64,000 nucleotides of DNA from Oscillospiraceae bacterium (GCA_031556035.1 JAVBTT010000024.1:38-64037), one strand, 5' to 3'. Positions 1 through 64,000 are shown, counted from the first letter of the stretch. Notes: generated by a model from the sequence alone, not told the origin. Made by a program: numbers and translations.

Positions 1-3000
1 CTCCGCCGAATATAAGAAGCAGCTTGCCGTCGGTATCTTCAGCTGCGGTCGGGTGCCAGAGCGCCTGAGCGTCGTACTCGACGACGGTTATTTCGCAGAA
101 GCCGGCTGTTTTTCCGCTCGGGGTTTTGAGCACCAGGTTATATATGCCCTTTAGCGGAGCGGCTTGGATGTACATGCGGCCCTTGCCGGAGGCAATGTCG
201 GTTCCGTCGGGCAGTTCTGCAAGATAGGCCTTTACCGTTTCCCCGTCAAAGGACGAGGCCCCGGCAGTGATGTTTAGATAGGCCGAGAGGGTTTCAACCA
301 ATATCGGGGTGGAAACCGTGACCTTGATGTAGACTGTGATGTCGAAGGAAGCTGTCTTTGTCAATCCTCCCTCGCCGTAGCTTACGGTTACGCTCCTTGT
401 TCCGGCGGCAAAGAGAAGCTCGTTGTCTTCGGGAGTTGTCACAAAACCGGTGACAACAGCGCTTGAGCCGTCGCTGTAATACGCTGTTACCTCAAGCCCG
501 CTGAGGTCAAGCTCGTCGCCCTGGGTGTAAACAAGCTTATCTGGAGCGGAGCTTATCGCTATTCTGTCGAGCAGGGCCGGGTTTACCGTGACATTGAAGG
601 ATTTCTCGAAGCCCATGTAGCTCACTGTCACAGGCTGTGATCCGGCGGTTGTCAGCGCGGTTCCGTCCTCCGGGCTGACGGTGTAGCCGGTTATCTCGAT
701 ACTGCTTCCGTCGCTGTAGTCGGCGCAAACGGTCAGGCCGCTGAGATCAAGGCTCTCTCCGACAAAGTAAGCGAGCTTACTTGGCAGGCTTGTGAGGGTT
801 ATGCCGGTAAGCTCTGCGGTAGGTTCGTTCACAGTTATGTCAAAGCTCGCTGTCTTGGTTACCGCGTTTTCGGTGTAACTAAGCTCGACTGTGACTGTGC
901 CTGCTGAGCCGAGAATATCACCGTCGGCGGGAGAGGCGGTATATCCGGTAACCTCGGCGCTCAGCCCGTCGGCGTATATTGCGCTCACAACCAGTCCAAA
1001 AAAATTGAGGCTCTCGTCCTTGAAGTATACCGTCTTGTTGGGAAGAACCGTCACTTGAAGCCCCGCGAGCGCCGCCTCCCCGGCGGTGCGCAGCACCCAG
1101 AGAGAGCCGCCGTTGTTGGAGAAGGTCTTGTAGCCCTCCTTCGTTGTGGGAAGGGTGCGGGAGTTCAGGCTGCCGTCCTTTATAGCGCCGTTAATCGAGG
1201 CGTACTCGTGCGCCGATATGATCCCGTTAACCGTGATCTCGCTGTTTCCCGCAATCAGCGCGCCGGTGCCGGAAACCTGCGAGGCGGTCAGATCCGCGCC
1301 TGCGAATATCATGCTGTCATTGCCTGACGCCGAGGCCGCGTTGAGGGTGCCCTTGATGAAGCCTGCGTCAACCCATATCTGCCCGCCGCTCAGCGCTTCG
1401 GCTCCCGTTCCCGCCGAGGCTTCGACGCTGCCATAGGGAATGGAGACAAGGCCGCCGTTTGAGGCGCGCGCGCCGGTTGTCTGGGCAGAAACGCTTCCGT
1501 CAAGCGCTACCACGCTGCCTTGTCCGTCCGAGCTTACTCCTATGGCTCCGGATACGTCGCCCGTTACAAAGATCGATGCGCCGCTTTCGGCGACTGCCGC
1601 TTTTCCGGCGGGGCAAGCCACGCTTCCGTCAACGTTCACAAAGGCCTCGAGTGAGGCGTGGATAGCGCTGCCTCCGGTTGTATTCACGGTTCCGTGGACA
1701 TAGAGAGCCGTGCCCTCGCCGCTCACCTCAAACCCGGAGGCTCCGGCGACGTCGCCGTCTATCTTCACGGTCGAAGCGCCGTAAATTTGCTTGGCGTTAA
1801 TCCCGCTCGGGGAGCCGTGAAGCTCGGCGGAGGACGCGCCGCGAATCTTCATTTCCTTGGCAAGCAGCCTGCCGCCCGAGGTTGTATAGCTTTGCACGGC
1901 GCCGTCAAAGTCGAAGCCGCCGACGCTCAGGTCAAACTCTCCAAGCCCGAAGACTATGCTCTTGTTATTGATAACCACCGTGTCGGTGGCTGCTATGCTC
2001 TCAAGTAGGGTTATGGTTTCGCCGCCGTTGTGGTCTTCAAGGGCTTTGGAGAGAGTGGTGTACTGCGTCTGGCCGATGGCGCAGACATAGTGAAGGGCAA
2101 GGCTGAAGGAGCGCGAGTAGGCCGCCAGCTCGATTCCGTCCGCGTTTTTCACAATGCCCGCGTTGACGCTCACCGTGTAGACGCCGTTCGGCATGAAGCC
2201 GTTCGGGGTTATGGTGACGCGCGTACCGCCCGACACCGCGAGATCAAAGGAGGCGAAGGCTTCGCCGTCCCGCGTGACGGAGACGAGGCCGGCGATGTTC
2301 CCGCTCGTGAGCGCTTCGCCGGATGAAGCCAGATATAACGGGGAGTCAACGTCGAAGCTGAGCGAGGCGGGGGTTTCAAGCGTGTAGGTCTGGCCCTCGC
2401 CGAAGCTCCATGAGGTCAGGACAGGAGCGACAGCTTCTTTTTCGGTTGTAAATATTATTGAATGGTCTGATCTCAGGGCGTTGCCCGCCAGGTCGCGGAA
2501 GCTTTCAATCGAGAAATAGTAGGATGTATTGTAGGCAAGCGCCGGCAGGTCGTAGGTCACGCTCTTATAATCGGACGACCAGACCGGATTGGTGAGAATA
2601 GCGGAGCCGGGGCTGTACTGCCTGATCTGGCCGAAGCTCGGATCCATAATCTCGTTGAATGTGGCGGTCAGCTTGTTCGTGGAAACCGGGACATCTTTCG
2701 CATTTCCAGCCGGGATTGTAGAGACCACCGTAGGGGCAATTATGTCGTCGGTCGGGTCGCTCTTGCACCAGAAAAACCCGCCGTCCTGCGAATACTCGAA
2801 GTAGCCCGGCTTGGACGAGGGCACGGTGCGCGATTCCGGCGAGCCGTCCTTGACTGCGCCGTTTACAATCGCGTAGGTTGCGGGAAGGTGCGGGGTTGAG
2901 CCGTATTCGTTCTGAATTCTCCCGTCCACCGTGACCCTGCCGCTGCCGGTCACCTTAACTCCGGTGGCGGCCGCGGGATTGGAGCGGTGAGTATACAGGT

Positions 3001-5848
3001 TTCCCGCGATGTACACCGAGCTGTCGTTGCCGGCGAAGGCGCCTACGTCGCTGCCGCGCACATAGCCCGTGAGAACTTCGATCACGCCGCCGTTGTCCGC
3101 GTACGCGCCAAAGCCAGAATAGCTGGAATAGCCTGCGGTGCTTACTGTGGCGTTGCCGTTCGTAAGAGTTATTTTTCCTCCGTTTATCGCCTTGAGCAGG
3201 GTGGTGTTGTTGTAGGATGTGCTCATACTGCCGCCGATGGTGATCTCGCTGCCGGCGCCGTCGGCGTACGCGCCGATCTCCGAAATTTCGACCCTGCCGT
3301 TTACTGTCACCTTCGCGCCGCCAAGGGCAGAGACGCTAATATCCTCCTGAGAGGTGTTGACAAACCCGTCAACCGAAGAGACGGTGACGCGGCTGTTCGG
3401 GCCGGTGACGACGAGAGGCTTATTACTTCCGTTAATGCTGAAAGATCCGCTTCCGGTGAGAAAGATCGAACCGTTGGTGACCGCCAGAGCGTCGGTGTTG
3501 CTGGACGCGCTCAGGGTCAGGTAATAGCCGTTTGTGTTGATCGCAATCTCCTTGTCGGAAATTTCGATCGGAACCCTGTTGTAAGTGCCGTAATAGTATG
3601 TCGAGGAGCGGAGCAGCTTCAGGGTCTGCCCGTCCTGCGCGGCGTCGAACGCAAGCCTTGCGTTGGTAAACTGCGCCCCGCCGACTATTTCGCAGATCAC
3701 CGGAAGATTCATCGTAAAGTTCAGCACGATGTCGTCCGTATAGGTCAGGTGCTGGACGTCCTCCAGGACTCCTTTTTTTACCGTCACCTTATAAACCCCG
3801 TTGGGGAAGCTGTCGGGCGCGTCGGGGATCAGGACCAGCTGCCTGTTTCCCGAGTCGTACGTCACACGGTAATCGTCAAATGGCAGGCCGTCCCTGGTTA
3901 TGTCAAAAAGAGTGCCCTTCATCCCGGGCGCGTTTGCGGCGTCCAGAAGCGCTCCTCCGTTTACAAGGTACATCGCCTCGTAGAGACTGACGGTCAGAGC
4001 CTCAAAATTGCTTGCGGAAACCTGGCCCTCGGTTTTATTGAAGCCCACCCTGGGGGGAATCTGATCGGTGGCGGTGGCGAAGCTGAAGCCGAACACGTCC
4101 ATGACGTTGCCGGCAAAATCGGCAAAGCCTGAGAGAGTGACATTGTAGACTGTGTCGGACTTTATTCCGTTCATGCTGACCTGATACGTCCTGTTTGCAT
4201 CGGTCCAGATCGGGTTTGTCAGGGTCACGGCGTTGGCCGCGGGGTCGGTGACTATAACGACGCTGCCGCCGGAGGTGGCCATGGTCTCGTTGAACTTGAT
4301 CCGCAGGATCTGGTTGACGCTGCTGTAACTCATTTCGGTCTTGTTGTGCGACAGCCAGCCCGCCTGAGGCTTCTGGGTGTCGGGGAGATCTTTCACCCAG
4401 ACCGTCGAGGCATTGGCGGCGGTTGTGGTGTAGGTGCGGTAGCCGGCCTTTGTGGTGGGGGTGGTGGCACTGGCAGGCGTGCTGTTTTTATATGCGCCGT
4501 TTACATAAATATAATCCGCTGCCTGTATGTATCCGTCCACCGTGACCTGAGCGCCGCCTGTTGAGGCGTACACCCCGGAGCCGGTGTTGCCCAGAGTGTC
4601 ATATCCGGCGGAGACGTTGCCGCCGATATTGACGACAGCGTTGCCGCTGGTTTGGACGGCGTAAGCGGACTTCGCCTTTACATCCCCGATGATGGAGACG
4701 GTTGTTCCGGCTGCGGCGACAAGGCCGCTTCCTTCGCTCAGGATGCTGCCGCCCAAGGCAAACGTCCCGGTATTTATCTCTGCGGCTGCATATGAAGGCG
4801 AGGCCGAAAGTATGTAGCCTCCGACGGAAACATAGTTGCTGCCGCCGTATGAATAAACGGCCCTGTCGCTTGCGCCGGTTGTATTTACGCTGCCGCCCAC
4901 GGTCACGCGGGCGTCGTACCGGACAGATACAGAGCCCCTCACCGATGTGACCGAGCCCCCGACGTTAATCGAGCTTCCGGGGTTCAGGGCTCCCAATCCG
5001 ATACCCACGCTTGTGAAGGAACCGCTGCGGATGTCGACCTGGCCGCCCGTCTCGGCTATTATCGCACCGTCGTTCCAGGAGCCGCCGGTACAGAACGCGC
5101 TGCCTTCGGTCACCACTACCTTTGCGCCCTGGTTCGCGCTGATGACGCCTCTGCTTCCGACGTTCGCCGTGGAGGTGAGATCGCCCCTGACGGTGACCAG
5201 TGTGTCGGTGCCGGTGGCGCTTACAGCCTTTCCTCCGGATACGCGCCCCGCCACGCTGACGACCGCGCCGGCCTGGGCGTGCAGGGCCTGAACGTCGCCT
5301 GTGCTAAGGCTCTCGGCGTTGCCGCCCACCGTTACCGAGGTTCCGGCGTCCTGGGCCCATACTGCGCGCCCGTTCTGGCTGACAGCGTCGCCCAGAACCG
5401 TGATTTTGCTGCCGCTTGTCGCGCTTGCCGCCGTGCCGCTCGAGGAGTTGGCCGACCGGCTGACTGTTATCTCGCTTCCGTTTATCGCGAGAAGCGAATC
5501 ATTGCCGCTTGAGCCGCTGACGTTCAGAGCACCGCCCGAAGCGAAGCCCAGTACGCTTATCTTTGCGTTGTCCAGCTTGAGCGCGATGCCCGGGCCGGCA
5601 AAGGAGAGCGCTTTGCCGTTTAAGTCGATCGTCAGATTTTTGCCGGTGATATTCGCGTCCTCGGCATAAACAATGCCGGCAGTGAGCCTGATGGTGTCTC
5701 CCGATTGGGAGGATGAGAGCGCTGCCTTGAGCTCAGCGAAGGTAGACACATCCTGGTTTGCAGCAAGCGCGGACGGCAACGTGCAAGGTAAGGACAGGAC
5801 AAGCGCAAGGGCAAGAAGCACGGAGAGAAGACGATTTGTAATTTTCAT
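1..5848 (-). CDS. Giant secreted modular surface protein/adhesin, 3' end truncated by the window edge (>1,949 aa): signal peptide, 3 Gly/Ser/Ala/Val-rich beta-helix-like modules, SbsA/Big_5-like Ig pairs, 3 Big_3-like Ig repeats, C-terminal unknown module
   Basis: ATG at 5848 after a purine-rich RBS (GAAGAAGGGA). Reads MKITNRLLSVLLALALVLSLPCTLPSALA-ANQD. No stop-terminated ORF in this frame appears in the track, and manual translation at several points stays open to position 2. Repeats PNKTVYF/PSKLAYFVGESLDLSGL/PDKLVYTQGDELDLSGL are Big_3-type. Confidence 0.85.
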   Translation of the reverse strand, partial: MKITNRLLSVLLALALVLSLPCTLPSALAANQDVSTFAELKAALSSSQSGDTIRLTAGIVYAEDANITGKNLTIDLNGKALSFAGPGIALKLDNAKISVLGFASGGALNVSGSSGNDSLLAINGSEITVSRSANSSSGTAASATSGSKITVLGDAVSQNGRAVWAQDAGTSVTVGGNAESLSTGDVQALHAQAGAVVSVAGRVSGGKAVSATGTDTLVTVRGDLTSTANVGSRGVISANQGAKVVVTEGSAFCTGGSWNDGAIIAETGGQVDIRSGSFTSVGIGLGALNPGSSINVGGSVTSVRGSVSVRYDARVTVGGSVNTTGASDRAVYSYGGSNYVSVGGYILSASPSYAAAEINTGTFALGGSILSEGSGLVAAAGTTVSIIGDVKAKSAYAVQTSGNAVVNIGGNVSAGYDTLGNTGSGVYASTGGAQVTVDGYIQAADYIYVNGAYKNSTPASATTPTTKAGYRTYTTTAANASTVWVKDLPDTQKPQAGWLSHNKTEMSYSSVNQILRIKFNETMATSGGSVVIVTDPAANAVTLTNPIWTDANRTYQVSMNGIKSDTVYNVTLSGFADFAGNVMDVFGFSFATATDQIPPRVGFNKTEGQVSASNFEALTVSLYEAMYLVNGGALLDAANAPGMKGTLFDITRDGLPFDDYRVTYDSGNRQLVLIPDAPDSFPNGVYKVTVKKGVLEDVQHLTYTDDIVLNFTMNLPVICEIVGGAQFTNARLAFDAAQDGQTLKLLRSSTYYYGTYNRVPIEISDKEIAINTNGYYLTLSASSNTDALAVTNGSIFLTGSGSFSINGSNKPLVVTGPNSRVTVSSVDGFVNTSQEDISVSALGGAKVTVNGRVEISEIGAYADGAGSEITIGGSMSTSYNNTTLLKAINGGKITLTNGNATVSTAGYSSYSGFGAYADNGGVIEVLTGYVRGSDVGAFAGNDSSVYIAGNLYTHRSNPAAATGVKVTGSGRVTVDGRIQNEYGSTPHLPATYAIVNGAVKDGSPESRTVPSSKPGYFEYSQDGGFFWCKSDPTDDIIAPTVVSTIPAGNAKDVPVSTNKLTATFNEIMDPSFGQIRQYSPGSAILTNPVWSSDYKSVTYDLPALAYNTSYYFSIESFRDLAGNALRSDHSIIFTTEKEAVAPVLTSWSFGEGQTYTLETPASLSFDVDSPLYLASSGEALTSGNIAGLVSVTRDGEAFASFDLAVSGGTRVTITPNGFMPNGVYTVSVNAGIVKNADGIELAAYSRSFSLALHYVCAIGQTQYTTLSKALEDHNGGETITLLESIAATDTVVINNKSIVFGLGEFDLSVGGFDFDGAVQSYTTSGGRLLAKEMKIRGASSAELHGSPSGINAKQIYGASTVKIDGDVAGASGFEVSGEGTALYVHGTVNTTGGSAIHASLEAFVNVDGSVACPAGKAAVAESGASIFVTGDVSGAIGVSSDGQGSVVALDGSVSAQTTGARASNGGLVSIPYGSVEASAGTGAEALSGGQIWVDAGFIKGTLNAASASGNDSMIFAGADLTASQVSGTGALIAGNSEITVNGIISAHEYASINGAIKDGSLNSRTLPTTKEGYKTFSNNGGSLWVLRTAGEAALAGLQVTVLPNKTVYFKDESLNFFGLVVSAIYADGLSAEVTGYTASPADGDILGSAGTVTVELSYTENAVTKTASFDITVNEPTAELTGITLTSLPSKLAYFVGESLDLSGLTVCADYSDGSSIEITGYTVSPEDGTALTTAGSQPVTVSYMGFEKSFNVTVNPALLDRIAISSAPDKLVYTQGDELDLSGLEVTAYYSDGSSAVVTGFVTTPEDNELLFAAGTRSVTVSYGEGGLTKTASFDITVYIKVTVSTPILVETLSAYLNITAGASSFDGETVKAYLAELPDGTDIASGKGRMYIQAAPLKGIYNLVLKTPSGKTAGFCEITVVEYDAQALWHPTAAEDTDGKLLLIFGG

Positions 5849-5976
5849 GAGCTTTTTTCCCTTCTTCTTTATTCGGCTGCAATATTTTTTCCTTGCCGAT
5901 ACTAATTAAGTTACTCTAGCAGCAGGTATTGCGCAACGTCTGTAACGACTAGTTTTTGCAAACTATGCCAGTCCCA

Positions 5977-5999
5977 TACCTAGCCGAAACGACCAGGTA
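5977..5999. promoter_or_regulatory. Imperfect palindrome TACCTAGCCGAAACGACCAGGTA, candidate LuxR-family operator
   Basis: ACCT...AGGT dyad resembling a lux box, between the divergent adhesin and LuxR-HTH genes. Confidence 0.35.
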
Positions 6000-6061
6000 G
6001 CGCGGCGGCTCCGGCCAGGGTCAGTTGTTGAGGCACGTGCCCGGGTGTGATTGCATTGGTC

Positions 6062-6089
6062 TTGACACAAAATAAATCAAAGATATAAT
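6062..6089 (+). promoter_or_regulatory. Sigma-70/A promoter for the membrane LuxR regulator
   Basis: TTGACA-16 nt-TATAAT, then AGGGGG RBS and ATG at 6115. Confidence 0.7.
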
Positions 6090-6114
6090 TAAGCATAATA
6101 TAGGGGGGTCAGCT

Positions 6115-7557
6115 ATGAGACAGTTATTCACGAGCAAGCCGGTACGGTATGCCCTCATCTCCTTCTTTGCGGTCGACACGGCGAAGTATCTGGTGTGGTC
6201 TCTCGTATATGAACGGATGCTCAACGCCGAGCGGAGCAATTTGGAGATCAACCTTTTTTTTATATTTTACTGCGGAATTGTGGCTGCGGTCGTCGCCTTT
6301 CTCCCGCTTGCCCTGAAAAAGCTCAGGCTGGGAAGCCCGCGGGCATCGACCTTAATATACCGCACGAGCGCCGCCGCATCCCTTGTATTTCTGATCTTCT
6401 CCGCTTTCTTGCCGGTCGGCCTGATCATGATTTTCGGCCTCTTCACCATGCTCTTTCTGTCCGTTTGTGTTTCGCTCCGTCTTTCGCAGCTTACGGCCGT
6501 ACTGCCGCAAAATCTCTCCGGCCGCTTTCTCGGCGTTGTCTACGCCGCTTATATGTTGGTATCTGGGGGAGTCGAAGCTTTCTCAGGGACAGGGCCGGCT
6601 TTTTTTGCAGTCGCTTTCACGGCGCTATTCACCCTGCTCCTGCTGTCGGTTTTGTTTTTCCGCGCCCATCCGGCCTCTGCTGCTGCGCCCCGGTACGAGG
6701 CTCCGCGCCCCCCAGGCCTTGCTAGTTTTTTTGCGTTGCTGCCTGTCCCTGTAGTGCTTTTTTCAGCAGTGCTCAACTCTTCGGAGAATTTTGCCTTTTT
6801 CGGATCGTACTTTGAGCCTTACAACGTGTATCTGATCGTATATTTTGTTTTTTACTCTTTGATGTATTTGTTAAACGGCTTATTTTTGGACAAGTACGGG
6901 GTCAGGGTCTCACTGCTGCTGCCCGTGCTTCTGATCATTGCCGCCTATTCGACGCACTGGTTTTGGGGCTCGCTGGCACAAACCCTGCCGTTTAAAGCGT
7001 TTGTGCCGATCACTTGGACCCTTTTTGAGATGACTGTCGTTTCGATTTACCTTTATCGGTCAAAAATCCGAGTATTATCCGGCTTGGGATACGCCTTGAT
7101 GTACCTTGGATATTGTCTCGCGAGCGTTTTATTTCAGCTCACCCCGGAGAACGGCTATGCTTATATCAACGGAGCAATGCTTCTTCTGTCGGTACTAACT
7201 CTGATCCTGCTTATGCTGGCTCTTGCCGGGCAGCACGGCAGGCCGGAGGAACGGCTTGCGGAAGCCTGTGATAATACGCCGGATAGCCCGCCGCCCGCAC
7301 AATCACCGTCGCTAGCACTATTTGCCGAGGGAAAAAGCCTGACAAAGCGCGAAACGGAGCTGCTGCCGTTTGTCCTAAGCGCTAAGACGGCAGAAGAGAT
7401 AGCGGCGGAAAACAACCTGAGCTACAGTACGGTGCGCTTTCATATCAGCAATATTCTGACAAAAACCGGAGCCGATAACCGCCGCGAACTCCGGCGCATA
7501 TACTCTCAGGAGCCTGAGCTTACCGGAGTGTCTGTGTCCGCTAAAAAGGAGATATGA
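6115..7557 (+). CDS. Multi-pass membrane (MFS-like, ~12 TM) sensor fused to a C-terminal LuxR-type HTH
   Basis: About 370 aa of hydrophobic helices, then LTKRETELLPFVLSAKTAEEIAAENNLSYSTVRFHISNILTKTG (LuxR HTH). Confidence 0.85.
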   Translation: MRQLFTSKPVRYALISFFAVDTAKYLVWSLVYERMLNAERSNLEINLFFIFYCGIVAAVVAFLPLALKKLRLGSPRASTLIYRTSAAASLVFLIFSAFLPVGLIMIFGLFTMLFLSVCVSLRLSQLTAVLPQNLSGRFLGVVYAAYMLVSGGVEAFSGTGPAFFAVAFTALFTLLLLSVLFFRAHPASAAAPRYEAPRPPGLASFFALLPVPVVLFSAVLNSSENFAFFGSYFEPYNVYLIVYFVFYSLMYLLNGLFLDKYGVRVSLLLPVLLIIAAYSTHWFWGSLAQTLPFKAFVPITWTLFEMTVVSIYLYRSKIRVLSGLGYALMYLGYCLASVLFQLTPENGYAYINGAMLLLSVLTLILLMLALAGQHGRPEERLAEACDNTPDSPPPAQSPSLALFAEGKSLTKRETELLPFVLSAKTAEEIAAENNLSYSTVRFHISNILTKTGADNRRELRRIYSQEPELTGVSVSAKKEI

Positions 7558-7642
7558 CCGCACTTAATAGTACGTATCCGGCAAATCCAGTCTATGCGCT
7601 TCGCGCACCGGGCAGCATAAAGGCGTTGCTTGACCATATTAC

Positions 7643-8101
7643 ATGTCCGAAAAAGAATTGGCAACATCTTTTAACTTTGAGGGAGATGAAAAGAAAAAAG
7701 AGGCGCATTGGAGCCGTGATAAAAACCTGCGCGATGTTCTCATCCACTTGTACGAATGGCATCAGCTTGTTCTGAACTGGGTGGCCGCAAATATGAATGG
7801 AAATGAAAAACCGTTTTTGCCTGCCCCTTACACATGGAAAACCTACGGGGACATGAATGTGGAGTTCTGGAAAAAGCATCAAGGCACAAACCTTACTGAG
7901 GCTAAAGAGCTGTTGGTTAAATCCCATGCTGATGTTATGCAACTTGCGGAAGCCTTTTCAAATGACGAGCTGTTTTCAAAAGGTGCATACAAATGGGTCG
8001 GCGGCAGCACGTTGGGCTCATATTTTGTCAGCGTTACGGCCAGCCATTATGACTGGGCGATGAAAAAACTAAAGGCACACATTAAGAACTGCAAAGCATA
8101 A
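7643..8101 (+). CDS. ClbS/DfsB (DUF1706) family four-helix-bundle protein, apparently N-terminally truncated
   Basis: KEAHWSRDKNLRDVLIHLYEWH, PAPYTWK and TASHYDWAMKKLK motifs; the usual N-terminal helix and a clear RBS are missing. Confidence 0.75.
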   Translation: MSEKELATSFNFEGDEKKKEAHWSRDKNLRDVLIHLYEWHQLVLNWVAANMNGNEKPFLPAPYTWKTYGDMNVEFWKKHQGTNLTEAKELLVKSHADVMQLAEAFSNDELFSKGAYKWVGGSTLGSYFVSVTASHYDWAMKKLKAHIKNCKA

Positions 8102-8168
8102 TTAGCACCCGAGGTCAAGAAACAGGCTCCGATATTTGCTAAACTGTCTTCGGGAGGTGAAAAAAACG

Positions 8169-9074
8169 GTGAATCAAAATGCAGAAACGGCAGATCGGAT
8201 AAAAAAGTATATTGCGCAGCATTTACAGGAAACAATTACCGCGGGCGATGTCGCGAAGGCGGCGGGGTATTCGCAATACCACGCGGCGCGGGTATTCAAA
8301 GAGGAAACAGGTCTGTCCCCGTTTGAATATATCCGCCGGCAGCGGCTCATTGCATCCGCGCACTCATTGCGCGGCAGCAAAACGCGGATTCTCGATGTGG
8401 CGCTGGATTTTGCTTTTGACAGCCACGAGGGTTTTACCCGCGCATTTACAAGCTGCTTTGGCATATCGCCAAAAAAGTACGCCGCAATCGGATTTCCCGA
8501 ATGCGGCCAGCTGATTTACCGTTCTCTTAACCGCTCAAATTCAATATCGGAGGCTCAGAACATGACCGACACAATCGTGATTTTCACCCAAATTGTCGAA
8601 CGCCCGGCAAGAAAACTGCTCCTAAAACGCAGTAAAGCGGCAGACGACTACTTTTCTTATGTTGCGGAGGTCGGCTGCGGAAAGCAGAATAACTCCGCGC
8701 CGTGGGACATCCTTTGCGAAATCAAGGAAGCGCTCTATGAGCCGGTCGGCGCATGGCTGCCGGACAATATGCGTACTGAAGGAACAGGCATATATGCCCA
8801 CGGCGTTGAACTCCCCGCCGATTATTCGGGAACAGTTCCGGAAGCTTTTGAGCTTCTCGACCTTGCACCATGCAAACTGATGATATTCCAGGGGGAACCG
8901 TATAAGGAGGAGGATTTTGACAAAGCGGTGCTCGGCTGTATGGAAAAGATTGAAGTATTCAATCCGAAGATTTACGGTTACGATTTTGCGCCGGAGCTTG
9001 CGCCGAGAATGCAGCTTAGCCCTGAAGGCTGGCGCGGATACATCGAGCTGCGGCCGGTAAGAGAAATAAAATAG
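8169..9074 (+). CDS. AraC-family transcriptional regulator (N-terminal HTH, C-terminal effector-binding domain)
   Basis: GTG after GGAGGT; motifs AGYSQYHAARVFKEETG and FDSHEGFTRAFTSCFGISPKKY. Confidence 0.85.
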   Translation: MNQNAETADRIKKYIAQHLQETITAGDVAKAAGYSQYHAARVFKEETGLSPFEYIRRQRLIASAHSLRGSKTRILDVALDFAFDSHEGFTRAFTSCFGISPKKYAAIGFPECGQLIYRSLNRSNSISEAQNMTDTIVIFTQIVERPARKLLLKRSKAADDYFSYVAEVGCGKQNNSAPWDILCEIKEALYEPVGAWLPDNMRTEGTGIYAHGVELPADYSGTVPEAFELLDLAPCKLMIFQGEPYKEEDFDKAVLGCMEKIEVFNPKIYGYDFAPELAPRMQLSPEGWRGYIELRPVREIK

Positions 9075-9086
9075 GATTATGGCAAA

Positions 9087-9120
9087 TTGACAGGGCGACC
9101 GGTTTCGGCCGCCCTGTCAA
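9087..9120 (+). terminator. Stem-loop downstream of the AraC gene
   Basis: TTGACAGGGCG...CGCCCTGTCAA inverted repeat. Confidence 0.6.
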
Positions 9121-9280
9121 TATTCATCTGATTCATACGCTCGTCGATATCATTTTTCTGGAATATGCTATTTGCTACAGTAGAGCGCCTGCTGTCACAC
9201 AGGCGAAAATACCGCTGATCTTTTTCACCTAAGCTTACTGCGTCAATGCGTGTGGCGTTTGACAGGATACGAAGTATCAA

Positions 9281-9560
9281 ACTAATACCCGCTTAAAACC
9301 TGGCGGCATTAAATTGCAAAAGCTCGCTGCGGCGAGCTTCAGACTGTAGACAAAGCCATAGTAGCGCTTCTCAAACCCTTCCCGACCAGCAGATTCAGAA
9401 TTTTTCCCGTTGTTACTGCGTAAAACGGCCGCAAAATTCTGAATCTGACAACTCGCCCTCTGCGAGGGCTTCGGGTCGGGAAGGGTTTGTCAGCAGCCTG
9501 GCTTGCGATGGCAAGTCTTTGCAGTTTTCTGAACGGAAGGTTTTAACATGGGATTGGTAT
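9281..9560. mobile_element. MITE-like element, family B (ATACTAAT...TTAAAACC termini), carrying a nested family-C element
   Basis: Left ACTAATACCCGCTTAAAACCT, right AGGTTTTAACATGGGATTGGTAT; same termini at 30601, 31799-31899 and 51257-51304. Confidence 0.65.
9340..9500. mobile_element. MITE-like element, family C (CAG-N6-GACAAA termini, IS1182-like)
   Basis: CAGACTGTAGACAAA...TTTGTCAGCAGCCTG with long internal stems (AAACCCTTCCCGACC/GGTCGGGAAGGGTTT; CAGATTCAGAATTTT/AAAATTCTGAATCTG). Confidence 0.55.
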
Positions 9561-10216
9561 CAGTCCTTATCACTGGCGTCAGCGCCCATGTCGAGAGAGA
9601 AATACACGCTTATACGGTCATCCTCGTCCAGCTTTACCGAACCGGCGCCGACCGAGCTGTGAACCCCGTTGCGCTTGAATATCCATCCGGACAGCGTTCC
9701 CTCGCTCTTCTCGGCAAAGCCTCCAATTGAGACAATATAAACTGTCTTTCCCGAGCCCTGTACCTCAAGCGATATGCCCTCGGACTCACACGCGAGAGAT
9801 ATGGCCTCCATCGCGGTCATTCCCTCCGTAAACTCCACCTCGTCGCCTTCAATTAACCAACCGTCCGGACCTTCGATTTTTACGGTGACAAACGGTTTTT
9901 CCGGAAAATCCGCGGTTGGTTCCGGAGAAATTTCCGGAGAGGGGGAAGGGGAAGGGGAGGGCGGTGGCGGCGGTGCCGTCTGCGGGGGGCTTTGCTGCGG
10001 AGACGGAAAAGTTGACGGAGCCTCCGGGCGGGAGGGGGAAGGGGCTTGCTCCTGAGATGGCAGCAGCTCGGGCGAAGGACTCAAAGTGGCTGATACGCTT
10101 GGCCGGGCTGTCTGTTCAGCGGGCAGAGGGCTTGATTCGGGCGGGATCTCCGAGGGTGAGGTCGACGCGCAGGATACCAGACAGAGCAGACAAACGACGA
10201 GGCATAGCTTACGCAT
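9560..10216 (-). CDS. Lipoprotein with Pro/Ser linker and C-terminal DUF4430 (transcobalamin C-terminal-like) domain
   Basis: LVSC lipobox; YIVSIGGFAEKSEGTLSGWIFKRNG...VGAGSVKLDEDDRI. Confidence 0.8.
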   Translation of the reverse strand: MRKLCLVVCLLCLVSCASTSPSEIPPESSPLPAEQTARPSVSATLSPSPELLPSQEQAPSPSRPEAPSTFPSPQQSPPQTAPPPPPSPSPSPSPEISPEPTADFPEKPFVTVKIEGPDGWLIEGDEVEFTEGMTAMEAISLACESEGISLEVQGSGKTVYIVSIGGFAEKSEGTLSGWIFKRNGVHSSVGAGSVKLDEDDRISVYFSLDMGADASDKD

Positions 10217-11564
10217 ACAGCTTCGCCAGTATGGTGGCTACCTCCTGGCGGGTTATAAGGTATGTGGGCATGAAAATTATACCGTTTCCGACCATGATCC
10301 CCTCGTCTATCATAGCGCTGACCGCGTCGATATAGCCCTCGCTGACTTCGGCCGCGTCCGCAGGGCGGGCAGTGCCGGGCTCAAGCTTCAAAACCCTGTA
10401 CAGAGCCAACGCCATTTCCTCCCGGGTGACCGCCGAGTATGGCCCGAAGCTCCCGCTCCTGGCGGTCATGACGCCGGTCTGAACCGCGCGCGTGACATGC
10501 GTATAATACCAGTCGTTCGGCTTGACGTCGCTCAGACCCTGGTCGGAGGGTTCCGCGGAAGAGCCCGTAAGCTTTGACACTATAACCGCCAGCTCGGCCC
10601 GGTTAAAGTTATTGAGCGGGTTGAAATTCCTGTTTTTATCCCCGACCATGACGTCGCGCGCGAAGGCCAGCTTCACCCCGTCGCGAGCCCAGGAGTCTAT
10701 TTTGCCCCAATCGCGGTAGAGCCTGCTCTCGCCCTTCGGCAGGTCGGTAAAGACGCTGGTTCCGTCAATCAGATCGCCCAGAGCCATAAGCGCCTGCTGG
10801 GTTGAAAACACGTCAGCCCCGCCCCCCTGCTCGTAGCAAAAAGAGCCGTCCTCAAGCCTGAAAGAGAGCAGGTTTTGTTTCATCCTCTCATCCACCGGAA
10901 GTCCGGACGCCACCAGACCGGATATGACCGCGGCGACAGAGCAGGCGTTTTCGGCTTTTGTTGCGGACCATGGAGAGACAAAGCCTCCCTTTTCAGTCAT
11001 CTGAGAGCTGATGAACTCCGCCGCCTTCTGCGCGGTCTCTCCGCGCAGCACGAGCAGAACCATGCCGGTCATGTCGATGTCTCCCGCGTCCCCGGCGTAC
11101 GTGAAGCCGCCGTCCGCAAGCTGCTGGGCTTTCAGCCACTCATGCGCCCTGTCCTCCCGGTATATGTCCGGCGTCACTGCGAGGGCAAGCATTGCGTACA
11201 CGGTCTCGTTTACACCGCCGAAGCTCCCATCGGCTTTCTGCTTGAGCGCCAGGTCATACGGAAGTCCTCCGGCATACGGATCCTTGCCGAGCGCCGCTCT
11301 TGTCAGTATGGCGGTAGCAAGGCCGGAAACGGTGTCCAGCGTCTCCTTGGGAAGCTTGGCTTCGGTTATGTCCGCGCCGCAGGAGGCGAGGGCGAGCGCG
11401 TCGCTCCATCCCGAATATTCAGTCTGGGCCTCAATGGCTTTCGCCGCCTTGTCAGCCGCGGCCTTCATGTCGTTCAGCAGAGGGCCGGGTTCGTACGCGG
11501 CCAGCGCGGTCAATGATAAAAGCACACACAGCGCCAGCGAGAGAGAGGGAATTCGGGTTTTCAT
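10209..11564 (-). CDS. Secreted prenyltransferase/squalene-oxidase-repeat (alpha/alpha barrel) protein with three SLH domains
   Basis: Signal peptide; QKADGSFG, QQLADGGF, DIDMTGMVL and RLEDGSF repeats; SLH motifs NRAELAV, TREEMAL, TRQEVAT. Confidence 0.8.
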   Translation of the reverse strand: MKTRIPSLSLALCVLLSLTALAAYEPGPLLNDMKAAADKAAKAIEAQTEYSGWSDALALASCGADITEAKLPKETLDTVSGLATAILTRAALGKDPYAGGLPYDLALKQKADGSFGGVNETVYAMLALAVTPDIYREDRAHEWLKAQQLADGGFTYAGDAGDIDMTGMVLLVLRGETAQKAAEFISSQMTEKGGFVSPWSATKAENACSVAAVISGLVASGLPVDERMKQNLLSFRLEDGSFCYEQGGGADVFSTQQALMALGDLIDGTSVFTDLPKGESRLYRDWGKIDSWARDGVKLAFARDVMVGDKNRNFNPLNNFNRAELAVIVSKLTGSSAEPSDQGLSDVKPNDWYYTHVTRAVQTGVMTARSGSFGPYSAVTREEMALALYRVLKLEPGTARPADAAEVSEGYIDAVSAMIDEGIMVGNGIIFMPTYLITRQEVATILAKLYA

Positions 11565-11601
11565 TATGTAGCACATCCTTTGTCAAAAAAAGCTGTTATG
11601 T

Positions 11602-11884
11602 TGAGTATAAGGCGGCGTATGCCGCCTTATACTCAGACAGATGACAAACTATAGTTTGTCATCGAAAACGAGGGCAAGCTGTCGCCGCTGAGGAGGCTCA
11701 CAGAGAACGGTTTTCCCGAAGTGAATTCGGGAAAACCTAGAACATCAAGCTTTTTCACTCTTGCGGTCAAGCAAGAACCTGCCGCCTCCGGCGTCAGGCT
11801 CGACGCGCAAAAGTGAAAAAGGACGGAGGTTGCGGACTTTGTCTTTACACTGAGTATAAGGCGGCGTATGCCGCCTTATACTCA
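11602..11884. mobile_element. Family-C MITE (11634-11852) flanked by an exact 34-bp direct repeat that is itself a hairpin
   Basis: TGAGTATAAGGCGGCGTATGCCGCCTTATACTCA at 11602-11635 and 11851-11884; termini CAGACAGATGACAAA / TTTGTCTTTACACTG. Confidence 0.6.
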
Positions 11885-11903
11885 GTGTGCACGGTGGGTA
11901 CGT

Positions 11904-12839
11904 TTACTGCATTATCCATTTGTCAACGGTTGAGACAAGGTTTCCTATCTCGGGCTTGGAGAGCTGCGCGTTGGCTCCCAGGGCCTCACCCTTTATACGC
12001 ATCGCTTCGTCGATCAGCGAGGAGAAGATTATAACGGGCACCTTGTCCAAAATTTTGTTTTCCTTTATCAGCTTTGTCAGGCGGTGGCCATCCATTTTCG
12101 GCATCTCAATGTCGGTAATCACGCAGGCAACTCTGGACATGAGCTTCGCGCCGGCGTCGGCGACCTCTTTTTCTATGCTCTGCATATAGTTCCAAGCCTC
12201 CTGGCCATTTGGGAAGCTGGTCACGTTCGTGTAGCCGGCCTCGTTAAGGGCCTCAAGTATCATGCGTTTGAGCAGAGCTGAATCCTCGGCCACCACGATA
12301 GGCTTTTCGTTCCGGGCGCGCTCGCCGAGAGCCGCTATCTCGGACATCTGTATGCCGCTCTGCGGGCTTATGTCAAAGACAATCTTCTCAAAGTCGACTA
12401 TGGTGATGAGCTTGTCCTTCACCTTGGCGATTCCGGTGGCCAGCCCCTCCTGTCCGCCGTATATGGTGTTGTCCGGCTTTTCGATGTTTGCCCAGGAGAC
12501 GCGGTGAATCCCCTCCACCGTGTGCACATGGAAGGCCACGTTCATTTTATTGAAGTTCGTTATGATAAACATGTCGCGATCCGTGCTTTCGGAGGCGGGA
12601 AGCTTCATGAACGAGGGCAGGTTTACCACCGTGATGATCATATCCCTGGGCTTGAACACTCCTTCTATGTCGGGGTGAGAGTTGGGCATCGCCTTGACCT
12701 CGGAATACTTCATTATTTCGGTGACCTTTGCGACGTTTATGCCGAAGGTGTTGCCGGCGATGGTGAACTCCATTATCTCCAGCTCGTTTGTGCCGCTTTC
12801 CAACAGGATGTCGCTGCCTCTGGAACGTGCGTCTGCCAT
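11904..12839 (-). CDS. cheV: Chemotaxis protein CheV (CheW + receiver)
   Basis: LESGTNELEIMEF, FGINVAKVTEI, VAEDS and ITDIEMPKMDG motifs. Confidence 0.92.
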   Translation of the reverse strand: MADARSRGSDILLESGTNELEIMEFTIAGNTFGINVAKVTEIMKYSEVKAMPNSHPDIEGVFKPRDMIITVVNLPSFMKLPASESTDRDMFIITNFNKMNVAFHVHTVEGIHRVSWANIEKPDNTIYGGQEGLATGIAKVKDKLITIVDFEKIVFDISPQSGIQMSEIAALGERARNEKPIVVAEDSALLKRMILEALNEAGYTNVTSFPNGQEAWNYMQSIEKEVADAGAKLMSRVACVITDIEMPKMDGHRLTKLIKENKILDKVPVIIFSSLIDEAMRIKGEALGANAQLSKPEIGNLVSTVDKWIMQ

Positions 12840-13093
12840 AAAACAAACCTCCTGAAATTATTCTTTTGCGTATACAGGTCTGTCGAAGCTTCTACGCGGA
12901 AAGGTACAATACAACGCATTTCATTCTAACTCATTTATCAGCCTTTGTACAGTGCCAACAGCAATATTTTAACATATTATCAGGTATATATAAACGCTTT
13001 GGTATGATATTAAGGCATAATAAACAATATGTTCGCCCCGTTCGTCCGCCAGGGGCAATATGCCTGTTTTTTTTCATGAGGGTATGATATAAT

Positions 13094-13255
13094 AACGCGC
13101 GAAGAGCGGAGCCGGGCGGGGCCGGAAATAAGCGACGAGAAGCGAAGCGCACGAGGAAGATAATTTCCGGACAAAGCGCAGTACCCGCGAAGCGGGGACG
13201 GAGCGGCAGCCCGGCGGGAGCTTGACAACGCGCGAAGAGCGGAGCCGGGCGGGGC
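13094..13255 (+). repeat. Family-A structured repeat, copy 1, with head-to-tail restart (133-bp period)
   Basis: AACGCGCGAAGAGCGGAGCCGGGCGGGGC at 13094 and 13227; unit ends GGGAGCTTGACA. Confidence 0.75.
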
Positions 13256-13269
13256 GGGGCGGGGCCGGA

Positions 13270-13312
13270 ATCCCCCTGTCACTGCTGTGACGTCCCCCTT
13301 TGACAAGGGGGA
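13270..13312 (+). repeat. Short REP-like double hairpin
   Basis: TCCCCCTGTCACTGCTGTGACGTCCCCCTTTGACAAGGGGGA (GTCAC/GTGAC and CCCCTT/AAGGGG stems). Confidence 0.4.
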
Positions 13313-13339
13313 CGGGAGGGGCACCTCCTCCGCGATAGG

Positions 13340-14611
13340 ATGGGATTGATAATGCTGAATTGCTCGGGAGATTGCCTGAGTTGCCGAAGATGCCTCGGAG
13401 ACGGGCTCTCCATTCTCAAGGGGACAGATATACCCTCGTTTGAGCTTGACCCACCGGCCGGACGGGGCGCGGGTCTGTACGGTCTTGCCGTGGACATAGG
13501 CACCACGACGGTTGTCGCGAGTCTGTTCGAGCTATCAACAGGCCGGCAGACGGGCTGCGCCGCAGCCCCTAACGCGCAGCGGCGCTTCGGCGCCGATGTG
13601 ATAAGCCGCCTGAAGTACTGTGCTGACCACGGGCACGCGGAGCTGACGCAGGCGATACGCGGTCAGCTCGCCTCCATGGAGGAGGAGCTGCTCAAAGGCG
13701 CGGGCGGCGGCGAAATCGCCGGACGGGTGATCGCCGGCAACACGATTATGCAGCATCTGCACGCGGGGCTTGACCCCACCGGGATGGCCGCCGTGCCCTT
13801 TGTCCCGGCCAGCCTGTTCGGGCGCACAGTCGGCGGCGTTTACTACTGCCCGTGCGTCTCGGCTTATGTCGGCGGCGACATTACCGCAGGGCTGCTCGCC
13901 GCTGAGCGCAATGGCTTCTCAAAAGAGCGCTTTTATCTGGATATCGGCACAAACGGAGAGATGGCATTTCACGCCGGAAACCGGATTCTCGCGGCCGCTG
14001 CCGCAGCTGGGCCCGCGTTTGAGGGCGGGGAAATATCCTGCGGGATGCCCGCCTCGCCCGGCGCTGTCGACCATGTTTTTCTGGATGCTGGGAAGCTTTC
14101 GTATACCGTTGTCCCATCTCCGGACGGAGAAGTCCCTGTACCCGCCGGTATCTGCGGCACCGGGCTTGTGGATTTGCTGGCATGCCTGCTGAGGCTTGGA
14201 GCTGTGGACTCGAGCGGATACATGGGAAAGCCGTTCGAGCTCTGCGACGGAGTCGAGCTGCTGCCGGGGGATGTCAGGAGGCTTCAGCTCGCCAAGGGCG
14301 CGATGGCGGCGGGCGCGAAAACGCTGCTGTCGGCGGCGGGGCGGCGCATGGCCGGGACGGTGCATCTGGCCGGAGGCTTTGCCTCATACATGCGTATAAT
14401 CTCCGCCTGTGATATCGGCCTGCTGCCCAGGGAAACCGAGGTTGTGAGCGAGGGGCACGGAGCGGGAGTCGGCGCCTGCCTCGCGCTGCTGTCAGGGCGC
14501 GAGAGGCAAAGACTTGAGGAGATCGCCTCAATTTGCGAGCATGTGGAGCTGTCCGCCGACCCCGGATTTTCCGGGCTTTTTATGGAGGAGATGCTGTTTG
14601 AAGATATCTGA
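13340..14611 (+). CDS. ASKHA-domain protein of the RACo family (reductive activator of corrinoid enzymes)
   Basis: AVDIGTTT, FGADVISR, YVGGDITAG, DIGTNGE, AGPAFEG, GICGTG, QLAKGA. Confidence 0.88.
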   Translation: MGLIMLNCSGDCLSCRRCLGDGLSILKGTDIPSFELDPPAGRGAGLYGLAVDIGTTTVVASLFELSTGRQTGCAAAPNAQRRFGADVISRLKYCADHGHAELTQAIRGQLASMEEELLKGAGGGEIAGRVIAGNTIMQHLHAGLDPTGMAAVPFVPASLFGRTVGGVYYCPCVSAYVGGDITAGLLAAERNGFSKERFYLDIGTNGEMAFHAGNRILAAAAAAGPAFEGGEISCGMPASPGAVDHVFLDAGKLSYTVVPSPDGEVPVPAGICGTGLVDLLACLLRLGAVDSSGYMGKPFELCDGVELLPGDVRRLQLAKGAMAAGAKTLLSAAGRRMAGTVHLAGGFASYMRIISACDIGLLPRETEVVSEGHGAGVGACLALLSGRERQRLEEIASICEHVELSADPGFSGLFMEEMLFEDI

Positions 14612-14620
14612 TCCGCCTCT

Positions 14621-15364
14621 ATGAAAAGGCATAATTGGCGTCCGTTCGCTCTCGCGGCGTCCGTGGTCGTTGTCCTGCTCTCCTGCCTGCTGGTCTTCAG
14701 GGGTCTGTCGCGGTCTCCCGAGCCGCCTCAAGGGGGGCCGGGGCTTCCGGTATTTGATGAAACCCCTGCGGCTGAGCCGTCGGTATCCGAGACGCCTGAG
14801 CCGCCTAGCCCGGAGCCGTCCGTTTTTGATACCCCCTCCGCCGAGCCGTCGCCCTCCGCAGAGATAATCTCGGAGCCGGTTTGGGTTATTATACCCGCAA
14901 TAGGTACGGACGCGGAGCTTGCCGGCACCGAGAGGGACGAAAAGGCGGGCAGCATGGCGATATACCCGTCCGCCTCGGTCATTTCGTGGTATAAAGAGCG
15001 CCCGATCCCCGGCAACGAGGGCAACGCGATTCTGGCTGGGCACAACAAATGGAAGGGCGAGAAGGGGGCTGTAGCGGACCTTGGCGCCCTTGAAATCGGG
15101 GACGAGATGACGATACGCTACAATGACGGCTCCGAGAGGCTTTTCCTGCTGGAGAGTCTGTTCGAGTATGAGCTCAAGACTGCCCCCTCCGGTGAGATCA
15201 TGAGCGGGGACGGCCCGGCGCGCGTCACTGTGATAACCTGTAGCGGGAAGTTCAACACAAAGCTGGGCACAAGCGAGAACAGGCTGGTTGCGGTTTTCAA
15301 ACCGGCGGAGGTTTTTGTGACACCGGAGCCGCCGATCACCCCGATCCCGACGGTCGCGCGCTGA
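14621..15364 (+). CDS. Class F sortase
   Basis: N-terminal TM, Pro/Ser linker, PGNEGNAILAGH and VTVITC catalytic motifs. Confidence 0.85.
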   Translation: MKRHNWRPFALAASVVVVLLSCLLVFRGLSRSPEPPQGGPGLPVFDETPAAEPSVSETPEPPSPEPSVFDTPSAEPSPSAEIISEPVWVIIPAIGTDAELAGTERDEKAGSMAIYPSASVISWYKERPIPGNEGNAILAGHNKWKGEKGAVADLGALEIGDEMTIRYNDGSERLFLLESLFEYELKTAPSGEIMSGDGPARVTVITCSGKFNTKLGTSENRLVAVFKPAEVFVTPEPPITPIPTVAR

Positions 15365-15405
15365 CGACGCTTATGTAGGGCCGCCACGCGGCCCCCGCAA
15401 CTGTT

Positions 15406-15520
15406 ATAATGGTCCCACGATTAAACCTTGCCGAAATAGCTCCTCAAAATGCTCTGCCCGCTGTGCGGGCGGCGCATTTTCCCCGCCAATGGCGGCAAGG
15501 TTTAACTGGTACATCAATAT
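15406..15520. mobile_element. MITE-like element, family D (ATATTG...TTAAACCTTGCCG termini)
   Basis: Imperfect TIRs ...GATTAAACCTTGCCG / CGGCAAGGTTTAACTGGTACATCAATAT; partial copies at 42875-42943 and 51219-51247. Confidence 0.6.
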
Positions 15521-15681
15521 CAGCCTCCGATGTTCTCCATTACATGCCCGATCGCCCTTATGGTCTTTCCGGCGCTTGAGCGCATTATCTTTTTGCGGTC
15601 CATCGGCACCATGCACGCCGTCACGACAATGCCCGCAACCATGCCAAGGCCTATGCCCTTGAGAAGTCCACTGTTGTTCAT
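15520..15681 (-). CDS. Small 53-aa membrane protein (MNNSGLLKGIGLGMVAGIVVTACMVPMDRKK...)
   Basis: Strong AGGAGGA RBS; single Gly-rich TM followed by a basic helix; below the ORF-track cutoff. Confidence 0.7.
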   Translation of the reverse strand: MNNSGLLKGIGLGMVAGIVVTACMVPMDRKKIMRSSAGKTIRAIGHVMENIGG

Positions 15682-15786
15682 TGATGATTTTCCTCCTGTG
15701 AAGATTTACTTGACCGCCCGGAGGACGATCACTCCCGTCGTTCGATATAGTATGCCATTCTTTTATCAGTTTCACGGAGGTAATTT

Positions 15787-16764
15787 ATGGCGCTCATAAT
15801 AACAGGCCCGCTGGTCGATATGCATGTGCATCTGAGAGAGCCCGGCCAGACGCACAAGGAGACTATAGCCTCAGGTACCCGCGCCGCTCTGCGCGGAGGC
15901 TTCGGGGCCGTGCTCGCAATGCCGAACACCGCCCCGCCTGTCGACTCGCCCGAGCTGGTCAAATGGGTGCTGGACAGAGCCGCCGAGACCGGAAGCGCCA
16001 GGGTTTTGGTCGCCGCCGCCATAACCGCGGGGCAGAAGGGCGAGGTGCTGACCGATTTCGCCGCTCTCAAGGCCGCGGGCGCGACCGCGCTGAGCGACGA
16101 CGGGGTGCCTGTGCTGGATCGTGAGCTGATGCGCCGGGCGATGCTTGAGGCCCGCCGGGTCGGGCTTCCCATATTGTCTCACTGCGAGCCGGAGACTGAG
16201 CTTGCCGCGCGGGACGCGGAGCTTGCAGCCGAGACGGGCTGCCCTGTCCATATCTGCCATGTCAGCCGAAGGGCCACCGTGGAGGCCATACGCGCCGCCA
16301 AGTCCGCCGGGGCGCCGGTCACCGCCGAGACCTGCCCGCACTATATGGTTGCATGGGCCGAGGGGAAAATGAATCCGCCGCTGGCGTCCCCCGACGATGT
16401 TGAAGCGGTTCTGGAGGGGCTTTGCGACGGCACGCTGGACGCGATATCCACCGATCACGCCCCTCACACGGCTCAGGAAAAGGCGTCCGCCAGCCCTCCC
16501 AACGGGGTGATCGGACTGGAGACGGCGCTGGCCGTGGCCCTGATGTCGCTTGTTCACACCGGCAGGGCTTCCAGCGAAAGGCTTTGGGAGCTGATGCGGG
16601 ACAATCCCGCGAGGATATTGGGGATAACGCCGCCCAAGGGCAAGCTGGTTATGGACACGGAGCGGGAATGGACAGCGGAGAATTTTCAGTCGCTCTCCTC
16701 CAACACCCCGTTTGCCGGCAAAATTTTGAAAGGAGCTGTTATTTCATGTCGGTTGACAGACTGA
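15787..16764 (+). CDS. pyrC: Dihydroorotase
   Basis: DMHVHLREPG, AMPNT, SDDG, KMNPPL, TDHAPH; pyr context. Confidence 0.9.
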   Translation: MALIITGPLVDMHVHLREPGQTHKETIASGTRAALRGGFGAVLAMPNTAPPVDSPELVKWVLDRAAETGSARVLVAAAITAGQKGEVLTDFAALKAAGATALSDDGVPVLDRELMRRAMLEARRVGLPILSHCEPETELAARDAELAAETGCPVHICHVSRRATVEAIRAAKSAGAPVTAETCPHYMVAWAEGKMNPPLASPDDVEAVLEGLCDGTLDAISTDHAPHTAQEKASASPPNGVIGLETALAVALMSLVHTGRASSERLWELMRDNPARILGITPPKGKLVMDTEREWTAENFQSLSSNTPFAGKILKGAVISCRLTD

Positions 16765-17669
16765 TTGAAGCCGTGGCACGGCTGAAAAACCCAGCCGTGA
16801 TGGGCCTCGACCCGCGCCCCGATCTGGTTCCGCCCGAGATCATGGACAGGCACATTCGCGAGAAGGGCGAGACGCTGGAATCCGCCGCCGCCGCCTTTCT
16901 GGAGTTCAATCTTGAGCTTCTTGAGCTGGCGAGCGGAATAATCCCAGCCGTAAAGCCGCAGCTCGCCTGCTATGAGGCGCTTGGCCCGTCGGGCATGGCG
17001 GCGCTCAGAGAGACGCTGCTGCGAGCCCGCGACATGGGCTTTTACGTCATCGCGGACGCGAAGCGCGGGGATATCGGCTCCACGGCGCAGGATTACAGCG
17101 CCGCCTACCTCGGGCGCGTAAAAATTGGCTCTGCCGAGTTTGAGCCATTTCCGGCGGACGCGATGACGGTCAACCCCTACCTGGGCTCGGACAATTTGAA
17201 TCAGTTTCTGGAGGACTGCAAGCGCTACGGCAAGATGGTATTTGTGCTGTGCAAGACCTCCAACAAATCCTCGGTCGAGCTCCAGGAGCTTCCGGCGGGA
17301 GACCGCCAGCTTTACAGGGTGGTCGCGGAGCAGTGCGAGCGGGCGGGCGATGCTCTGCCAGGCAAAAACGGCTACACCTCTGTCGGGATGGTGGTGGGGG
17401 CGACCCATCCGATCCAGCTCCGCAGGCTGAGGGATCGTTTCCCGTCCATATACTTCCTTGTGCCGGGCTACGGGGCGCAGGGGGGCAGCGCGGACGACGT
17501 TGCGGACGCGTTTGACAAATACGGGCGCGGCGCGATTGTGAACAGCTCAAGGGGACTGATCGGAGCCTGGCAGAAGCGCCCGGACATGGCCTGGAAGGAC
17601 GCGGTCGCCGCAGCGATTGAGGACATGCGCGGCGCGCTGCGCAGGGCTGTTCCGGGGGGCTTTGTCTGA
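16746..17669 (+). CDS. pyrF: Orotidine-5'-phosphate decarboxylase (type 2)
   Basis: GLDP, DAKRGDIGST, VVGAT, PGYGAQG, NSSR; ATG at 16746 after AGGAG. Confidence 0.92.
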   Translation: MSVDRLIEAVARLKNPAVMGLDPRPDLVPPEIMDRHIREKGETLESAAAAFLEFNLELLELASGIIPAVKPQLACYEALGPSGMAALRETLLRARDMGFYVIADAKRGDIGSTAQDYSAAYLGRVKIGSAEFEPFPADAMTVNPYLGSDNLNQFLEDCKRYGKMVFVLCKTSNKSSVELQELPAGDRQLYRVVAEQCERAGDALPGKNGYTSVGMVVGATHPIQLRRLRDRFPSIYFLVPGYGAQGGSADDVADAFDKYGRGAIVNSSRGLIGAWQKRPDMAWKDAVAAAIEDMRGALRRAVPGGFV

Positions 17670-17670
17670 T

Positions 17671-17877
17671 ATGGGGTGCGTCCTGTGGCCGCTTAAGCTG
17701 ATATGGGGCTTCTTCGGGTTTCTGCTGGGAGTTCTGGGGAGGATACTCTGCGCCGTGCTCGGCTTTGTGCTTGTGGTCGTCGGAATTGTGCTGTGCATAA
17801 CGGTCATAGGTGTTTTCGCCGGCGCTCCAATCATCATGTTCGGCCTGCTGATGATGGTTAAATCGATATTCCCATAA
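17671..17877 (+). CDS. Small hydrophobic membrane protein
   Basis: 68-aa ORF with two TM segments, directly after pyrF. Confidence 0.6.
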   Translation: MGCVLWPLKLIWGFFGFLLGVLGRILCAVLGFVLVVVGIVLCITVIGVFAGAPIIMFGLLMMVKSIFP

Positions 17878-17933
17878 ATGATAAGCACTCTCAGCAATGG
17901 GAAATTGCATTTTTATTGCATATGAGGTGAAAT

Positions 17934-18659
17934 ATGTTATCCACCGTGCTGTCCTGTGCGCGTATTGTCGCGCACACATTCGACCTGCGCATAAGCTTTG
18001 AGGGAGCGGTAGCCCGTCCCGGGCAGTTTTTGCACATAAAATGCGGGCACAGCCGCCTTTTGCGCCGTCCTATAAGCCTTTGCGGCGTTGAGGACAGAGT
18101 CGCGAGGCTTGTTTTCGCGGTAAAGGGCGACGGGACGCGCTGGCTTGCCGGACGCAAGCCCGGGGATTCACTTGACGTGATGGGGCCGCTCGGGAACGGC
18201 TTTGAGCCGATTGACGACGCTCCCGTCCTGCTTGTCGGAGGGGGAATCGGTGTGCCTCCGCTGCTGTTTGCAGCAAAAGCCGCGAAAGCCGAAACTCACG
18301 CGCTGCTTGGCTTTCGCTCATCCGAACATGTTTGTCTGGCCAGTGAATTCCCATCAATGACGCTCTTTACCGACGACGGCAGCGCCGGAATACATGGTTA
18401 CCCACATAATGAACTGATGAAGCTTCTCGATAGTGGGAAATGGGGCTCGGTTTTTGCCTGCGGGCCCCATCCTCTCCTTCGTTCCGCCGCGAAAATATGC
18501 GCCGAGGCGGGTGTGGCGTGCTTTGTGTCCATGGAGGAACGCATGGGCTGCGGCACGGGGGCCTGTCTCGTCTGCGCGTGCGCGGTCGGGGGGACTTACA
18601 GGCGAGTGTGCAGGGACGGCCCTGTATTCAACGCGGCGGAGGTGAACTGGAATGGCTGA
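17934..18659 (+). CDS. pyrK: Dihydroorotate dehydrogenase electron transfer subunit
   Basis: PGQF, RRPIS, GPLGNGF, GGGIG, MGCGTGACLVC...VCRDGPVF. Confidence 0.92.
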   Translation: MLSTVLSCARIVAHTFDLRISFEGAVARPGQFLHIKCGHSRLLRRPISLCGVEDRVARLVFAVKGDGTRWLAGRKPGDSLDVMGPLGNGFEPIDDAPVLLVGGGIGVPPLLFAAKAAKAETHALLGFRSSEHVCLASEFPSMTLFTDDGSAGIHGYPHNELMKLLDSGKWGSVFACGPHPLLRSAAKICAEAGVACFVSMEERMGCGTGACLVCACAVGGTYRRVCRDGPVFNAAEVNWNG

Positions 18660-19569
18660 CATGAGAGTGAATATTGCCGGGGTAACGCTGAAAAACCCGA
18701 TTGTCGCCGTCTCCGGAACCTTCGGCTTCGGGCGTGAGTACGATGAGTATTTCGACATCTCACGGCTGGGGGGGATCTGCGTAAAGGGGCTGACGCTTCG
18801 CCAGCGCGACGGGAATCCGCCTCCGCGCATCGCGGAGACTCCGTCCGGCTGCCTGAACAGCGTGGGCCTGCAAAACCCCGGCATTGAGGCGTTTCTGCGC
18901 GACGAGCTTCCTTTTTTGAGGCTGCGGGACGTCGCCGTGATTGCGAATATCTCTGGCAACACTATTGAGGAATATGCCGAAATGGCAAGGCTCCTTGGCA
19001 GCGCAGCCGATATCATAGAGGTCAACATCTCCTGCCCCAACATACATGAGGGCGGGCTGAACTTTGGCGCGACCGAGCGCGGCGCGGCCTGCGTGACCGA
19101 GGCTGTTGCTAAAAACGCGAAGACGCCCGTTATGGTCAAGCTCTCCCCGAATGTGACCGATATCGCCTCAATCGCCCGCGCCTGTGACTCAAGCGGCGCC
19201 GACGCGCTGTCCCTCATCAACACTCTGCTGGGCATGCGCATTGACACCGAGACCCGCCGTCCTGTGCTTCGCAATAACATCGGGGGCCTGTCAGGCCCGG
19301 CCGTGCTGCCGGTCGCCCTGCGCGCGGTGTGGCAGGTATCAACGGCGGTGAAGCTGCCAATCCTAGGCATGGGCGGGGTTTCAACCCCCGGGGACGCTGT
19401 CGAAATGCTGCTGGCCGGGGCGAGCGCCGTAGGGGTGGGCACCGCGATGTTTGCCGATCCGTATGCGCCGATGAAAATTCTGCACGGGCTTGAGCAGTAC
19501 GCGGATTCGCGCGGCGTTGGAGCGATATCTGCGCTCACCGGAGCCGTGAAAACCTGGGGGTCGCCATGA
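18652..19569 (+). CDS. pyrD: Dihydroorotate dehydrogenase B catalytic subunit
   Basis: SGTFG, NSVGLQNPG, NISCPN, KLSPNV, GGLSG. Confidence 0.93.
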   Translation: MADMRVNIAGVTLKNPIVAVSGTFGFGREYDEYFDISRLGGICVKGLTLRQRDGNPPPRIAETPSGCLNSVGLQNPGIEAFLRDELPFLRLRDVAVIANISGNTIEEYAEMARLLGSAADIIEVNISCPNIHEGGLNFGATERGAACVTEAVAKNAKTPVMVKLSPNVTDIASIARACDSSGADALSLINTLLGMRIDTETRRPVLRNNIGGLSGPAVLPVALRAVWQVSTAVKLPILGMGGVSTPGDAVEMLLAGASAVGVGTAMFADPYAPMKILHGLEQYADSRGVGAISALTGAVKTWGSP

Positions 19570-20693
19570 CAAGGCTCTACATCATACGGCACGCCGAGGC
19601 CGAGGGAAACCTGTACCGCCGCTGCCACGGCCAGTACGACGGAAAAATCACCGAAAACGGCCATGAGCAGATTGCCCTGCTGCGAGGCCGCTGCGCGGAT
19701 TTACAGGTGGACGCGCTCTATTCAAGCGACCTGTCGCGCACCAGGGCGACAGCAGGAGCGCTAGCCCGGCCCGGACTTGCGCTCAACACCCGCCCCGGCC
19801 TGCGCGAGATCGGGCTGGGCGTCTGGGAGGATATGCCCTGGGGGCAGGTTACGCGCGAGTACCCCGAGCAGTACGAGGCGTTTTCCAGAGGCTTCGGATT
19901 CAAGCTCAAAGGGGCTGAGACCTGCGAGAGGGTGCGGGAGCGCATGCTGAACGAGGTTAGCGCTATCGCGGCCGCCCATCCGGGGAAAACGGTTGCCGTT
20001 GTGTCGCATGGCATGGCGATAAGGCTGCTGCTTTGTGCGCTGGCCGGCCTGCCCATTGAGGATACCGTGAAAACCCCGCATGTGGACAATGCGTCAATGA
20101 CTGAGATATTTTGGGGCAAGAGCCTGGAGATAGTCAGCTTGGGCGAGAGTGACTATCTGGGCGGCCTCTCCACCTTTCGCCGACAGAGCTGGTGGCGCGG
20201 GGGCGACCATCCTCCGGATGTAAACCTCTGGTTCCGAGCTCCCGTATTTCCCAAGGATACCGCGATAGTCATGGCTCTGAAGCGCGAGGCTTGGATGTCT
20301 GTTTACCACACCACGGAGGGCTTCGACGGCGCCATGATGGAGTCCGAGCTGCTGGGTCATGCGGCGCTCGACCCGCTCGCCGTCCGGGTGGCGATGCTCG
20401 GGGAAGGCGAGGCGGGGCTTTTGCAGTTGGCGCCGGACGCGGAATGTGCGCCCGACGAGCGCCATATCTCACTGTTTTATCTGCGCGAGGAGCTCTGCAA
20501 CCGGGGGCTGGGCGCGCAGCTGCTCGGAGAAGCGGTCTCTGCCGCCAGAAAAGCCGGAAAATCCGCGCTCAGACTTCGGGTATGGGAAAAAAACGTACGC
20601 GCACTGGCGTTTTATACCAAGCACGGCTTCAGGCAGAGGGATATACAGCAGGGGATGTTCGGAAATCTGCTGATTTTGCGCAAGGAGATATAA
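19566..20693 (+). CDS. Histidine phosphatase (PGAM family)-GNAT acetyltransferase fusion
   Basis: RHAEAEGN and VSHG; C-terminal NRGLGAQLL...NVRALAFYTKHGF. Confidence 0.85.
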   Translation: MTRLYIIRHAEAEGNLYRRCHGQYDGKITENGHEQIALLRGRCADLQVDALYSSDLSRTRATAGALARPGLALNTRPGLREIGLGVWEDMPWGQVTREYPEQYEAFSRGFGFKLKGAETCERVRERMLNEVSAIAAAHPGKTVAVVSHGMAIRLLLCALAGLPIEDTVKTPHVDNASMTEIFWGKSLEIVSLGESDYLGGLSTFRRQSWWRGGDHPPDVNLWFRAPVFPKDTAIVMALKREAWMSVYHTTEGFDGAMMESELLGHAALDPLAVRVAMLGEGEAGLLQLAPDAECAPDERHISLFYLREELCNRGLGAQLLGEAVSAARKAGKSALRLRVWEKNVRALAFYTKHGFRQRDIQQGMFGNLLILRKEI

Positions 20694-22514
20694 GTGCTTA
20701 TTTTTGACGGTTCGGTTCAGGCGGATTTCCTTCTCGTGACGGGTGACGCGTATGTCGACCACCCGAGCTTCGGCGCGGCGATTATAGCGCGCGTTGTGGA
20801 GGGTGCGGGCTTTTCGGTAGCGGTGCTGTCCCAGCCCCGCTGGGACGGTACGGAGGATTTTCTCGCGTTTCAGCGGCCGAGACTGGGGCTGCTGGTCACG
20901 TCCGGCAATATCGACTCAATGGTCTCGCACTACACCGCCGCCAAAAAGCGCCGCTCGGAGGACGTGTACTCCCCCGGCGGCGTCCCCGGCAAGCGCCCCG
21001 ACCGCGCCTGCATCGTTTACGCGAGTCTCGCCAAGTCCGCATTTCCAGGCCTGCCCGTGATCATGGGCGGGCTGGAGGCATCTCTCCGGCGTTTTGCGCA
21101 CTATGACTTTTGGGATGACCGGGTGCGCCGCTCGATTCTGTTTGATGCAAAGGCCGATCTGATTGTCTACGGCATGGGCGAGCGGGCAATCCGTGAGGCC
21201 GCCGCGAGGCTCAATTCCGGGCTGCCTCTGGACGGCATACCCGGTACTTGCCGCGCCTCCAAAACGCTGCCGGAAGGCGCCGCCGTCTGCCCCTCCTTTG
21301 AGGAGGTCAGGGATAACAAACGCGCCTACGCCGAGGCCACAGCGCTGCAATACGCCGAGCACGACCCGGTGCGCGGAAAAATCCTGGCGCAGAAGCACGG
21401 AAGCCGGTTCCTCGTCTGCGAAAAGCCGGCCGCGCCGCTGAGCACGCGGGAGATGGACGAGGTGTACGCTCTGCCGTTTACCAGAAAGCCGATCCCGGAG
21501 GCGGACATCCCCGCCACCCGTGAGGTGCAGTTCTCGCTGACGCACAACCGCGGCTGCTTCGGCGGCTGCCATTTTTGCGCTCTGGCCTTCCATCAGGGGC
21601 GCATGATTTCTACCAGAAGTGAGGAATCGCTCATAAGGGAGGCAGAAATCCTTGTAGAAGCCCGTGATTTCAAGGGCTACATCCACGACGTCGGCGGCCC
21701 CACCGCCAACATGCGCCATCCGTCCTGCCGCGAGCAGCAGGGACGCGGTATGTGTAAGCGCAATTGCCTGACGCCAAAGCCCTGCCCCAAGCTTGACACG
21801 TCGCACAGGGATTATCTGCGCCTTCTGCGCCGCCTGCGCGCTCTGCCGGGGATCAAAAAGGTATTCGTACGCTCTGGGATACGCTTCGACTATCTGATGC
21901 TGGACCAGTCCGGAGCCTGCTTTGCCGAGCTGGTTGAGCACCACATCTCGGGGCAGCTCAAGGTCGCGCCAGAGCACTGCGTCGACGGGGTGCTGGATCT
22001 GATGGGCAAGCCCCGCTGGGAAACCTTCCTGAAATTTGAAACGCTGTATCAACGGCTTAACAAGCGGGCGGGCAAGCAGCAGTACCTGGTGCCCTATCTG
22101 ATATCCTCGCACCCGGGCTCGACGCTGGCCGACGCGGTGAAGCTGGCCGAGACTCTGCACCGCATGGGGCGCAGGGTGGAGCAGGTGCAGGACTTTTACC
22201 CGACTCCTGGTACGATATCCACCTGCATGTACCATACGGGCATCAACCCGCTCAGCGGACAGCCCGTATACGTGCCAAAAACACCGAGGGAAAAGGCTAT
22301 GCAGCGTGCGTTGCTGCAATGGTCCAACTCCAAAAACCGGGGCTTGGTGGAGGCCGCGCTTAGGGAAGCAGGCCGCGAGGATTTGATCGGCTACGGCAAG
22401 GGCTGCCTGATACGCCCTCGAGGGAGGCCTACCGCTGACGGGGCGAAAAGGAAAGCAGCTTCCCCGGCGAAGGGGGAGCAAGTCCGGCACAAGAAAAAAT
22501 TATTGCATAAATAA
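20694..22514 (+). CDS. YgiQ-family radical SAM protein
   Basis: [30 protein letters not shown]. Confidence 0.9.
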
Positions 22515-22540
22515 AACTTGGTATTGCATTTTTATTCACA
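22502..22540 (+). promoter_or_regulatory. Tandem ARG boxes (ArgR operator) upstream of argG
   Basis: TGCATAAATAAAAC at 22504 and TGCATTTTTATTCA at 22525, 21-bp period as in canonical paired ARG boxes. Confidence 0.7.
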
Positions 22541-22581
22541 AAGTGTTATTATCAAATAAAACTTGTGAGGAGTATAACGCC

Positions 22582-23789
<1,208 letters not shown>

Positions 23790-23793
<4 letters not shown>

Positions 23794-23866
23794 GGACGCC
23801 CCCTTGGGCTTCCCGCCGTTCTTTTATTTTTTATAAATTTTGGGGCGCGAGGGCGGCGTCCCCTAC
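23790..23866. repeat. GTAG-type REP doublet (REPIN-like)
   Basis: GTAGGGACGCCCC...GGGCGGCGTCCCCTAC; inverted relative at 56696-56776. Confidence 0.6.
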
Positions 23867-23892
23867 CGTCAACCGAAAAGGAGACGCACACA

Positions 23893-25268
<1,376 letters not shown>

Positions 25269-25272
<4 letters not shown>

Positions 25273-26156
25273 TTTCAGTATTCATCGACGGCCGGGAGGG
25301 TACCACCGGCCTGCAAATAGAGGAGCGTCTGAGGAATACGCCCGGCGTGAGGCTTCTAGACATCGCGCCGGAGCTGCGCAAGGACGAAAGCGAGCGAAAA
25401 AGGCTTCTGAATCAGGCGGACTGCGTTTTTCTGTGCCTTCCTGACGCAGCGGCGCGTCAGGCTGTCTCGTTTGTGGAGAACCCTTCAACCGTGGTCATCG
25501 ACGCCTCCACGGCGCACCGGACCGATCCGGCCTGGGCGTACGGCTTTCCAGAGCTTTCGCCCGCGCACGAGGAAGCGGTGAGGACATCGATGCGCATCGC
25601 GGTGCCGGGCTGCCACGCCAGCGGCTTTTGCGCGATTGTTTATCCTCTGGTTTCGCGCGGAGCGATTTCCCCCGACGCCCGGCTGACCTGCACATCTTTA
25701 AGCGGCTACAGCGGCGGAGGCAAGGCCATGATTGCCTCATACGAGGGCGAAAACCCGCCGCGCGGCGCCCGCCCCTACGCGCTGGGGCTGACCCACAAGC
25801 ACCTGCCTGAGATGACGTCGGTGTGCGGGCTTGAGTATCCGCCGGTTTTTCAGCCTATTGTCGCGCCGGTGCGGCAGGGAATGCTGGTCTCGGTTCCGCT
25901 GTTTATTGACGCGGAGTTTATACACAGCGTTTTGGAAAGCCACTATGCGCACGGCGGCAATGTGGCAGTGATGCCGCTGGGCGAGTCTCCCGACGGTTCG
26001 GTCATGGAGATGGAGGCCTTGAACGGCACGGACAGGCTGGAGATTTACGTTTTCGGGCATTCGACGCAGGCGCTTGTGATGGCAAAGCTCGACAACCTGG
26101 GCAAGGGAGCCTCCGGCGCGGCGGCGCAGTGCATGAAGCTGAGGTTTGGGCTGTAG
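25269..26156 (+). CDS. argC: N-acetyl-gamma-glutamyl-phosphate reductase (type 2)
   Basis: IDGREGTTGL, PGCHASG, DNLGKGASGAA. Confidence 0.93.
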
Positions 26157-26157
26157 G

Positions 26158-26334
26158 AAGAGCGGAGCCCCCGCGTGTGAGCAAAAATCCTAGGAGCGAT
26201 TGCAAGATTGCGACGACGGATTTTTGCGAACTGCGCGAAGAATCCGGCTGGAGCCCGCCAAAGGCGGGCGAAGGCGGATTTGGAGCGCAAGCGGGGGCGG
26301 GAGCTTGACATCATCGAAGAGCGGAGCCGGGCGG
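26158..26334 (+). repeat. Family-A structured repeat, copy 2, with restart
   Basis: AAGAGCGGAGCC (26158)...GGGAGCTTGACA (26310)-TCATCG-AAGAGCGGAGCCGGGC. Confidence 0.75.
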
Positions 26335-26407
26335 CGTTCGGACTCCGCCGTCAGACGGCTTACCTGGGCATATGAGTTTTACGCTTTGGAAAGGTACGGG
26401 CATAAAT

Positions 26408-27622
26408 ATGAGAGAGATCACAGGCGGAGTTTGCGCCGCCAAGGGTTTTTCCGCTGCGGGAGTTCACTGCGGCATACGCAAGAACACACAAAAGCGTGAT
26501 CTGGCGCTGATCCTCGCCTCCGTGGAGTGCGCGGCGGCGGCGGTATACACCACCAATCTCGTCAAGGCCGCGCCCATACTGGTGACTATGCGAAACCTTG
26601 AAAACGGCCGCGCCCGGGCGATAATGGCCAACTCGGGTGTCGCGAACGCCTGCGCACCCGGAGGGGCCGAGGCCGCGCGGCGCTCCTGCGAGGCTCTGGC
26701 CGCCGAGCTGGGTATCGGGCCGGACGAGATCGTCGTGAACTCCACCGGCGTAATCGGCGTACCCCTCCCGGTCGAGAGGATGGAGGCCGCAATGCCCGCG
26801 CTGAGGGCCGCGCTGTCCGGGGAGGGCGGCGACATAGCCGCCGAGGCGATAATGACGACCGACACGGTTCCCAAGCAGGCCGCCGTGCAGGTCGAGATTG
26901 GCGGCAAAACAGTCACGGTGGGGGGCATGGCCAAGGGAAGCGGCATGATCCACCCCAATATGGCCACCATGCTGGCCTTTGTCACGACAGACTGCGCGAT
27001 TTCCCCGGAGCTGCTCCGGGAAGCGCTGCGCCGCTCGGCCGTCGTCACCTACAACCGCATCAGCGTGGACGGCGACACCTCCACGAACGATATGACCGCG
27101 ATACTCGCCTCGGGGCTGGCCGAAAATCCCGAGATCACCGAAAAGGGCGAGGATTACGAGAAGTTTCTTGACGCCCTCAACCATGTAAACGGCGCTCTTG
27201 CCCGCATGATCGCCCGGGACGGCGAGGGGGCCACCCGGCTTGTCCGCTGCGCCGTGCGCGGGGCGAGGAGCGAGGAGGACGCGGAGAGACTGTCAATGAG
27301 CGTGATTTCGTCGTCGCTTGTCAAGGCCGCGATGTTCGGCGCGGACGCGAACTGGGGGCGTGTGCTGTGCGCTCTGGGCTACTCCGGGGTGTCTTTTAAG
27401 CCGGAGCTGGTCGACGTCTCGTTCAGCTCCGCCGCCGGGGAAATCCAGGTTTGCAGGGACGGAGCGGGTCTTGCCTTCGACGAGGCCAGGGCCAAGGAGA
27501 TACTGCTCATGGATGAGATCGCAATTGTGTGCGACCTCAAGGACGGCGAGTACGAGGCAGAGACTTACGGCTGCGACCTGACCTACGACTATGTGAGAAT
27601 TAACGGGGATTACAGATCATGA
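26408..27622 (+). CDS. argJ: Ornithine acetyltransferase / N-acetylglutamate synthase
   Basis: STGVIG, MTTDT, KGSGMIHPNMATML, DGDTSTND, DANWGR. Confidence 0.95.
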   Translation: MREITGGVCAAKGFSAAGVHCGIRKNTQKRDLALILASVECAAAAVYTTNLVKAAPILVTMRNLENGRARAIMANSGVANACAPGGAEAARRSCEALAAELGIGPDEIVVNSTGVIGVPLPVERMEAAMPALRAALSGEGGDIAAEAIMTTDTVPKQAAVQVEIGGKTVTVGGMAKGSGMIHPNMATMLAFVTTDCAISPELLREALRRSAVVTYNRISVDGDTSTNDMTAILASGLAENPEITEKGEDYEKFLDALNHVNGALARMIARDGEGATRLVRCAVRGARSEEDAERLSMSVISSSLVKAAMFGADANWGRVLCALGYSGVSFKPELVDVSFSSAAGEIQVCRDGAGLAFDEARAKEILLMDEIAIVCDLKDGEYEAETYGCDLTYDYVRINGDYRS

Positions 27623-28479
27623 ACGATATTGAGCGCGCGTCGGTGCTCTCCGAGGCGCTGCCGTATATACGGCGGTACAATGGCAAGACGATTGTGATAA
27701 AATACGGCGGCAACGCGATGCAGTCCGAGGAGCTCAAGCGGGCCGTCATCTCCGACATCGTGCTGCTCTCTCTGGTGGGTGTGCGGGTGGTGGTCGTGCA
27801 CGGCGGGGGCCCGGAGATCAACTCCGTTTTGGACGCGATGGGCATGGAGTCCAGATTTGTAAACGGACTGCGCTACACGGACGAGTCCACGATGGACGTC
27901 GTGCAGATGGTGCTGGCCGGCAAGGTGGGCAAGGAGCTTGTGTCGCTCATAACGGCGTCAGGCGGCAAGGCTGTGGGGCTCAGCGGGCTGGACGGCTCGC
28001 TCTTCTCGGCTGTGAGGCTCTCCGGAGGCGTTGACTACGGTCTGGTCGGGGACATCAAGTCCGTGAACCCCGCCGTGCTGAACATGGCGCTCGGGGGCGG
28101 CTTCATTCCGGTTGTCTCCACCGTGGCCCGCGGCGTTGACGCTGACACAAGCTATAACATCAACGCGGACACGGCGGCGGCCGAGCTGGCCGTCGCGCTG
28201 GGCGCGGAGAAGCTGATTTTGCTGACCGACGTGCGCGGGCTCTGCCGTGACCCGAAGGACGAGTCCACAATCATTCCGGTCGTGACGCTGTCCGACGTCC
28301 CCTCACTTATAAAGTCCGGCGTGATCTCCGGCGGCATGATCCCCAAGCTGGACTGCTGCGTCAGGGCGATAAGGCTCGGGGTGTCCCGGGCGCACATCCT
28401 GGACGGGCGGATATCGCACTCGATTTTAATTGAGACGCTGACGGATTCGGGTATAGGGACGATGATTGTCGCGGATTGA
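27619..28479 (+). CDS. argB: Acetylglutamate kinase
   Basis: KYGGNAM, VHGGGPEI, NINAD, GGMIPK. Confidence 0.95.
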   Translation: MNDIERASVLSEALPYIRRYNGKTIVIKYGGNAMQSEELKRAVISDIVLLSLVGVRVVVVHGGGPEINSVLDAMGMESRFVNGLRYTDESTMDVVQMVLAGKVGKELVSLITASGGKAVGLSGLDGSLFSAVRLSGGVDYGLVGDIKSVNPAVLNMALGGGFIPVVSTVARGVDADTSYNINADTAAAELAVALGAEKLILLTDVRGLCRDPKDESTIIPVVTLSDVPSLIKSGVISGGMIPKLDCCVRAIRLGVSRAHILDGRISHSILIETLTDSGIGTMIVAD

Positions 28480-28512
28480 AGCGCAATATCACTCCCAACA
28501 GGAGGGGCAGAC

Positions 28513-29691
28513 ATGAAGGAACACATAAAAAACCTGTACGACAGCCACATTATGAACACCTACGCCCGCTACGGGGTTTGCTTCGAGCGCGGCGAGGGCT
28601 GTACGCTTTATGATACGGATGGGAAGTCCTACATTGACTTCGCGTCCGGCATCGGGGTCAACTCCGTCGGATACGCCCATCAAAAGTGGGTCGCGGCCGT
28701 GTCGGGGCAGGCGGCAAGGCTCGCGCATGTCTCGAACCTCTACTACACCCTGCCCGGAGGGGAGCTGGCCGCGCGCCTTGGCGGGCTATCGGGAATGACG
28801 CGCGTATTTTTCTCCAACTCCGGCGCGGAGGCCAACGAGGGCATGATCAAGTGCGCGCGCAAGTATTCCTCCGACAAATACGGCAAGGGGAGGCATACCG
28901 TCGTCACCCTCGTCAACAGCTTTCACGGCCGCACGATCACAACTCTGGCCGCCACCGGCCAGGACGTGTTCCATAAAAACTTCCACCCGCTGACCGGGGG
29001 CTTTGTCCATGTGGAGATGGGGGATATCGCCGCGCTTCGGGCGATGGATGGCGGAGACGTCTGCGCCGTAATGCTCGAGCTTGTCCAGGGAGAGGGCGGA
29101 GTGCTGCCGTGCCCGCCGGAATTTTTGAGAGAGCTTGCCGCGCTGTGCGCTGAGCGCGACTGGCTGCTGTGCGCCGACGAGGTGCAGACAGGGGTTGGGC
29201 GCTGCGGGGAGTGGTTTGCCTTTCAAAAGCTTGGAGTGCAGCCTGACGTCGTCAGCTTCGCCAAGGGCATCGCGGGCGGTCTGCCGCTCGGGGGCTTCAT
29301 GACCGGAGGAAAGTGTGAGGCAGTCCTCGGCACGGGCGACCACGCCACCACGTTTGGAGCGAATCCGATCTGCTGCGCCGCCGCGCTCGCCACCTTGGAT
29401 ATTCTTGAGGCCGCTCTGCCCTCGGTCGAGATCAAGGGGGCGCGTATACGTGACGGCATACTGGGCATGAACCTGCCCATGATCAAGGGCGTTCGCGGGC
29501 TGGGCCTGATGCTGGGAATACAGGTTGCGGGCAGCCCGCGCGAGTATGTGCAGGCGCTGCTCGAGGCCGGCCTGGTCTGCCTGACGGCGGGAAGCGATAC
29601 AATCCGCCTGCTGCCGCCGCTTGTCATCTCCGAAAGCGATATAGACAGGGGACTAGGCATTTTTAAATCCACAATGGGGGGATTTGCGTGA
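28513..29691 (+). CDS. argD: Acetylornithine aminotransferase
   Basis: NSGAEANE, SFHGRT, DEVQTG, AKGIAGG, HATTFGANP. Confidence 0.93.
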   Translation: MKEHIKNLYDSHIMNTYARYGVCFERGEGCTLYDTDGKSYIDFASGIGVNSVGYAHQKWVAAVSGQAARLAHVSNLYYTLPGGELAARLGGLSGMTRVFFSNSGAEANEGMIKCARKYSSDKYGKGRHTVVTLVNSFHGRTITTLAATGQDVFHKNFHPLTGGFVHVEMGDIAALRAMDGGDVCAVMLELVQGEGGVLPCPPEFLRELAALCAERDWLLCADEVQTGVGRCGEWFAFQKLGVQPDVVSFAKGIAGGLPLGGFMTGGKCEAVLGTGDHATTFGANPICCAAALATLDILEAALPSVEIKGARIRDGILGMNLPMIKGVRGLGLMLGIQVAGSPREYVQALLEAGLVCLTAGSDTIRLLPPLVISESDIDRGLGIFKSTMGGFA

Positions 29692-30551
29692 AGCACCTTC
29701 TTAAGCTCTCCGATCTCTGCAAAAGGGAGATACTTGCCATACTCAACACAGCCGACCAGATGAAGTTCAGCCTGACGCACAGGCTTGAGAAAAAACCGCT
29801 GGCCGGAAAGACGCTGGCAATGATATTCTCACAGCCCTCGGTACGTGCGCACGTGAGCTTTGAGACCGGCATGTACCAGCTTGGAGGTCAGCCTTTGCTC
29901 ATTTCCGGCAATGACGTTTTGGGCGGGGAACCCGCCGAGGATATCGCGCGCTCTCTGTCCCGCTACGTGGACGGGATTGCTGTTCGCGCTTTTTCGCACC
30001 TGGAGACGGAGGAGCTGGCGAGCTTCTCGGCAGTGCCGGTCATCAACGGTATGACAGACCTCGCCCATCCCTGCCAGGCGCTTGCCGGCCTTATGACTAT
30101 ACGCGAAAGGTTTTCCGCGCTTGAGGACTTGAAGGTTTGCTTTGTTGGCGGCTGTGGCGGTATCTGCAATTCCCTGATTGTCGGGGCCGTCACCTGCGGC
30201 ATGAAAATCTCGGCGGCCGTGCCAGAAGGCGATCCCCATCCCGATGTTTTAAAGCTGGCCGGGAGCAAGCTGCTCCTGACTCGGAATCCTCTTGAAGCGG
30301 CCGAGGGCGCGGACGTTGTCTATACAACATCCTACTCCGGACTTCCGGACGGCTTTCAGGTAAATGGCGAACTGCTGGCCGTCGCCTCCGCCGAGGCAAT
30401 GGTGCTGCATTCCCTTCCCGTGCACCGAGGGATTGAGATTTCCGCCGAGGTCTTTGAGGCGCATTCAGCCGAGATATTTGAACAGACTGAAAACCGCCTG
30501 CACGTACAGAAGGCGGTGATGGCAATGCTGATGGGCTCGGATGAGGAATGA
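29688..30551 (+). CDS. argF: Ornithine carbamoyltransferase-like protein with degenerate active site
   Basis: OTCase fold and operon position (HPCQ, ENRLH), but STRT->SVRA, GDGNN->GGCGG, DxxxSMG missing, HCLP->HSLP. Confidence 0.75.
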   Translation: MKHLLKLSDLCKREILAILNTADQMKFSLTHRLEKKPLAGKTLAMIFSQPSVRAHVSFETGMYQLGGQPLLISGNDVLGGEPAEDIARSLSRYVDGIAVRAFSHLETEELASFSAVPVINGMTDLAHPCQALAGLMTIRERFSALEDLKVCFVGGCGGICNSLIVGAVTCGMKISAAVPEGDPHPDVLKLAGSKLLLTRNPLEAAEGADVVYTTSYSGLPDGFQVNGELLAVASAEAMVLHSLPVHRGIEISAEVFEAHSAEIFEQTENRLHVQKAVMAMLMGSDEE

Positions 30552-30600
30552 GTATGAGTTTGATTATGACGGTGAAAACGGGAAAATCAATCCAATGCTA

Positions 30601-30641
30601 ATACTAATACCTGTTTAAAACCTGACGTTCAGAAATTTTGC
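30601..30641. repeat. Solo terminus of family-B MITE
   Basis: ATACTAATACCTGTTTAAAACCTGACGTTCAGAAA. Confidence 0.55.
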
Positions 30642-30821
30642 TCACGCGCGGGGGCTCCGCTATTCGGTGATGTCAAGCTGCGCTCCCCGCTTGCGCTCCG
30701 GCTTTGCCTGCGGCCCCTTCGGGGCCTCCGCCAAACGCCTGTGCGCAGCTCGCAAAAATCCCGCGTCGCGACCTAAAGGTCGCTCCTTGGATTTTTGCTC
30801 ACGCGCGGGGGCTCCGCTATT
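30635..30821 (-). repeat. Family-A structured repeat, copy 3, with restart
   Basis: Minus strand: AATAGCGGAGCC...GCAGCTTGACA-TCACCG-AATAGCGGAGCCCCCGCGCGTGAGCAAAA. Confidence 0.75.
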
Positions 30822-31781
30822 CTAAACATAAAACTCGTTCTTGCTGTCCCTCTCAAATAAGTCGGTAAGCGCCGTATGTGGATTGACCTTGCCCTCTATC
30901 GTGGCTGTCACGGCTGCACAGATAGGCAGTTCGACGCCGTACCGCTCCGACAGGCGCATCATGGAGCAGGCGGTCGAGACTCCCTCGGCAAGCTTGTCGT
31001 AGCTCTCGCCGGTGATTATACACTCCCCAAAGCGGCGGTTGTGGCTGTGCGGCGAGAACAGGGTGGCCTCATAGTCTCCCAGATGGCACAGTCCATATAC
31101 AGTGATCTCCCTGCCTCCCATCGCGCCGACCAGACGGGACACCTCGCGCGCTCCCCGCGCCATCAGCACGCCCTTAAGTGAAGAAAACCCGAGCCCGTCC
31201 AGCATGCCGGCCGCGATACCGACCACATTCTTGGCGGCTGCCCCTATCTCCGTGCCGATGATGTCCTCGCCGTAATAAAACCTTATCAGGGAGCCGGACA
31301 GGGCCTCAGCCAGCCTGCGGCTCAAGCCCTGCTCCACGGAATCTATGACCATACAATTCGGGATGCCCCGCACAAAGTCCTGAGGATGCCCGGGGCCTAC
31401 CCAGACCGCGAGGGGAAACCCTTCCCCCAACTCCTGCCGGACGACCTGCGTCAGGCGCAGTCCGCTGTCCCGCTCCAGCCCCTTCATGCAGAGCAGCATG
31501 GTTGCACCCGAGAAGGTGCTGATCTCCCTGCACAAGGCCCGGAGCTGCTGCGCACTGATAGCGACCAGCACAATGTCGGCTGCCGCAAGCGCCACGGACA
31601 GATTGTCGGTAAGCTCCACCCCGTCCGGGAGCTCCAGGTAGTCGTTGCTCCTTTTGTCCCGCAGCTCCAGCAGGCTTTTTGAGCCGGGTCTGCCCCACAC
31701 CAGCGTCCTGGCGCCTATACCGTCCATATACCAGGCTAAAAACGTGGCCCAGCGCCCGCAGCCAAGCACAGTTGCATTCAT
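30822..31781 (-). CDS. gpsA: NAD(P)H-dependent glycerol-3-phosphate dehydrogenase
   Basis: GCGRWA, MKGLE, AAAKNVVGIAAG, AEG...ELPI. Confidence 0.85.
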   Translation of the reverse strand: MNATVLGCGRWATFLAWYMDGIGARTLVWGRPGSKSLLELRDKRSNDYLELPDGVELTDNLSVALAAADIVLVAISAQQLRALCREISTFSGATMLLCMKGLERDSGLRLTQVVRQELGEGFPLAVWVGPGHPQDFVRGIPNCMVIDSVEQGLSRRLAEALSGSLIRFYYGEDIIGTEIGAAAKNVVGIAAGMLDGLGFSSLKGVLMARGAREVSRLVGAMGGREITVYGLCHLGDYEATLFSPHSHNRRFGECIITGESYDKLAEGVSTACSMMRLSERYGVELPICAAVTATIEGKVNPHTALTDLFERDSKNEFYV

Positions 31782-31798
31782 CTTGTTTCCTCCGGTTG

Positions 31799-31899
31799 AT
31801 ACTAATGCCTGCTTAAAACTTGCGCATATAAATTTGCGACAGCTCGCCCAGCAAGCTTTTGCAAATTTAAAATCGGAAGGTTTAACACGGGATTAGCAT
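31799..31899. mobile_element. Family-B MITE, ~100-bp form
   Basis: ATACTAATGCCTGCTTAAAACTT...GGAAGGTTTAACACGGGATTAGCAT. Confidence 0.6.
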
Positions 31900-31984
31900 T
31901 TGTTTTGTGGCGGTCGCTCCGCCATTCTTTTCTTTAGCTTATCACGCCGGGAACAGTATTACAATACTTTGAGGAATTAGAAAA

Positions 31985-32016
31985 GGGGACGTCCCGGCGA
32001 GAGCCGGGACGTCCCC
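31985..32016 (-). terminator. Intrinsic terminator of the lyase gene
   Basis: GGGGACGTCCCGGC-GAGA-GCCGGGACGTCCCC followed by a T-run on the minus strand. Confidence 0.75.
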
Positions 32017-32054
32017 AAAATTATGCGAGGCGGGGATGTTGATCGCTGCAATAA

Positions 32055-35000
32055 TTAATCGGCTTCGATGATTATGCCGTTGACGTAAGCCTGGGAACCG
32101 CCGAATGTGAACGACATCACTCCATCGGCAACAACTACATTCTCCAGAACGAACGGCTCCATATTGGAATTGTTCCTTGAGCCGCTGGCGGTCACGCCGT
32201 TGACGTCGATCGTGATATTGTTGGTGCCGCCTATGTCGTTTCCGTAGACGGACGCTTTGTACGTGCCGTTGGGCACATTGACTTTGAACTGCCAGGTTCC
32301 GTTGGCGGTGCCGCCGCCGCCGACCCAGGAATTAGTCAGCGCGGTGCCTCCGGAACGGGTGCGGCCCTGGAAGTTGTTGCTTCCGCGGGGGACAATGCCC
32401 CAGCCCTGCTCAACGGTGTAGGGGGAAGAGGGTGCGCCGTTGTTGACGTTGCCGGTGCCGGTTATGGTGACAGAGGTCCAGTCCTCATATTTGACCATGC
32501 TGCTGGCTATGCCAAACTGGAACTTCATCGTCTCAAAATCCGGAACCACAGGCGTCTCGCCGCGTACAGATGTGAAGGTGAAGCTATAGCTCGGGAACAG
32601 GGCGGGATACTTGACGCCCTTCATCACGACCACGTCTCCCGCGACCGATCCGGCGTTAATTGTGAGCTTGGGGCCGTCCGCCGCGAAGCCGGGGGCCTTG
32701 ACTCCGTTGATTGTCATGGCGGCGGTGGCGTTAAAGGAGATATTCTCGGCGAAGAACACCACCGTCTGCCCCTCTGGGCTGTTGACGTCAACCTCGGCCT
32801 TCCAGATGTCGGTCGGGAGCTGCTTGACCGGGATAGCCTTGGACACTGCGGGCTCCTCACCCTCGAACCACGCCTTGACATAGACATTGGCGCTGGCGGT
32901 GCTGAACGCTCCGGCCTTGATTGTCGCCTGGCCGTTTACCGTCTTTGCGGATGCCGCGAGCACATCATCGACAAACAGTCCTGCAAAGATGTTGAGCGTG
33001 TCTGGATTGTTGGCGTTTACGGTCACGGGGATGTTGGCCGCGCAGCCGTTGACCAGATTGACAATGCGGGAGTCGACAGAGACGCCGAGTATGGCGGCCT
33101 GGTCGCCGGTGTTGAGAACCAGCGGCAGGGAGACCTTGGAAACGCCCTTGACTCCGGTGGCGGTCACGGTGTACTTGTACTCCACGCCCGGTACGATTGC
33201 GTCGTCCTGGTAGCCGACGGCTGTGAAGTCGCCGAGCTTCTCGCCATTGCGGTACAGTGTGTAGCCGGAGGCGTTGATGATCGGGGTCCAGTCGATGTAA
33301 GCCGAGGTGGCGGTAACGTTTTCGGCATGCGGCTGGGCCGGTGTGCGGGTGGTCATGTCATCAAAGTAGACGTCATGCGGATAGCGGGAGTAGTTAGCCA
33401 TGAAGTAGGTCTGCGGCTTGGGCTCTCCGGTGATACCGCTGCGCAGAACTTCAATTCTGTCGGCCTCGTTGAGGTTGCCTGCTTCGTCGACCTTGATATC
33501 TCCGTTGGCGTTGTTGTAGTAGATGCGGATTCTGCCGCTGTCGTCATAGCCGACGAGCTCGGTGCGGGAGTCGCCGCAGAGATCCATCGCCATGTAGCGC
33601 CAGTCGACGTTATTCTCGAACATGTAATCTCTGTCTTCCATGGGAACGCCCATTTTGAACAGCGTGTTGAAGTATCCGTCATAGAGTCCGGGCTCTCTGT
33701 AGTCGGTCATCCAGAGCGCTTTTCTCGTCGCCCGGTTGGCTGCGCCGCTGTTGCCCGCGCCCGCCGGGTAGGAATAATCTCTGGCGGCTGCGCGCGACTC
33801 GGTATTGCGGTTGAAGCTCAGGCAGAGCGGCGCGTAGGTGCCGGTCCAGTTGTCCACGCGGATGACGATTGAGGACCAACCCATCGGGTTGCCGTTCAGA
33901 GGCTGCTCCGGGGTTGCCTCGAAGGGATATTCCAGCTGGAGGAGATTGCCGTCCGAGCCGATGGTGAACATGGAATCCTTGCCCCAGCCGCTGTTGCTGG
34001 CGGCGCCTCGGGTGCGGCGGTCAAGGCCGTAGGTCATCAGCCCGTCGTGGTCGGTGCGGAACTGGGCCAGGTTCAAGGACTGGGGCTCAATGGCGCTGTT
34101 GCTGCACCAGAGGAACTTGCCGTCCCAGGTGTAGCAGAAGGTGGAGGTTCTTGTCATATCCGCAACCGAACCCGCGCCGTCCGGGCCTCCGCCTCCAAAC
34201 ATAACGCACAGGGGCTGGTCTTCGCCCATTATATAGCCGACCTGAATAGTGTCGCAGTGGTCGGTGGGCTTGATCTGGGTTGTGGTACCCGGATAATACA
34301 CCGGGGTGTCGTCGTTGAGCGGATCCCCGGCAGGACCTGATCTTTTTACAAGCTCAGCGTTGCACCACCAGAAGGGCTCTACAACAGGCTGCCCTGCGTT
34401 GCCGGTGGTTGCGTCGGCGGCGTGCCTGACGACGTTTCCGTCCTCATCTGTCTTGACTTTGAAGGTGCTGTAGCTGATGATCAGCTCATCAACGCGGTCG
34501 CCGTCCAGGTCAACCACCAGGGAGTAATGCCCCGCGAAGGTAAAGGGATTTCGCCCGTCAAGGGTTTGGCCTGGATTCTTGGTGGCAAAACGGTAGACGT
34601 AATCGCAGTTGAATTTGCCATCCTTATCGAACATCTCAAGGATCGTGACGTTCTCATAACGGCTCTTAAGGACTAAGAACTGATTGTCTGTAGCGCGGCC
34701 GTCGAAATTGCCGAAGGAGAATGCGTCGCCCAGGCAGTTGATGGAGCCGGTTCCGGAACCGGTGCTGGTCAGGCCGGGAACAGTCACGCTCGCCAAAGGC
34801 TTGTAGCAGTCATTTCCTGCCGTATCTTTCATCGGCTTGCCGGTGCGGCCATCCAGGACGACGATTATTGCGCCGGTATAGTTGGTTCCCCTGTCCTTAG
34901 ACGGGTGCATCATTGCCACGACCTCGTTTAAGCCGTCGCCGTTCACGTCCGCGATGTTGACCGGCTCGTCGGAGGAGGTGCTGACTACGCCAGTGTTGGG

Positions 35001-38000
35001 GTTTTCCGGATCATAGGCAGGGTCAATCGAGTATTCCCACAGAATCTCGCCCTCGAGATTGTATGCGATCAGCACGTAGATGACGCTGCCGTTTAAGCTG
35101 TAGTTGCTCTGCCTGGTCGTGTGGCAGACCAGTATGTCGGTCCGTCCGTCGCCGTCCAGGTCGCCCAGCCGCAGGCGGCTGCCCCTGACCTTGGCCTGGA
35201 AGCTGTTGATCAGCACCGCGTCGTCGTTGGCCAGCGCGATGAAGGCCTCCATGGTCTTTGCGGACTCACCGGCGTCGTTGTATGCGGAAACGCTGTACCA
35301 GTAGTCGGTGCCGAGCTCAACGGCGTTATCGACATAGCCGGCGCTGTTGATTGTGGCAATTCTCTCGGCGGAGCCGCCCTTGGAGTCGCGGCGGTAGATG
35401 TGGTAGCCGTCCGCTCCGTCGACTGCGTCCCACTTGATGGTGACGGAGTCCTCGGTTACCGGGCTGTACTCAACGTTCGCCGGCATTGCGGGAGCCGAAG
35501 GAATTTCGGGCTGCGGGATGTAGATGTCGGTGCGCTGCGCGGGAAGCGGGGCCTCGTCGCCGAGGTAGAAGCTGGCAAACCCGATCTGGTTGTAACCGGC
35601 GTTGGTGTTTGCCACGCCCTGGCGGTACATCGGGTCGTGCATCAGGGTACGGATGCCGTACTCGGTCGGGGCCAGGGTGGTGACTATGGCAAGGCGGTTG
35701 CCGGATGCGCGGAGCACGAGCTCCTCGCGCCAGTCGCCCAGCAGGTCGGCCTTCAAGGTCGGGGTGGACTTGTTGCCGGTGGAGGTCAGGCCGGTGGCCA
35801 GATAGGCTGTGGCCGCAAAGGTCTCGTCGTTAATCGAGTTAATGGTGGCGCTGCTGACGCCCATATGAGTCAGGCCGCCGCCGAACCAAATGGCGTTTTG
35901 GCCTTGTGTGATTCCGCGCGCCGAGTTGCCGGTACCCACAAATTCTCCGTTAATCAGGCTTTTGGGCTTGGTGGTGGAGCTGCTTGTGCCGCCCTGAGCG
36001 CCCGGCCAGCGGTTGGAGAAGTTGCCGGCCACGCTTCCCTCGTCGTCAGACTGGGTATATGTGCTGTAAATCAGGGAGTTGGTCTGGACAATATTGCCGT
36101 TTGCGTCGCGTTTCCTGCCCTCAAGCGGGTCATGGGCCTGCACGCCGGTCAGGTAGCCGTAGACTTCGCCTGTGCGGATGTCGTCCAGGAACCATTCCTC
36201 TGCGCCGGACCACTGAACTATTTTGTTGGTCTTGTCTCTGGGCAGCAGTGCTTCGCGGTCGCCGTGGCGGAACGGAGCCCAGATGTTGCGCGGGTCGTTG
36301 CGGATTGCGGCGGTGCCGAACTCATATCCGAGCGGCGGGTAGCCGTTAGCAACGGTGTCCTTCATAAACGCGTCGGAAGGCATCGTCTCGCCGTTGATGA
36401 CCATGGGAAGGATCTTGTTTTTCGCGGCGTTCATGCCGAGAACCATGCCGATCATCACAATCTCGTCCTTGCCGTCGCCGTTTACGTCACCGGAGTTGGT
36501 GTGGTGAGCGCCGCGGTTCTGGTAGTCGTAGGCCTCTCCGCCCAGGCTCCAGTACTGCGGATCCTTGGAGTCAAAGGCTGCCTGGAGGTTAACCTTGCCG
36601 TCCACAATGTTGAAGGCGGAATAGGTGGTTCTCTCGTAGTAGCCGCGCTGGGATACTGCGTACCAGTTCTCGCCGTCGAGGCATGCCACTACGCCGCAAT
36701 AGCGGTTGGCGCGGTTGCCCTGAGCGTCGCCCCACTTGGCGGCCTTCCAGGGGTTCCTGATCCAGTAGTTTTCTTTTAACTGCATGATCTGCGATTTGTA
36801 GGCGTCGCCGGCTCCGCCGCTGCCCTGGCTGACGAGCGGGAAGGAGACGTAGCAGTAGTTGCCACGCTGTGTGCAGGGGTTCATGGCCCAGTTTTCGCCG
36901 TCAACGCTGGCCCTGAAGGGGAACGGATATTTGGCGGAATCAATGAGCACGCCCTTGCCGGCAGCCGCGTCATACTCAAAGGCGGACATAAACTCGTTGT
37001 CGTCTTTGGAGAGGCCCATGCGTCCGAGGTGGTAGGTCTTGATCCATCTCTTGTACTCGGGTGCGTTGGCTCCGTCGTTTCCGCTGTTTGATATTTGGGT
37101 GGCGACAGGGCCAAGATTGCCGCCGCTCTGCGGTGTGCGGTAGCAGATTGTAAAGCTGTTCATCACGCCCCAGAACTGGTCAAGGGCGGTGGTATTACCG
37201 GCTGCGAAGTATTCTTTAAACTTGTCTGTCGTGGCGTTGAGTCCAAGCTCTCCGCCGACAACGGTGTTGGCGGTGTCGGGATATACGACTGCCTGCGCCT
37301 CTTCGTCCCAGTTGCCGATACGGGCGCCCAGACCGGTTTTGAGCATAAGCTCGCTCTTGCCGTCGCCATCAAAGTCGCCGACAAGAATCGGGGACTCGTG
37401 GTCGTTGCCGGAGGTATAGTTATATCCGGTGTCTACGCGGAACAGCAGGGTGCCGTCCAGCTTGTAGACGTCGTAATACTCGGGTGCGTTTCCGATGCTT
37501 CCACCGGAGTAAATCGGCTCGGAATACATGGGATCGGGGCTGCTGGAGCGCCATTTCATGACAATCTCGTATTCGCCGTCGCCGTCAAAGTCGCCCACGG
37601 ACATGTCGTGCGTACTGTAGCCGGAGCTGTTTGAGGTATAGATCGAGCTGCCGTTCATGTAGTAGGGGAGCTTAGTCCCGCAGTCGAGATTCTCGACATA
37701 CTTGATAAATTCGGCTTCCAGCTCGTCAAACAGAGCCTTGGTTATCTTCCCGTCAACAAGGGCGTTTACCGGAGCCCAGGCGGCGGTTTCGTAGGTCTTC
37801 ACGCCCAGCGCGTTGGCTGTCGTGTTGTAGGTGTTGATCTTGGAGACGAACGCGTCTATCACGGACTGCTCCACAACAGCACCCGTCTGGTAGGGCTCGC
37901 GGACGGTCTTGAGCAGATCCATGTCAACCACGTACCAGTGCTGGCCGCTCGTATTACCGCTCCAGCCCTCGGTGCCCGGGATGACCATATTGTTGGCGCT

Positions 38001-38552
38001 GATGTTGCCTGTCCTGGAGCCGCGGTAGGACCACGCCGGAAGCGGCACGCTGGACGGAGCAGGCTTGAGCGGTATGTACTGCACGGCGCCCCTGTTGCCC
38101 TGGCCGCTGCCTCCCGCCAGGGCGGACAGCACGGGCACGCTCATGCCCTGCTTCTGGCCCTCGATGCCGCCGATGACCGGGGCGACTTCGTAGACGGAGG
38201 CGATAACGCCGTCCGGGTCGGTGTAGTTGGTCGGGGTGGTGTTTTCCTTAACGATGCCCGGGTTTTCCGCGTAGCTGCTCTCGGGCTGCACGTCGCGGGG
38301 GGCGACGGTGGCGATTTTCACGCCGTCGCGGTAGACGTTCCAGGAGATGCCGTCGGGCTCGTTGCCCAGAAAGCGCCAGCTGAGGTACATGCCGCCTTCA
38401 ACCTGGGCGGCGACCAGACCGCGTGTCAGGTATTCCATCGGGCGCAGAACCTGCGCCGCCTCTGCGGACGCCGGGGTGCTGAATGCGAACAGGGATACGC
38501 ACATCAGAAGCGCCAGGGTAAGGGAAGTCGCTTTTCTCAGGGTCTTTCGCAT
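32055..38552 (-). CDS. Secreted multidomain rhamnogalacturonan lyase (PL11/YesW-like) with two FG-GAP propeller modules, two Fn3 domains and a C-terminal galactose-binding-like domain
   Basis: Signal peptide; MEYLTRGLVA...YLSWRFLG, GDFDGDGEYEIVMKW, RGYYERT, ADLLGDWREE, TLMHDPMYR; second GDLDGDGRTD module. Confidence 0.85.
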   Translation of the reverse strand: MRKTLRKATSLTLALLMCVSLFAFSTPASAEAAQVLRPMEYLTRGLVAAQVEGGMYLSWRFLGNEPDGISWNVYRDGVKIATVAPRDVQPESSYAENPGIVKENTTPTNYTDPDGVIASVYEVAPVIGGIEGQKQGMSVPVLSALAGGSGQGNRGAVQYIPLKPAPSSVPLPAWSYRGSRTGNISANNMVIPGTEGWSGNTSGQHWYVVDMDLLKTVREPYQTGAVVEQSVIDAFVSKINTYNTTANALGVKTYETAAWAPVNALVDGKITKALFDELEAEFIKYVENLDCGTKLPYYMNGSSIYTSNSSGYSTHDMSVGDFDGDGEYEIVMKWRSSSPDPMYSEPIYSGGSIGNAPEYYDVYKLDGTLLFRVDTGYNYTSGNDHESPILVGDFDGDGKSELMLKTGLGARIGNWDEEAQAVVYPDTANTVVGGELGLNATTDKFKEYFAAGNTTALDQFWGVMNSFTICYRTPQSGGNLGPVATQISNSGNDGANAPEYKRWIKTYHLGRMGLSKDDNEFMSAFEYDAAAGKGVLIDSAKYPFPFRASVDGENWAMNPCTQRGNYCYVSFPLVSQGSGGAGDAYKSQIMQLKENYWIRNPWKAAKWGDAQGNRANRYCGVVACLDGENWYAVSQRGYYERTTYSAFNIVDGKVNLQAAFDSKDPQYWSLGGEAYDYQNRGAHHTNSGDVNGDGKDEIVMIGMVLGMNAAKNKILPMVINGETMPSDAFMKDTVANGYPPLGYEFGTAAIRNDPRNIWAPFRHGDREALLPRDKTNKIVQWSGAEEWFLDDIRTGEVYGYLTGVQAHDPLEGRKRDANGNIVQTNSLIYSTYTQSDDEGSVAGNFSNRWPGAQGGTSSSTTKPKSLINGEFVGTGNSARGITQGQNAIWFGGGLTHMGVSSATINSINDETFAATAYLATGLTSTGNKSTPTLKADLLGDWREELVLRASGNRLAIVTTLAPTEYGIRTLMHDPMYRQGVANTNAGYNQIGFASFYLGDEAPLPAQRTDIYIPQPEIPSAPAMPANVEYSPVTEDSVTIKWDAVDGADGYHIYRRDSKGGSAERIATINSAGYVDNAVELGTDYWYSVSAYNDAGESAKTMEAFIALANDDAVLINSFQAKVRGSRLRLGDLDGDGRTDILVCHTTRQSNYSLNGSVIYVLIAYNLEGEILWEYSIDPAYDPENPNTGVVSTSSDEPVNIADVNGDGLNEVVAMMHPSKDRGTNYTGAIIVVLDGRTGKPMKDTAGNDCYKPLASVTVPGLTSTGSGTGSINCLGDAFSFGNFDGRATDNQFLVLKSRYENVTILEMFDKDGKFNCDYVYRFATKNPGQTLDGRNPFTFAGHYSLVVDLDGDRVDELIISYSTFKVKTDEDGNVVRHAADATTGNAGQPVVEPFWWCNAELVKRSGPAGDPLNDDTPVYYPGTTTQIKPTDHCDTIQVGYIMGEDQPLCVMFGGGGPDGAGSVADMTRTSTFCYTWDGKFLWCSNSAIEPQSLNLAQFRTDHDGLMTYGLDRRTRGAASNSGWGKDSMFTIGSDGNLLQLEYPFEATPEQPLNGNPMGWSSIVIRVDNWTGTYAPLCLSFNRNTESRAAARDYSYPAGAGNSGAANRATRKALWMTDYREPGLYDGYFNTLFKMGVPMEDRDYMFENNVDWRYMAMDLCGDSRTELVGYDDSGRIRIYYNNANGDIKVDEAGNLNEADRIEVLRSGITGEPKPQTYFMANYSRYPHDVYFDDMTTRTPAQPHAENVTATSAYIDWTPIINASGYTLYRNGEKLGDFTAVGYQDDAIVPGVEYKYTVTATGVKGVSKVSLPLVLNTGDQAAILGVSVDSRIVNLVNGCAANIPVTVNANNPDTLNIFAGLFVDDVLAASAKTVNGQATIKAGAFSTASANVYVKAWFEGEEPAVSKAIPVKQLPTDIWKAEVDVNSPEGQTVVFFAENISFNATAAMTINGVKAPGFAADGPKLTINAGSVAGDVVVMKGVKYPALFPSYSFTFTSVRGETPVVPDFETMKFQFGIASSMVKYEDWTSVTITGTGNVNNGAPSSPYTVEQGWGIVPRGSNNFQGRTRSGGTALTNSWVGGGGTANGTWQFKVNVPNGTYKASVYGNDIGGTNNITIDVNGVTASGSRNNSNMEPFVLENVVVADGVMSFTFGGSQAYVNGIIIEAD

Positions 38553-39046
38553 TTTTGATGTTCCTCCATTTCTTTACAGTGTGAACTGTTTTTGACCCTC
38601 CGTTTTATTATGTCGTCTCATTCGGCAAAGACCACAAAGCTTATGCGTTTGCCGGCGGCAACACTCCTCCGCAAAAATTTACGGCCAAAGCCGTCCTCAG
38701 GCATGATGTCAAAACAGTTTGTGCCAATTGCACTAAACAGGGGCGTTTTGTACTAACCACTATACCCTTTTTCCCTAAAAGTGTAAAGCATTAGAAATGA
38801 TAAAAACCATCAGTATTGATACTGCGCGTGTAGTGCAAACGCGCGGAAGGCCGGATTTCAAGGTCTTTTTTATTTGATATCCGCTGAGCGTTATAAATAT
38901 TTGCCTGCCGATTTGCGCGAATGACATTGTCAATAATGACTATGAAACCCCGGCTGATTTATTTTAAAACCGCGGCTCACCCTGGCCGAATCAGGACTCT
39001 TCGTCATAGTGCATAACCGGCCCACTGCCGCGACGTCTAGTGAGAA

Positions 39047-39075
39047 TTGATATTTAAGGCGCGATAAGGTATAAT
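39047..39075 (+). promoter_or_regulatory. Sigma-70/A promoter for yedF-yqeC-peptidase
   Basis: TTGATA-17 nt-TATAAT. Confidence 0.65.
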
Positions 39076-39118
39076 CCCGGTGACGCGAAGGCGGACAATT
39101 TATTTTGGAGTGAACGTT

Positions 39119-39733
39119 ATGCTGGTGGACGCGCTCGGAAAACCCTGCCCCATGCCAGTAGTGCTGGCGAAGAAGGCGATGTCCTCCCTACCCATTGGGG
39201 TAGGTGAGGCACAAATCCTCGTAGACAACCGTATTGCCTGTGAAAACCTGGCCAAGCTCGCGGCTGGCATGGGATACGGCTATTCCTGCGAGGAGCAGGG
39301 CCCGGAGCGCTTTATGGTGACGCTCTCGGCGGGTGAGAGCAGCGCAGAGTCGGTTTCCGCGCCGCGGGCATACGCGAGGGACGGCGAGCCGCCCAGAAAC
39401 GACCTCGTCGTCGCGGTTGGACGGGACTCCATGGGGGCGGGCAGCGAGGAGCTGGGGAGAATTCTTATCAAGGGTTTTATTTATTCACTGACCCAGATGA
39501 CCCCCATGCCCAAAACAGTATTATTTTTCAATTCCGGCGTTAAACTTGCCACCGACGGCGCAAATACGATTGCGGATTTGAGGACGCTTGAAACCGGAGG
39601 GACCAGGGTGCTGCTCTGCGGCACCTGTGTGAACTACTACGGACTTGGGGACAGAACGGCCGTCGGGGAGGTCACGGATATGTACCATATCGTCGAGGAG
39701 CTCAGCCGGGCTTCCTCCGTTATCAACATTTAA
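39119..39733 (+). CDS. yedF: Sulfurtransferase-like selenium metabolism protein (TusA + DsrE domains)
   Basis: DALGKPCPMPVV, MGAGSEELGRILIKGF, FNSGV, CGTC. Confidence 0.88.
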   Translation: MLVDALGKPCPMPVVLAKKAMSSLPIGVGEAQILVDNRIACENLAKLAAGMGYGYSCEEQGPERFMVTLSAGESSAESVSAPRAYARDGEPPRNDLVVAVGRDSMGAGSEELGRILIKGFIYSLTQMTPMPKTVLFFNSGVKLATDGANTIADLRTLETGGTRVLLCGTCVNYYGLGDRTAVGEVTDMYHIVEELSRASSVINI

Positions 39734-40455
39734 TGGAGCCGGTATTTTCTAAAGCGTTTGAGCTCACTCCAGGAGACGTGGCGGCGGTGGTCGGCTGCGG
39801 AGGAAAGACATCGCTGATAGACAGGCTGTGTTGGGAAAATCGCGGAGGCAGGGTGCTGCGCTCCACCACGACGCGAATTCTGACGCCGCCGGAGGAGCTG
39901 TTCGACTTGGCCATTGACGCCTCTAAATCCGGGTCGCGCCGCATTGAGGACGGAGTAACCCTTGTATTTGGAGGCCGGGAAAACGGCAAGCTGACAGCGC
40001 CTGAGCCAAAGGCGCTCGCGGAGCATTGTCCGGCGGACGGCCTGTCGTTTCTGGAATGCGACGGCTCGCGCGGGCTTCCGCTGAAGGGCTGGGCTGAGCA
40101 TGAGCCGGTTGTTCCGAAAAATACCACCCTCACAGTGGGCGTTTGCGCGCTGTGGGCCGTGGGGATGCCGCTGTCGGAAAACGTTGCGCACAGGCCGGGA
40201 CTGTTTTCCGCGTTGACGGGCTGTGCCCGCGGTGATATCATAACCCTTGGGCATGTCTCGGCCATGCTTGCGTCCCCGGGCGGCATGTTCGCGAGGGCAT
40301 CGGGCAGGAAATACCTGCTTGTCAATCAGGCTGAAAGCCCGGAGGCGCTGGAGCAGGCGACGGCACTTGCCGGAATGCTGCCCGCTGTCTTCCGGGAATC
40401 CCTTTCAGGGGTTTTCGCGGGAAGCGCGCGCCGGGGAACATTGACAATACTATAG
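39733..40455 (+). CDS. yqeC: Selenium cofactor biosynthesis protein YqeC
   Basis: VGCGGKTSL, STTT, ECDGSRGLPLKG...EPVVP. Confidence 0.85.
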   Translation: MEPVFSKAFELTPGDVAAVVGCGGKTSLIDRLCWENRGGRVLRSTTTRILTPPEELFDLAIDASKSGSRRIEDGVTLVFGGRENGKLTAPEPKALAEHCPADGLSFLECDGSRGLPLKGWAEHEPVVPKNTTLTVGVCALWAVGMPLSENVAHRPGLFSALTGCARGDIITLGHVSAMLASPGGMFARASGRKYLLVNQAESPEALEQATALAGMLPAVFRESLSGVFAGSARRGTLTIL

Positions 40456-40467
40456 GAGGAATCGTGT

Positions 40468-41976
40468 ATGACGACAAGGGAAGCGGTTCAGGGAATGAAG
40501 GCCATTTTGGAGGAGATTTCCAATCTGCTCCGGGCGTACACCGTAATGTACTGGGACGAGTCCACCGGCGAGGGGGCCCCGCCCAGGGGCGCGGCGGCCC
40601 GCAACAGCACAAAGGGATATTTGATGGAAAAGGTGTTCACCCTGTCGATATCGCCTGAAATGAAGTCCTGCATCGACCAGATGCACGCGAACCGGGGAGA
40701 GCTGAGCGAGCTTGAGGCCGCGATGCTGCGCTCCTGCAAGCGGCAGTACGACAAAAGCTTCGCCATTCCGCCGGAGGAGTACCGCGAGTTCACGGAGCTT
40801 ACGGCGGAGTCGGAGCAATTCTGGCGCAAGGCCAAGCTGGACAACAACTTCGCGGGTATGCTGCCCTATTTTGAGAGGATTTTCGCCTTCCAGCACAAGT
40901 TCGCGGACTACTACGGATACGAGGATCACCCCTATGACGCGCTGCTGGACAACTACGAGGAGGGCCTGACCGTCAAGACGCTGGACGGTTTTTTCTCGAC
41001 TCTTCGCGCGGAGATCGTCCCGTTTTTGGCCGAGCTCACAAAGCGGGGCAAACGGCCGGACACGTCGTTCCTGCAAAACTGCTTCCCCGCCGACCGCCAG
41101 GCCATGCTTAGCAGGAGCGTAACGCACCTGATGGGGCTTGACCCCGACCGGCTGAAGCTGAGCGTCACGGAGCATCCGTTCATGCTTTCGGTCTGCCCCG
41201 ACGACGCGCGCATCACGACGCATTACTATGAGAGGGAGCCTCTTTCGGCGCTCTATTCCACCCTTCATGAGGGCGGTCACGCGATGTACGAGCTGGACAT
41301 GCATCCCGAGCTGGATGAATACGGACTGCGGGAAGCCGCGTCGACGGCCTTCCACGAGTCCCAGTCCAGGTCATACGAAAATATGTTCGGGCGGTCAAGG
41401 CCGTTTATGGACGCTCTGCTGCCCAGGCTACAGGCGCTGTTCCCGGACGAGCTCGCAGGGGTTGACGCGGACGCGCTCTACCGCGCGTGCAATGTCGCCC
41501 AGCCGTCGCTCGTTCGAATTGAGGCGGACGAGCTGACTTACTGCCTGCACATAATGATACGCTATGAGCTTGAGAAGGGCATTATGGAGAACAGGGTAGA
41601 CATCTCCGAGCTGCCGCGCTTGTGGAACGAAAAGGTTGCGGAATACCTTGGCCTCACCCCACCGGACGACACCCGAGGGGTGCTTCAGGACACGCACTGG
41701 CCCGGAGGCATGGTGGGATACTTCCCGTCCTATGCCCTCGGCAACGCTTACGGCGCCCAGATCGTCAACAAAATGCGCGAAGAGGTGGATGTGGACGGTG
41801 CGCTCAGCCGCGGCGACTTCGCACCGATAAACAAGTGGCTGACTGAGAATATTCACAGGCACGGGAGCCGGTACACCCCGTCTGAGCTCATTGTAAAGGC
41901 CACGGGAGAGCCGCTCAACCCGAAATACTACACTGATTACCTTAAGGAGAAATTCTCGCGGGTATACGGACTGTAA
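40468..41976 (+). CDS. Carboxypeptidase, M32 family
   Basis: HPF, HEGGH, HESQ, IEADE, GVLQDTHW, GYFPSY. Confidence 0.93.
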   Translation: MTTREAVQGMKAILEEISNLLRAYTVMYWDESTGEGAPPRGAAARNSTKGYLMEKVFTLSISPEMKSCIDQMHANRGELSELEAAMLRSCKRQYDKSFAIPPEEYREFTELTAESEQFWRKAKLDNNFAGMLPYFERIFAFQHKFADYYGYEDHPYDALLDNYEEGLTVKTLDGFFSTLRAEIVPFLAELTKRGKRPDTSFLQNCFPADRQAMLSRSVTHLMGLDPDRLKLSVTEHPFMLSVCPDDARITTHYYEREPLSALYSTLHEGGHAMYELDMHPELDEYGLREAASTAFHESQSRSYENMFGRSRPFMDALLPRLQALFPDELAGVDADALYRACNVAQPSLVRIEADELTYCLHIMIRYELEKGIMENRVDISELPRLWNEKVAEYLGLTPPDDTRGVLQDTHWPGGMVGYFPSYALGNAYGAQIVNKMREEVDVDGALSRGDFAPINKWLTENIHRHGSRYTPSELIVKATGEPLNPKYYTDYLKEKFSRVYGL

Positions 41977-41998
41977 TCACAGTCCGCGCAGGTCGGGC

Positions 41999-42832
41999 TT
42001 ATTTTGTTCCGCCAGCCTTTTTTCGGTACGCGGACGGCGACAGCCCGGTGTGCTTTTTAAAGCAGGCGGCAAAATAGCTCTGTGAGGAAAAGCCGGTGCT
42101 CTGAGTAACCTGTGCGACGCTGTAATTCGTGCTCTCAAGCAACTCTTTTCCGCAACGAATGCGCTGCTCTATCAGGTAGTTTATCGGGGATACTCCATAT
42201 GCCTTAATGAAGCAGTGGGAGAGGTAGTACTTGTTAATATGCGCGATCTCGGAAAGGGAATCGAGAGTGATGCTCTTGCTGAGGTTGGAGTCTATGTAGG
42301 CTTTAACCCTGCTGCACTCGGGCGGGATATAGTCCGATTCCGGCAGCGATATCTCCAGCGTTGAGATGCGTTTTAGATAAATCATGAATATATTGAAGTA
42401 ATTGCTGCAAATATCCGTATAACCGTCTTCCTTTTGCTTGCTCTCGGACAAAAGCGTCTGGAGAATATGCAGGAAGACGTTTTTTTTCTTGCGGCAGTTT
42501 ATTACGGCGTAGTTGCGGTTAGATTGGGAGTCAAAGGCGAACGCAAGCCCATCTACCCCCAGTACAATGTAATCCAGCGGCTGGCTGAGAGAACGCTCGG
42601 CGTGGGATACGCGGGGATTGATCATAATAAGGTCGTTTTCCTTCACATATGCCGTGCTGTCCTCAATCGTAAACTTTCCCTCGCCTCCTATGATATAGAA
42701 AAACTCCGCGAAATAATGGCTATGCATGATACTCGGCCAATCGTTGTCGTAAAGCGAGGCAGTCACATACAAAAGACGGGCCGGCCCGATGCCGGTTTTA
42801 TCTGCCGACAGCTCATGGCGTATGTTGCCCAT
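41999..42832 (-). CDS. AraC-family regulator (cupin + HTH)
   Basis: HSHYFAEFFY; GFSSQSYFAACFKKHTGLSPSAYR. Confidence 0.88.
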   Translation of the reverse strand: MGNIRHELSADKTGIGPARLLYVTASLYDNDWPSIMHSHYFAEFFYIIGGEGKFTIEDSTAYVKENDLIMINPRVSHAERSLSQPLDYIVLGVDGLAFAFDSQSNRNYAVINCRKKKNVFLHILQTLLSESKQKEDGYTDICSNYFNIFMIYLKRISTLEISLPESDYIPPECSRVKAYIDSNLSKSITLDSLSEIAHINKYYLSHCFIKAYGVSPINYLIEQRIRCGKELLESTNYSVAQVTQSTGFSSQSYFAACFKKHTGLSPSAYRKKAGGTK

Positions 42833-42874
42833 GATCCGCACCTCCCGAGGTTACCCTCTTTTAAAACATTAGCG

Positions 42875-42943
42875 ATATTGTTCCCACGAATAAACCTTAC
42901 CGCAATAGCTCCTCAAAATACTCTGCCCGCTGTGCGGGCGGCG
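42875..42943 (+). repeat. Partial family-D MITE
   Basis: AAACCTTACCGCAATAGCTCCTCAAAATACTCTGCCCGCTGTGCGGGCGGCGC, nearly identical to 15423-15475. Confidence 0.7.
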
Positions 42944-43389
42944 CTCAAACGCTCCGCCTCATTTTTTGCATCTGAGGAGAGGCTCAACAATCACGCATCC
43001 TCGACGGTTTGCGGAGCGCGACTGCTATACGCCTGGAATTATACGTGATCCACCGACGCTTGACAAGCCCGGCTTTCCCCTCTCCAACGGGCTTTACAAG
43101 GGTCAAGCGCATTTGTCCCGCGATAAAACATTCCATTCAAAGGCTTGAGCAATCTTATTGCGGCAATCATTTGCAAATCAATATAGACTTTACACAGGTA
43201 TTGGTATAACAATTGTAATTGTTCTGCAATTAAATGTTGTTGTTTTTTATATATCCGGGTGGTATACTCAATCCACAACGCGCACGGCCAGAATTTGTAT
43301 ATGTCCGCGCGGGATATCGCGCCGGAAAATGCATTATATAAATATATTATTCCGGTAAATCGGGGCAATGAGGAATAGAGGAATACGCT

Positions 43390-44283
43390 ATGAAGACCCG
43401 ACTGATCCACATGGCTTTGGCGACACTGCTGCTGCTCTCCTCATGCGCTGTGTCCGAAACCCCTCCCCACTCTCCGCAGTATTCTCCATCGCCCCGGGAA
43501 CCGTCGGCGTCTCCGGAGCTGGCGTATCCGTCGGAAACGCCCGGTCAGGTGGTTGTCCTGCCGAGTGATACCGAGCCGCCAACCGCCAACCCGTCCGTAT
43601 CCCCCTCCGCTTCTCCAACGCCGACATCTGAACCCGCCGGCGCATCTCAGGAGCCCTCCCCGGAGATCAGTCCCTCGCAGTCTCCGTCCCCCAAGCCGTC
43701 AACCCCTCCGCAAACGTTTTCCGGCAGGGTTGTCCCTGAGCTTCCTGAGCTTACTTTTGAGATACATTCGGAGCCGTACGGCAACGTGTACACGGCGCAT
43801 CACATCATAGTGCGGAACGGCGGCGAGCTGTACCAGGAGATAGACCTCGGCGAGTATTCCACAGAACAGGAGGGAATCACCTGCGCCTCCCAGGACATGG
43901 ATTTCCTTCTTGAGGACATGAACTATGACGGGTGCAGGGACTTTCGGGTGCGGGACTATGTTACGTCCACGCCCAACAACCAGTTTCTCACCTTTCTGTG
44001 GGATTCTGCCGGTAAAAGCTTTGTTTTTTCGCCCGAGCTAAGCGCGCTGACAAACCCGGAATTCGACGAGGCCAACCAGTTTGTGCACAGCAGGATAGTG
44101 CTGCTGCCGGATATCCTGGAGTCAAGCTTTACCTTCGATGTTGGTGAGCTTATGCTTCAGGCCGAGACGAGGCGCCATCTTGACGCGGAGCGCTCCGTGT
44201 GGCTTGTTACCGTGAGCATGAGACTGGAAGGAGTCATGACGGTCACTGACCAGTATGAGGAAGAATACGACGGCTCTATCTGA
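43390..44283 (+). CDS. Lipoprotein with Pro/Ser linker and XAC2610-like domain
   Basis: LSSC lipobox; EDMNYDGCRDF...FLWD...F...ELS.L.NPEFD. Confidence 0.7.
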   Translation: MKTRLIHMALATLLLLSSCAVSETPPHSPQYSPSPREPSASPELAYPSETPGQVVVLPSDTEPPTANPSVSPSASPTPTSEPAGASQEPSPEISPSQSPSPKPSTPPQTFSGRVVPELPELTFEIHSEPYGNVYTAHHIIVRNGGELYQEIDLGEYSTEQEGITCASQDMDFLLEDMNYDGCRDFRVRDYVTSTPNNQFLTFLWDSAGKSFVFSPELSALTNPEFDEANQFVHSRIVLLPDILESSFTFDVGELMLQAETRRHLDAERSVWLVTVSMRLEGVMTVTDQYEEEYDGSI

Positions 44284-44290
44284 TAATGTA

Positions 44291-44329
44291 CGTTGAGCTA
44301 TGCCCCTCAAAGCGGGGCATAGCTCAACG
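44291..44329 (+). terminator. Stem-loop after the lipoprotein gene
   Basis: CGTTGAGCTATGCCCC...GGGGCATAGCTCAACG. Confidence 0.6.
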
Positions 44330-44346
44330 CTGTATGGGGCTATGAT

Positions 44347-44400
44347 TTAAGAGATTCTTAATATTGACTTTATCAGCACTTCAGAATCTGGTGTTATGAT
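44347..44400 (+). promoter_or_regulatory. OmpR-type direct-repeat operator plus extended -10
   Basis: TTAAG/TTAAT/TTTAT/TTCAG at 44347, 44358, 44369, 44380 (11-bp period); TGTTATGAT. Confidence 0.55.
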
Positions 44401-44432
44401 ATGTCCATAAACTCGAAGCAGGGGGATTCAAT

Positions 44433-45650
44433 ATGAAAAAAAGCTATCTTGCGCGGCTTGTCTGCCTCGCTGTGGCGGGGCTGGTGCTGTGCTCCGCGCT
44501 GGCGGCGGCGGCGGTGAGCGGGTCGCCCTATGAGACGCTCAAAAGCTCGCTGTTTGATCTCGCGCAGGCGAAGAACTTTACGATGAGCTCCGACGTCAGG
44601 CTTTATATGGACGGCGAGATAATCGAAAGGAACTCACAGCGCACGCTGCAGGGGGACAACGCCAGCCTGAGCTACTACTACGACGACACCTTCAGCTACA
44701 ACTCCGAGGCCTACAACCTCAGAACCTGGAACGGATTCGACGGGGAAGAGATTTGGTACGACGCCCAGGCACCCGGCTATTACAGCGGGGGCAACGCTTT
44801 CTTCGGAATGAGCTTAAGCTCCTATTCCCGCTTCGCGGAGCTGCTGGTGGATCTGCTGGTGGGAGACATCAAGAACAATATCTCGATGAGCCGGGACGGC
44901 GACGTGCGCAATATCTCGGGGACGCTGACCGCCTCGCAGGTGCCGGAGCTGTACAACGCGGCGCTTGAATTGGCTCTCACCCAGCAGACCTCCGGCAGAA
45001 CCAGCATCTCTAACGATGAGATTGTGTCCTTCGATTACGCGGACATGACGTGTGTTGTAAAGAACACCTACCTCTCGGGCCTTGACAAAACTTCCGATTA
45101 CACCGAGTACACCGTTGCGGAGGTCAGGGATCCGGCAAATATGGGCTATGCCTTTGAATACAACGGGAGGCACTACGACTATACAGACTCCAGGTATTTG
45201 CGCACCGAGACCGAGCCGGCCACGCCCGAGGACTATAAGAGCGCCGGATCAAGAGTCGACATGCTGCCCCTTACCAGAGCCCGTTTCACCTATATACACG
45301 GGGACGCCGTGGTGGACGACGAGGGCAGGCTTCAGTCGATAAGCGGCACGGTGTCCGCCGATACAACCGATATTTTCGGCGAGGATCACGAGCTTGAGTT
45401 TGCCTTTGGCCTTGAGGTATCCGACATCGGAACCACCGATCCGGAGTGCCCGGTCGCCGGGGTTGAGCAGCTTCTGGCGCAGTACAGAGACGACAGCGCA
45501 AGGTACAGCTCAGTCCGCTTCACCCTGGCTGCGGACGGGAGCATTGACACCTCAAGCGTATTTGACAACATGACGAACACAGAGCAAGAAAAATATGCAG
45601 CACAAGAGGATTATTCCGACGACGCTATGGACTCGCCGATTGGCGGCTGA
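44433..45650 (+). CDS. Secreted hypothetical protein, paralog 1
   Basis: Signal peptide; shares GSPYETLK, DLLVGD.KNNISM, HGDA.VD and DIGTT.P.CP with the next gene. Confidence 0.8.
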   Translation: MKKSYLARLVCLAVAGLVLCSALAAAAVSGSPYETLKSSLFDLAQAKNFTMSSDVRLYMDGEIIERNSQRTLQGDNASLSYYYDDTFSYNSEAYNLRTWNGFDGEEIWYDAQAPGYYSGGNAFFGMSLSSYSRFAELLVDLLVGDIKNNISMSRDGDVRNISGTLTASQVPELYNAALELALTQQTSGRTSISNDEIVSFDYADMTCVVKNTYLSGLDKTSDYTEYTVAEVRDPANMGYAFEYNGRHYDYTDSRYLRTETEPATPEDYKSAGSRVDMLPLTRARFTYIHGDAVVDDEGRLQSISGTVSADTTDIFGEDHELEFAFGLEVSDIGTTDPECPVAGVEQLLAQYRDDSARYSSVRFTLAADGSIDTSSVFDNMTNTEQEKYAAQEDYSDDAMDSPIGG

Positions 45651-45667
45651 AACAAGGGAGGAACATA

Positions 45668-46612
45668 ATGAAAAAAAGCTATCTGAAAAGGCTGATCTGC
45701 CTCGGAGCGGCGGCGTTTGTGCTCTGCTCGGCTCTGGCGGTGGCCGCCGTGACCGGAAGCCCCTATGAGACGCTGAAAAACGCTGTTTTTAACGGAATTG
45801 ACATCAAAAACGGCACAATAAAAATGGAAATGACCGCGACCCTGGACGGGGAGCCGGTAGCGGACGCAAACCAGAGCGTGACGCAGTATATCGGGAATGA
45901 CTCTGAGATGAGCGCTTACAAGGACGGCAGCTTTTCTTTCCGCTCAGGGGAGTACAGCGTTAACAACTGGGGCGGCTACACGGACGGCGAGAGCTGGTAC
46001 ACCGCCTACGGCGGCGACGGGATACACTACACCTCCAGCTACTATGGCATCCCCTCCCCGACGCAGGACATGAGCCCGGCTGAGCGGCGGTTTGTCGAGC
46101 TTTTCGCGGATCTGCTCGTGGGCGACCTGAAGAACAACATCTCCATGTACGAGAGGGACGGCGTTCGGTATATCACCGGAACCCTTGCCGAGATGCAGAT
46201 ACCTGAGCTTGTGGATGCCGCGTGCGACCTAATCGCATCGAGGAGCACCGCCTATCTTGACGAGAGCGACTATGAGAGCTACAGGGATGATGTTTTCCCG
46301 CCGCTGGAGAAGCTCAGGATTACTTATGTCCACGGGGACGCCCAGGTGGATGGTGACGGCAATCTTATAGCTATAAGCGGCGAGGCCAGGGCGAGCTATA
46401 CGGATATATTCGGCCGCGAGCGCGAGCTGGAGATTTCCGCCGGAATTGAGATCACCGACATCGGGACAACCGAGCCCGTCTGCCCGATCCCCGGCGTCAA
46501 GGAGCTGCTGGACGAGTACAGGCAGGAGCGCGCGAACTACAGCAATATACGCTTCAAGCTCAGCGAGGACGGCACGATCGACAGGGATTCCGTGTTTGAC
46601 ATGATGGACTAG
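45668..46612 (+). CDS. Secreted hypothetical protein, paralog 2
   Basis: GGAGG RBS; same motifs as paralog 1. Confidence 0.8.
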   Translation: MKKSYLKRLICLGAAAFVLCSALAVAAVTGSPYETLKNAVFNGIDIKNGTIKMEMTATLDGEPVADANQSVTQYIGNDSEMSAYKDGSFSFRSGEYSVNNWGGYTDGESWYTAYGGDGIHYTSSYYGIPSPTQDMSPAERRFVELFADLLVGDLKNNISMYERDGVRYITGTLAEMQIPELVDAACDLIASRSTAYLDESDYESYRDDVFPPLEKLRITYVHGDAQVDGDGNLIAISGEARASYTDIFGRERELEISAGIEITDIGTTEPVCPIPGVKELLDEYRQERANYSNIRFKLSEDGTIDRDSVFDMMD

Positions 46613-46640
46613 GTCTATTAGGGCGAAATAGCTATAAATA

Positions 46641-46677
46641 CATTGCTTTCCCCCGCCCTTGGCGGGGGAAAGCAATG
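46641..46677 (+). terminator. Intra-operon stem-loop
   Basis: CATTGCTTTCCCCCGCC-CTT-GGCGGGGGAAAGCAATG, no U-tract. Confidence 0.5.
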
Positions 46678-46698
46678 CGCTGAAACGGGGGAAGATTT

Positions 46699-47424
46699 AT
46701 GGTACTTGAGGTAAACAACCTTACAAAGCTATACAAAAACGGGCGCGGGGTGCGCGATATCAGCTTCACGGTCGGCAGGGGCGAGGTTCTCGGACTGCTC
46801 GGCCCGAACGGCTCCGGCAAGACAACGACCATGAAGGCGATCTGCGGCCTTGTGCAGCACAACCAGGGCGCGGTGACGATCTGCGGGATTGACGCCTTCA
46901 CAAACCATGAGAAGGTCATGCTCAGAACCGGGAGCCTGATAGAGGCGCCAGCGCTGTTTGACCACATGTCGGCGTACGCCAACATGAAAATGGCAGCGCG
47001 CTATTACCCCGGCATTGGTGATGAGCGCATTGACGAGGTGCTGCGGCTGTGCGGCATGGAGAAGTACAAAAAGGACAGAGTCGGCACCTTTTCTCTCGGA
47101 ATGCGCCAAAGAATCGGGCTTGCGCTCGCGCTGCTGCCCTCCCCGGAGCTGCTGATACTGGACGAGCCGGCAAACGGCCTCGACATCGAGGGCATGGTCT
47201 ATATACGTGAGGTGGTCAAGAAGACAGCCGAAACCGGCACGGCGGTTCTTATATCCAGCCATCTGGCCCATGAGATAGAGCTTTGCGCCACAAAGGCGGC
47301 GATAATATACGACGGTGAGCTGCTGTCCGTGCGGGCCATGGGCGAGATACTGGAGTCAAACCCGTCGCTTGAGGATTATTTTCTGGAGCAGGTGGCAAAG
47401 CTTCGGAAGGGGGAACTGGCGTGA
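46699..47424 (+). CDS. ABC transporter ATP-binding protein
   Basis: GPNGSGKTT, FSLGMRQR, LILDEP. Confidence 0.93.
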   Translation: MVLEVNNLTKLYKNGRGVRDISFTVGRGEVLGLLGPNGSGKTTTMKAICGLVQHNQGAVTICGIDAFTNHEKVMLRTGSLIEAPALFDHMSAYANMKMAARYYPGIGDERIDEVLRLCGMEKYKKDRVGTFSLGMRQRIGLALALLPSPELLILDEPANGLDIEGMVYIREVVKKTAETGTAVLISSHLAHEIELCATKAAIIYDGELLSVRAMGEILESNPSLEDYFLEQVAKLRKGELA

Positions 47425-48182
47425 GGGCGTTTGGAGCCGGCGTTGCCAACGAGCTTTCAAAGCTCATGTCCCGCAGGAAGTACATTGTCTTTCTGTGCAT
47501 AGGCGCCGCGATATGCTGCCTGTGGGCGCTGCTCGGGAACCTGATATCCGGAGCGGTTTCCAACATGTCCAGGGGCATCTCGCTGAGCCTTTCATCCAGC
47601 CCGATGGGTGTGCTGCCGTTCTTTTTGCAGGTGCTTGTGCCGTTTTTGATGTTTATGGGCATCACCGACCTGTTCACTGTTGAGGCGTCCGACAGCACTA
47701 TGAAGGCGTCCCTGATCCGCCCGGTTGAGCGCTGGAAGCTCTATTCGGCCAAGCTCTGCGCCGTTATGCTTTACGCGGCTGGCTACCTGATCTGCATTTT
47801 TGTCTTTTCCTCGCTGATTCAGGCGGCTTTCGGTCAGGTGGACTCGCTCAAGTCGCTGCTGCTCTCTTTTGTGTCCTACCTGTTGGCGCTGGTGCCGCTG
47901 GCGGTGCTGTGCTGCTTCGCGTCGCTGATCGCGCTTTTCGGGCGCAGCGGGACGCTGGTGATGTTTTTGCTGATTCTGGCCTACCTGCTGCTGTGCGTGC
48001 TGCCGTTTGTGATCCCGGTGCTCAGCCAGCTGCTGTTCACATCGTATTTGGGCTGGTATAAGCTGTTTGTGGGAGCGCTGCCCGCTTTTTCCAGCCTGTC
48101 CAACATGCTTCTGATAGTGCTGGGCTACGGAACCGTGTTTTTTACGGCCGGAAGCCTGATATTCGACAGAAAAGAGTACTGA
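47421..48182 (+). CDS. ABC-2 type permease
   Basis: About 6 TM; E...TMK..L.RP..R.KL..AK motif. Confidence 0.85.
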   Translation: MRAFGAGVANELSKLMSRRKYIVFLCIGAAICCLWALLGNLISGAVSNMSRGISLSLSSSPMGVLPFFLQVLVPFLMFMGITDLFTVEASDSTMKASLIRPVERWKLYSAKLCAVMLYAAGYLICIFVFSSLIQAAFGQVDSLKSLLLSFVSYLLALVPLAVLCCFASLIALFGRSGTLVMFLLILAYLLLCVLPFVIPVLSQLLFTSYLGWYKLFVGALPAFSSLSNMLLIVLGYGTVFFTAGSLIFDRKEY

Positions 48183-48238
48183 GTATAACCTGCCCCCCCG
48201 TCTCAGACCGGGGGTCGCCAGGTCTGGAGGGCGTTCTT

Positions 48239-49363
48239 ATGTCCGCGCGTTTAAAGCTTTTCGGCAACAACACAATGGCGGTTCTGGTCCTGCTCGCGCT
48301 TTGCGCGGGCGGGTCCTTTCTGATATTCTGGCTGGTTGCCGCGCCCTACGCCGGAGACAGGATGGGTGAAAACCTGGGGGCGATCATGGCCCGCTTCTTT
48401 TCGGTGGCGGGCGTGCTTGTGCTGTGCCTCGCCGGGACAGGCAGCCTTTGGATGGCGGGCTCCGCGATACGCGGCTTCGTCAGGCCGCTGCAGCGCCTCA
48501 AACTCGCTGCCGCCGAAATAAGGGACGGAAATCTGGACTACGAGCTCATTGTCACCGGAAATGACGAGTTTGCCGAGGTGGGCAGGAGCTTTGAGGAAAT
48601 GCGGATCCGGCTCAGGGACTCCAATCGGCAGAAGAAGGTGGCGGAGGATGAGCGCGGGGCGATGATGGCGAGCATATGCCATGACCTGAAGACGCCGATC
48701 ACCTCAATAATGGGCTACGCGGAGGGCATTCTGGACGGAGTCGCGGACACGCCGGAGAAGCTCAGGGAATACGCGCTGGTCATCAGCAAAAAGGCGCATT
48801 CGCTGCAAAAGCTCACCGATGACCTTTCGCTGCTATCCCGCCTGGAAAACGCAGCCCTTTCCCTTGAGCTCAGACCGCTGGATATAGGCGGACTTGCCGG
48901 CGAAATAGCGTCCGAGTTCGCGGAGGAGACGCCGGACATCAAGCTGAGCTTCGATATTGAAAAAGGGCTTGTAAGCGACATAGACCGGGAGAAGTTCGGG
49001 CGGGTGCTGGTAAACTTTTTGCAGAACAGCGTTAAATACAAGAGGCCGGAGCAGGCCGCTGTGTCGGTGGCGCTGAGGGTGGTCAGGGCTGGGGAGCAGG
49101 CGTTTTTAACCCTAAGCGACAACGGGATCGGGATAGCGGACGGGGATATGGAACGAGTCTATGACCGATTTTATCGCGCGGACGCGTCGCGAAGCGTTGT
49201 AAAGGGCAGCGGGCTCGGGCTGTCCATAGCCCGTCAGATAGTCACGCTGCACGGGGGGAAGACCTGGCTGCGCGCCGCCGAGAGCGGCGGGGTCACGGCG
49301 TGCGTGCTGTTGCCGCTGTCCGGGCGGGGTGCGCAGCGGCCCGGGGAACGGAGGAGGACATGA
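48239..49363 (+). CDS. HAMP sensor histidine kinase with very short extracellular loop
   Basis: HDLKTP, NSVKY, DNGIG, GSGLGL. Confidence 0.92.
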   Translation: MSARLKLFGNNTMAVLVLLALCAGGSFLIFWLVAAPYAGDRMGENLGAIMARFFSVAGVLVLCLAGTGSLWMAGSAIRGFVRPLQRLKLAAAEIRDGNLDYELIVTGNDEFAEVGRSFEEMRIRLRDSNRQKKVAEDERGAMMASICHDLKTPITSIMGYAEGILDGVADTPEKLREYALVISKKAHSLQKLTDDLSLLSRLENAALSLELRPLDIGGLAGEIASEFAEETPDIKLSFDIEKGLVSDIDREKFGRVLVNFLQNSVKYKRPEQAAVSVALRVVRAGEQAFLTLSDNGIGIADGDMERVYDRFYRADASRSVVKGSGLGLSIARQIVTLHGGKTWLRAAESGGVTACVLLPLSGRGAQRPGERRRT

Positions 49364-50052
49364 GCAGGGTACTGATAATAGAGGACGACCAGGAGATAGC
49401 CGCGCTGGAGAGGGACTATCTTGCAATAAACGGCTTTGAGGCCGAGATCCGCGCGGACGGAATAAGCGGCCTTCAGGCCGCGCTGGACGGAGGCTTTGAC
49501 CTGGTGGTGCTGGACGTCATGCTGCCGGGGCTGGACGGCTTTTCCGTGCTCAAGAAGCTGCGGGAGGGGCTGGACATACCGGTAATCATGCTGTCGGCAC
49601 GCGGGGAGGACATAGACAAGATACGCGGCCTGGGGCTGGGAGCGGACGACTATATGCTCAAGCCGTTTTCCCCGGGCGAGCTTGTGGCCCGGGTGCGAGC
49701 GCATCTGGCGCGCTACGAGAGGCTGACCGGCAGGAACGGGGGCGAAAAGCGCACCCTGATCGAAGCCCGGGGGCTGAGCATAGACAAGCAGGACAGGCGG
49801 GTCTTTTTCCAGGGAGGGGAGAAATCTCTGACTCCTAAAGAATTCGATATACTCCTGTTCCTCGCCGAAAGCCCGAACCGTGTGTTCGGCAAGGAGGAGC
49901 TGTTTGAGAAGGTGTGGGGGCTTGAGGCGATGGGGGACAGCGGCACTGTGGTCGTGCACGTGCGCAAGCTGCGCGAGAAGATAGAGCCGGATCCGCAGAA
50001 CCCGCAGTTTATCGAGACCGTGTGGGGGACGGGTTACAGGTTCAGGATGTGA
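49360..50052 (+). CDS. OmpR-family response regulator
   Basis: IIEDD, LDVMLP, KPF, TVWGTGY. Confidence 0.93.
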   Translation: MSRVLIIEDDQEIAALERDYLAINGFEAEIRADGISGLQAALDGGFDLVVLDVMLPGLDGFSVLKKLREGLDIPVIMLSARGEDIDKIRGLGLGADDYMLKPFSPGELVARVRAHLARYERLTGRNGGEKRTLIEARGLSIDKQDRRVFFQGGEKSLTPKEFDILLFLAESPNRVFGKEELFEKVWGLEAMGDSGTVVVHVRKLREKIEPDPQNPQFIETVWGTGYRFRM

Positions 50053-50054
50053 GG

Positions 50055-50136
50055 AAGAGGGCAGCCGGCAGGGTTCTTGAATAACCCGGGAATGGTTGCT
50101 AAAGGCAAGCGCGCGCAGGCTGTGCGGAGCTTGACA
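50055..50136 (+). repeat. Family-A repeat, short divergent copy 4
   Basis: AAGAGGGCAGCC...GGCTGTGCGGAGCTTGACA. Confidence 0.5.
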
Positions 50137-50168
50137 TCAGTCAAAAAATTGCACCAAAGGAGCAGCGA

Positions 50169-51203
50169 ATGAAGGACAAAACCCTTTTTTCAGATATTGA
50201 CACGATCGCGTTCCGTGACGGCGCGGTCATCATGCTTGACCAGACACTGCTGCCGGGTGAGGAGAAGACCCTTCACCTCACCGAGTATACCCAGGTGACG
50301 GAGGCGATACGCTCGCTGAGGGTGCGCGGCGCCCCCGCGATCGGCATCGCGGCGGCGTACGGTCTGTGTCTGGCGGCGTACGGGAGCGGGGCGGAAACCT
50401 ATGACGGGCTCCGCGCCGACATTATGGAGGCGAGGGACGAGCTGGCCTCGGCCCGCCCGACTGCGGTGAACCTGTTTTGGGCGCTTGAGGAGATGACGAG
50501 GGTGCTGGAGTGCGCGAGGGGAGCGCAACCGCACGCCGTACGTGAGGCCTTGCGGGCCAAGGCGGACGCAATGGCCTGCGAGGACGAGCGAGCCTGCCGC
50601 GCGATAGGCGCGCACGGTCTGCCGCTTTTCCGCGACGGCATGGGAGTTCTGACGCACTGCAACGCCGGAACGCTGGCGACGGTTAGATATGGCACCGCCC
50701 TAGCGCCGATATACGCGGCGACCGAGGCGGGACTGAGGCTGAGGGTGTACGCCGACGAAACGCGTCCGCTTCTTCAGGGCGCGCGTCTGACCGCGTGGGA
50801 GCTCATGCGGGCCGGGGTGGACACGACACTGATATGCGACAGCATGGCCGCCTGGGTTATGTCCAGGGGGCTTGTGGACATCGCTCTGGTCGGCTGCGAC
50901 CGGGTGGCGGCCAACGGCGACGCGGCCAATAAAATAGGTACGCTGGGGGTGGGGGTTCTGGCAAAGCGTTTCGGCATACCATTCTATGTCTGCGCTCCGA
51001 TGTCGACTATAGACAGGGACACGCCGGACGGAGGGCATATTGAGATCGAGGAGCGCGGCGGAGCGGAGGTGACGGAGCTGTGGTACAAGGAGCGGATGGC
51101 CCCGCGGGGGGTCAAGGTGCTCAACCCCGCCTTTGATGTGACGCCGGCCGAATTAATAAGCGGATATATAACGGAGCGCGGAATCCTCCGCCCGCCGTTT
51201 TGA
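50169..51203 (+). CDS. mtnA: S-methyl-5-thioribose-1-phosphate isomerase
   Basis: VRGAPAIG, ARPTAVNL, THCNAG, DETRPLLQGARLT, ANKIGT, NPAFDVTP. Confidence 0.94.
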   Translation: MKDKTLFSDIDTIAFRDGAVIMLDQTLLPGEEKTLHLTEYTQVTEAIRSLRVRGAPAIGIAAAYGLCLAAYGSGAETYDGLRADIMEARDELASARPTAVNLFWALEEMTRVLECARGAQPHAVREALRAKADAMACEDERACRAIGAHGLPLFRDGMGVLTHCNAGTLATVRYGTALAPIYAATEAGLRLRVYADETRPLLQGARLTAWELMRAGVDTTLICDSMAAWVMSRGLVDIALVGCDRVAANGDAANKIGTLGVGVLAKRFGIPFYVCAPMSTIDRDTPDGGHIEIEERGGAEVTELWYKERMAPRGVKVLNPAFDVTPAELISGYITERGILRPPF

Positions 51204-51218
51204 GCCTAAAACCTGTTT

Positions 51219-51304
51219 ATGTTGATGTACCAGTTAAGCCTTGCCGCAGCAGACTGATACTAATACCTGTTTAAAACCGGAAGGTTTTAACATGGGATTA
51301 GTAT
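51219..51304. repeat. Family-D solo terminus (51219-51247) next to a minimal 48-bp family-B element (51257-51304)
   Basis: ATGTTGATGTACCAGTTAAGCCTTGCCGC; ATACTAATACCTGTTTAAAACC-GGAA-GGTTTTAACATGGGATTAGTAT. Confidence 0.65.
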
Positions 51305-51305
51305 G

Positions 51306-51353
51306 AATACCCCCAAACGCCGCCCAGGGAGCCGGGGCGCGTTTGGGGGTATT
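51306..51353 (+). terminator. Stem-loop downstream of mtnA
   Basis: AATACCCCCAAACGC...GCGTTTGGGGGTATTT. Confidence 0.55.
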
Positions 51354-51406
51354 TATGTTGTGTTTATAGAGTTATTGTGGTAAAATATGTGATCGGAGGT
51401 GTTCAT

Positions 51407-52858
51407 ATGGGCATGACAAACGCGATGTGTACCGGCTGCAACGCAGGTATTCAGCTCGACGACAAAAAGAAAACCGCCTTCTGCATGTATTGCGGAGCCA
51501 GGATTCTGGTTGCGGAGGCCATAGACAATTACCGCAGAAATACCGACGAGACCGCGCCCGTGGCCCTGGAAACCAACGATGCGATATCCGGCGCACCGGA
51601 TATCGCAGGCGTGGATCGTCTTCTCGCCCAGAACAGCTTCACCAAGGCAGAAAACATCTGCAATGAGCTCCTGAGCCTCAATTCTGAGGACTGGGAAGCC
51701 CGGTGGCGCCTGATACGGGCGCGCACCCGCGATCTTGAAACCAAAAGGCTCGACCTGCCGGAGGATTTTTTATGGTCCGAGGCCATGGAGCTTTTTGCCA
51801 GGGCGCGTGTCCCGCAGGTAGAAAGCTGGAGGTCCGCCTATCTCGACGCGTACATGGCCTCATGCTCTGAAACCGCAGGCAGCTATGACCCCCGCGTGTT
51901 CATTGAGCTTTCGGTATACAGGTGGAACATCAGGGAGAACCGCTTTGAAAGCCCTATTGACAGGAGCTTCCCCATTGAGCTGCATGTGGACAAAAACGTC
52001 CGCATTCACCTCAACAAGCTCTCGGCAGTTCTGACTGGAGAACGCAAGGCGGAGTTTGACAGGGAGATTGACCGGACGTGCGGCGGAATTGCCGCTTATT
52101 TCCGTTCCGGATTTGAGAGTCTCGACGAGCTCAGGAACGGCAATTTTAAAAAGCTTTTTGGCCTGTGGGCTGTGCAGAACGCGGACGACAGCCTGAAGAC
52201 AGAGGCAATACGGGTGTCAAAAAACGACGCGGGCGTAGTATACTGCGAAAATATACGCACCACGATAAGCCGGCTGGACTACGCCAGGTTTGTCGGCATG
52301 GATACGTCAGGCTCGCTGACATGCCGCGAGCTGAGGCGCTATCCCTCCCAAAGCGGCGCGGGAGGAGACTTTTTGCGTTTTCCGCAGCCCAGGGCCTTTC
52401 AGACAGTATTCGCGCTGTATGACCATCTGCTTATACTGCCAAACGGCATCTTCCGGCGCTCCGAGCCCGCCGAGGTTCCTGGCTACGATAAAGCGCTGGC
52501 GTTTCAGCAGAAATGCTATAAGTCCCCCTGCTTTATTAGGGACGGCAAGCGGAGCATCCAGATCCGCCCCTCCTCTGAAAACCATAACACAGCTGAACCC
52601 AGCAAAAAGGTTAGCAGCTGCTACATAGCCACCGCTGTGTACGGCAATGTGGACGAGCCGCATGTGCTGGCCCTGCGTCGCTTTCGTGACGACGTGCTGA
52701 ACCGGAGCCGGTTGGGACGGCGCGTTTCATCCGCCTACTACCGCCTGAGCCCTCCGCTGGCGGAAAGGCTCAGGGACGCCAAGGCCGCCAACACACTGGT
52801 GCGCGCGCTTTTGAACGTCTTTGTGGCGGCGCTTCGGCTTTTTGAAAGGAATAAATAA
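51407..52858 (+). CDS. Zinc-ribbon + TPR-like protein with C-terminal CFI-box-CTERM domain
   Basis: CTGC...CMYCG; CYIATAVYG...LRRFRD...YYRLSP. Confidence 0.8.
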   Translation: MGMTNAMCTGCNAGIQLDDKKKTAFCMYCGARILVAEAIDNYRRNTDETAPVALETNDAISGAPDIAGVDRLLAQNSFTKAENICNELLSLNSEDWEARWRLIRARTRDLETKRLDLPEDFLWSEAMELFARARVPQVESWRSAYLDAYMASCSETAGSYDPRVFIELSVYRWNIRENRFESPIDRSFPIELHVDKNVRIHLNKLSAVLTGERKAEFDREIDRTCGGIAAYFRSGFESLDELRNGNFKKLFGLWAVQNADDSLKTEAIRVSKNDAGVVYCENIRTTISRLDYARFVGMDTSGSLTCRELRRYPSQSGAGGDFLRFPQPRAFQTVFALYDHLLILPNGIFRRSEPAEVPGYDKALAFQQKCYKSPCFIRDGKRSIQIRPSSENHNTAEPSKKVSSCYIATAVYGNVDEPHVLALRRFRDDVLNRSRLGRRVSSAYYRLSPPLAERLRDAKAANTLVRALLNVFVAALRLFERNK

Positions 52859-52860
52859 AT

Positions 52861-52915
52861 CTTCAAAATCCCTTCTCAATCGCTTCACACTTTCTCCATA
52901 TTGTGAGGCTATACT
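52861..52915 (+). promoter_or_regulatory. CssR-like direct-repeat operator and -10 upstream of htrA
   Basis: CTTCAAA/CTTCTCA/CTTCACA/CTCCATA at 52861, 52872, 52883, 52894; TATACT at 52910. Confidence 0.6.
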
Positions 52916-52954
52916 TAAATCACACTAAGGCGATTGAGAAAGGGGTAAAATAAA

Positions 52955-54283
52955 ATGGACGACAACAGATATACATTTTCGATTGAAAAACCCGAGGAGC
53001 TCTCCCCTCCGCCGAAAAAGAGGAGAAGCCGCGCGGCCATAATAGCGCTGGTGCTCGTGGGAGCCATGTTCTTCTCGGCGCTGGGCGGCGTATCCGGCAT
53101 CTATCTGGCGGATCACTTCAGACCTGGGACCTCGGACGGCAATACACCAGTTTCCGAGCAGGACAACCAGAATCCTCCGTCCGCGTCAACGCCCAACTCC
53201 AATTCCACCGACAAGCTCGCGTCCATAACCACTCCGGACAACGGGCAGCTCACCGTGACTCAGGTTTTCAACAAATGCAACCCGGCTGTCGTGGCCATAG
53301 CGACAGAGACCACAACCAACGTATTCGGTCAGAGCGTATCACAGGCGGCGGCCGGCTCGGGCTTCATCATCTCCAGCAGCGGATACGTGGTCACCAACAA
53401 CCATGTGATCAGCGGTGCGAGCAGCATAACGGTAATGCTTTACGACGGCAAGGAATACACGGCCAAGCTGATCGGCAGCGACAAGGCTACCGACCTCGCG
53501 GTGCTGAAAATTGAAGGCACGGGCTTTACTTACCTTGACCTCGGCGACTCAAGCAAACTTGTTGTCGGCGAGCAGGTCGTCGCCATAGGGAACCCGCTCG
53601 GCGAGCTCGCAAACAGCCTGTCGGTTGGATATATCAGCGCCCTCGCGCGTACAATAAACATTGACGGCGATCCGATGGTCATGCTCCAGACCGACGCGTC
53701 CGTCAGCCCCGGCAACTCCGGCGGCCCTCTTATCAATCTGTACGGTCAGGTCATCGGCATTGTCTCAGCTAAGAGCACCGGCAGCGGCGTTGAGGGCATA
53801 GGCTTCGCGATCCCGATGAACACGGCCATCGACGTCATCAACTCCCTCATTGACAACGGGTACGTCACCGGAAGGCCCTACTTCGGAATCTCCGTTCAGT
53901 ACTTCTCCGGCAACACCGCGGCATATTACAACATTTCGGACGGGCTCTACGTCATGTCGGTCGAAGCCGGAAGCTGCGCGGAAAAGGCCGGCCTCAAGGT
54001 TGGCGACAGAATAATCTCTCTCGGAGGTACCGCCATAAACTCCACGTCCGACCTCCAAACCGCAAAGCTTACATTCAGGGCGGGCGCCACCGCGGCGCTT
54101 GTGGTGAGCAGGAACGGCCAGGAGCTCACTCTCAGCGTAACCTTTGACGAGGAAAAGCCGGCCCCGGACTCGAACTCCGGATCCAATCCCTCCGGTGGCA
54201 ACTCCCAGACACCCTGGGGCAACACTTACCCCTGGGGCGGCGGGATGACCCCCTGGGGCAGCGACAACGGCAGCGGAACCTGA
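52955..54283 (+). CDS. htrA: HtrA/DegP-type serine protease (TM, trypsin, PDZ)
   Basis: GSGFI, TNNHV, DLAVL, PGNSGGPL, PDZ. Confidence 0.93.
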   Translation: MDDNRYTFSIEKPEELSPPPKKRRSRAAIIALVLVGAMFFSALGGVSGIYLADHFRPGTSDGNTPVSEQDNQNPPSASTPNSNSTDKLASITTPDNGQLTVTQVFNKCNPAVVAIATETTTNVFGQSVSQAAAGSGFIISSSGYVVTNNHVISGASSITVMLYDGKEYTAKLIGSDKATDLAVLKIEGTGFTYLDLGDSSKLVVGEQVVAIGNPLGELANSLSVGYISALARTINIDGDPMVMLQTDASVSPGNSGGPLINLYGQVIGIVSAKSTGSGVEGIGFAIPMNTAIDVINSLIDNGYVTGRPYFGISVQYFSGNTAAYYNISDGLYVMSVEAGSCAEKAGLKVGDRIISLGGTAINSTSDLQTAKLTFRAGATAALVVSRNGQELTLSVTFDEEKPAPDSNSGSNPSGGNSQTPWGNTYPWGGGMTPWGSDNGSGT

Positions 54284-54335
54284 TCATAAGTCTTTAAAGC
54301 GCCTGGGCGGGCTTTCCGCCCGGAAGGAGACGGCT

Positions 54336-55007
54336 ATGAAAATATTGGTAGCTGACGACGAGGCCCGCCTGCGCAGGCTGCTTGGCGACTTTCTCAAGCG
54401 GGAGAGCTTCGAGATTGTAGAGGCCCCGAACGGGCGGGACGCGGTCAGCGCACTGCGCGAAACCTCCGGCATATCGCTTGTGATAATGGACGTCATGATG
54501 CCCGTTATGAACGGGATCGACGCCTGCCGCGAGATAAGGCTGTTCAGCGACGTCCCGATCCTCATGCTCACCGCCAAGAGCCAGGAGGAGGACGAGCTGG
54601 AGGGCTTCGCCTGCGGCGCCGACGACTACCTCACAAAGCCGTTCTCAATGCCTGTGCTGCTGGCCCGTGTCCACTCGCTCCTCAAGCGCGGCGGCGAGAC
54701 GAGCGAGACAAAACTCTCCTCTGGCGACATCACCGTCGATATGCGCGCGCATCAGCTTTTTGTTTCCGGCAGGCCGGTGGACGTAACTCCCAGGGAATTC
54801 GAGCTCATGCACTATTTTATAAAAAATAAAAACATAGCCCTGTCGCGCGAGCAGATACTCAACATGGTGTGGAACTACGACTTTTACGGCGACGCGCGCA
54901 CGATCGACACCCATGTAAAAAACCTGCGCATGAAGCTCGGCCCCGCCGGGGACCGCATCAGGACAGTGCGAAGCTATGGCTACAAGCTAGAGGATGATCA
55001 GGCATGA
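54336..55007 (+). CDS. OmpR-family response regulator
   Basis: ADDE, MDVMMP, KPF, RTIDTHVKNLR. Confidence 0.93.
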   Translation: MKILVADDEARLRRLLGDFLKRESFEIVEAPNGRDAVSALRETSGISLVIMDVMMPVMNGIDACREIRLFSDVPILMLTAKSQEEDELEGFACGADDYLTKPFSMPVLLARVHSLLKRGGETSETKLSSGDITVDMRAHQLFVSGRPVDVTPREFELMHYFIKNKNIALSREQILNMVWNYDFYGDARTIDTHVKNLRMKLGPAGDRIRTVRSYGYKLEDDQA

Positions 55008-56536
55008 GACTCAAGCTGACCCCCAAGATGTTCCTGCTGGTCGCCTCCGTTTTAATATTGCAGTTTGCGCTCATATTAATATTTGGGAGCACGATGGTTG
55101 AGAAAATGTATCTCAGCGACAAGCGCAACGAGCTTTTGAGAGCTTTCCGCCAGGCACAGGAGAAATACGATCCCTCCGGAGATTACGCGGAGCAGCTCGC
55201 CTTCAGAACATGGTCCTTTGAGCTGCAAAACCAGAGCACGACCATAACCGTTTGGGACGGCGGCGGCAGACTCGTCTCGACGACCTCGCTGTTTTTCATG
55301 GATTACGCCGAGAGGAGCTCCGGCCGCGTCTTTCCCTTCGGTCAGCAGAGGACGGTACAGGTTACATTTGACGTGGACAAGTTTGACGAGCTCCTCTCCG
55401 GCGGCGAGTACGCATATCTCGACAATCTTGTCCTCGAGGTATACGGCAGGGCTGTATCGATAAACCGTTCCAATCAGGAGCAGATGTACCTGATGGGCAC
55501 AAACGGCGGAGGCGACTATTTCCTTCTGGAAACTCCCCTAGAGCCGATCCAGGCCGCCGCGGGCCTGGCGGTGCGCTCCTCCATGCTGGGAGGCATAATT
55601 GCCCTCGGCTTCGGACTGCTGATAACCGCGGTCGTCATCTACTACACCGCCAAGCCCATCCGGCAGATGAAGCGGGTGGCGGGAAACCTCGCAAAGCTCG
55701 ACTTTTCAGAAAAAGTCCAGGTGCGCTCACGCGATGAGCTGGGCGAGCTGGGCGAGAGCATCAACAGCATGTCGGACGCAATGCAGAGCTACACCACCGA
55801 GCTCAGCGCGGCCAACGAACAGCTAAAGCGCGACATTGAGGAGCGTCTCCGCTCCGAGCAGGCTCAGAAACAGCTGGTTTCGAATATCTCCCACGAGCTG
55901 AAAACTCCGCTGGCGCTAATCTCCGGGTACGCCGAGGGACTGCGCGAGGGAATGGCCGAGGATCCGGTCGTAAGGGATGAATATTGCGATGTGATACTGG
56001 ACGAGAGCCGGCAAATGACCAAGCTGCTGCATCAGCTGCTGGGGCTGGCGAGGCTTCAGAGCGGAACTGGCCTGTTTTCGCCCGGACCGGTCGATCTCTC
56101 CGACCTCTCCGACGAGATGGCGTCCGGCTTCTCGCTCCCGGCCCGGCAGCGGGGAGTCACACTCAGGATGGAGATAGACAGCGGGCTCATAGTCTTGGCG
56201 GAGCGGGACGCCTGTGAACAGGTGCTGCGCAACTACCTTTCAAACGCGATGAAGCATGTGCCCGACGGAGGGCTTATAAGGGTGACACTGCGCGGAACGG
56301 ACAGCGGCAGGGCCCGTCTTGAGGTCTACAACAGCGGCTCAAGCATACCGGACAAGGCGCTGGATCGCGTGTGGGACAGCTTTTTCAGGGTGGACGAGGC
56401 CAGAAACCGTGAATCCGGCGAGGTAGGGCTCGGGCTCAGCATAGTCAAGGCGCATATGACGCGCCATTCGGCGCCGTACGGAGTGTACAATACGGACGAC
56501 GGAGTGGTGTTCTTCGCGGAATTTGAAATAATATAA
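55004..56536 (+). CDS. HAMP sensor histidine kinase
   Basis: SHELKTP, NAMKH, GLGLSIV. Confidence 0.92.
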   Translation: MRLKLTPKMFLLVASVLILQFALILIFGSTMVEKMYLSDKRNELLRAFRQAQEKYDPSGDYAEQLAFRTWSFELQNQSTTITVWDGGGRLVSTTSLFFMDYAERSSGRVFPFGQQRTVQVTFDVDKFDELLSGGEYAYLDNLVLEVYGRAVSINRSNQEQMYLMGTNGGGDYFLLETPLEPIQAAAGLAVRSSMLGGIIALGFGLLITAVVIYYTAKPIRQMKRVAGNLAKLDFSEKVQVRSRDELGELGESINSMSDAMQSYTTELSAANEQLKRDIEERLRSEQAQKQLVSNISHELKTPLALISGYAEGLREGMAEDPVVRDEYCDVILDESRQMTKLLHQLLGLARLQSGTGLFSPGPVDLSDLSDEMASGFSLPARQRGVTLRMEIDSGLIVLAERDACEQVLRNYLSNAMKHVPDGGLIRVTLRGTDSGRARLEVYNSGSSIPDKALDRVWDSFFRVDEARNRESGEVGLGLSIVKAHMTRHSAPYGVYNTDDGVVFFAEFEII

Positions 56537-56682
56537 GAGCGGAGCCGGGCGAGTCTCTAAAAATCCAAGGAGCGGCCTTTAGGCCGAGACGCAGGATTTT
56601 TAGAGACAAAGCGCAGGGTCTGCCGCAGTGGGCGAAGCCCACGCAGGCAGGCCAGGAGCGACAGCCCGGCGGGAGCTTGACA
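56535..56682 (+). repeat. Family-A structured repeat, copy 5
   Basis: AAGAGCGGAGCCGGGC...GCCCGGCGGGAGCTTGACA. Confidence 0.75.
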
Positions 56683-56695
56683 GCAGGCGCCCGTT

Positions 56696-56776
56696 GCAGG
56701 GGACGCCGCCCTCGGCGGCCCGCCGTTCCCCATCATCTCTGATTTGAGAACGGGACGCCCAGGGGGCGTCCCCTAC
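56696..56776. repeat. GTAG-type REP doublet (REPIN-like)
   Basis: GCAGGGGACGCCGCCCTC...GGGGGCGTCCCCTAC. Confidence 0.6.
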
Positions 56777-56945
56777 AGTACAACCCGAACATCCCTCCGG
56801 TATGTGCGAATTATGTGTTTTCGGCCCGCTCTTTGACAAACAACAACGGGAATGGTATTATCGGGACGGACAATGCCATTTTCGTTTTTTTGTTTATTTC
56901 CGGTCGTTATATGACGATATACTGTATAACAGGGAGGTGGGGTTG

Positions 56946-57545
56946 ATGAGGATCCGGCGCGTATTCTCAATAATATTCGCGTGTGTCCTGCTGATGGGGG
57001 CGGGCCTTGCCTCCTCGGACGCTCCCTCCGTCAGAAAGCTCTCCCTCCAGGCGCCTTCAAGGGAACTAGTCGCCGGGAAGGACGGGCTTTCATCTATGCA
57101 GCTTGTGGTAAAGTCAACTCCTGCCGACGCGGATATCTCTAGCCTGACCTGGTCCTCAAAAAAGCCGCAGTCCGCCTCGGTCGACGATACGGGGCTTGTC
57201 ACGGCGCACGCCGGAGGAACGGTCAGCATTACAGTGACGGATACCCTCACCGGCAAAAAGGCCTCTAAGGCCATCAAAATATGGGAACTGCCCTCCGGGG
57301 TGGATATACGCCTCTCGGAAAAAAATCTTCGGACAGGCCGTTCAGCCGCCCTTTCCTCCAGGCTGTCCCCCTCCTCGCACATCCGCAAGGCGGACAAGGC
57401 GCTGAGTTGGTTCTCGTCGGATGCCTCGGTCGCGTCCGTTAACGCCAAGGGCAGGGTCACAGCCGTAGCCCCCGGGGAGGCGACCATCACCGTTATGACG
57501 GTGAACGGCAGGACGGACTCATGCGTTGTCACCGTCACGGAATGA
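56946..57545 (+). CDS. Secreted protein with two Big_2 Ig-like domains
   Basis: GGAGGT RBS, signal peptide; WSSKKPQSASVDDTGLVTA and WFSSDASVASVNAKGRVTA. Confidence 0.82.
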   Translation: MRIRRVFSIIFACVLLMGAGLASSDAPSVRKLSLQAPSRELVAGKDGLSSMQLVVKSTPADADISSLTWSSKKPQSASVDDTGLVTAHAGGTVSITVTDTLTGKKASKAIKIWELPSGVDIRLSEKNLRTGRSAALSSRLSPSSHIRKADKALSWFSSDASVASVNAKGRVTAVAPGEATITVMTVNGRTDSCVVTVTE

Positions 57546-57555
57546 GGGTTGCGTC

Positions 57556-58215
57556 ATGCACAAAATACTTATGATAGAGGACGAGGCGCGCATACGCGCC
57601 TTTGTCGTGCCCTATTTGACCATGTCGGGTTTTGAAGTCCACGAGGCAGAGGATGGAGAGCGCGGGCTGGGGATGGCGCTTTCCGGCAAATACTCCCTGA
57701 TCCTGCTCGATCTGATGCTGCCCGGCATGGACGGCGTTGCCGTATGCAAGCAGATACGCGCCTCGTCGCGCACGCCGATACTTATGCTCACAGCCAAAAG
57801 CGAGGAGGATGACGTGGTGTCCGGCTTTGAGGCCGGAGCCGACGATTACCTGACAAAGCCCTTTTCCCCTAAGGAGCTTGTAGCCAGGGTAAAAGCCCTT
57901 ATAGCGCGATGCCCGCCCGCCGACAATTACGTATCGGTCGCGGGGGTATCCATAGACCCCTCGTCGCAGGAGGTCACACTGGACGGCGCGGAGCTGAGCC
58001 TCACCCCGAAGGAGTTCGACCTGCTGCTGCTGCTCGCGAGGAACCCCAACAGGGCGTTTGCCCGCGAGGAGCTGCTGTCCTCCGTGTGGGGCTATGAGTT
58101 CTTCGGAGACACCAGGACTGTGGACACCCACGTAAAGCAGCTGCGCGAAAAGCTCGGCGAAAGACGCGAGCTGATCGCCACGGTCTGGGGCAAGGGGTAC
58201 AAGCTGGAGGGATAG
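57556..58215 (+). CDS. OmpR-family response regulator
   Basis: IEDE, LDLMLP, KPF, TVWGKGY. Confidence 0.93.
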   Translation: MHKILMIEDEARIRAFVVPYLTMSGFEVHEAEDGERGLGMALSGKYSLILLDLMLPGMDGVAVCKQIRASSRTPILMLTAKSEEDDVVSGFEAGADDYLTKPFSPKELVARVKALIARCPPADNYVSVAGVSIDPSSQEVTLDGAELSLTPKEFDLLLLLARNPNRAFAREELLSSVWGYEFFGDTRTVDTHVKQLREKLGERRELIATVWGKGYKLEG

Positions 58216-58228
58216 ACGGGAGAACAGC

Positions 58229-59590
58229 ATGAGAATAACGCTTCGACTCTGGGCCACGATAATCGCGCTGATTGTCGTGGTGCTTTTGCTTGTCTGGACC
58301 TTCCTTATAATACTGCTCCCGCAGGTATACTTCGACGACGCCTCCAAGCGCCTCAACTCTGACGCGGAGGCCGCGGAGCTGATATTGCAGAACGAGTTCC
58401 CGGACAACATATCCGCGCAGGCCTCCAATGCCCTGAACAGCCTGAGCGAGACCTACGGCCTGCGTATTGACCTGTTCGACCTGGCCGGGCGATCCCTGTT
58501 CAGGAGCGGCTGGGGCGAGGGCTGGCAGCCGCTGGCCGGGCAGGAATTCGAATACCTGGCTGAGGGCAGCGAGCTGCGAAAGAGCGTTTACCGCCCCGGC
58601 TTCGGGGACACTCTGGTGGTGGGCAGACGGATCGAAGCCGTCTCCGGGGCGCAGACTGTACTGGTCGTCTGCATGCCGGCGGCGCCCATTGAGGACACGC
58701 TGGACATACTTGCCCAGCAGATGCTGATAGTCATAGCGGCCTCGCTTGTGGTCTCAATGGTGATAGCGTACTATCTCTCGCGCATGTTCGTAAAGCCGAT
58801 ACGCGAGATGGACTCGCTGGCGGCTTCAATAGCGCAGGGCGAGTTCGGCAGGAAGATAACCGTCAAAAGCAAAAACGAGCTTGGAGACCTGGCGAACACA
58901 ATCAATAAAATGTCGGTGCGACTGGGGCAGACCGAGGCGATGCGCCGGGACTTCATCGCCACAGTGTCCCATCAGTTCAAGACGCCGCTGTCGATAATCC
59001 AGGGCCACGTTGAGCTGATAGCTGATACCCTTCCGGAGGACTTGTCCGGCAAATACAGGGCACAGTTTTCCCTTATCCTCGACGAAATAGGCAAGTTGGA
59101 CAATATGGCCAGGGAGATGCTCAAGCTGTCGCAGCTCCAGGCCTCGGAGCCTAAGCCGCAAAGGATTCGCCTCAACGGGGTTCTTGAGGAGCTCATCCTC
59201 AAGCTGGCCGTGCTCGACCCCGGCACCAAGCTCAAGCTGACAGCGGAGGCCGACCTGTATGTCAAGGCCGACCCGGAGCAAATCTATCATGTGCTGGAAA
59301 ACCTCATTAAAAACTCGCTGAGGCACGCCAAAGCGCGCAACATAGTGATATCCGCGCTGTCCGAGCCGGGCGGCAGAGCGCTGGTGTCGGTGACGGACGA
59401 CGGGGTAGGGCTTAGCCCAGAGCAGCTCGAGCACGTATGGGACAGGTTTTACAAGGGCGACCCGAACAGCACCGGAGACTCAGGGCTTGGAATGGCTATA
59501 GTAAAGGAAATACTGGAATCGCACGGCGCTGAATACGGAATCCGCTCGGAGGGCGGAACCATGGTCTGGTTCTATTTGAAGAAAGCCTGA
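58229..59590 (+). CDS. HAMP sensor histidine kinase
   Basis: SHQFKTP, NSLRH, DDGVG, SGLGMAI. Confidence 0.9.
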   Translation: MRITLRLWATIIALIVVVLLLVWTFLIILLPQVYFDDASKRLNSDAEAAELILQNEFPDNISAQASNALNSLSETYGLRIDLFDLAGRSLFRSGWGEGWQPLAGQEFEYLAEGSELRKSVYRPGFGDTLVVGRRIEAVSGAQTVLVVCMPAAPIEDTLDILAQQMLIVIAASLVVSMVIAYYLSRMFVKPIREMDSLAASIAQGEFGRKITVKSKNELGDLANTINKMSVRLGQTEAMRRDFIATVSHQFKTPLSIIQGHVELIADTLPEDLSGKYRAQFSLILDEIGKLDNMAREMLKLSQLQASEPKPQRIRLNGVLEELILKLAVLDPGTKLKLTAEADLYVKADPEQIYHVLENLIKNSLRHAKARNIVISALSEPGGRALVSVTDDGVGLSPEQLEHVWDRFYKGDPNSTGDSGLGMAIVKEILESHGAEYGIRSEGGTMVWFYLKKA

Positions 59591-59674
59591 CAACTCGCTC
59601 ATAATTTGTACGGCGAAAAACGGCAAAATCATTTCGGCGATGACAAGCGCGGGGCATCTCTTCGCGATTCCCGC

Positions 59675-59701
59675 ACCATACTCCCCCCTCCCACATAAAA
59701 T
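59675..59701 (+). promoter_or_regulatory. Candidate sigma-K promoter for spoVF
   Basis: AC-17 nt-CATAAAAT; spoVF is sigma-K dependent in Bacillus subtilis. Confidence 0.45.
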
Positions 59702-59731
59702 GTATCAGATATCCATAAGGAGGGCGCGATA

Positions 59732-60469
59732 ATGCGTATTTCCGTGGTAGCGGGGGACGAACGAAACCAAAGGCTGAACGAGCTGCTGTGCGCGGACGGT
59801 TGGGAGTCGAGGCTGTTTGGACAGGAAGATCCCGCCCGGGCGGCCGACTGGGGCAGAATAGTGGTGCTGCCGATAAAGGGCGTCGACCCGGACGTTTTCA
59901 ACGGATTTCTGAACAACGAGCAGCTTTTGGTAACAGGTCAGGACTTTCTGTCAAGAAACGACTTTGCGATATTGAACGCCATACCGACTGCGGAGGGGGC
60001 GGTGCAGCTTGCGATGGAAAAAACGCCCCAGGCCCTCAGGGGACGCAGGGCGCTGGTGATTGGCTACGGCAGGATTGGAAAGCTGCTCGCGCACGCGCTG
60101 CAAGGCTTAGGGGTGCGCGTCGCGGTAGCGGCCCGCAAGTCCGAGGATTTCGCGTGGATACGGGCTATGGGATGCGAGGAGCTGAACACGATGCAGCTCC
60201 AGGGCAAGCTCTCCGGCTTCGACCTCATATTCAATACCGTGCCGCACCTCGTGCTGCCATATATGAGGCTTGTAGAGCTCAAGCGCGACTGCCTTGTGAT
60301 AGATCTCGCCTCCAAGCCGGGCGGAGTGGATTTCAAGGCGGCGGAGAAGCTGGGGCTGAATGTCGAGTGGGCGCTGTCACTTCCCGGGAAGGTGGCGCCT
60401 GAGAGCGCGGCAATTTACATGCGGGATACGCTTTACGCTATCCTGAGGGAAAGGGGGATCTCATTTTGA
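59732..60469 (+). CDS. spoVFA: Dipicolinate synthase subunit A
   Basis: GDER, NAIPTAEGA, GYGRIG, DLASKPGG, LPGKVAP. Confidence 0.88.
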   Translation: MRISVVAGDERNQRLNELLCADGWESRLFGQEDPARAADWGRIVVLPIKGVDPDVFNGFLNNEQLLVTGQDFLSRNDFAILNAIPTAEGAVQLAMEKTPQALRGRRALVIGYGRIGKLLAHALQGLGVRVAVAARKSEDFAWIRAMGCEELNTMQLQGKLSGFDLIFNTVPHLVLPYMRLVELKRDCLVIDLASKPGGVDFKAAEKLGLNVEWALSLPGKVAPESAAIYMRDTLYAILRERGISF

Positions 60470-61047
60470 ACGGGTTGAGAATAGGCTTTGCGATGTGCGG
60501 CTCGTTCTGCACGTTCGCAGCCGCTGCGCCGCAAATCGAGGAACTTGTAAAAGCGGGCGCCGAGGTATACCCGATCCTTTCGGAGACGGCGTATTCGACG
60601 GACACCCGCTTCGGCATGGCAAGCGAATGGATTGAGAAAATTGAAGGACTCAGCGGCAGGGAGATAATACACACGATACCGCAGGCTGAGCCGATAGGCC
60701 CGAAGAAGCTTCTGGACGTGATCGTTGTCGCCCCCTGTACCGGCAACACACTGGGCAAGCTGGCCAGTGGCATAACCGATTCAAGCGTTACGATGGCGTG
60801 CAAGGCGCATCTGCGCAATCAGCGGCCCGTCGTGCTGGCTGTATCGACCAACGATGGTCTGGCCACAGCCGCCAGGGCGATAGGCGAGCTTATGGCGCGG
60901 AAAAACGTCTACTTCGTGCCGTACCGCCAGGACGATTTCGCGAAAAAGCCGAATTCTCTGGTGGCTGAGCTGTCACTTATCCCGGACGCCGTCACGGCAG
61001 CGACACAGGGGCATCAGCTGCAGCCTGTGCTGCTGTGTCCCCTGTGA
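60466..61047 (+). CDS. spoVFB: Dipicolinate synthase subunit B
   Basis: CGSFCT, DTRFG, EPIGP, APCTGNT, STNDGL, KPNSL. Confidence 0.92.
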   Translation: MNGLRIGFAMCGSFCTFAAAAPQIEELVKAGAEVYPILSETAYSTDTRFGMASEWIEKIEGLSGREIIHTIPQAEPIGPKKLLDVIVVAPCTGNTLGKLASGITDSSVTMACKAHLRNQRPVVLAVSTNDGLATAARAIGELMARKNVYFVPYRQDDFAKKPNSLVAELSLIPDAVTAATQGHQLQPVLLCPL

Positions 61048-61966
61048 CGCCCAGCAGATACTTGGCGAACGGGCTGTCGAGCGGGATCACAAAGGTCGAG
61101 CTTTTGCCGACGGTCGTCTTATAGGTTTCAAGCAGATTGTAGAACTCAAAAAACTCGGGATCGGAGCCGTAAGCCTCGTTGAAGATGCGAGCGGCCTCCT
61201 GGTCGCCATCGCCCTTAATGATCTCCGCGTCGCGCTTTGCCTCGGAGGTGATGGAGATGACCTCGCGGTCCGTTTCTGAACGGATGCGGATAGAGGTCTC
61301 GTCGCCCTCCGAGCGGTGCTGCGCGGCGATCTTTTGGCGCTCGGTGTTCATGCGGTTGTAGATGCTCTCATAGGTGCCGCTTGGAAGGTCGGTGCGCTTG
61401 ATGCGGACGTCGATGACGTTGACCCCGAAGGAATGGCAGTCCACGCTGACTGTGTCGGAGAGCTCTACCAGCATGTCGCCCACGACGGCCTTGTCGGTTA
61501 TCAGCGTGTGCGAGAGCATCTGGCCTACGCGCTCATTCATGCGCGAGTAAAGGATGTCGTCGATGCGGGTCTGCGCCGTCTGCATGTTGTTGTAGGCCTT
61601 GTAGAAACGCAGCGGATTGTCTATACGCCACTGGGCGCTGTTGTCGAAGTACAGAGTGCGCTTATCCGACGTGATAACCTCGCGCGGCGGGGTGTCGTAG
61701 CTTATGAGCCTGGAGGTGTATTTTATGGGGTTGTCCAGAAACGGCACCTTGAGCTTTATGCCGGTGCCCTCGTGGATCGGGATGTTTTCCCCGTCGGCCT
61801 CCATCTGCGCCCTGAGCTCGGGGGTGGCGGTTTTCACATATACGGCGTGTATGCGGCCGAAACGCTGCATGATCGCGGACTCGCCCTCCTCAAGGGTGAA
61901 GAAGCAGTTCGTGAGGACAATGAGCGCGACAACGGCGACGACTCCAATGATTATCCACTTTTTCAT
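60992..61966 (-). CDS. hflC: FtsH modulator HflC (SPFH)
   Basis: TSDKRTL, DVRIKRTDLP, RMNTER, DPEFFEFY. Confidence 0.9.
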   Translation of the reverse strand: MKKWIIIGVVAVVALIVLTNCFFTLEEGESAIMQRFGRIHAVYVKTATPELRAQMEADGENIPIHEGTGIKLKVPFLDNPIKYTSRLISYDTPPREVITSDKRTLYFDNSAQWRIDNPLRFYKAYNNMQTAQTRIDDILYSRMNERVGQMLSHTLITDKAVVGDMLVELSDTVSVDCHSFGVNVIDVRIKRTDLPSGTYESIYNRMNTERQKIAAQHRSEGDETSIRIRSETDREVISITSEAKRDAEIIKGDGDQEAARIFNEAYGSDPEFFEFYNLLETYKTTVGKSSTFVIPLDSPFAKYLLGVTGDTAAQAAADAPVSLP

Positions 61967-61969
61967 GCC

Positions 61970-62974
61970 TTAACCTCCCGCTCCCGCTGTCGTGGAACCG
62001 CTTACAAGGGGAAGAAATTCCAGAAGATTGCTGCCCTTGTCCACAAAATAGACCTTGTCGACGCCCGGAAGCACGTCTCTTATCATCTCGAGGTACATCC
62101 TGGTGCGCATGACTCCGGGCTGCTTGCGGTACTCAAGCTCAATGGCCTTGTAACGCGCGACAGCGCCGGTGGCTTCGTTGATGCGCTGCGACTTGTAGGC
62201 CTCCGCCTCGTTTATAAGGGCCGCCGCCTCACCGCGGGCTACCGGAAGGTTTTCGTTCTCATAACGGCGGGCCTCGTTTTCCTTCGCGTTCTTGTCCTCC
62301 AACGCGCGTGTCACGTCCAGGAACGCCTCTTGCACCTCGTCTGGAGGGGAAGCGTCCTGGAGCTGGACGGCCGTAATAGTGATTCCCATCTCGTATTTGT
62401 TGCAGATGTCCTGCAAGTCCTTCAGGATTTCGCGCTGCATATCGTCCTTGCGGTTCGTCAGGATGTCGTCCAGCGGGTGCGCCGCCGTCACGCGCCGGTA
62501 GGCTGATTCGGATATCGCCTGCAGCACCTTGATCGGGTCTTCCACCTTGAAAAGGTAGTTGTAGCTGTCGGAGATACGATACTGAACGACCCAGTCGGCC
62601 AGCACGAGGTTTTCCTCCTGTGTCAGCATGAGGGCCTGGCTTGTGAACTCGGTCAGCGTGTTCGGGTCGTTGTTGGCCTGTGACCCGAATTGCAGGCGTT
62701 CGATGCGCTCCACGTTGACCTTGTGCCTCGTCTCCGCGAAGGGAATCTTGAACTGAAGGCCGGGGGTTTTTACGGTTCGCTCGTACTTGCCCCAGCGGGT
62801 TATGACGGCCTCCTCGCCCGAGTTCAGCGTGTAAATCCCGCCGAACGCGATAATGAGAGCCGCGACGACGATTACAGCCAGCAACCCGAAGCGCCCCAGC
62901 CAGTTCGCTGTCTTTTTGCGGATGTCCCTGTATTCCGGGGGCTGCGAACCGCCCGGAGGGGTGTTTTCATACAT
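61970..62974 (-). CDS. hflK: FtsH modulator HflK (SPFH)
   Basis: MLTQEEN, PPDEVQEAF.DV, RTRMYLE. Confidence 0.9.
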   Translation of the reverse strand: MYENTPPGGSQPPEYRDIRKKTANWLGRFGLLAVIVVAALIIAFGGIYTLNSGEEAVITRWGKYERTVKTPGLQFKIPFAETRHKVNVERIERLQFGSQANNDPNTLTEFTSQALMLTQEENLVLADWVVQYRISDSYNYLFKVEDPIKVLQAISESAYRRVTAAHPLDDILTNRKDDMQREILKDLQDICNKYEMGITITAVQLQDASPPDEVQEAFLDVTRALEDKNAKENEARRYENENLPVARGEAAALINEAEAYKSQRINEATGAVARYKAIELEYRKQPGVMRTRMYLEMIRDVLPGVDKVYFVDKGSNLLEFLPLVSGSTTAGAGG

Positions 62975-62994
62975 GTGCTTCGCCTCCCGCTATT

Positions 62995-63909
62995 TTATAT
63001 AGAGTCCAGGTTATACGGAGTTGCCTGGTAGACATAATAGTTGAGCCAATTAGAGTAAAGCAGATGCCCGTGGCTTCGCCAGGTCTTTCGCGGCGGCAGC
63101 TCGGGGTTGTCGCCGGGGAAATAGTTATAGGGCGGCTCGGGATTAAGTCCCTTGCTGACATCGCGCATGTATTCGAGGGAAAGGGTTTCCGCGTCGTATT
63201 CGGAGTGGCCTGTGGCGAATATATGACGGCCGTCCCTGCTTATCGCGAGATACACTCCCGCCGTCCCAGAGGTCGCCAGCAGCTTCAGCTCCGGGCAGGC
63301 AAGCACGTCCTCCTTCCTGACCTCGGTGTGGCGCGAGTGCGGGGCCCGAAAGGTGTCGTCAAAGCCACGGACAAGCGGGCAGCTTTTATCCAGCAGATCG
63401 TGCTCGAAAACTCCAAAGAGCTTGCGGGGCAGGGAGTACTTTTGAATTCCGTAGTGGTAGTAAAGCCCTGCCTGCGCACCCCAGCATATGTGAAAGACTG
63501 AAAACACATTTGACCTGGACCAGTCCATGATCTCGCAGAGCTCGGGCCAGTAATCTACCGACTCAAAAGGTATGCTCTCAACAGGCGCGCCAGTGATTAT
63601 AAGACCGTCGTATCGATTGTCCTTTACCTTGCCAAAGGTGGTATAATGGGCCAGAAGATGCTCCTCAGGCGTATTTTTAGAGGTATAGGATGAGGTTTGA
63701 AGCAGCTCCACCTCAACCTGGAGGGGGGAGTTGGAAAGATATCTGAGAAGCTGGGTTTCAGTTGCGATTTTGGTGGGCATCAAATTTAATATAAGGAGCT
63801 TGAGCGGTCGTATATCCTGGTGGATAGCGCGCTGCTCGGTCATGACGAATATGTTCTCGTTTTCCAGTACGCTTCTGGCTGGCAGCGACTCGTTTATTTT
63901 TATAGGCAT
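62995..63909 (-). CDS. metA: Homoserine O-acyltransferase, likely acetyltransferase
   Basis: [23 protein letters not shown]; GAPVE (Glu) is the acetyl-CoA-type determinant. Confidence 0.93.
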
Positions 63910-64000
63910 AGCGCACCTCCTGGATATTAGTCACTATAAGGACAGATGAAAATTCAACGTAAATACTATTTACTATGGCAGTATATCATTATGTGGGGAA

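Follow-up and report, generated by a model that had tools for sequence, protein, structure and literature searches.

Family A is a real family of folded repeats of about 150 bases, dispersed at some 85 places in the genome of one gut bacterium and apparently undescribed so far. At a probability of roughly 0.45, our preferred reading is that of new small non-autonomous interspersed repeats which have proliferated in this genome and now lie inside host transcripts. The window, i.e., the whole stretch of 64,000 nucleotides analyzed here, holds all five copies listed in a preliminary description, four of them being strong matches to the covariance model R1 (102–139 bits; filters off for all window scores) and the fifth being weak and short (18.9 bits). 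Matches to the 5′ motif (8 versus 2.4 expected by chance) and to the 3′ motif (12 versus 3.5 expected by chance) are also in excess in the window.

Family A Copies in the 64-kb Window

The copies and their associated features are as follows, with neighboring genes assigned by Pfam.

13088..13093, plus strand: TATAAT hexamer with TG-A before it (extended −10 type), read from the sequence, ending 8 nt ahead of a family A copy
13101..13227, plus strand: family A copy with shortened P3 arm (R1 102.5 bits for 13102-13227)
13228..13255, plus strand: 7-nt spacer, then 21-nt restart of the 13102 copy's own 5′ module
26157..26310, plus strand: family A copy between an argC-type gene (semialdehyde dehydrogenase) and argJ (R1 122.2 bits for 26158-26310)
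26311..26336, plus strand: 6-nt spacer, then part of a 5′ module belonging to the other (GGGC) subtype
30636..30670, minus strand: 6-nt spacer and 29-nt restart, the rare AATAGC variant being common to the restart and its own copy
30671..30822, minus strand: family A copy directly after gpsA (R1 139.2 bits for 30671-30821)
50055..50136, plus strand: short degenerate member with both end modules kept and reduced interior (R1 18.9 bits, E 0.008)
56535..56682, plus strand: family A copy that overlaps a histidine-kinase gene at its TAA stop (56534-56536; R1 137.1 bits)

Downstream of the copy at 13101-13227 is a gene assigned to the RACo family, the copy being situated in its 5′ region, and position 13101 holds the G that is conserved immediately ahead of family A. 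A sigma-70 scan additionally requiring a −35 hexamer did not call the TATAAT at 13088..13093. The other four copies touch a stop codon, as had been claimed (26158, 30821 on the minus strand, 50055, and 56535). The second copy starts at 26158, 1 nt beyond the TAG at 26154-26156, while 30822 is at once the G of the gpsA TAG stop and the conserved base ahead of the element, and the copy at 50055 starts 2 nt beyond the TGA of a response-regulator gene. The earlier statement on direction holds as well, with 5/5 window copies being co-oriented with a flanking gene.

Restarts of the 5′ motif, which had also been reported for three copies, are located at 13235, 26317 and 30664 (minus strand), following spacers of 7, 6 and 6 nt, respectively. 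The spacer after the 13102 copy is identical to the 7-nt upstream flank of that copy, and the restart matches its own copy over 21 nt versus 19 nt for the best other copy. For the 30671-30821 copy (minus strand), the corresponding values are 29 and 2 nt. The copy at 56535-56682, showing an RNA fold of −83.8 kcal/mol (z −9.27), is without restart and a different GC-rich repeat comes next. At the argC-argJ site, position 26178 is linked directly to 26332 in contigs from one DNA run and one RNA run, so that 153 nt are skipped, and this junction is absent from the assembly. The read joint, whose shorter side comprises only 27 letters and which is out of register with both modules, may represent a solo-module allele.

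Copy Number and Distribution

Across G000, the 81%-complete genome, 82 matches to R1 were obtained, and the model is now usable for annotating family A. The 5′ module is present there in 150 copies versus 11 for the reversed control, and in 0–4 copies in four relatives. Family A is carried by 9 of the 30 genomes of one small Oscillospiraceae-type family, for example, by G009 with 12 copies (genome 87% complete), and G001 from the same genus is without any copy. No family A was found in any of the 16 other families of the order (0/16), nor were copies found in phage, plasmid and IMG/VR libraries. The proposed check against Rfam 15 (4227 models) gave no matches at gathering thresholds in the 64-kb window, and when 11 loci containing family A copies, taken from five genomes, were searched permissively, the sole overlap was with Clostridiales-1, at 25.4 bits versus the 48-bit cut-off.

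The earlier view of a dispersed, structured and non-autonomous family without terminal inverted repeats is supported. An autonomous copy was not found. In G000, at 81% completeness, no end-module pair encloses an ORF, split copies all contain small inserts, and a parent insertion sequence bearing family A ends, as expected for a MITE, was not found. Both ends are kept in internal-deletion forms, and an interior type no. 2 in G009 has both ends in common with family A.

Fold and Folded Strand

The unit of about 147 nt starts with G-AAGNGC and finishes with GCN′TGACA. Its sense strand is a three-way junction consisting of the terminal stem P0, which pairs both ends, the closing stem P1, the long A/T-rich arm P2 and the arm P3. 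In line with the shared fold proposed before, 94.9% of the cells assigned to pairs are paired, compared to 79.1% in shuffles (0/500 reach 94.9%) and 30–41% with partners slid. Across genera, the value is 95.4% and compensatory change is seen at 35 of 41 pairs, terminal stem included. The helices covary, while the junction bases (AAGCGCAG, CGGAGCG, TGACA) are conserved across genera. Triloops (GAA, AAA or GCA) are real as well, with 3-nt loops making up 81 of the 123 predicted hairpin loops in 65 copies. Most G000 copies bear a Shine-Dalgarno-like AAGGAG in the internal loop of P2, which is not kept in G008 or G009.

The folded strand of family A is the sense strand. Paired columns contain G.T more often than A.C (45 versus 18), and of the two strands it is the sense strand that gives the better fold in 4/4 copies when treated as RNA and in 3/4 as DNA.

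Element Ends, Restarts and Solo Modules

The postulated rolling-circle nick motif CTTG/ACA did not withstand comparison across genera, where CTTG is replaced by CGTG or CATG. The 3′ end reads GCTTGACA, GCGTGACA or GCATGACA, and the position that varies is paired with its counterpart in the 5′ end (AAGAGC, AAGCGC, AAGTGC); for pair 4-213, CG was counted 13 times, AU 11 times and UA 11 times. Because of this covariation, CTTG is to be regarded as one state of the 4-bp terminal stem and not as an invariant cleavage word. Nor was a conserved word for cleavage or targeting found at the end, as in HUH, IS91 or IS200-IS605 systems, and conservation in the upstream flank is confined to the base immediately ahead of the element (G in 80/81). 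Terminal repeats are direct; with only the 4-bp P0 and an offset 5-bp P1 in common, the ends do not form the terminal inverted repeats of a MITE.

Head-to-tail restarts, noted previously in the window, proved to be a general feature, with another 5′ module within 24 nt downstream of 48/65 full copies, and are present in G009, G014 and G004, too. In most cases, a short spacer and 10–25 nt repeated from the unit's own 5′ module come next, so that module-body-module is the basic form. Arrays are likewise head-to-tail. A non-consensus upstream 12-mer is shared by 9/16 downstream modules (permutation mean 0.8; 0/10,000 reach 9). At positions 13–15, only about 25 of the 48 downstream modules match the upstream copy, and many restarts are therefore no simple copies. 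The upstream flank of 5–9 nt recurs as spacer before the restart in only 4 first-copy loci and not in most, and no flank repeat was seen by inspection in copies without restart. Solo modules account for 76 of the 150 5′ modules and are mostly 10–24 nt long.

Placement and Orthologous Sites

Nearly always, copies begin 0–9 nt past the stop of a gene running in the same direction, or else overlap its end, even when hundreds of free intergenic bases are available; a few are found just behind a −10 box and one behind an SRP RNA gene. Units thus lie, in sense, where the untranslated sequence of a transcription unit sets in. A co-oriented gene end lies within −35 to +9 nt of 55/78 first-in-array copies, and where other intergenic DNA of at least 100 nt is available (46 arrays), 37 are within −36 to +9 of the stop versus 7.5 expected. 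Co-orientation with at least one neighboring gene was established for 77/84 arrays, while GC skew is followed by 59/85 arrays versus 66% of genes, i.e., no better than by genes. Among the 23 copies not adjacent to a stop, 6 have a −10-like hexamer 4–14 nt upstream, compared to 7.7% of random intergenic positions. Sometimes, the unit replaces the last codons of the upstream gene, and C-termini of at least 14 predicted proteins are encoded by family A. Gene-element junctions are present in contigs of the RNA run; the run data consist of contigs only, which break at repeats, and short-read assemblies of these genomes are broken by family A as well.

At the argC-argJ junction, G001 and G005 have a short spacer of stop, ribosome site and start without family A. 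At the tuf site, family A is present in G004 alone, whereas G012 (same genus), G000 and G008 are empty there. A clean empty-versus-filled pair at nucleotide resolution was not found among the relatives, as these are too divergent (69% protein identity within the same genus).

Candidate Enzymes

Genes for Y1/HUH enzymes and reverse transcriptases do not track family A, and the cognate HUH enzyme envisaged in the preliminary description was not recovered. Y1_Tnp is encoded in 3/9 element-bearing versus 11/21 element-free genomes of the family and is not found in G009 despite its 12 copies. Searches of G000 (81% complete) for Rep_1 and Y2_Tnp were negative, although only weakly so, as the controls gave no match either. 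Three RAYT-like Y1 genes are present in G000, none being flanked by family A. Their partner is more likely a separate GTAG-hairpin repeat of this genome (CTGTAGGGGC plus hairpin; 140 matches) than family A. RVT_1 occurs in 2/9 element-bearing and 5/21 element-free genomes and was not found in G009 (12 copies, 87% complete), while G000 possesses one group II intron reverse transcriptase. No integron integrase exceeded the cut-off, the best being TIGR02249 with 77.5 versus 265 bits.

Comparison With Known Repeats

Small bacterial interspersed repeats are mostly palindromic or else bear inverted ends and can be assigned a transposase. Family A departs from this pattern and is distinguished by direct terminal repeats, a three-way junction in which helices covary and junction bases are conserved, and strict sense orientation. 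A REP is a short palindrome headed by a 5′ GTAG-type word, and REPs often form inverted pairs. Like REP/REPIN, family A is a high-copy extragenic structured repeat in a host genome with RAYT-like genes, but it differs in its length of about 147 nt, the three-way junction, the head-to-tail arrangement and the lack of Y1 co-occurrence; the GTAG-hairpin repeat of G000 fits REP better. Integron attC sites, having the end consensus RYYYAAC...GTTRRRY, resemble family A in conserving structure over sequence, in one folded strand with paired ends, in a branched center (long attC forms) and in the position directly 3′ of a co-oriented ORF, which is a resemblance and not membership. In contrast to attC, family A does not have this end consensus, tandem units also occur without ORFs, and the neighbors are syntenic core genes (argC/argJ, gpsA, tuf) instead of cassettes. 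Mycobacterial MIRUs are direct tandem repeats within operons, in sense orientation and abutting or overlapping the upstream stop codon; their 46–101 bp minisatellite units are read as small ORFs for translational coupling. Family A shares the direct tandem repeats within operons, the sense orientation and the location at the stop codon of the upstream gene, whereas its unit and spacer together measure about 154 nt, a length not divisible by 3, and its conservation follows the base pairing.

According to the excerpted source on pneumococcal BOX (PMC3049150), these elements are small modular boxA-boxB-boxC repeats, highly paired, with pairing end modules and more than 100 copies. They are non-autonomous and co-transcribed with neighbors, differ in length as internal modules are gained or lost, and have terminal inverted repeats resembling those of ISSpn2. 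As far as this excerpt reaches, family A is BOX-like in being small, modular, highly paired and non-autonomous, with paired end modules, more than 100 copies, co-transcription with neighbors and length variation by internal modules. Compared by description only, it differs from BOX in its terminal stem of merely 4 bp, direct terminal repeats and three-way junction, and the strict start at stop codons has no counterpart in the excerpt, where stop adjacency is not described (PMC3049150).

Possible Origin and Function

In the preferred scenario of non-autonomous repeats, a circular or tandem template would be copied from a fixed start (G-AAG) over little more than one unit length. Such over-unit-length copying would yield the terminal direct repeat and the arrays, and loss of the body between two modules would leave a solo module. 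Insertion would be directional, where DNA or RNA becomes ribosome-free, just behind A/T-rich stop or −10 sequences, with the mobilizing enzyme acting in trans. The folding strand, corresponding to the sense strand, might be single-stranded DNA, as favored by the C-GNA-G triloops, which point to DNA rather than RNA, or the transcript. The architecture would allow for copying at more than unit length, in a rolling-circle-like manner. Conservation of the junction bases across genera would also fit a functional RNA. An enzyme-less element is an unlikely variant. Here, a folded sense-strand copy of slightly more than one round of a circular template would be inserted by host machinery where the ribosome leaves the message (stop codon, transcript start, RNA gene end), with insertion being coupled to transcription or translation, e.g., at the displaced strand of an R-loop, and not to DNA sequence. 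If placement reflects the insertion mechanism, targets would be chosen by transcription or translation state, and if it reflects function, family A would be a portable RNA module on about 4% of a gut anaerobe's genes. The latter reading, a primarily cis-acting structured mRNA module working at the first untranslated bases, for example, as processing site, flanking-cistron stabilizer or insulator against Rho or exonucleases, with spread being secondary, we regard as somewhat unlikely. It would fit the sense orientation of 77/84 arrays, the wobble bias of the sense strand, conserved junction bases besides covarying helices, and starts at a stop codon or about 8 nt past a −10 box, where the transcript would begin. 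The location inside operons needing read-through, such as argC-argJ, the AAGGAG in P2 of most G000 copies and the presence in RNA-run contigs are also in accord. However, sites are not conserved (tuf filled only in G004; argC-argJ empty in G001 and G005), same-genus G001 has zero copies, 76/150 5′ modules are truncated stumps, the AAGGAG loop is not retained in G008 or G009, and no Rfam family matches. Triloops (81/123 hairpins), moreover, would be unusual among selected RNA hairpins.

A retro-element-like or viroid-like unit, in which a terminally redundant read-through transcript or circularized RNA is reverse-transcribed in trans and re-inserted, is quite improbable. Identical terminal direct repeats, head-to-tail arrays, a fixed 5′ and variable 3′ end, transcripts carrying family A in sense and the single group II intron reverse transcriptase of G000 would suit it, but RVT_1 was found in only 2/9 element-bearing genomes and was not found in G009, the triloops favor DNA over RNA, and Rfam searches of the window and of 11 loci from five genomes gave no match to self-cleaving ribozymes (hammerhead, twister, twister-sister, pistol, hatchet, HDV-like). 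The earlier reading of a single-stranded DNA rolling-circle element with an HUH nick at CTTG/ACA (phiX174 gpA, pC194 Rep or IS91 type) has become very improbable. The CTTG at the G000 ends (GCTTGACA) is exchanged for CGTG or CATG as a covarying paired base in other genera, orientation follows that of genes and not replication skew, Y1_Tnp does not track the element, and Rep_1 and Y2_Tnp are (weak) negatives in G000. The restarts, arrays and DNA-type triloops are what such an element would show, and the three RAYT-like Y1 genes could be added, yet these lack family A flanks and have a likelier partner in the GTAG-hairpin repeat with its 140 matches. That family A copies are divergent Clostridiales-1 (RF01699) small RNA genes is hardly credible. 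Like family A, Clostridiales-1 is structured and confined to Clostridia; the motif measures about 160 nt and comprises an outer stem as well as a long first hairpin, and one G008 copy plus 3′ extension spans the whole RF01699 model (E 0.036), sharing the GGGAG and CGGA motifs. Its 25.4 bits, however, stay below the 48-bit cut-off, 0/41 relatives match at E 0.01, and the three true members of G139 (93.9–130.9 bits) reach at most 9.2 bits with R1 (E 0.33). Furthermore, true members number 3–4 per genome (G139) versus dozens for family A, and Clostridiales-1 has a four-way junction in contrast to the three-way junction of family A.

Copies of family A in the window and in the source genome

The preliminary description had assigned five stretches of the window to family A, a dispersed structured repeat of about 147 nt, and all five are present as it gave them:

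13102-13227, plus strand, family A copy
26158-26310, plus strand, family A copy
30671-30821, minus strand, family A copy
50055-50136, plus strand, reduced family A copy
56535-56682, plus strand, family A copy

These copies have ordinary genes as neighbours: argC/argJ and gpsA, a RACo-family gene, and genes for a response regulator and a histidine kinase. With R1, the covariance model built from 44 family A copies, four of them score 102-139 bits (filters off), while the fifth, 50055-50136, reaches 18.9 bits as a reduced form in which the motifs of both ends (5' and 3' module) are kept. In the source genome (G000; 2.46 Mb in 41 contigs, 56% G+C, 81% complete), where the window corresponds to C16:38-64037, R1 gives 76-82 matches, and an nhmmer profile built from 40 regex-defined copies gives 121 at E values up to 1, 65 of them full-length (147 positions). 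Allowing up to one mismatch, the 13-nt 5' module is found 150 times in this genome versus 11 times for the reversed control; four relatives have 0-4 each, matching their own control level.

Distribution and site occupancy

Within the GTDB-level family, nine of 30 genomes are positive with R1, with 82 matches in the source genome, 12 each in G008 and G009, four in G043 and one or two in five others. No copy is found in G001, a 95% complete genome of the same genus as the source, nor is family A present in any of 16 genomes searched from other families of the same order. From species-representative genomes, a pattern scan returned 75 loci; only seven are true members, from two MAG records named 'Oscillospiraceae bacterium', and the remaining loci are chance matches in GC-rich genomes. 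BLAST against phages and plasmids and a pattern scan of IMG/VR gave no family A match, and the five matches from a JGI metagenome pattern scan do not belong to the family, their R1 scores reaching 15.9 bits at best. At both gathering and permissive thresholds, Rfam produced only a sub-threshold Clostridiales-1 alignment, an identity ruled out by the reciprocal test. A description of such a repeat was not found in a full-text literature search, which is not proof of absence.

At orthologous sites of relatives the element is absent, in a comparison that does not give exact boundaries as the sequence between the genes has diverged beyond alignment. The argC-argJ junction of G001 and G005 is a compact spacer of stop, ribosome site and start. 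In G004, a copy begins 5 nt after tuf, upstream of an FMN riboswitch (locus L044 1747-1890, 113.3 bits); no copy occupies the tuf site of G012, which belongs to the genus of G004, or that of G000 and G008.

Restarts, solo modules and short forms

Downstream of 48 of the 65 full copies in the source genome, another 5' module follows within 24 nt, here termed a restart, the spacer being mostly a variant of TCACCCG (TAG in G009). A 3' module lies downstream of 74 of the 150 5' modules. The other 76 are solo: 31 come after a full copy, 27 stand by themselves immediately behind a stop codon and 18 are found elsewhere, and 55 of the 76 measure 10-24 nt. Downstream modules tend to copy the one before them: in 16 pairs the upstream 12-mer is non-consensus, and in nine of these the downstream 12-mer is identical, compared to a permutation mean of 0.8 (none of 10,000 permutations reaches nine). 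The window copy at 30671 has a rare AATAGC variant in common with its restart, and restarts identical to their own copy also occur in G009 and G014, while those of G004 are diverged. Counting against simple duplication, only 25 of the 48 module pairs agree at positions 13-15. At four loci, window 13102 included, the spacer repeats the 5-9 nt that precede the first copy.

The modules also occur in other combinations. Short forms join the 5' module almost directly to the 3' module, copies in G009 have a different interior between the same two ends, and those in G008 carry a conserved 3' extension resembling the 5' module. This extension can pair with the 5' module of the same copies. At C12:24905-25057 of the source genome, the 3' flank directly holds an inverted, not a direct, 5' module.

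Taken together, the patchy distribution, the empty orthologous sites, the truncated and nested copies and the shuffling of modules make family A a selfish interspersed repeat.

Fold, folded strand and terminal motifs

RNAalifold applied to 44 copies of the source genome gives a three-way junction with the following parts:

P0, 4-bp terminal stem joining both ends of the unit
P1, 5-bp closing stem
P2, long A/T-rich arm with an internal loop
P3, arm with a short hairpin cap

Compensatory change is seen in 26 of the 41 pairs. In an independent count, standard pairs occupy 94.9% of cells versus 79.1% in column shuffles, none of 500 shuffles reaching the observed value; sliding the partners by 1-3 columns lowers the paired cells to 30-41%. 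A cross-genus alignment (37 copies, eight genomes, six genera), which is model-guided and leans towards R1, has 95.4% paired versus 69.8%, with both-sided changes in 35 of 41 pairs. Paired columns hold 45 G.T versus 18 A.C combinations, and the sense strand folds better than its complement in four of four copies as RNA and in three of four as DNA. Hence, the folding strand has the polarity of the neighbouring genes.

According to the preliminary description, the element carried a rolling-circle nick motif, CTTG/ACA. The variable base of CTTG, however, pairs and covaries with base 4 of the 5' end (pair 4-213; CG 13, AU 11, UA 11), so that CTTG represents one state of the terminal stem P0 and the motif does not hold up. 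TTGACA is likewise not conserved as a -35-like hexamer. Conserved are the G-AAG start, the TGACA end and two junction words, AAGCGCAG and CGGAGCG. The ends seen in other genera are AAGCGC...GCGTGACA or AAGTGC...GCATGACA.

The covarying one-strand fold, the paired ends and the terminal repeat derived from the own copy suggest a folded single strand as the active form, and a copying process that would begin at a fixed start and run a little beyond one unit to give each new copy. Triloops of the C-GNA-G and C-AAA-G types are especially stable in DNA. Mostly of these types, triloops make up 81 of the 123 predicted hairpin loops, an abundance that hints at DNA as the folding form. A function as RNA module is a live rival and is compatible with the reading as a selfish repeat.

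Placement and orientation

Gene neighbours are based on a rough set of 1973 in-house gene calls, covering 87.5% of the source genome, and the 98 matches at E values up to 0.001 were merged into 85 arrays. Upstream and downstream genes, respectively, are both co-oriented with the array in 56 cases, co and anti in 11, anti and co in 10 and both anti in seven. Ninety-three of the 98 matches begin at model position 1-2, 15 behind another copy and 78 first in their array. For 55 of these 78, a co-oriented gene ends at -35 to +9 nt; in 41 of the 55 the gap is 0-9 nt, and in 14 the upstream ORF enters the element by 2-35 nt and ends inside. Lack of room does not alone account for this stop adjacency: of 46 arrays whose other intergenic DNA amounts to at least 100 nt, 37 lie at -36 to +9 of the stop versus 7.5 expected under uniform placement. 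Replication-strand bias as the source of orientation is ruled out, with 59 of 85 arrays matching GC skew compared to 66% of genes; family A orientation follows transcription, not replication.

G directly precedes family A in 80 of 81 cases, T never occurs one base further upstream, and positions -3 to -9 are A/T-rich. A -10-like hexamer is present 4-14 nt upstream of six of the 23 first copies not located by a called gene end, versus 7.7% of random intergenic positions. Window copy 13102 is among those with such a hexamer; a two-hexamer scan called no promoter at this copy. The sole good copy of G014 begins 12 nt after an SRP RNA gene (bacterial large SRP RNA, locus L047 1223-1489, 172.9 bits).

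The sense placement at the first untranslated bases can be explained neither by space nor by replication. It points either to an insertion coupled to the state of transcription or translation, or to a preference for A/T-rich patches, as at stops and -10 boxes, together with selection on orientation.

Candidate enzymes and other repeats

The source genome encodes one group II intron reverse transcriptase and three RAYT-like Y1 genes, one of them scoring 77.6 bits relative to the NCBIfam cut-off of 80 bits:

C24:85730-86218, RAYT-like gene
C35:16210-16680, RAYT-like gene
C24:53831-54367, RAYT-like gene

Searches of this genome gave no match for TnpB-type proteins and no Y2_Tnp or Rep_1, both weak negatives as the controls were silent too; no integron integrase scored above its cut-off. 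Y1_Tnp occurs in 14 and RVT_1 in seven of 30 genomes and neither follows family A, nor does any other of the candidate movers (RAYT protein, TnpB-type, integron integrase, Y2_Tnp, Rep_1) track it. The flanks of the RAYT gene examined hold no family A.

Window 56683-56760 contains a GC-rich repeat with hairpin and GTAG-type head (CTGTAGGGGC...), which has 140 matches across the source genome and frequently lies directly against family A restarts. It resembles a classical REP, and the three RAYT-like genes are plausibly its partners, a better fit than family A. Right after a family A restart, window 13266-13330 holds a repeat GGAATCCCCCTG... followed by a CCCCCTTT...AAGGGGG hairpin, with 34 matches in the source genome. 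An A/T-rich palindromic repeat of about 100 nt lies at window 31790-31900, upstream of gpsA, with a partial copy at 30597-30640, downstream of a family A copy, and similar copies on C39 and C41. Another repeat, CCCTCTCAGNCCCTG... (15 matches in the source genome), has copies nested inside family A, where they recur in the P2 arm at one position behind CACGAC:

C8:31431-31621, nested CCCTCTCAGNCCCTG repeat
C5:83929, nested CCCTCTCAGNCCCTG repeat
C5:87205, nested CCCTCTCAGNCCCTG repeat
C8:84033, nested CCCTCTCAGNCCCTG repeat

The 5' module is ruled out as a shared head of other repeat families, preceding only 9/140, 4/34, 3/36, 6/15 and 0/38 of their copies.

DNA and RNA runs

The region is covered by a DNA run, which may be the assembly's own source, and by a metatranscriptome of the same invertebrate gut study. 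Both runs consist of contigs only, which break at every family A copy and so give no reading of transcription through a copy, of RNA ends or of depth. Gene-to-element junctions are present in RNA-run contigs, with DNA carry-over possible. Most read joints are cross-mapping between copies, such as 30691 to 30794, which is the short form at C8:63393; those from 30626 to 31851 are cross-mapping of the A/T-rich palindromic repeat. A joint from 26178 to 26332, skipping 153 nt, occurs in both the DNA and the RNA run and is absent from the assembly; it has just 27 letters on its short side and breaks out of register. As a lead, it would represent a solo-module allele at the argC site. Window 15432-15519 has about four-fold contig depth relative to its surroundings and several joints to other window positions, and is probably another repeat. 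The window further contains two very long ORFs, both on the minus strand, at 2-5848 (at least 1949 aa, open-ended) and 32055-38552 (2165 aa).
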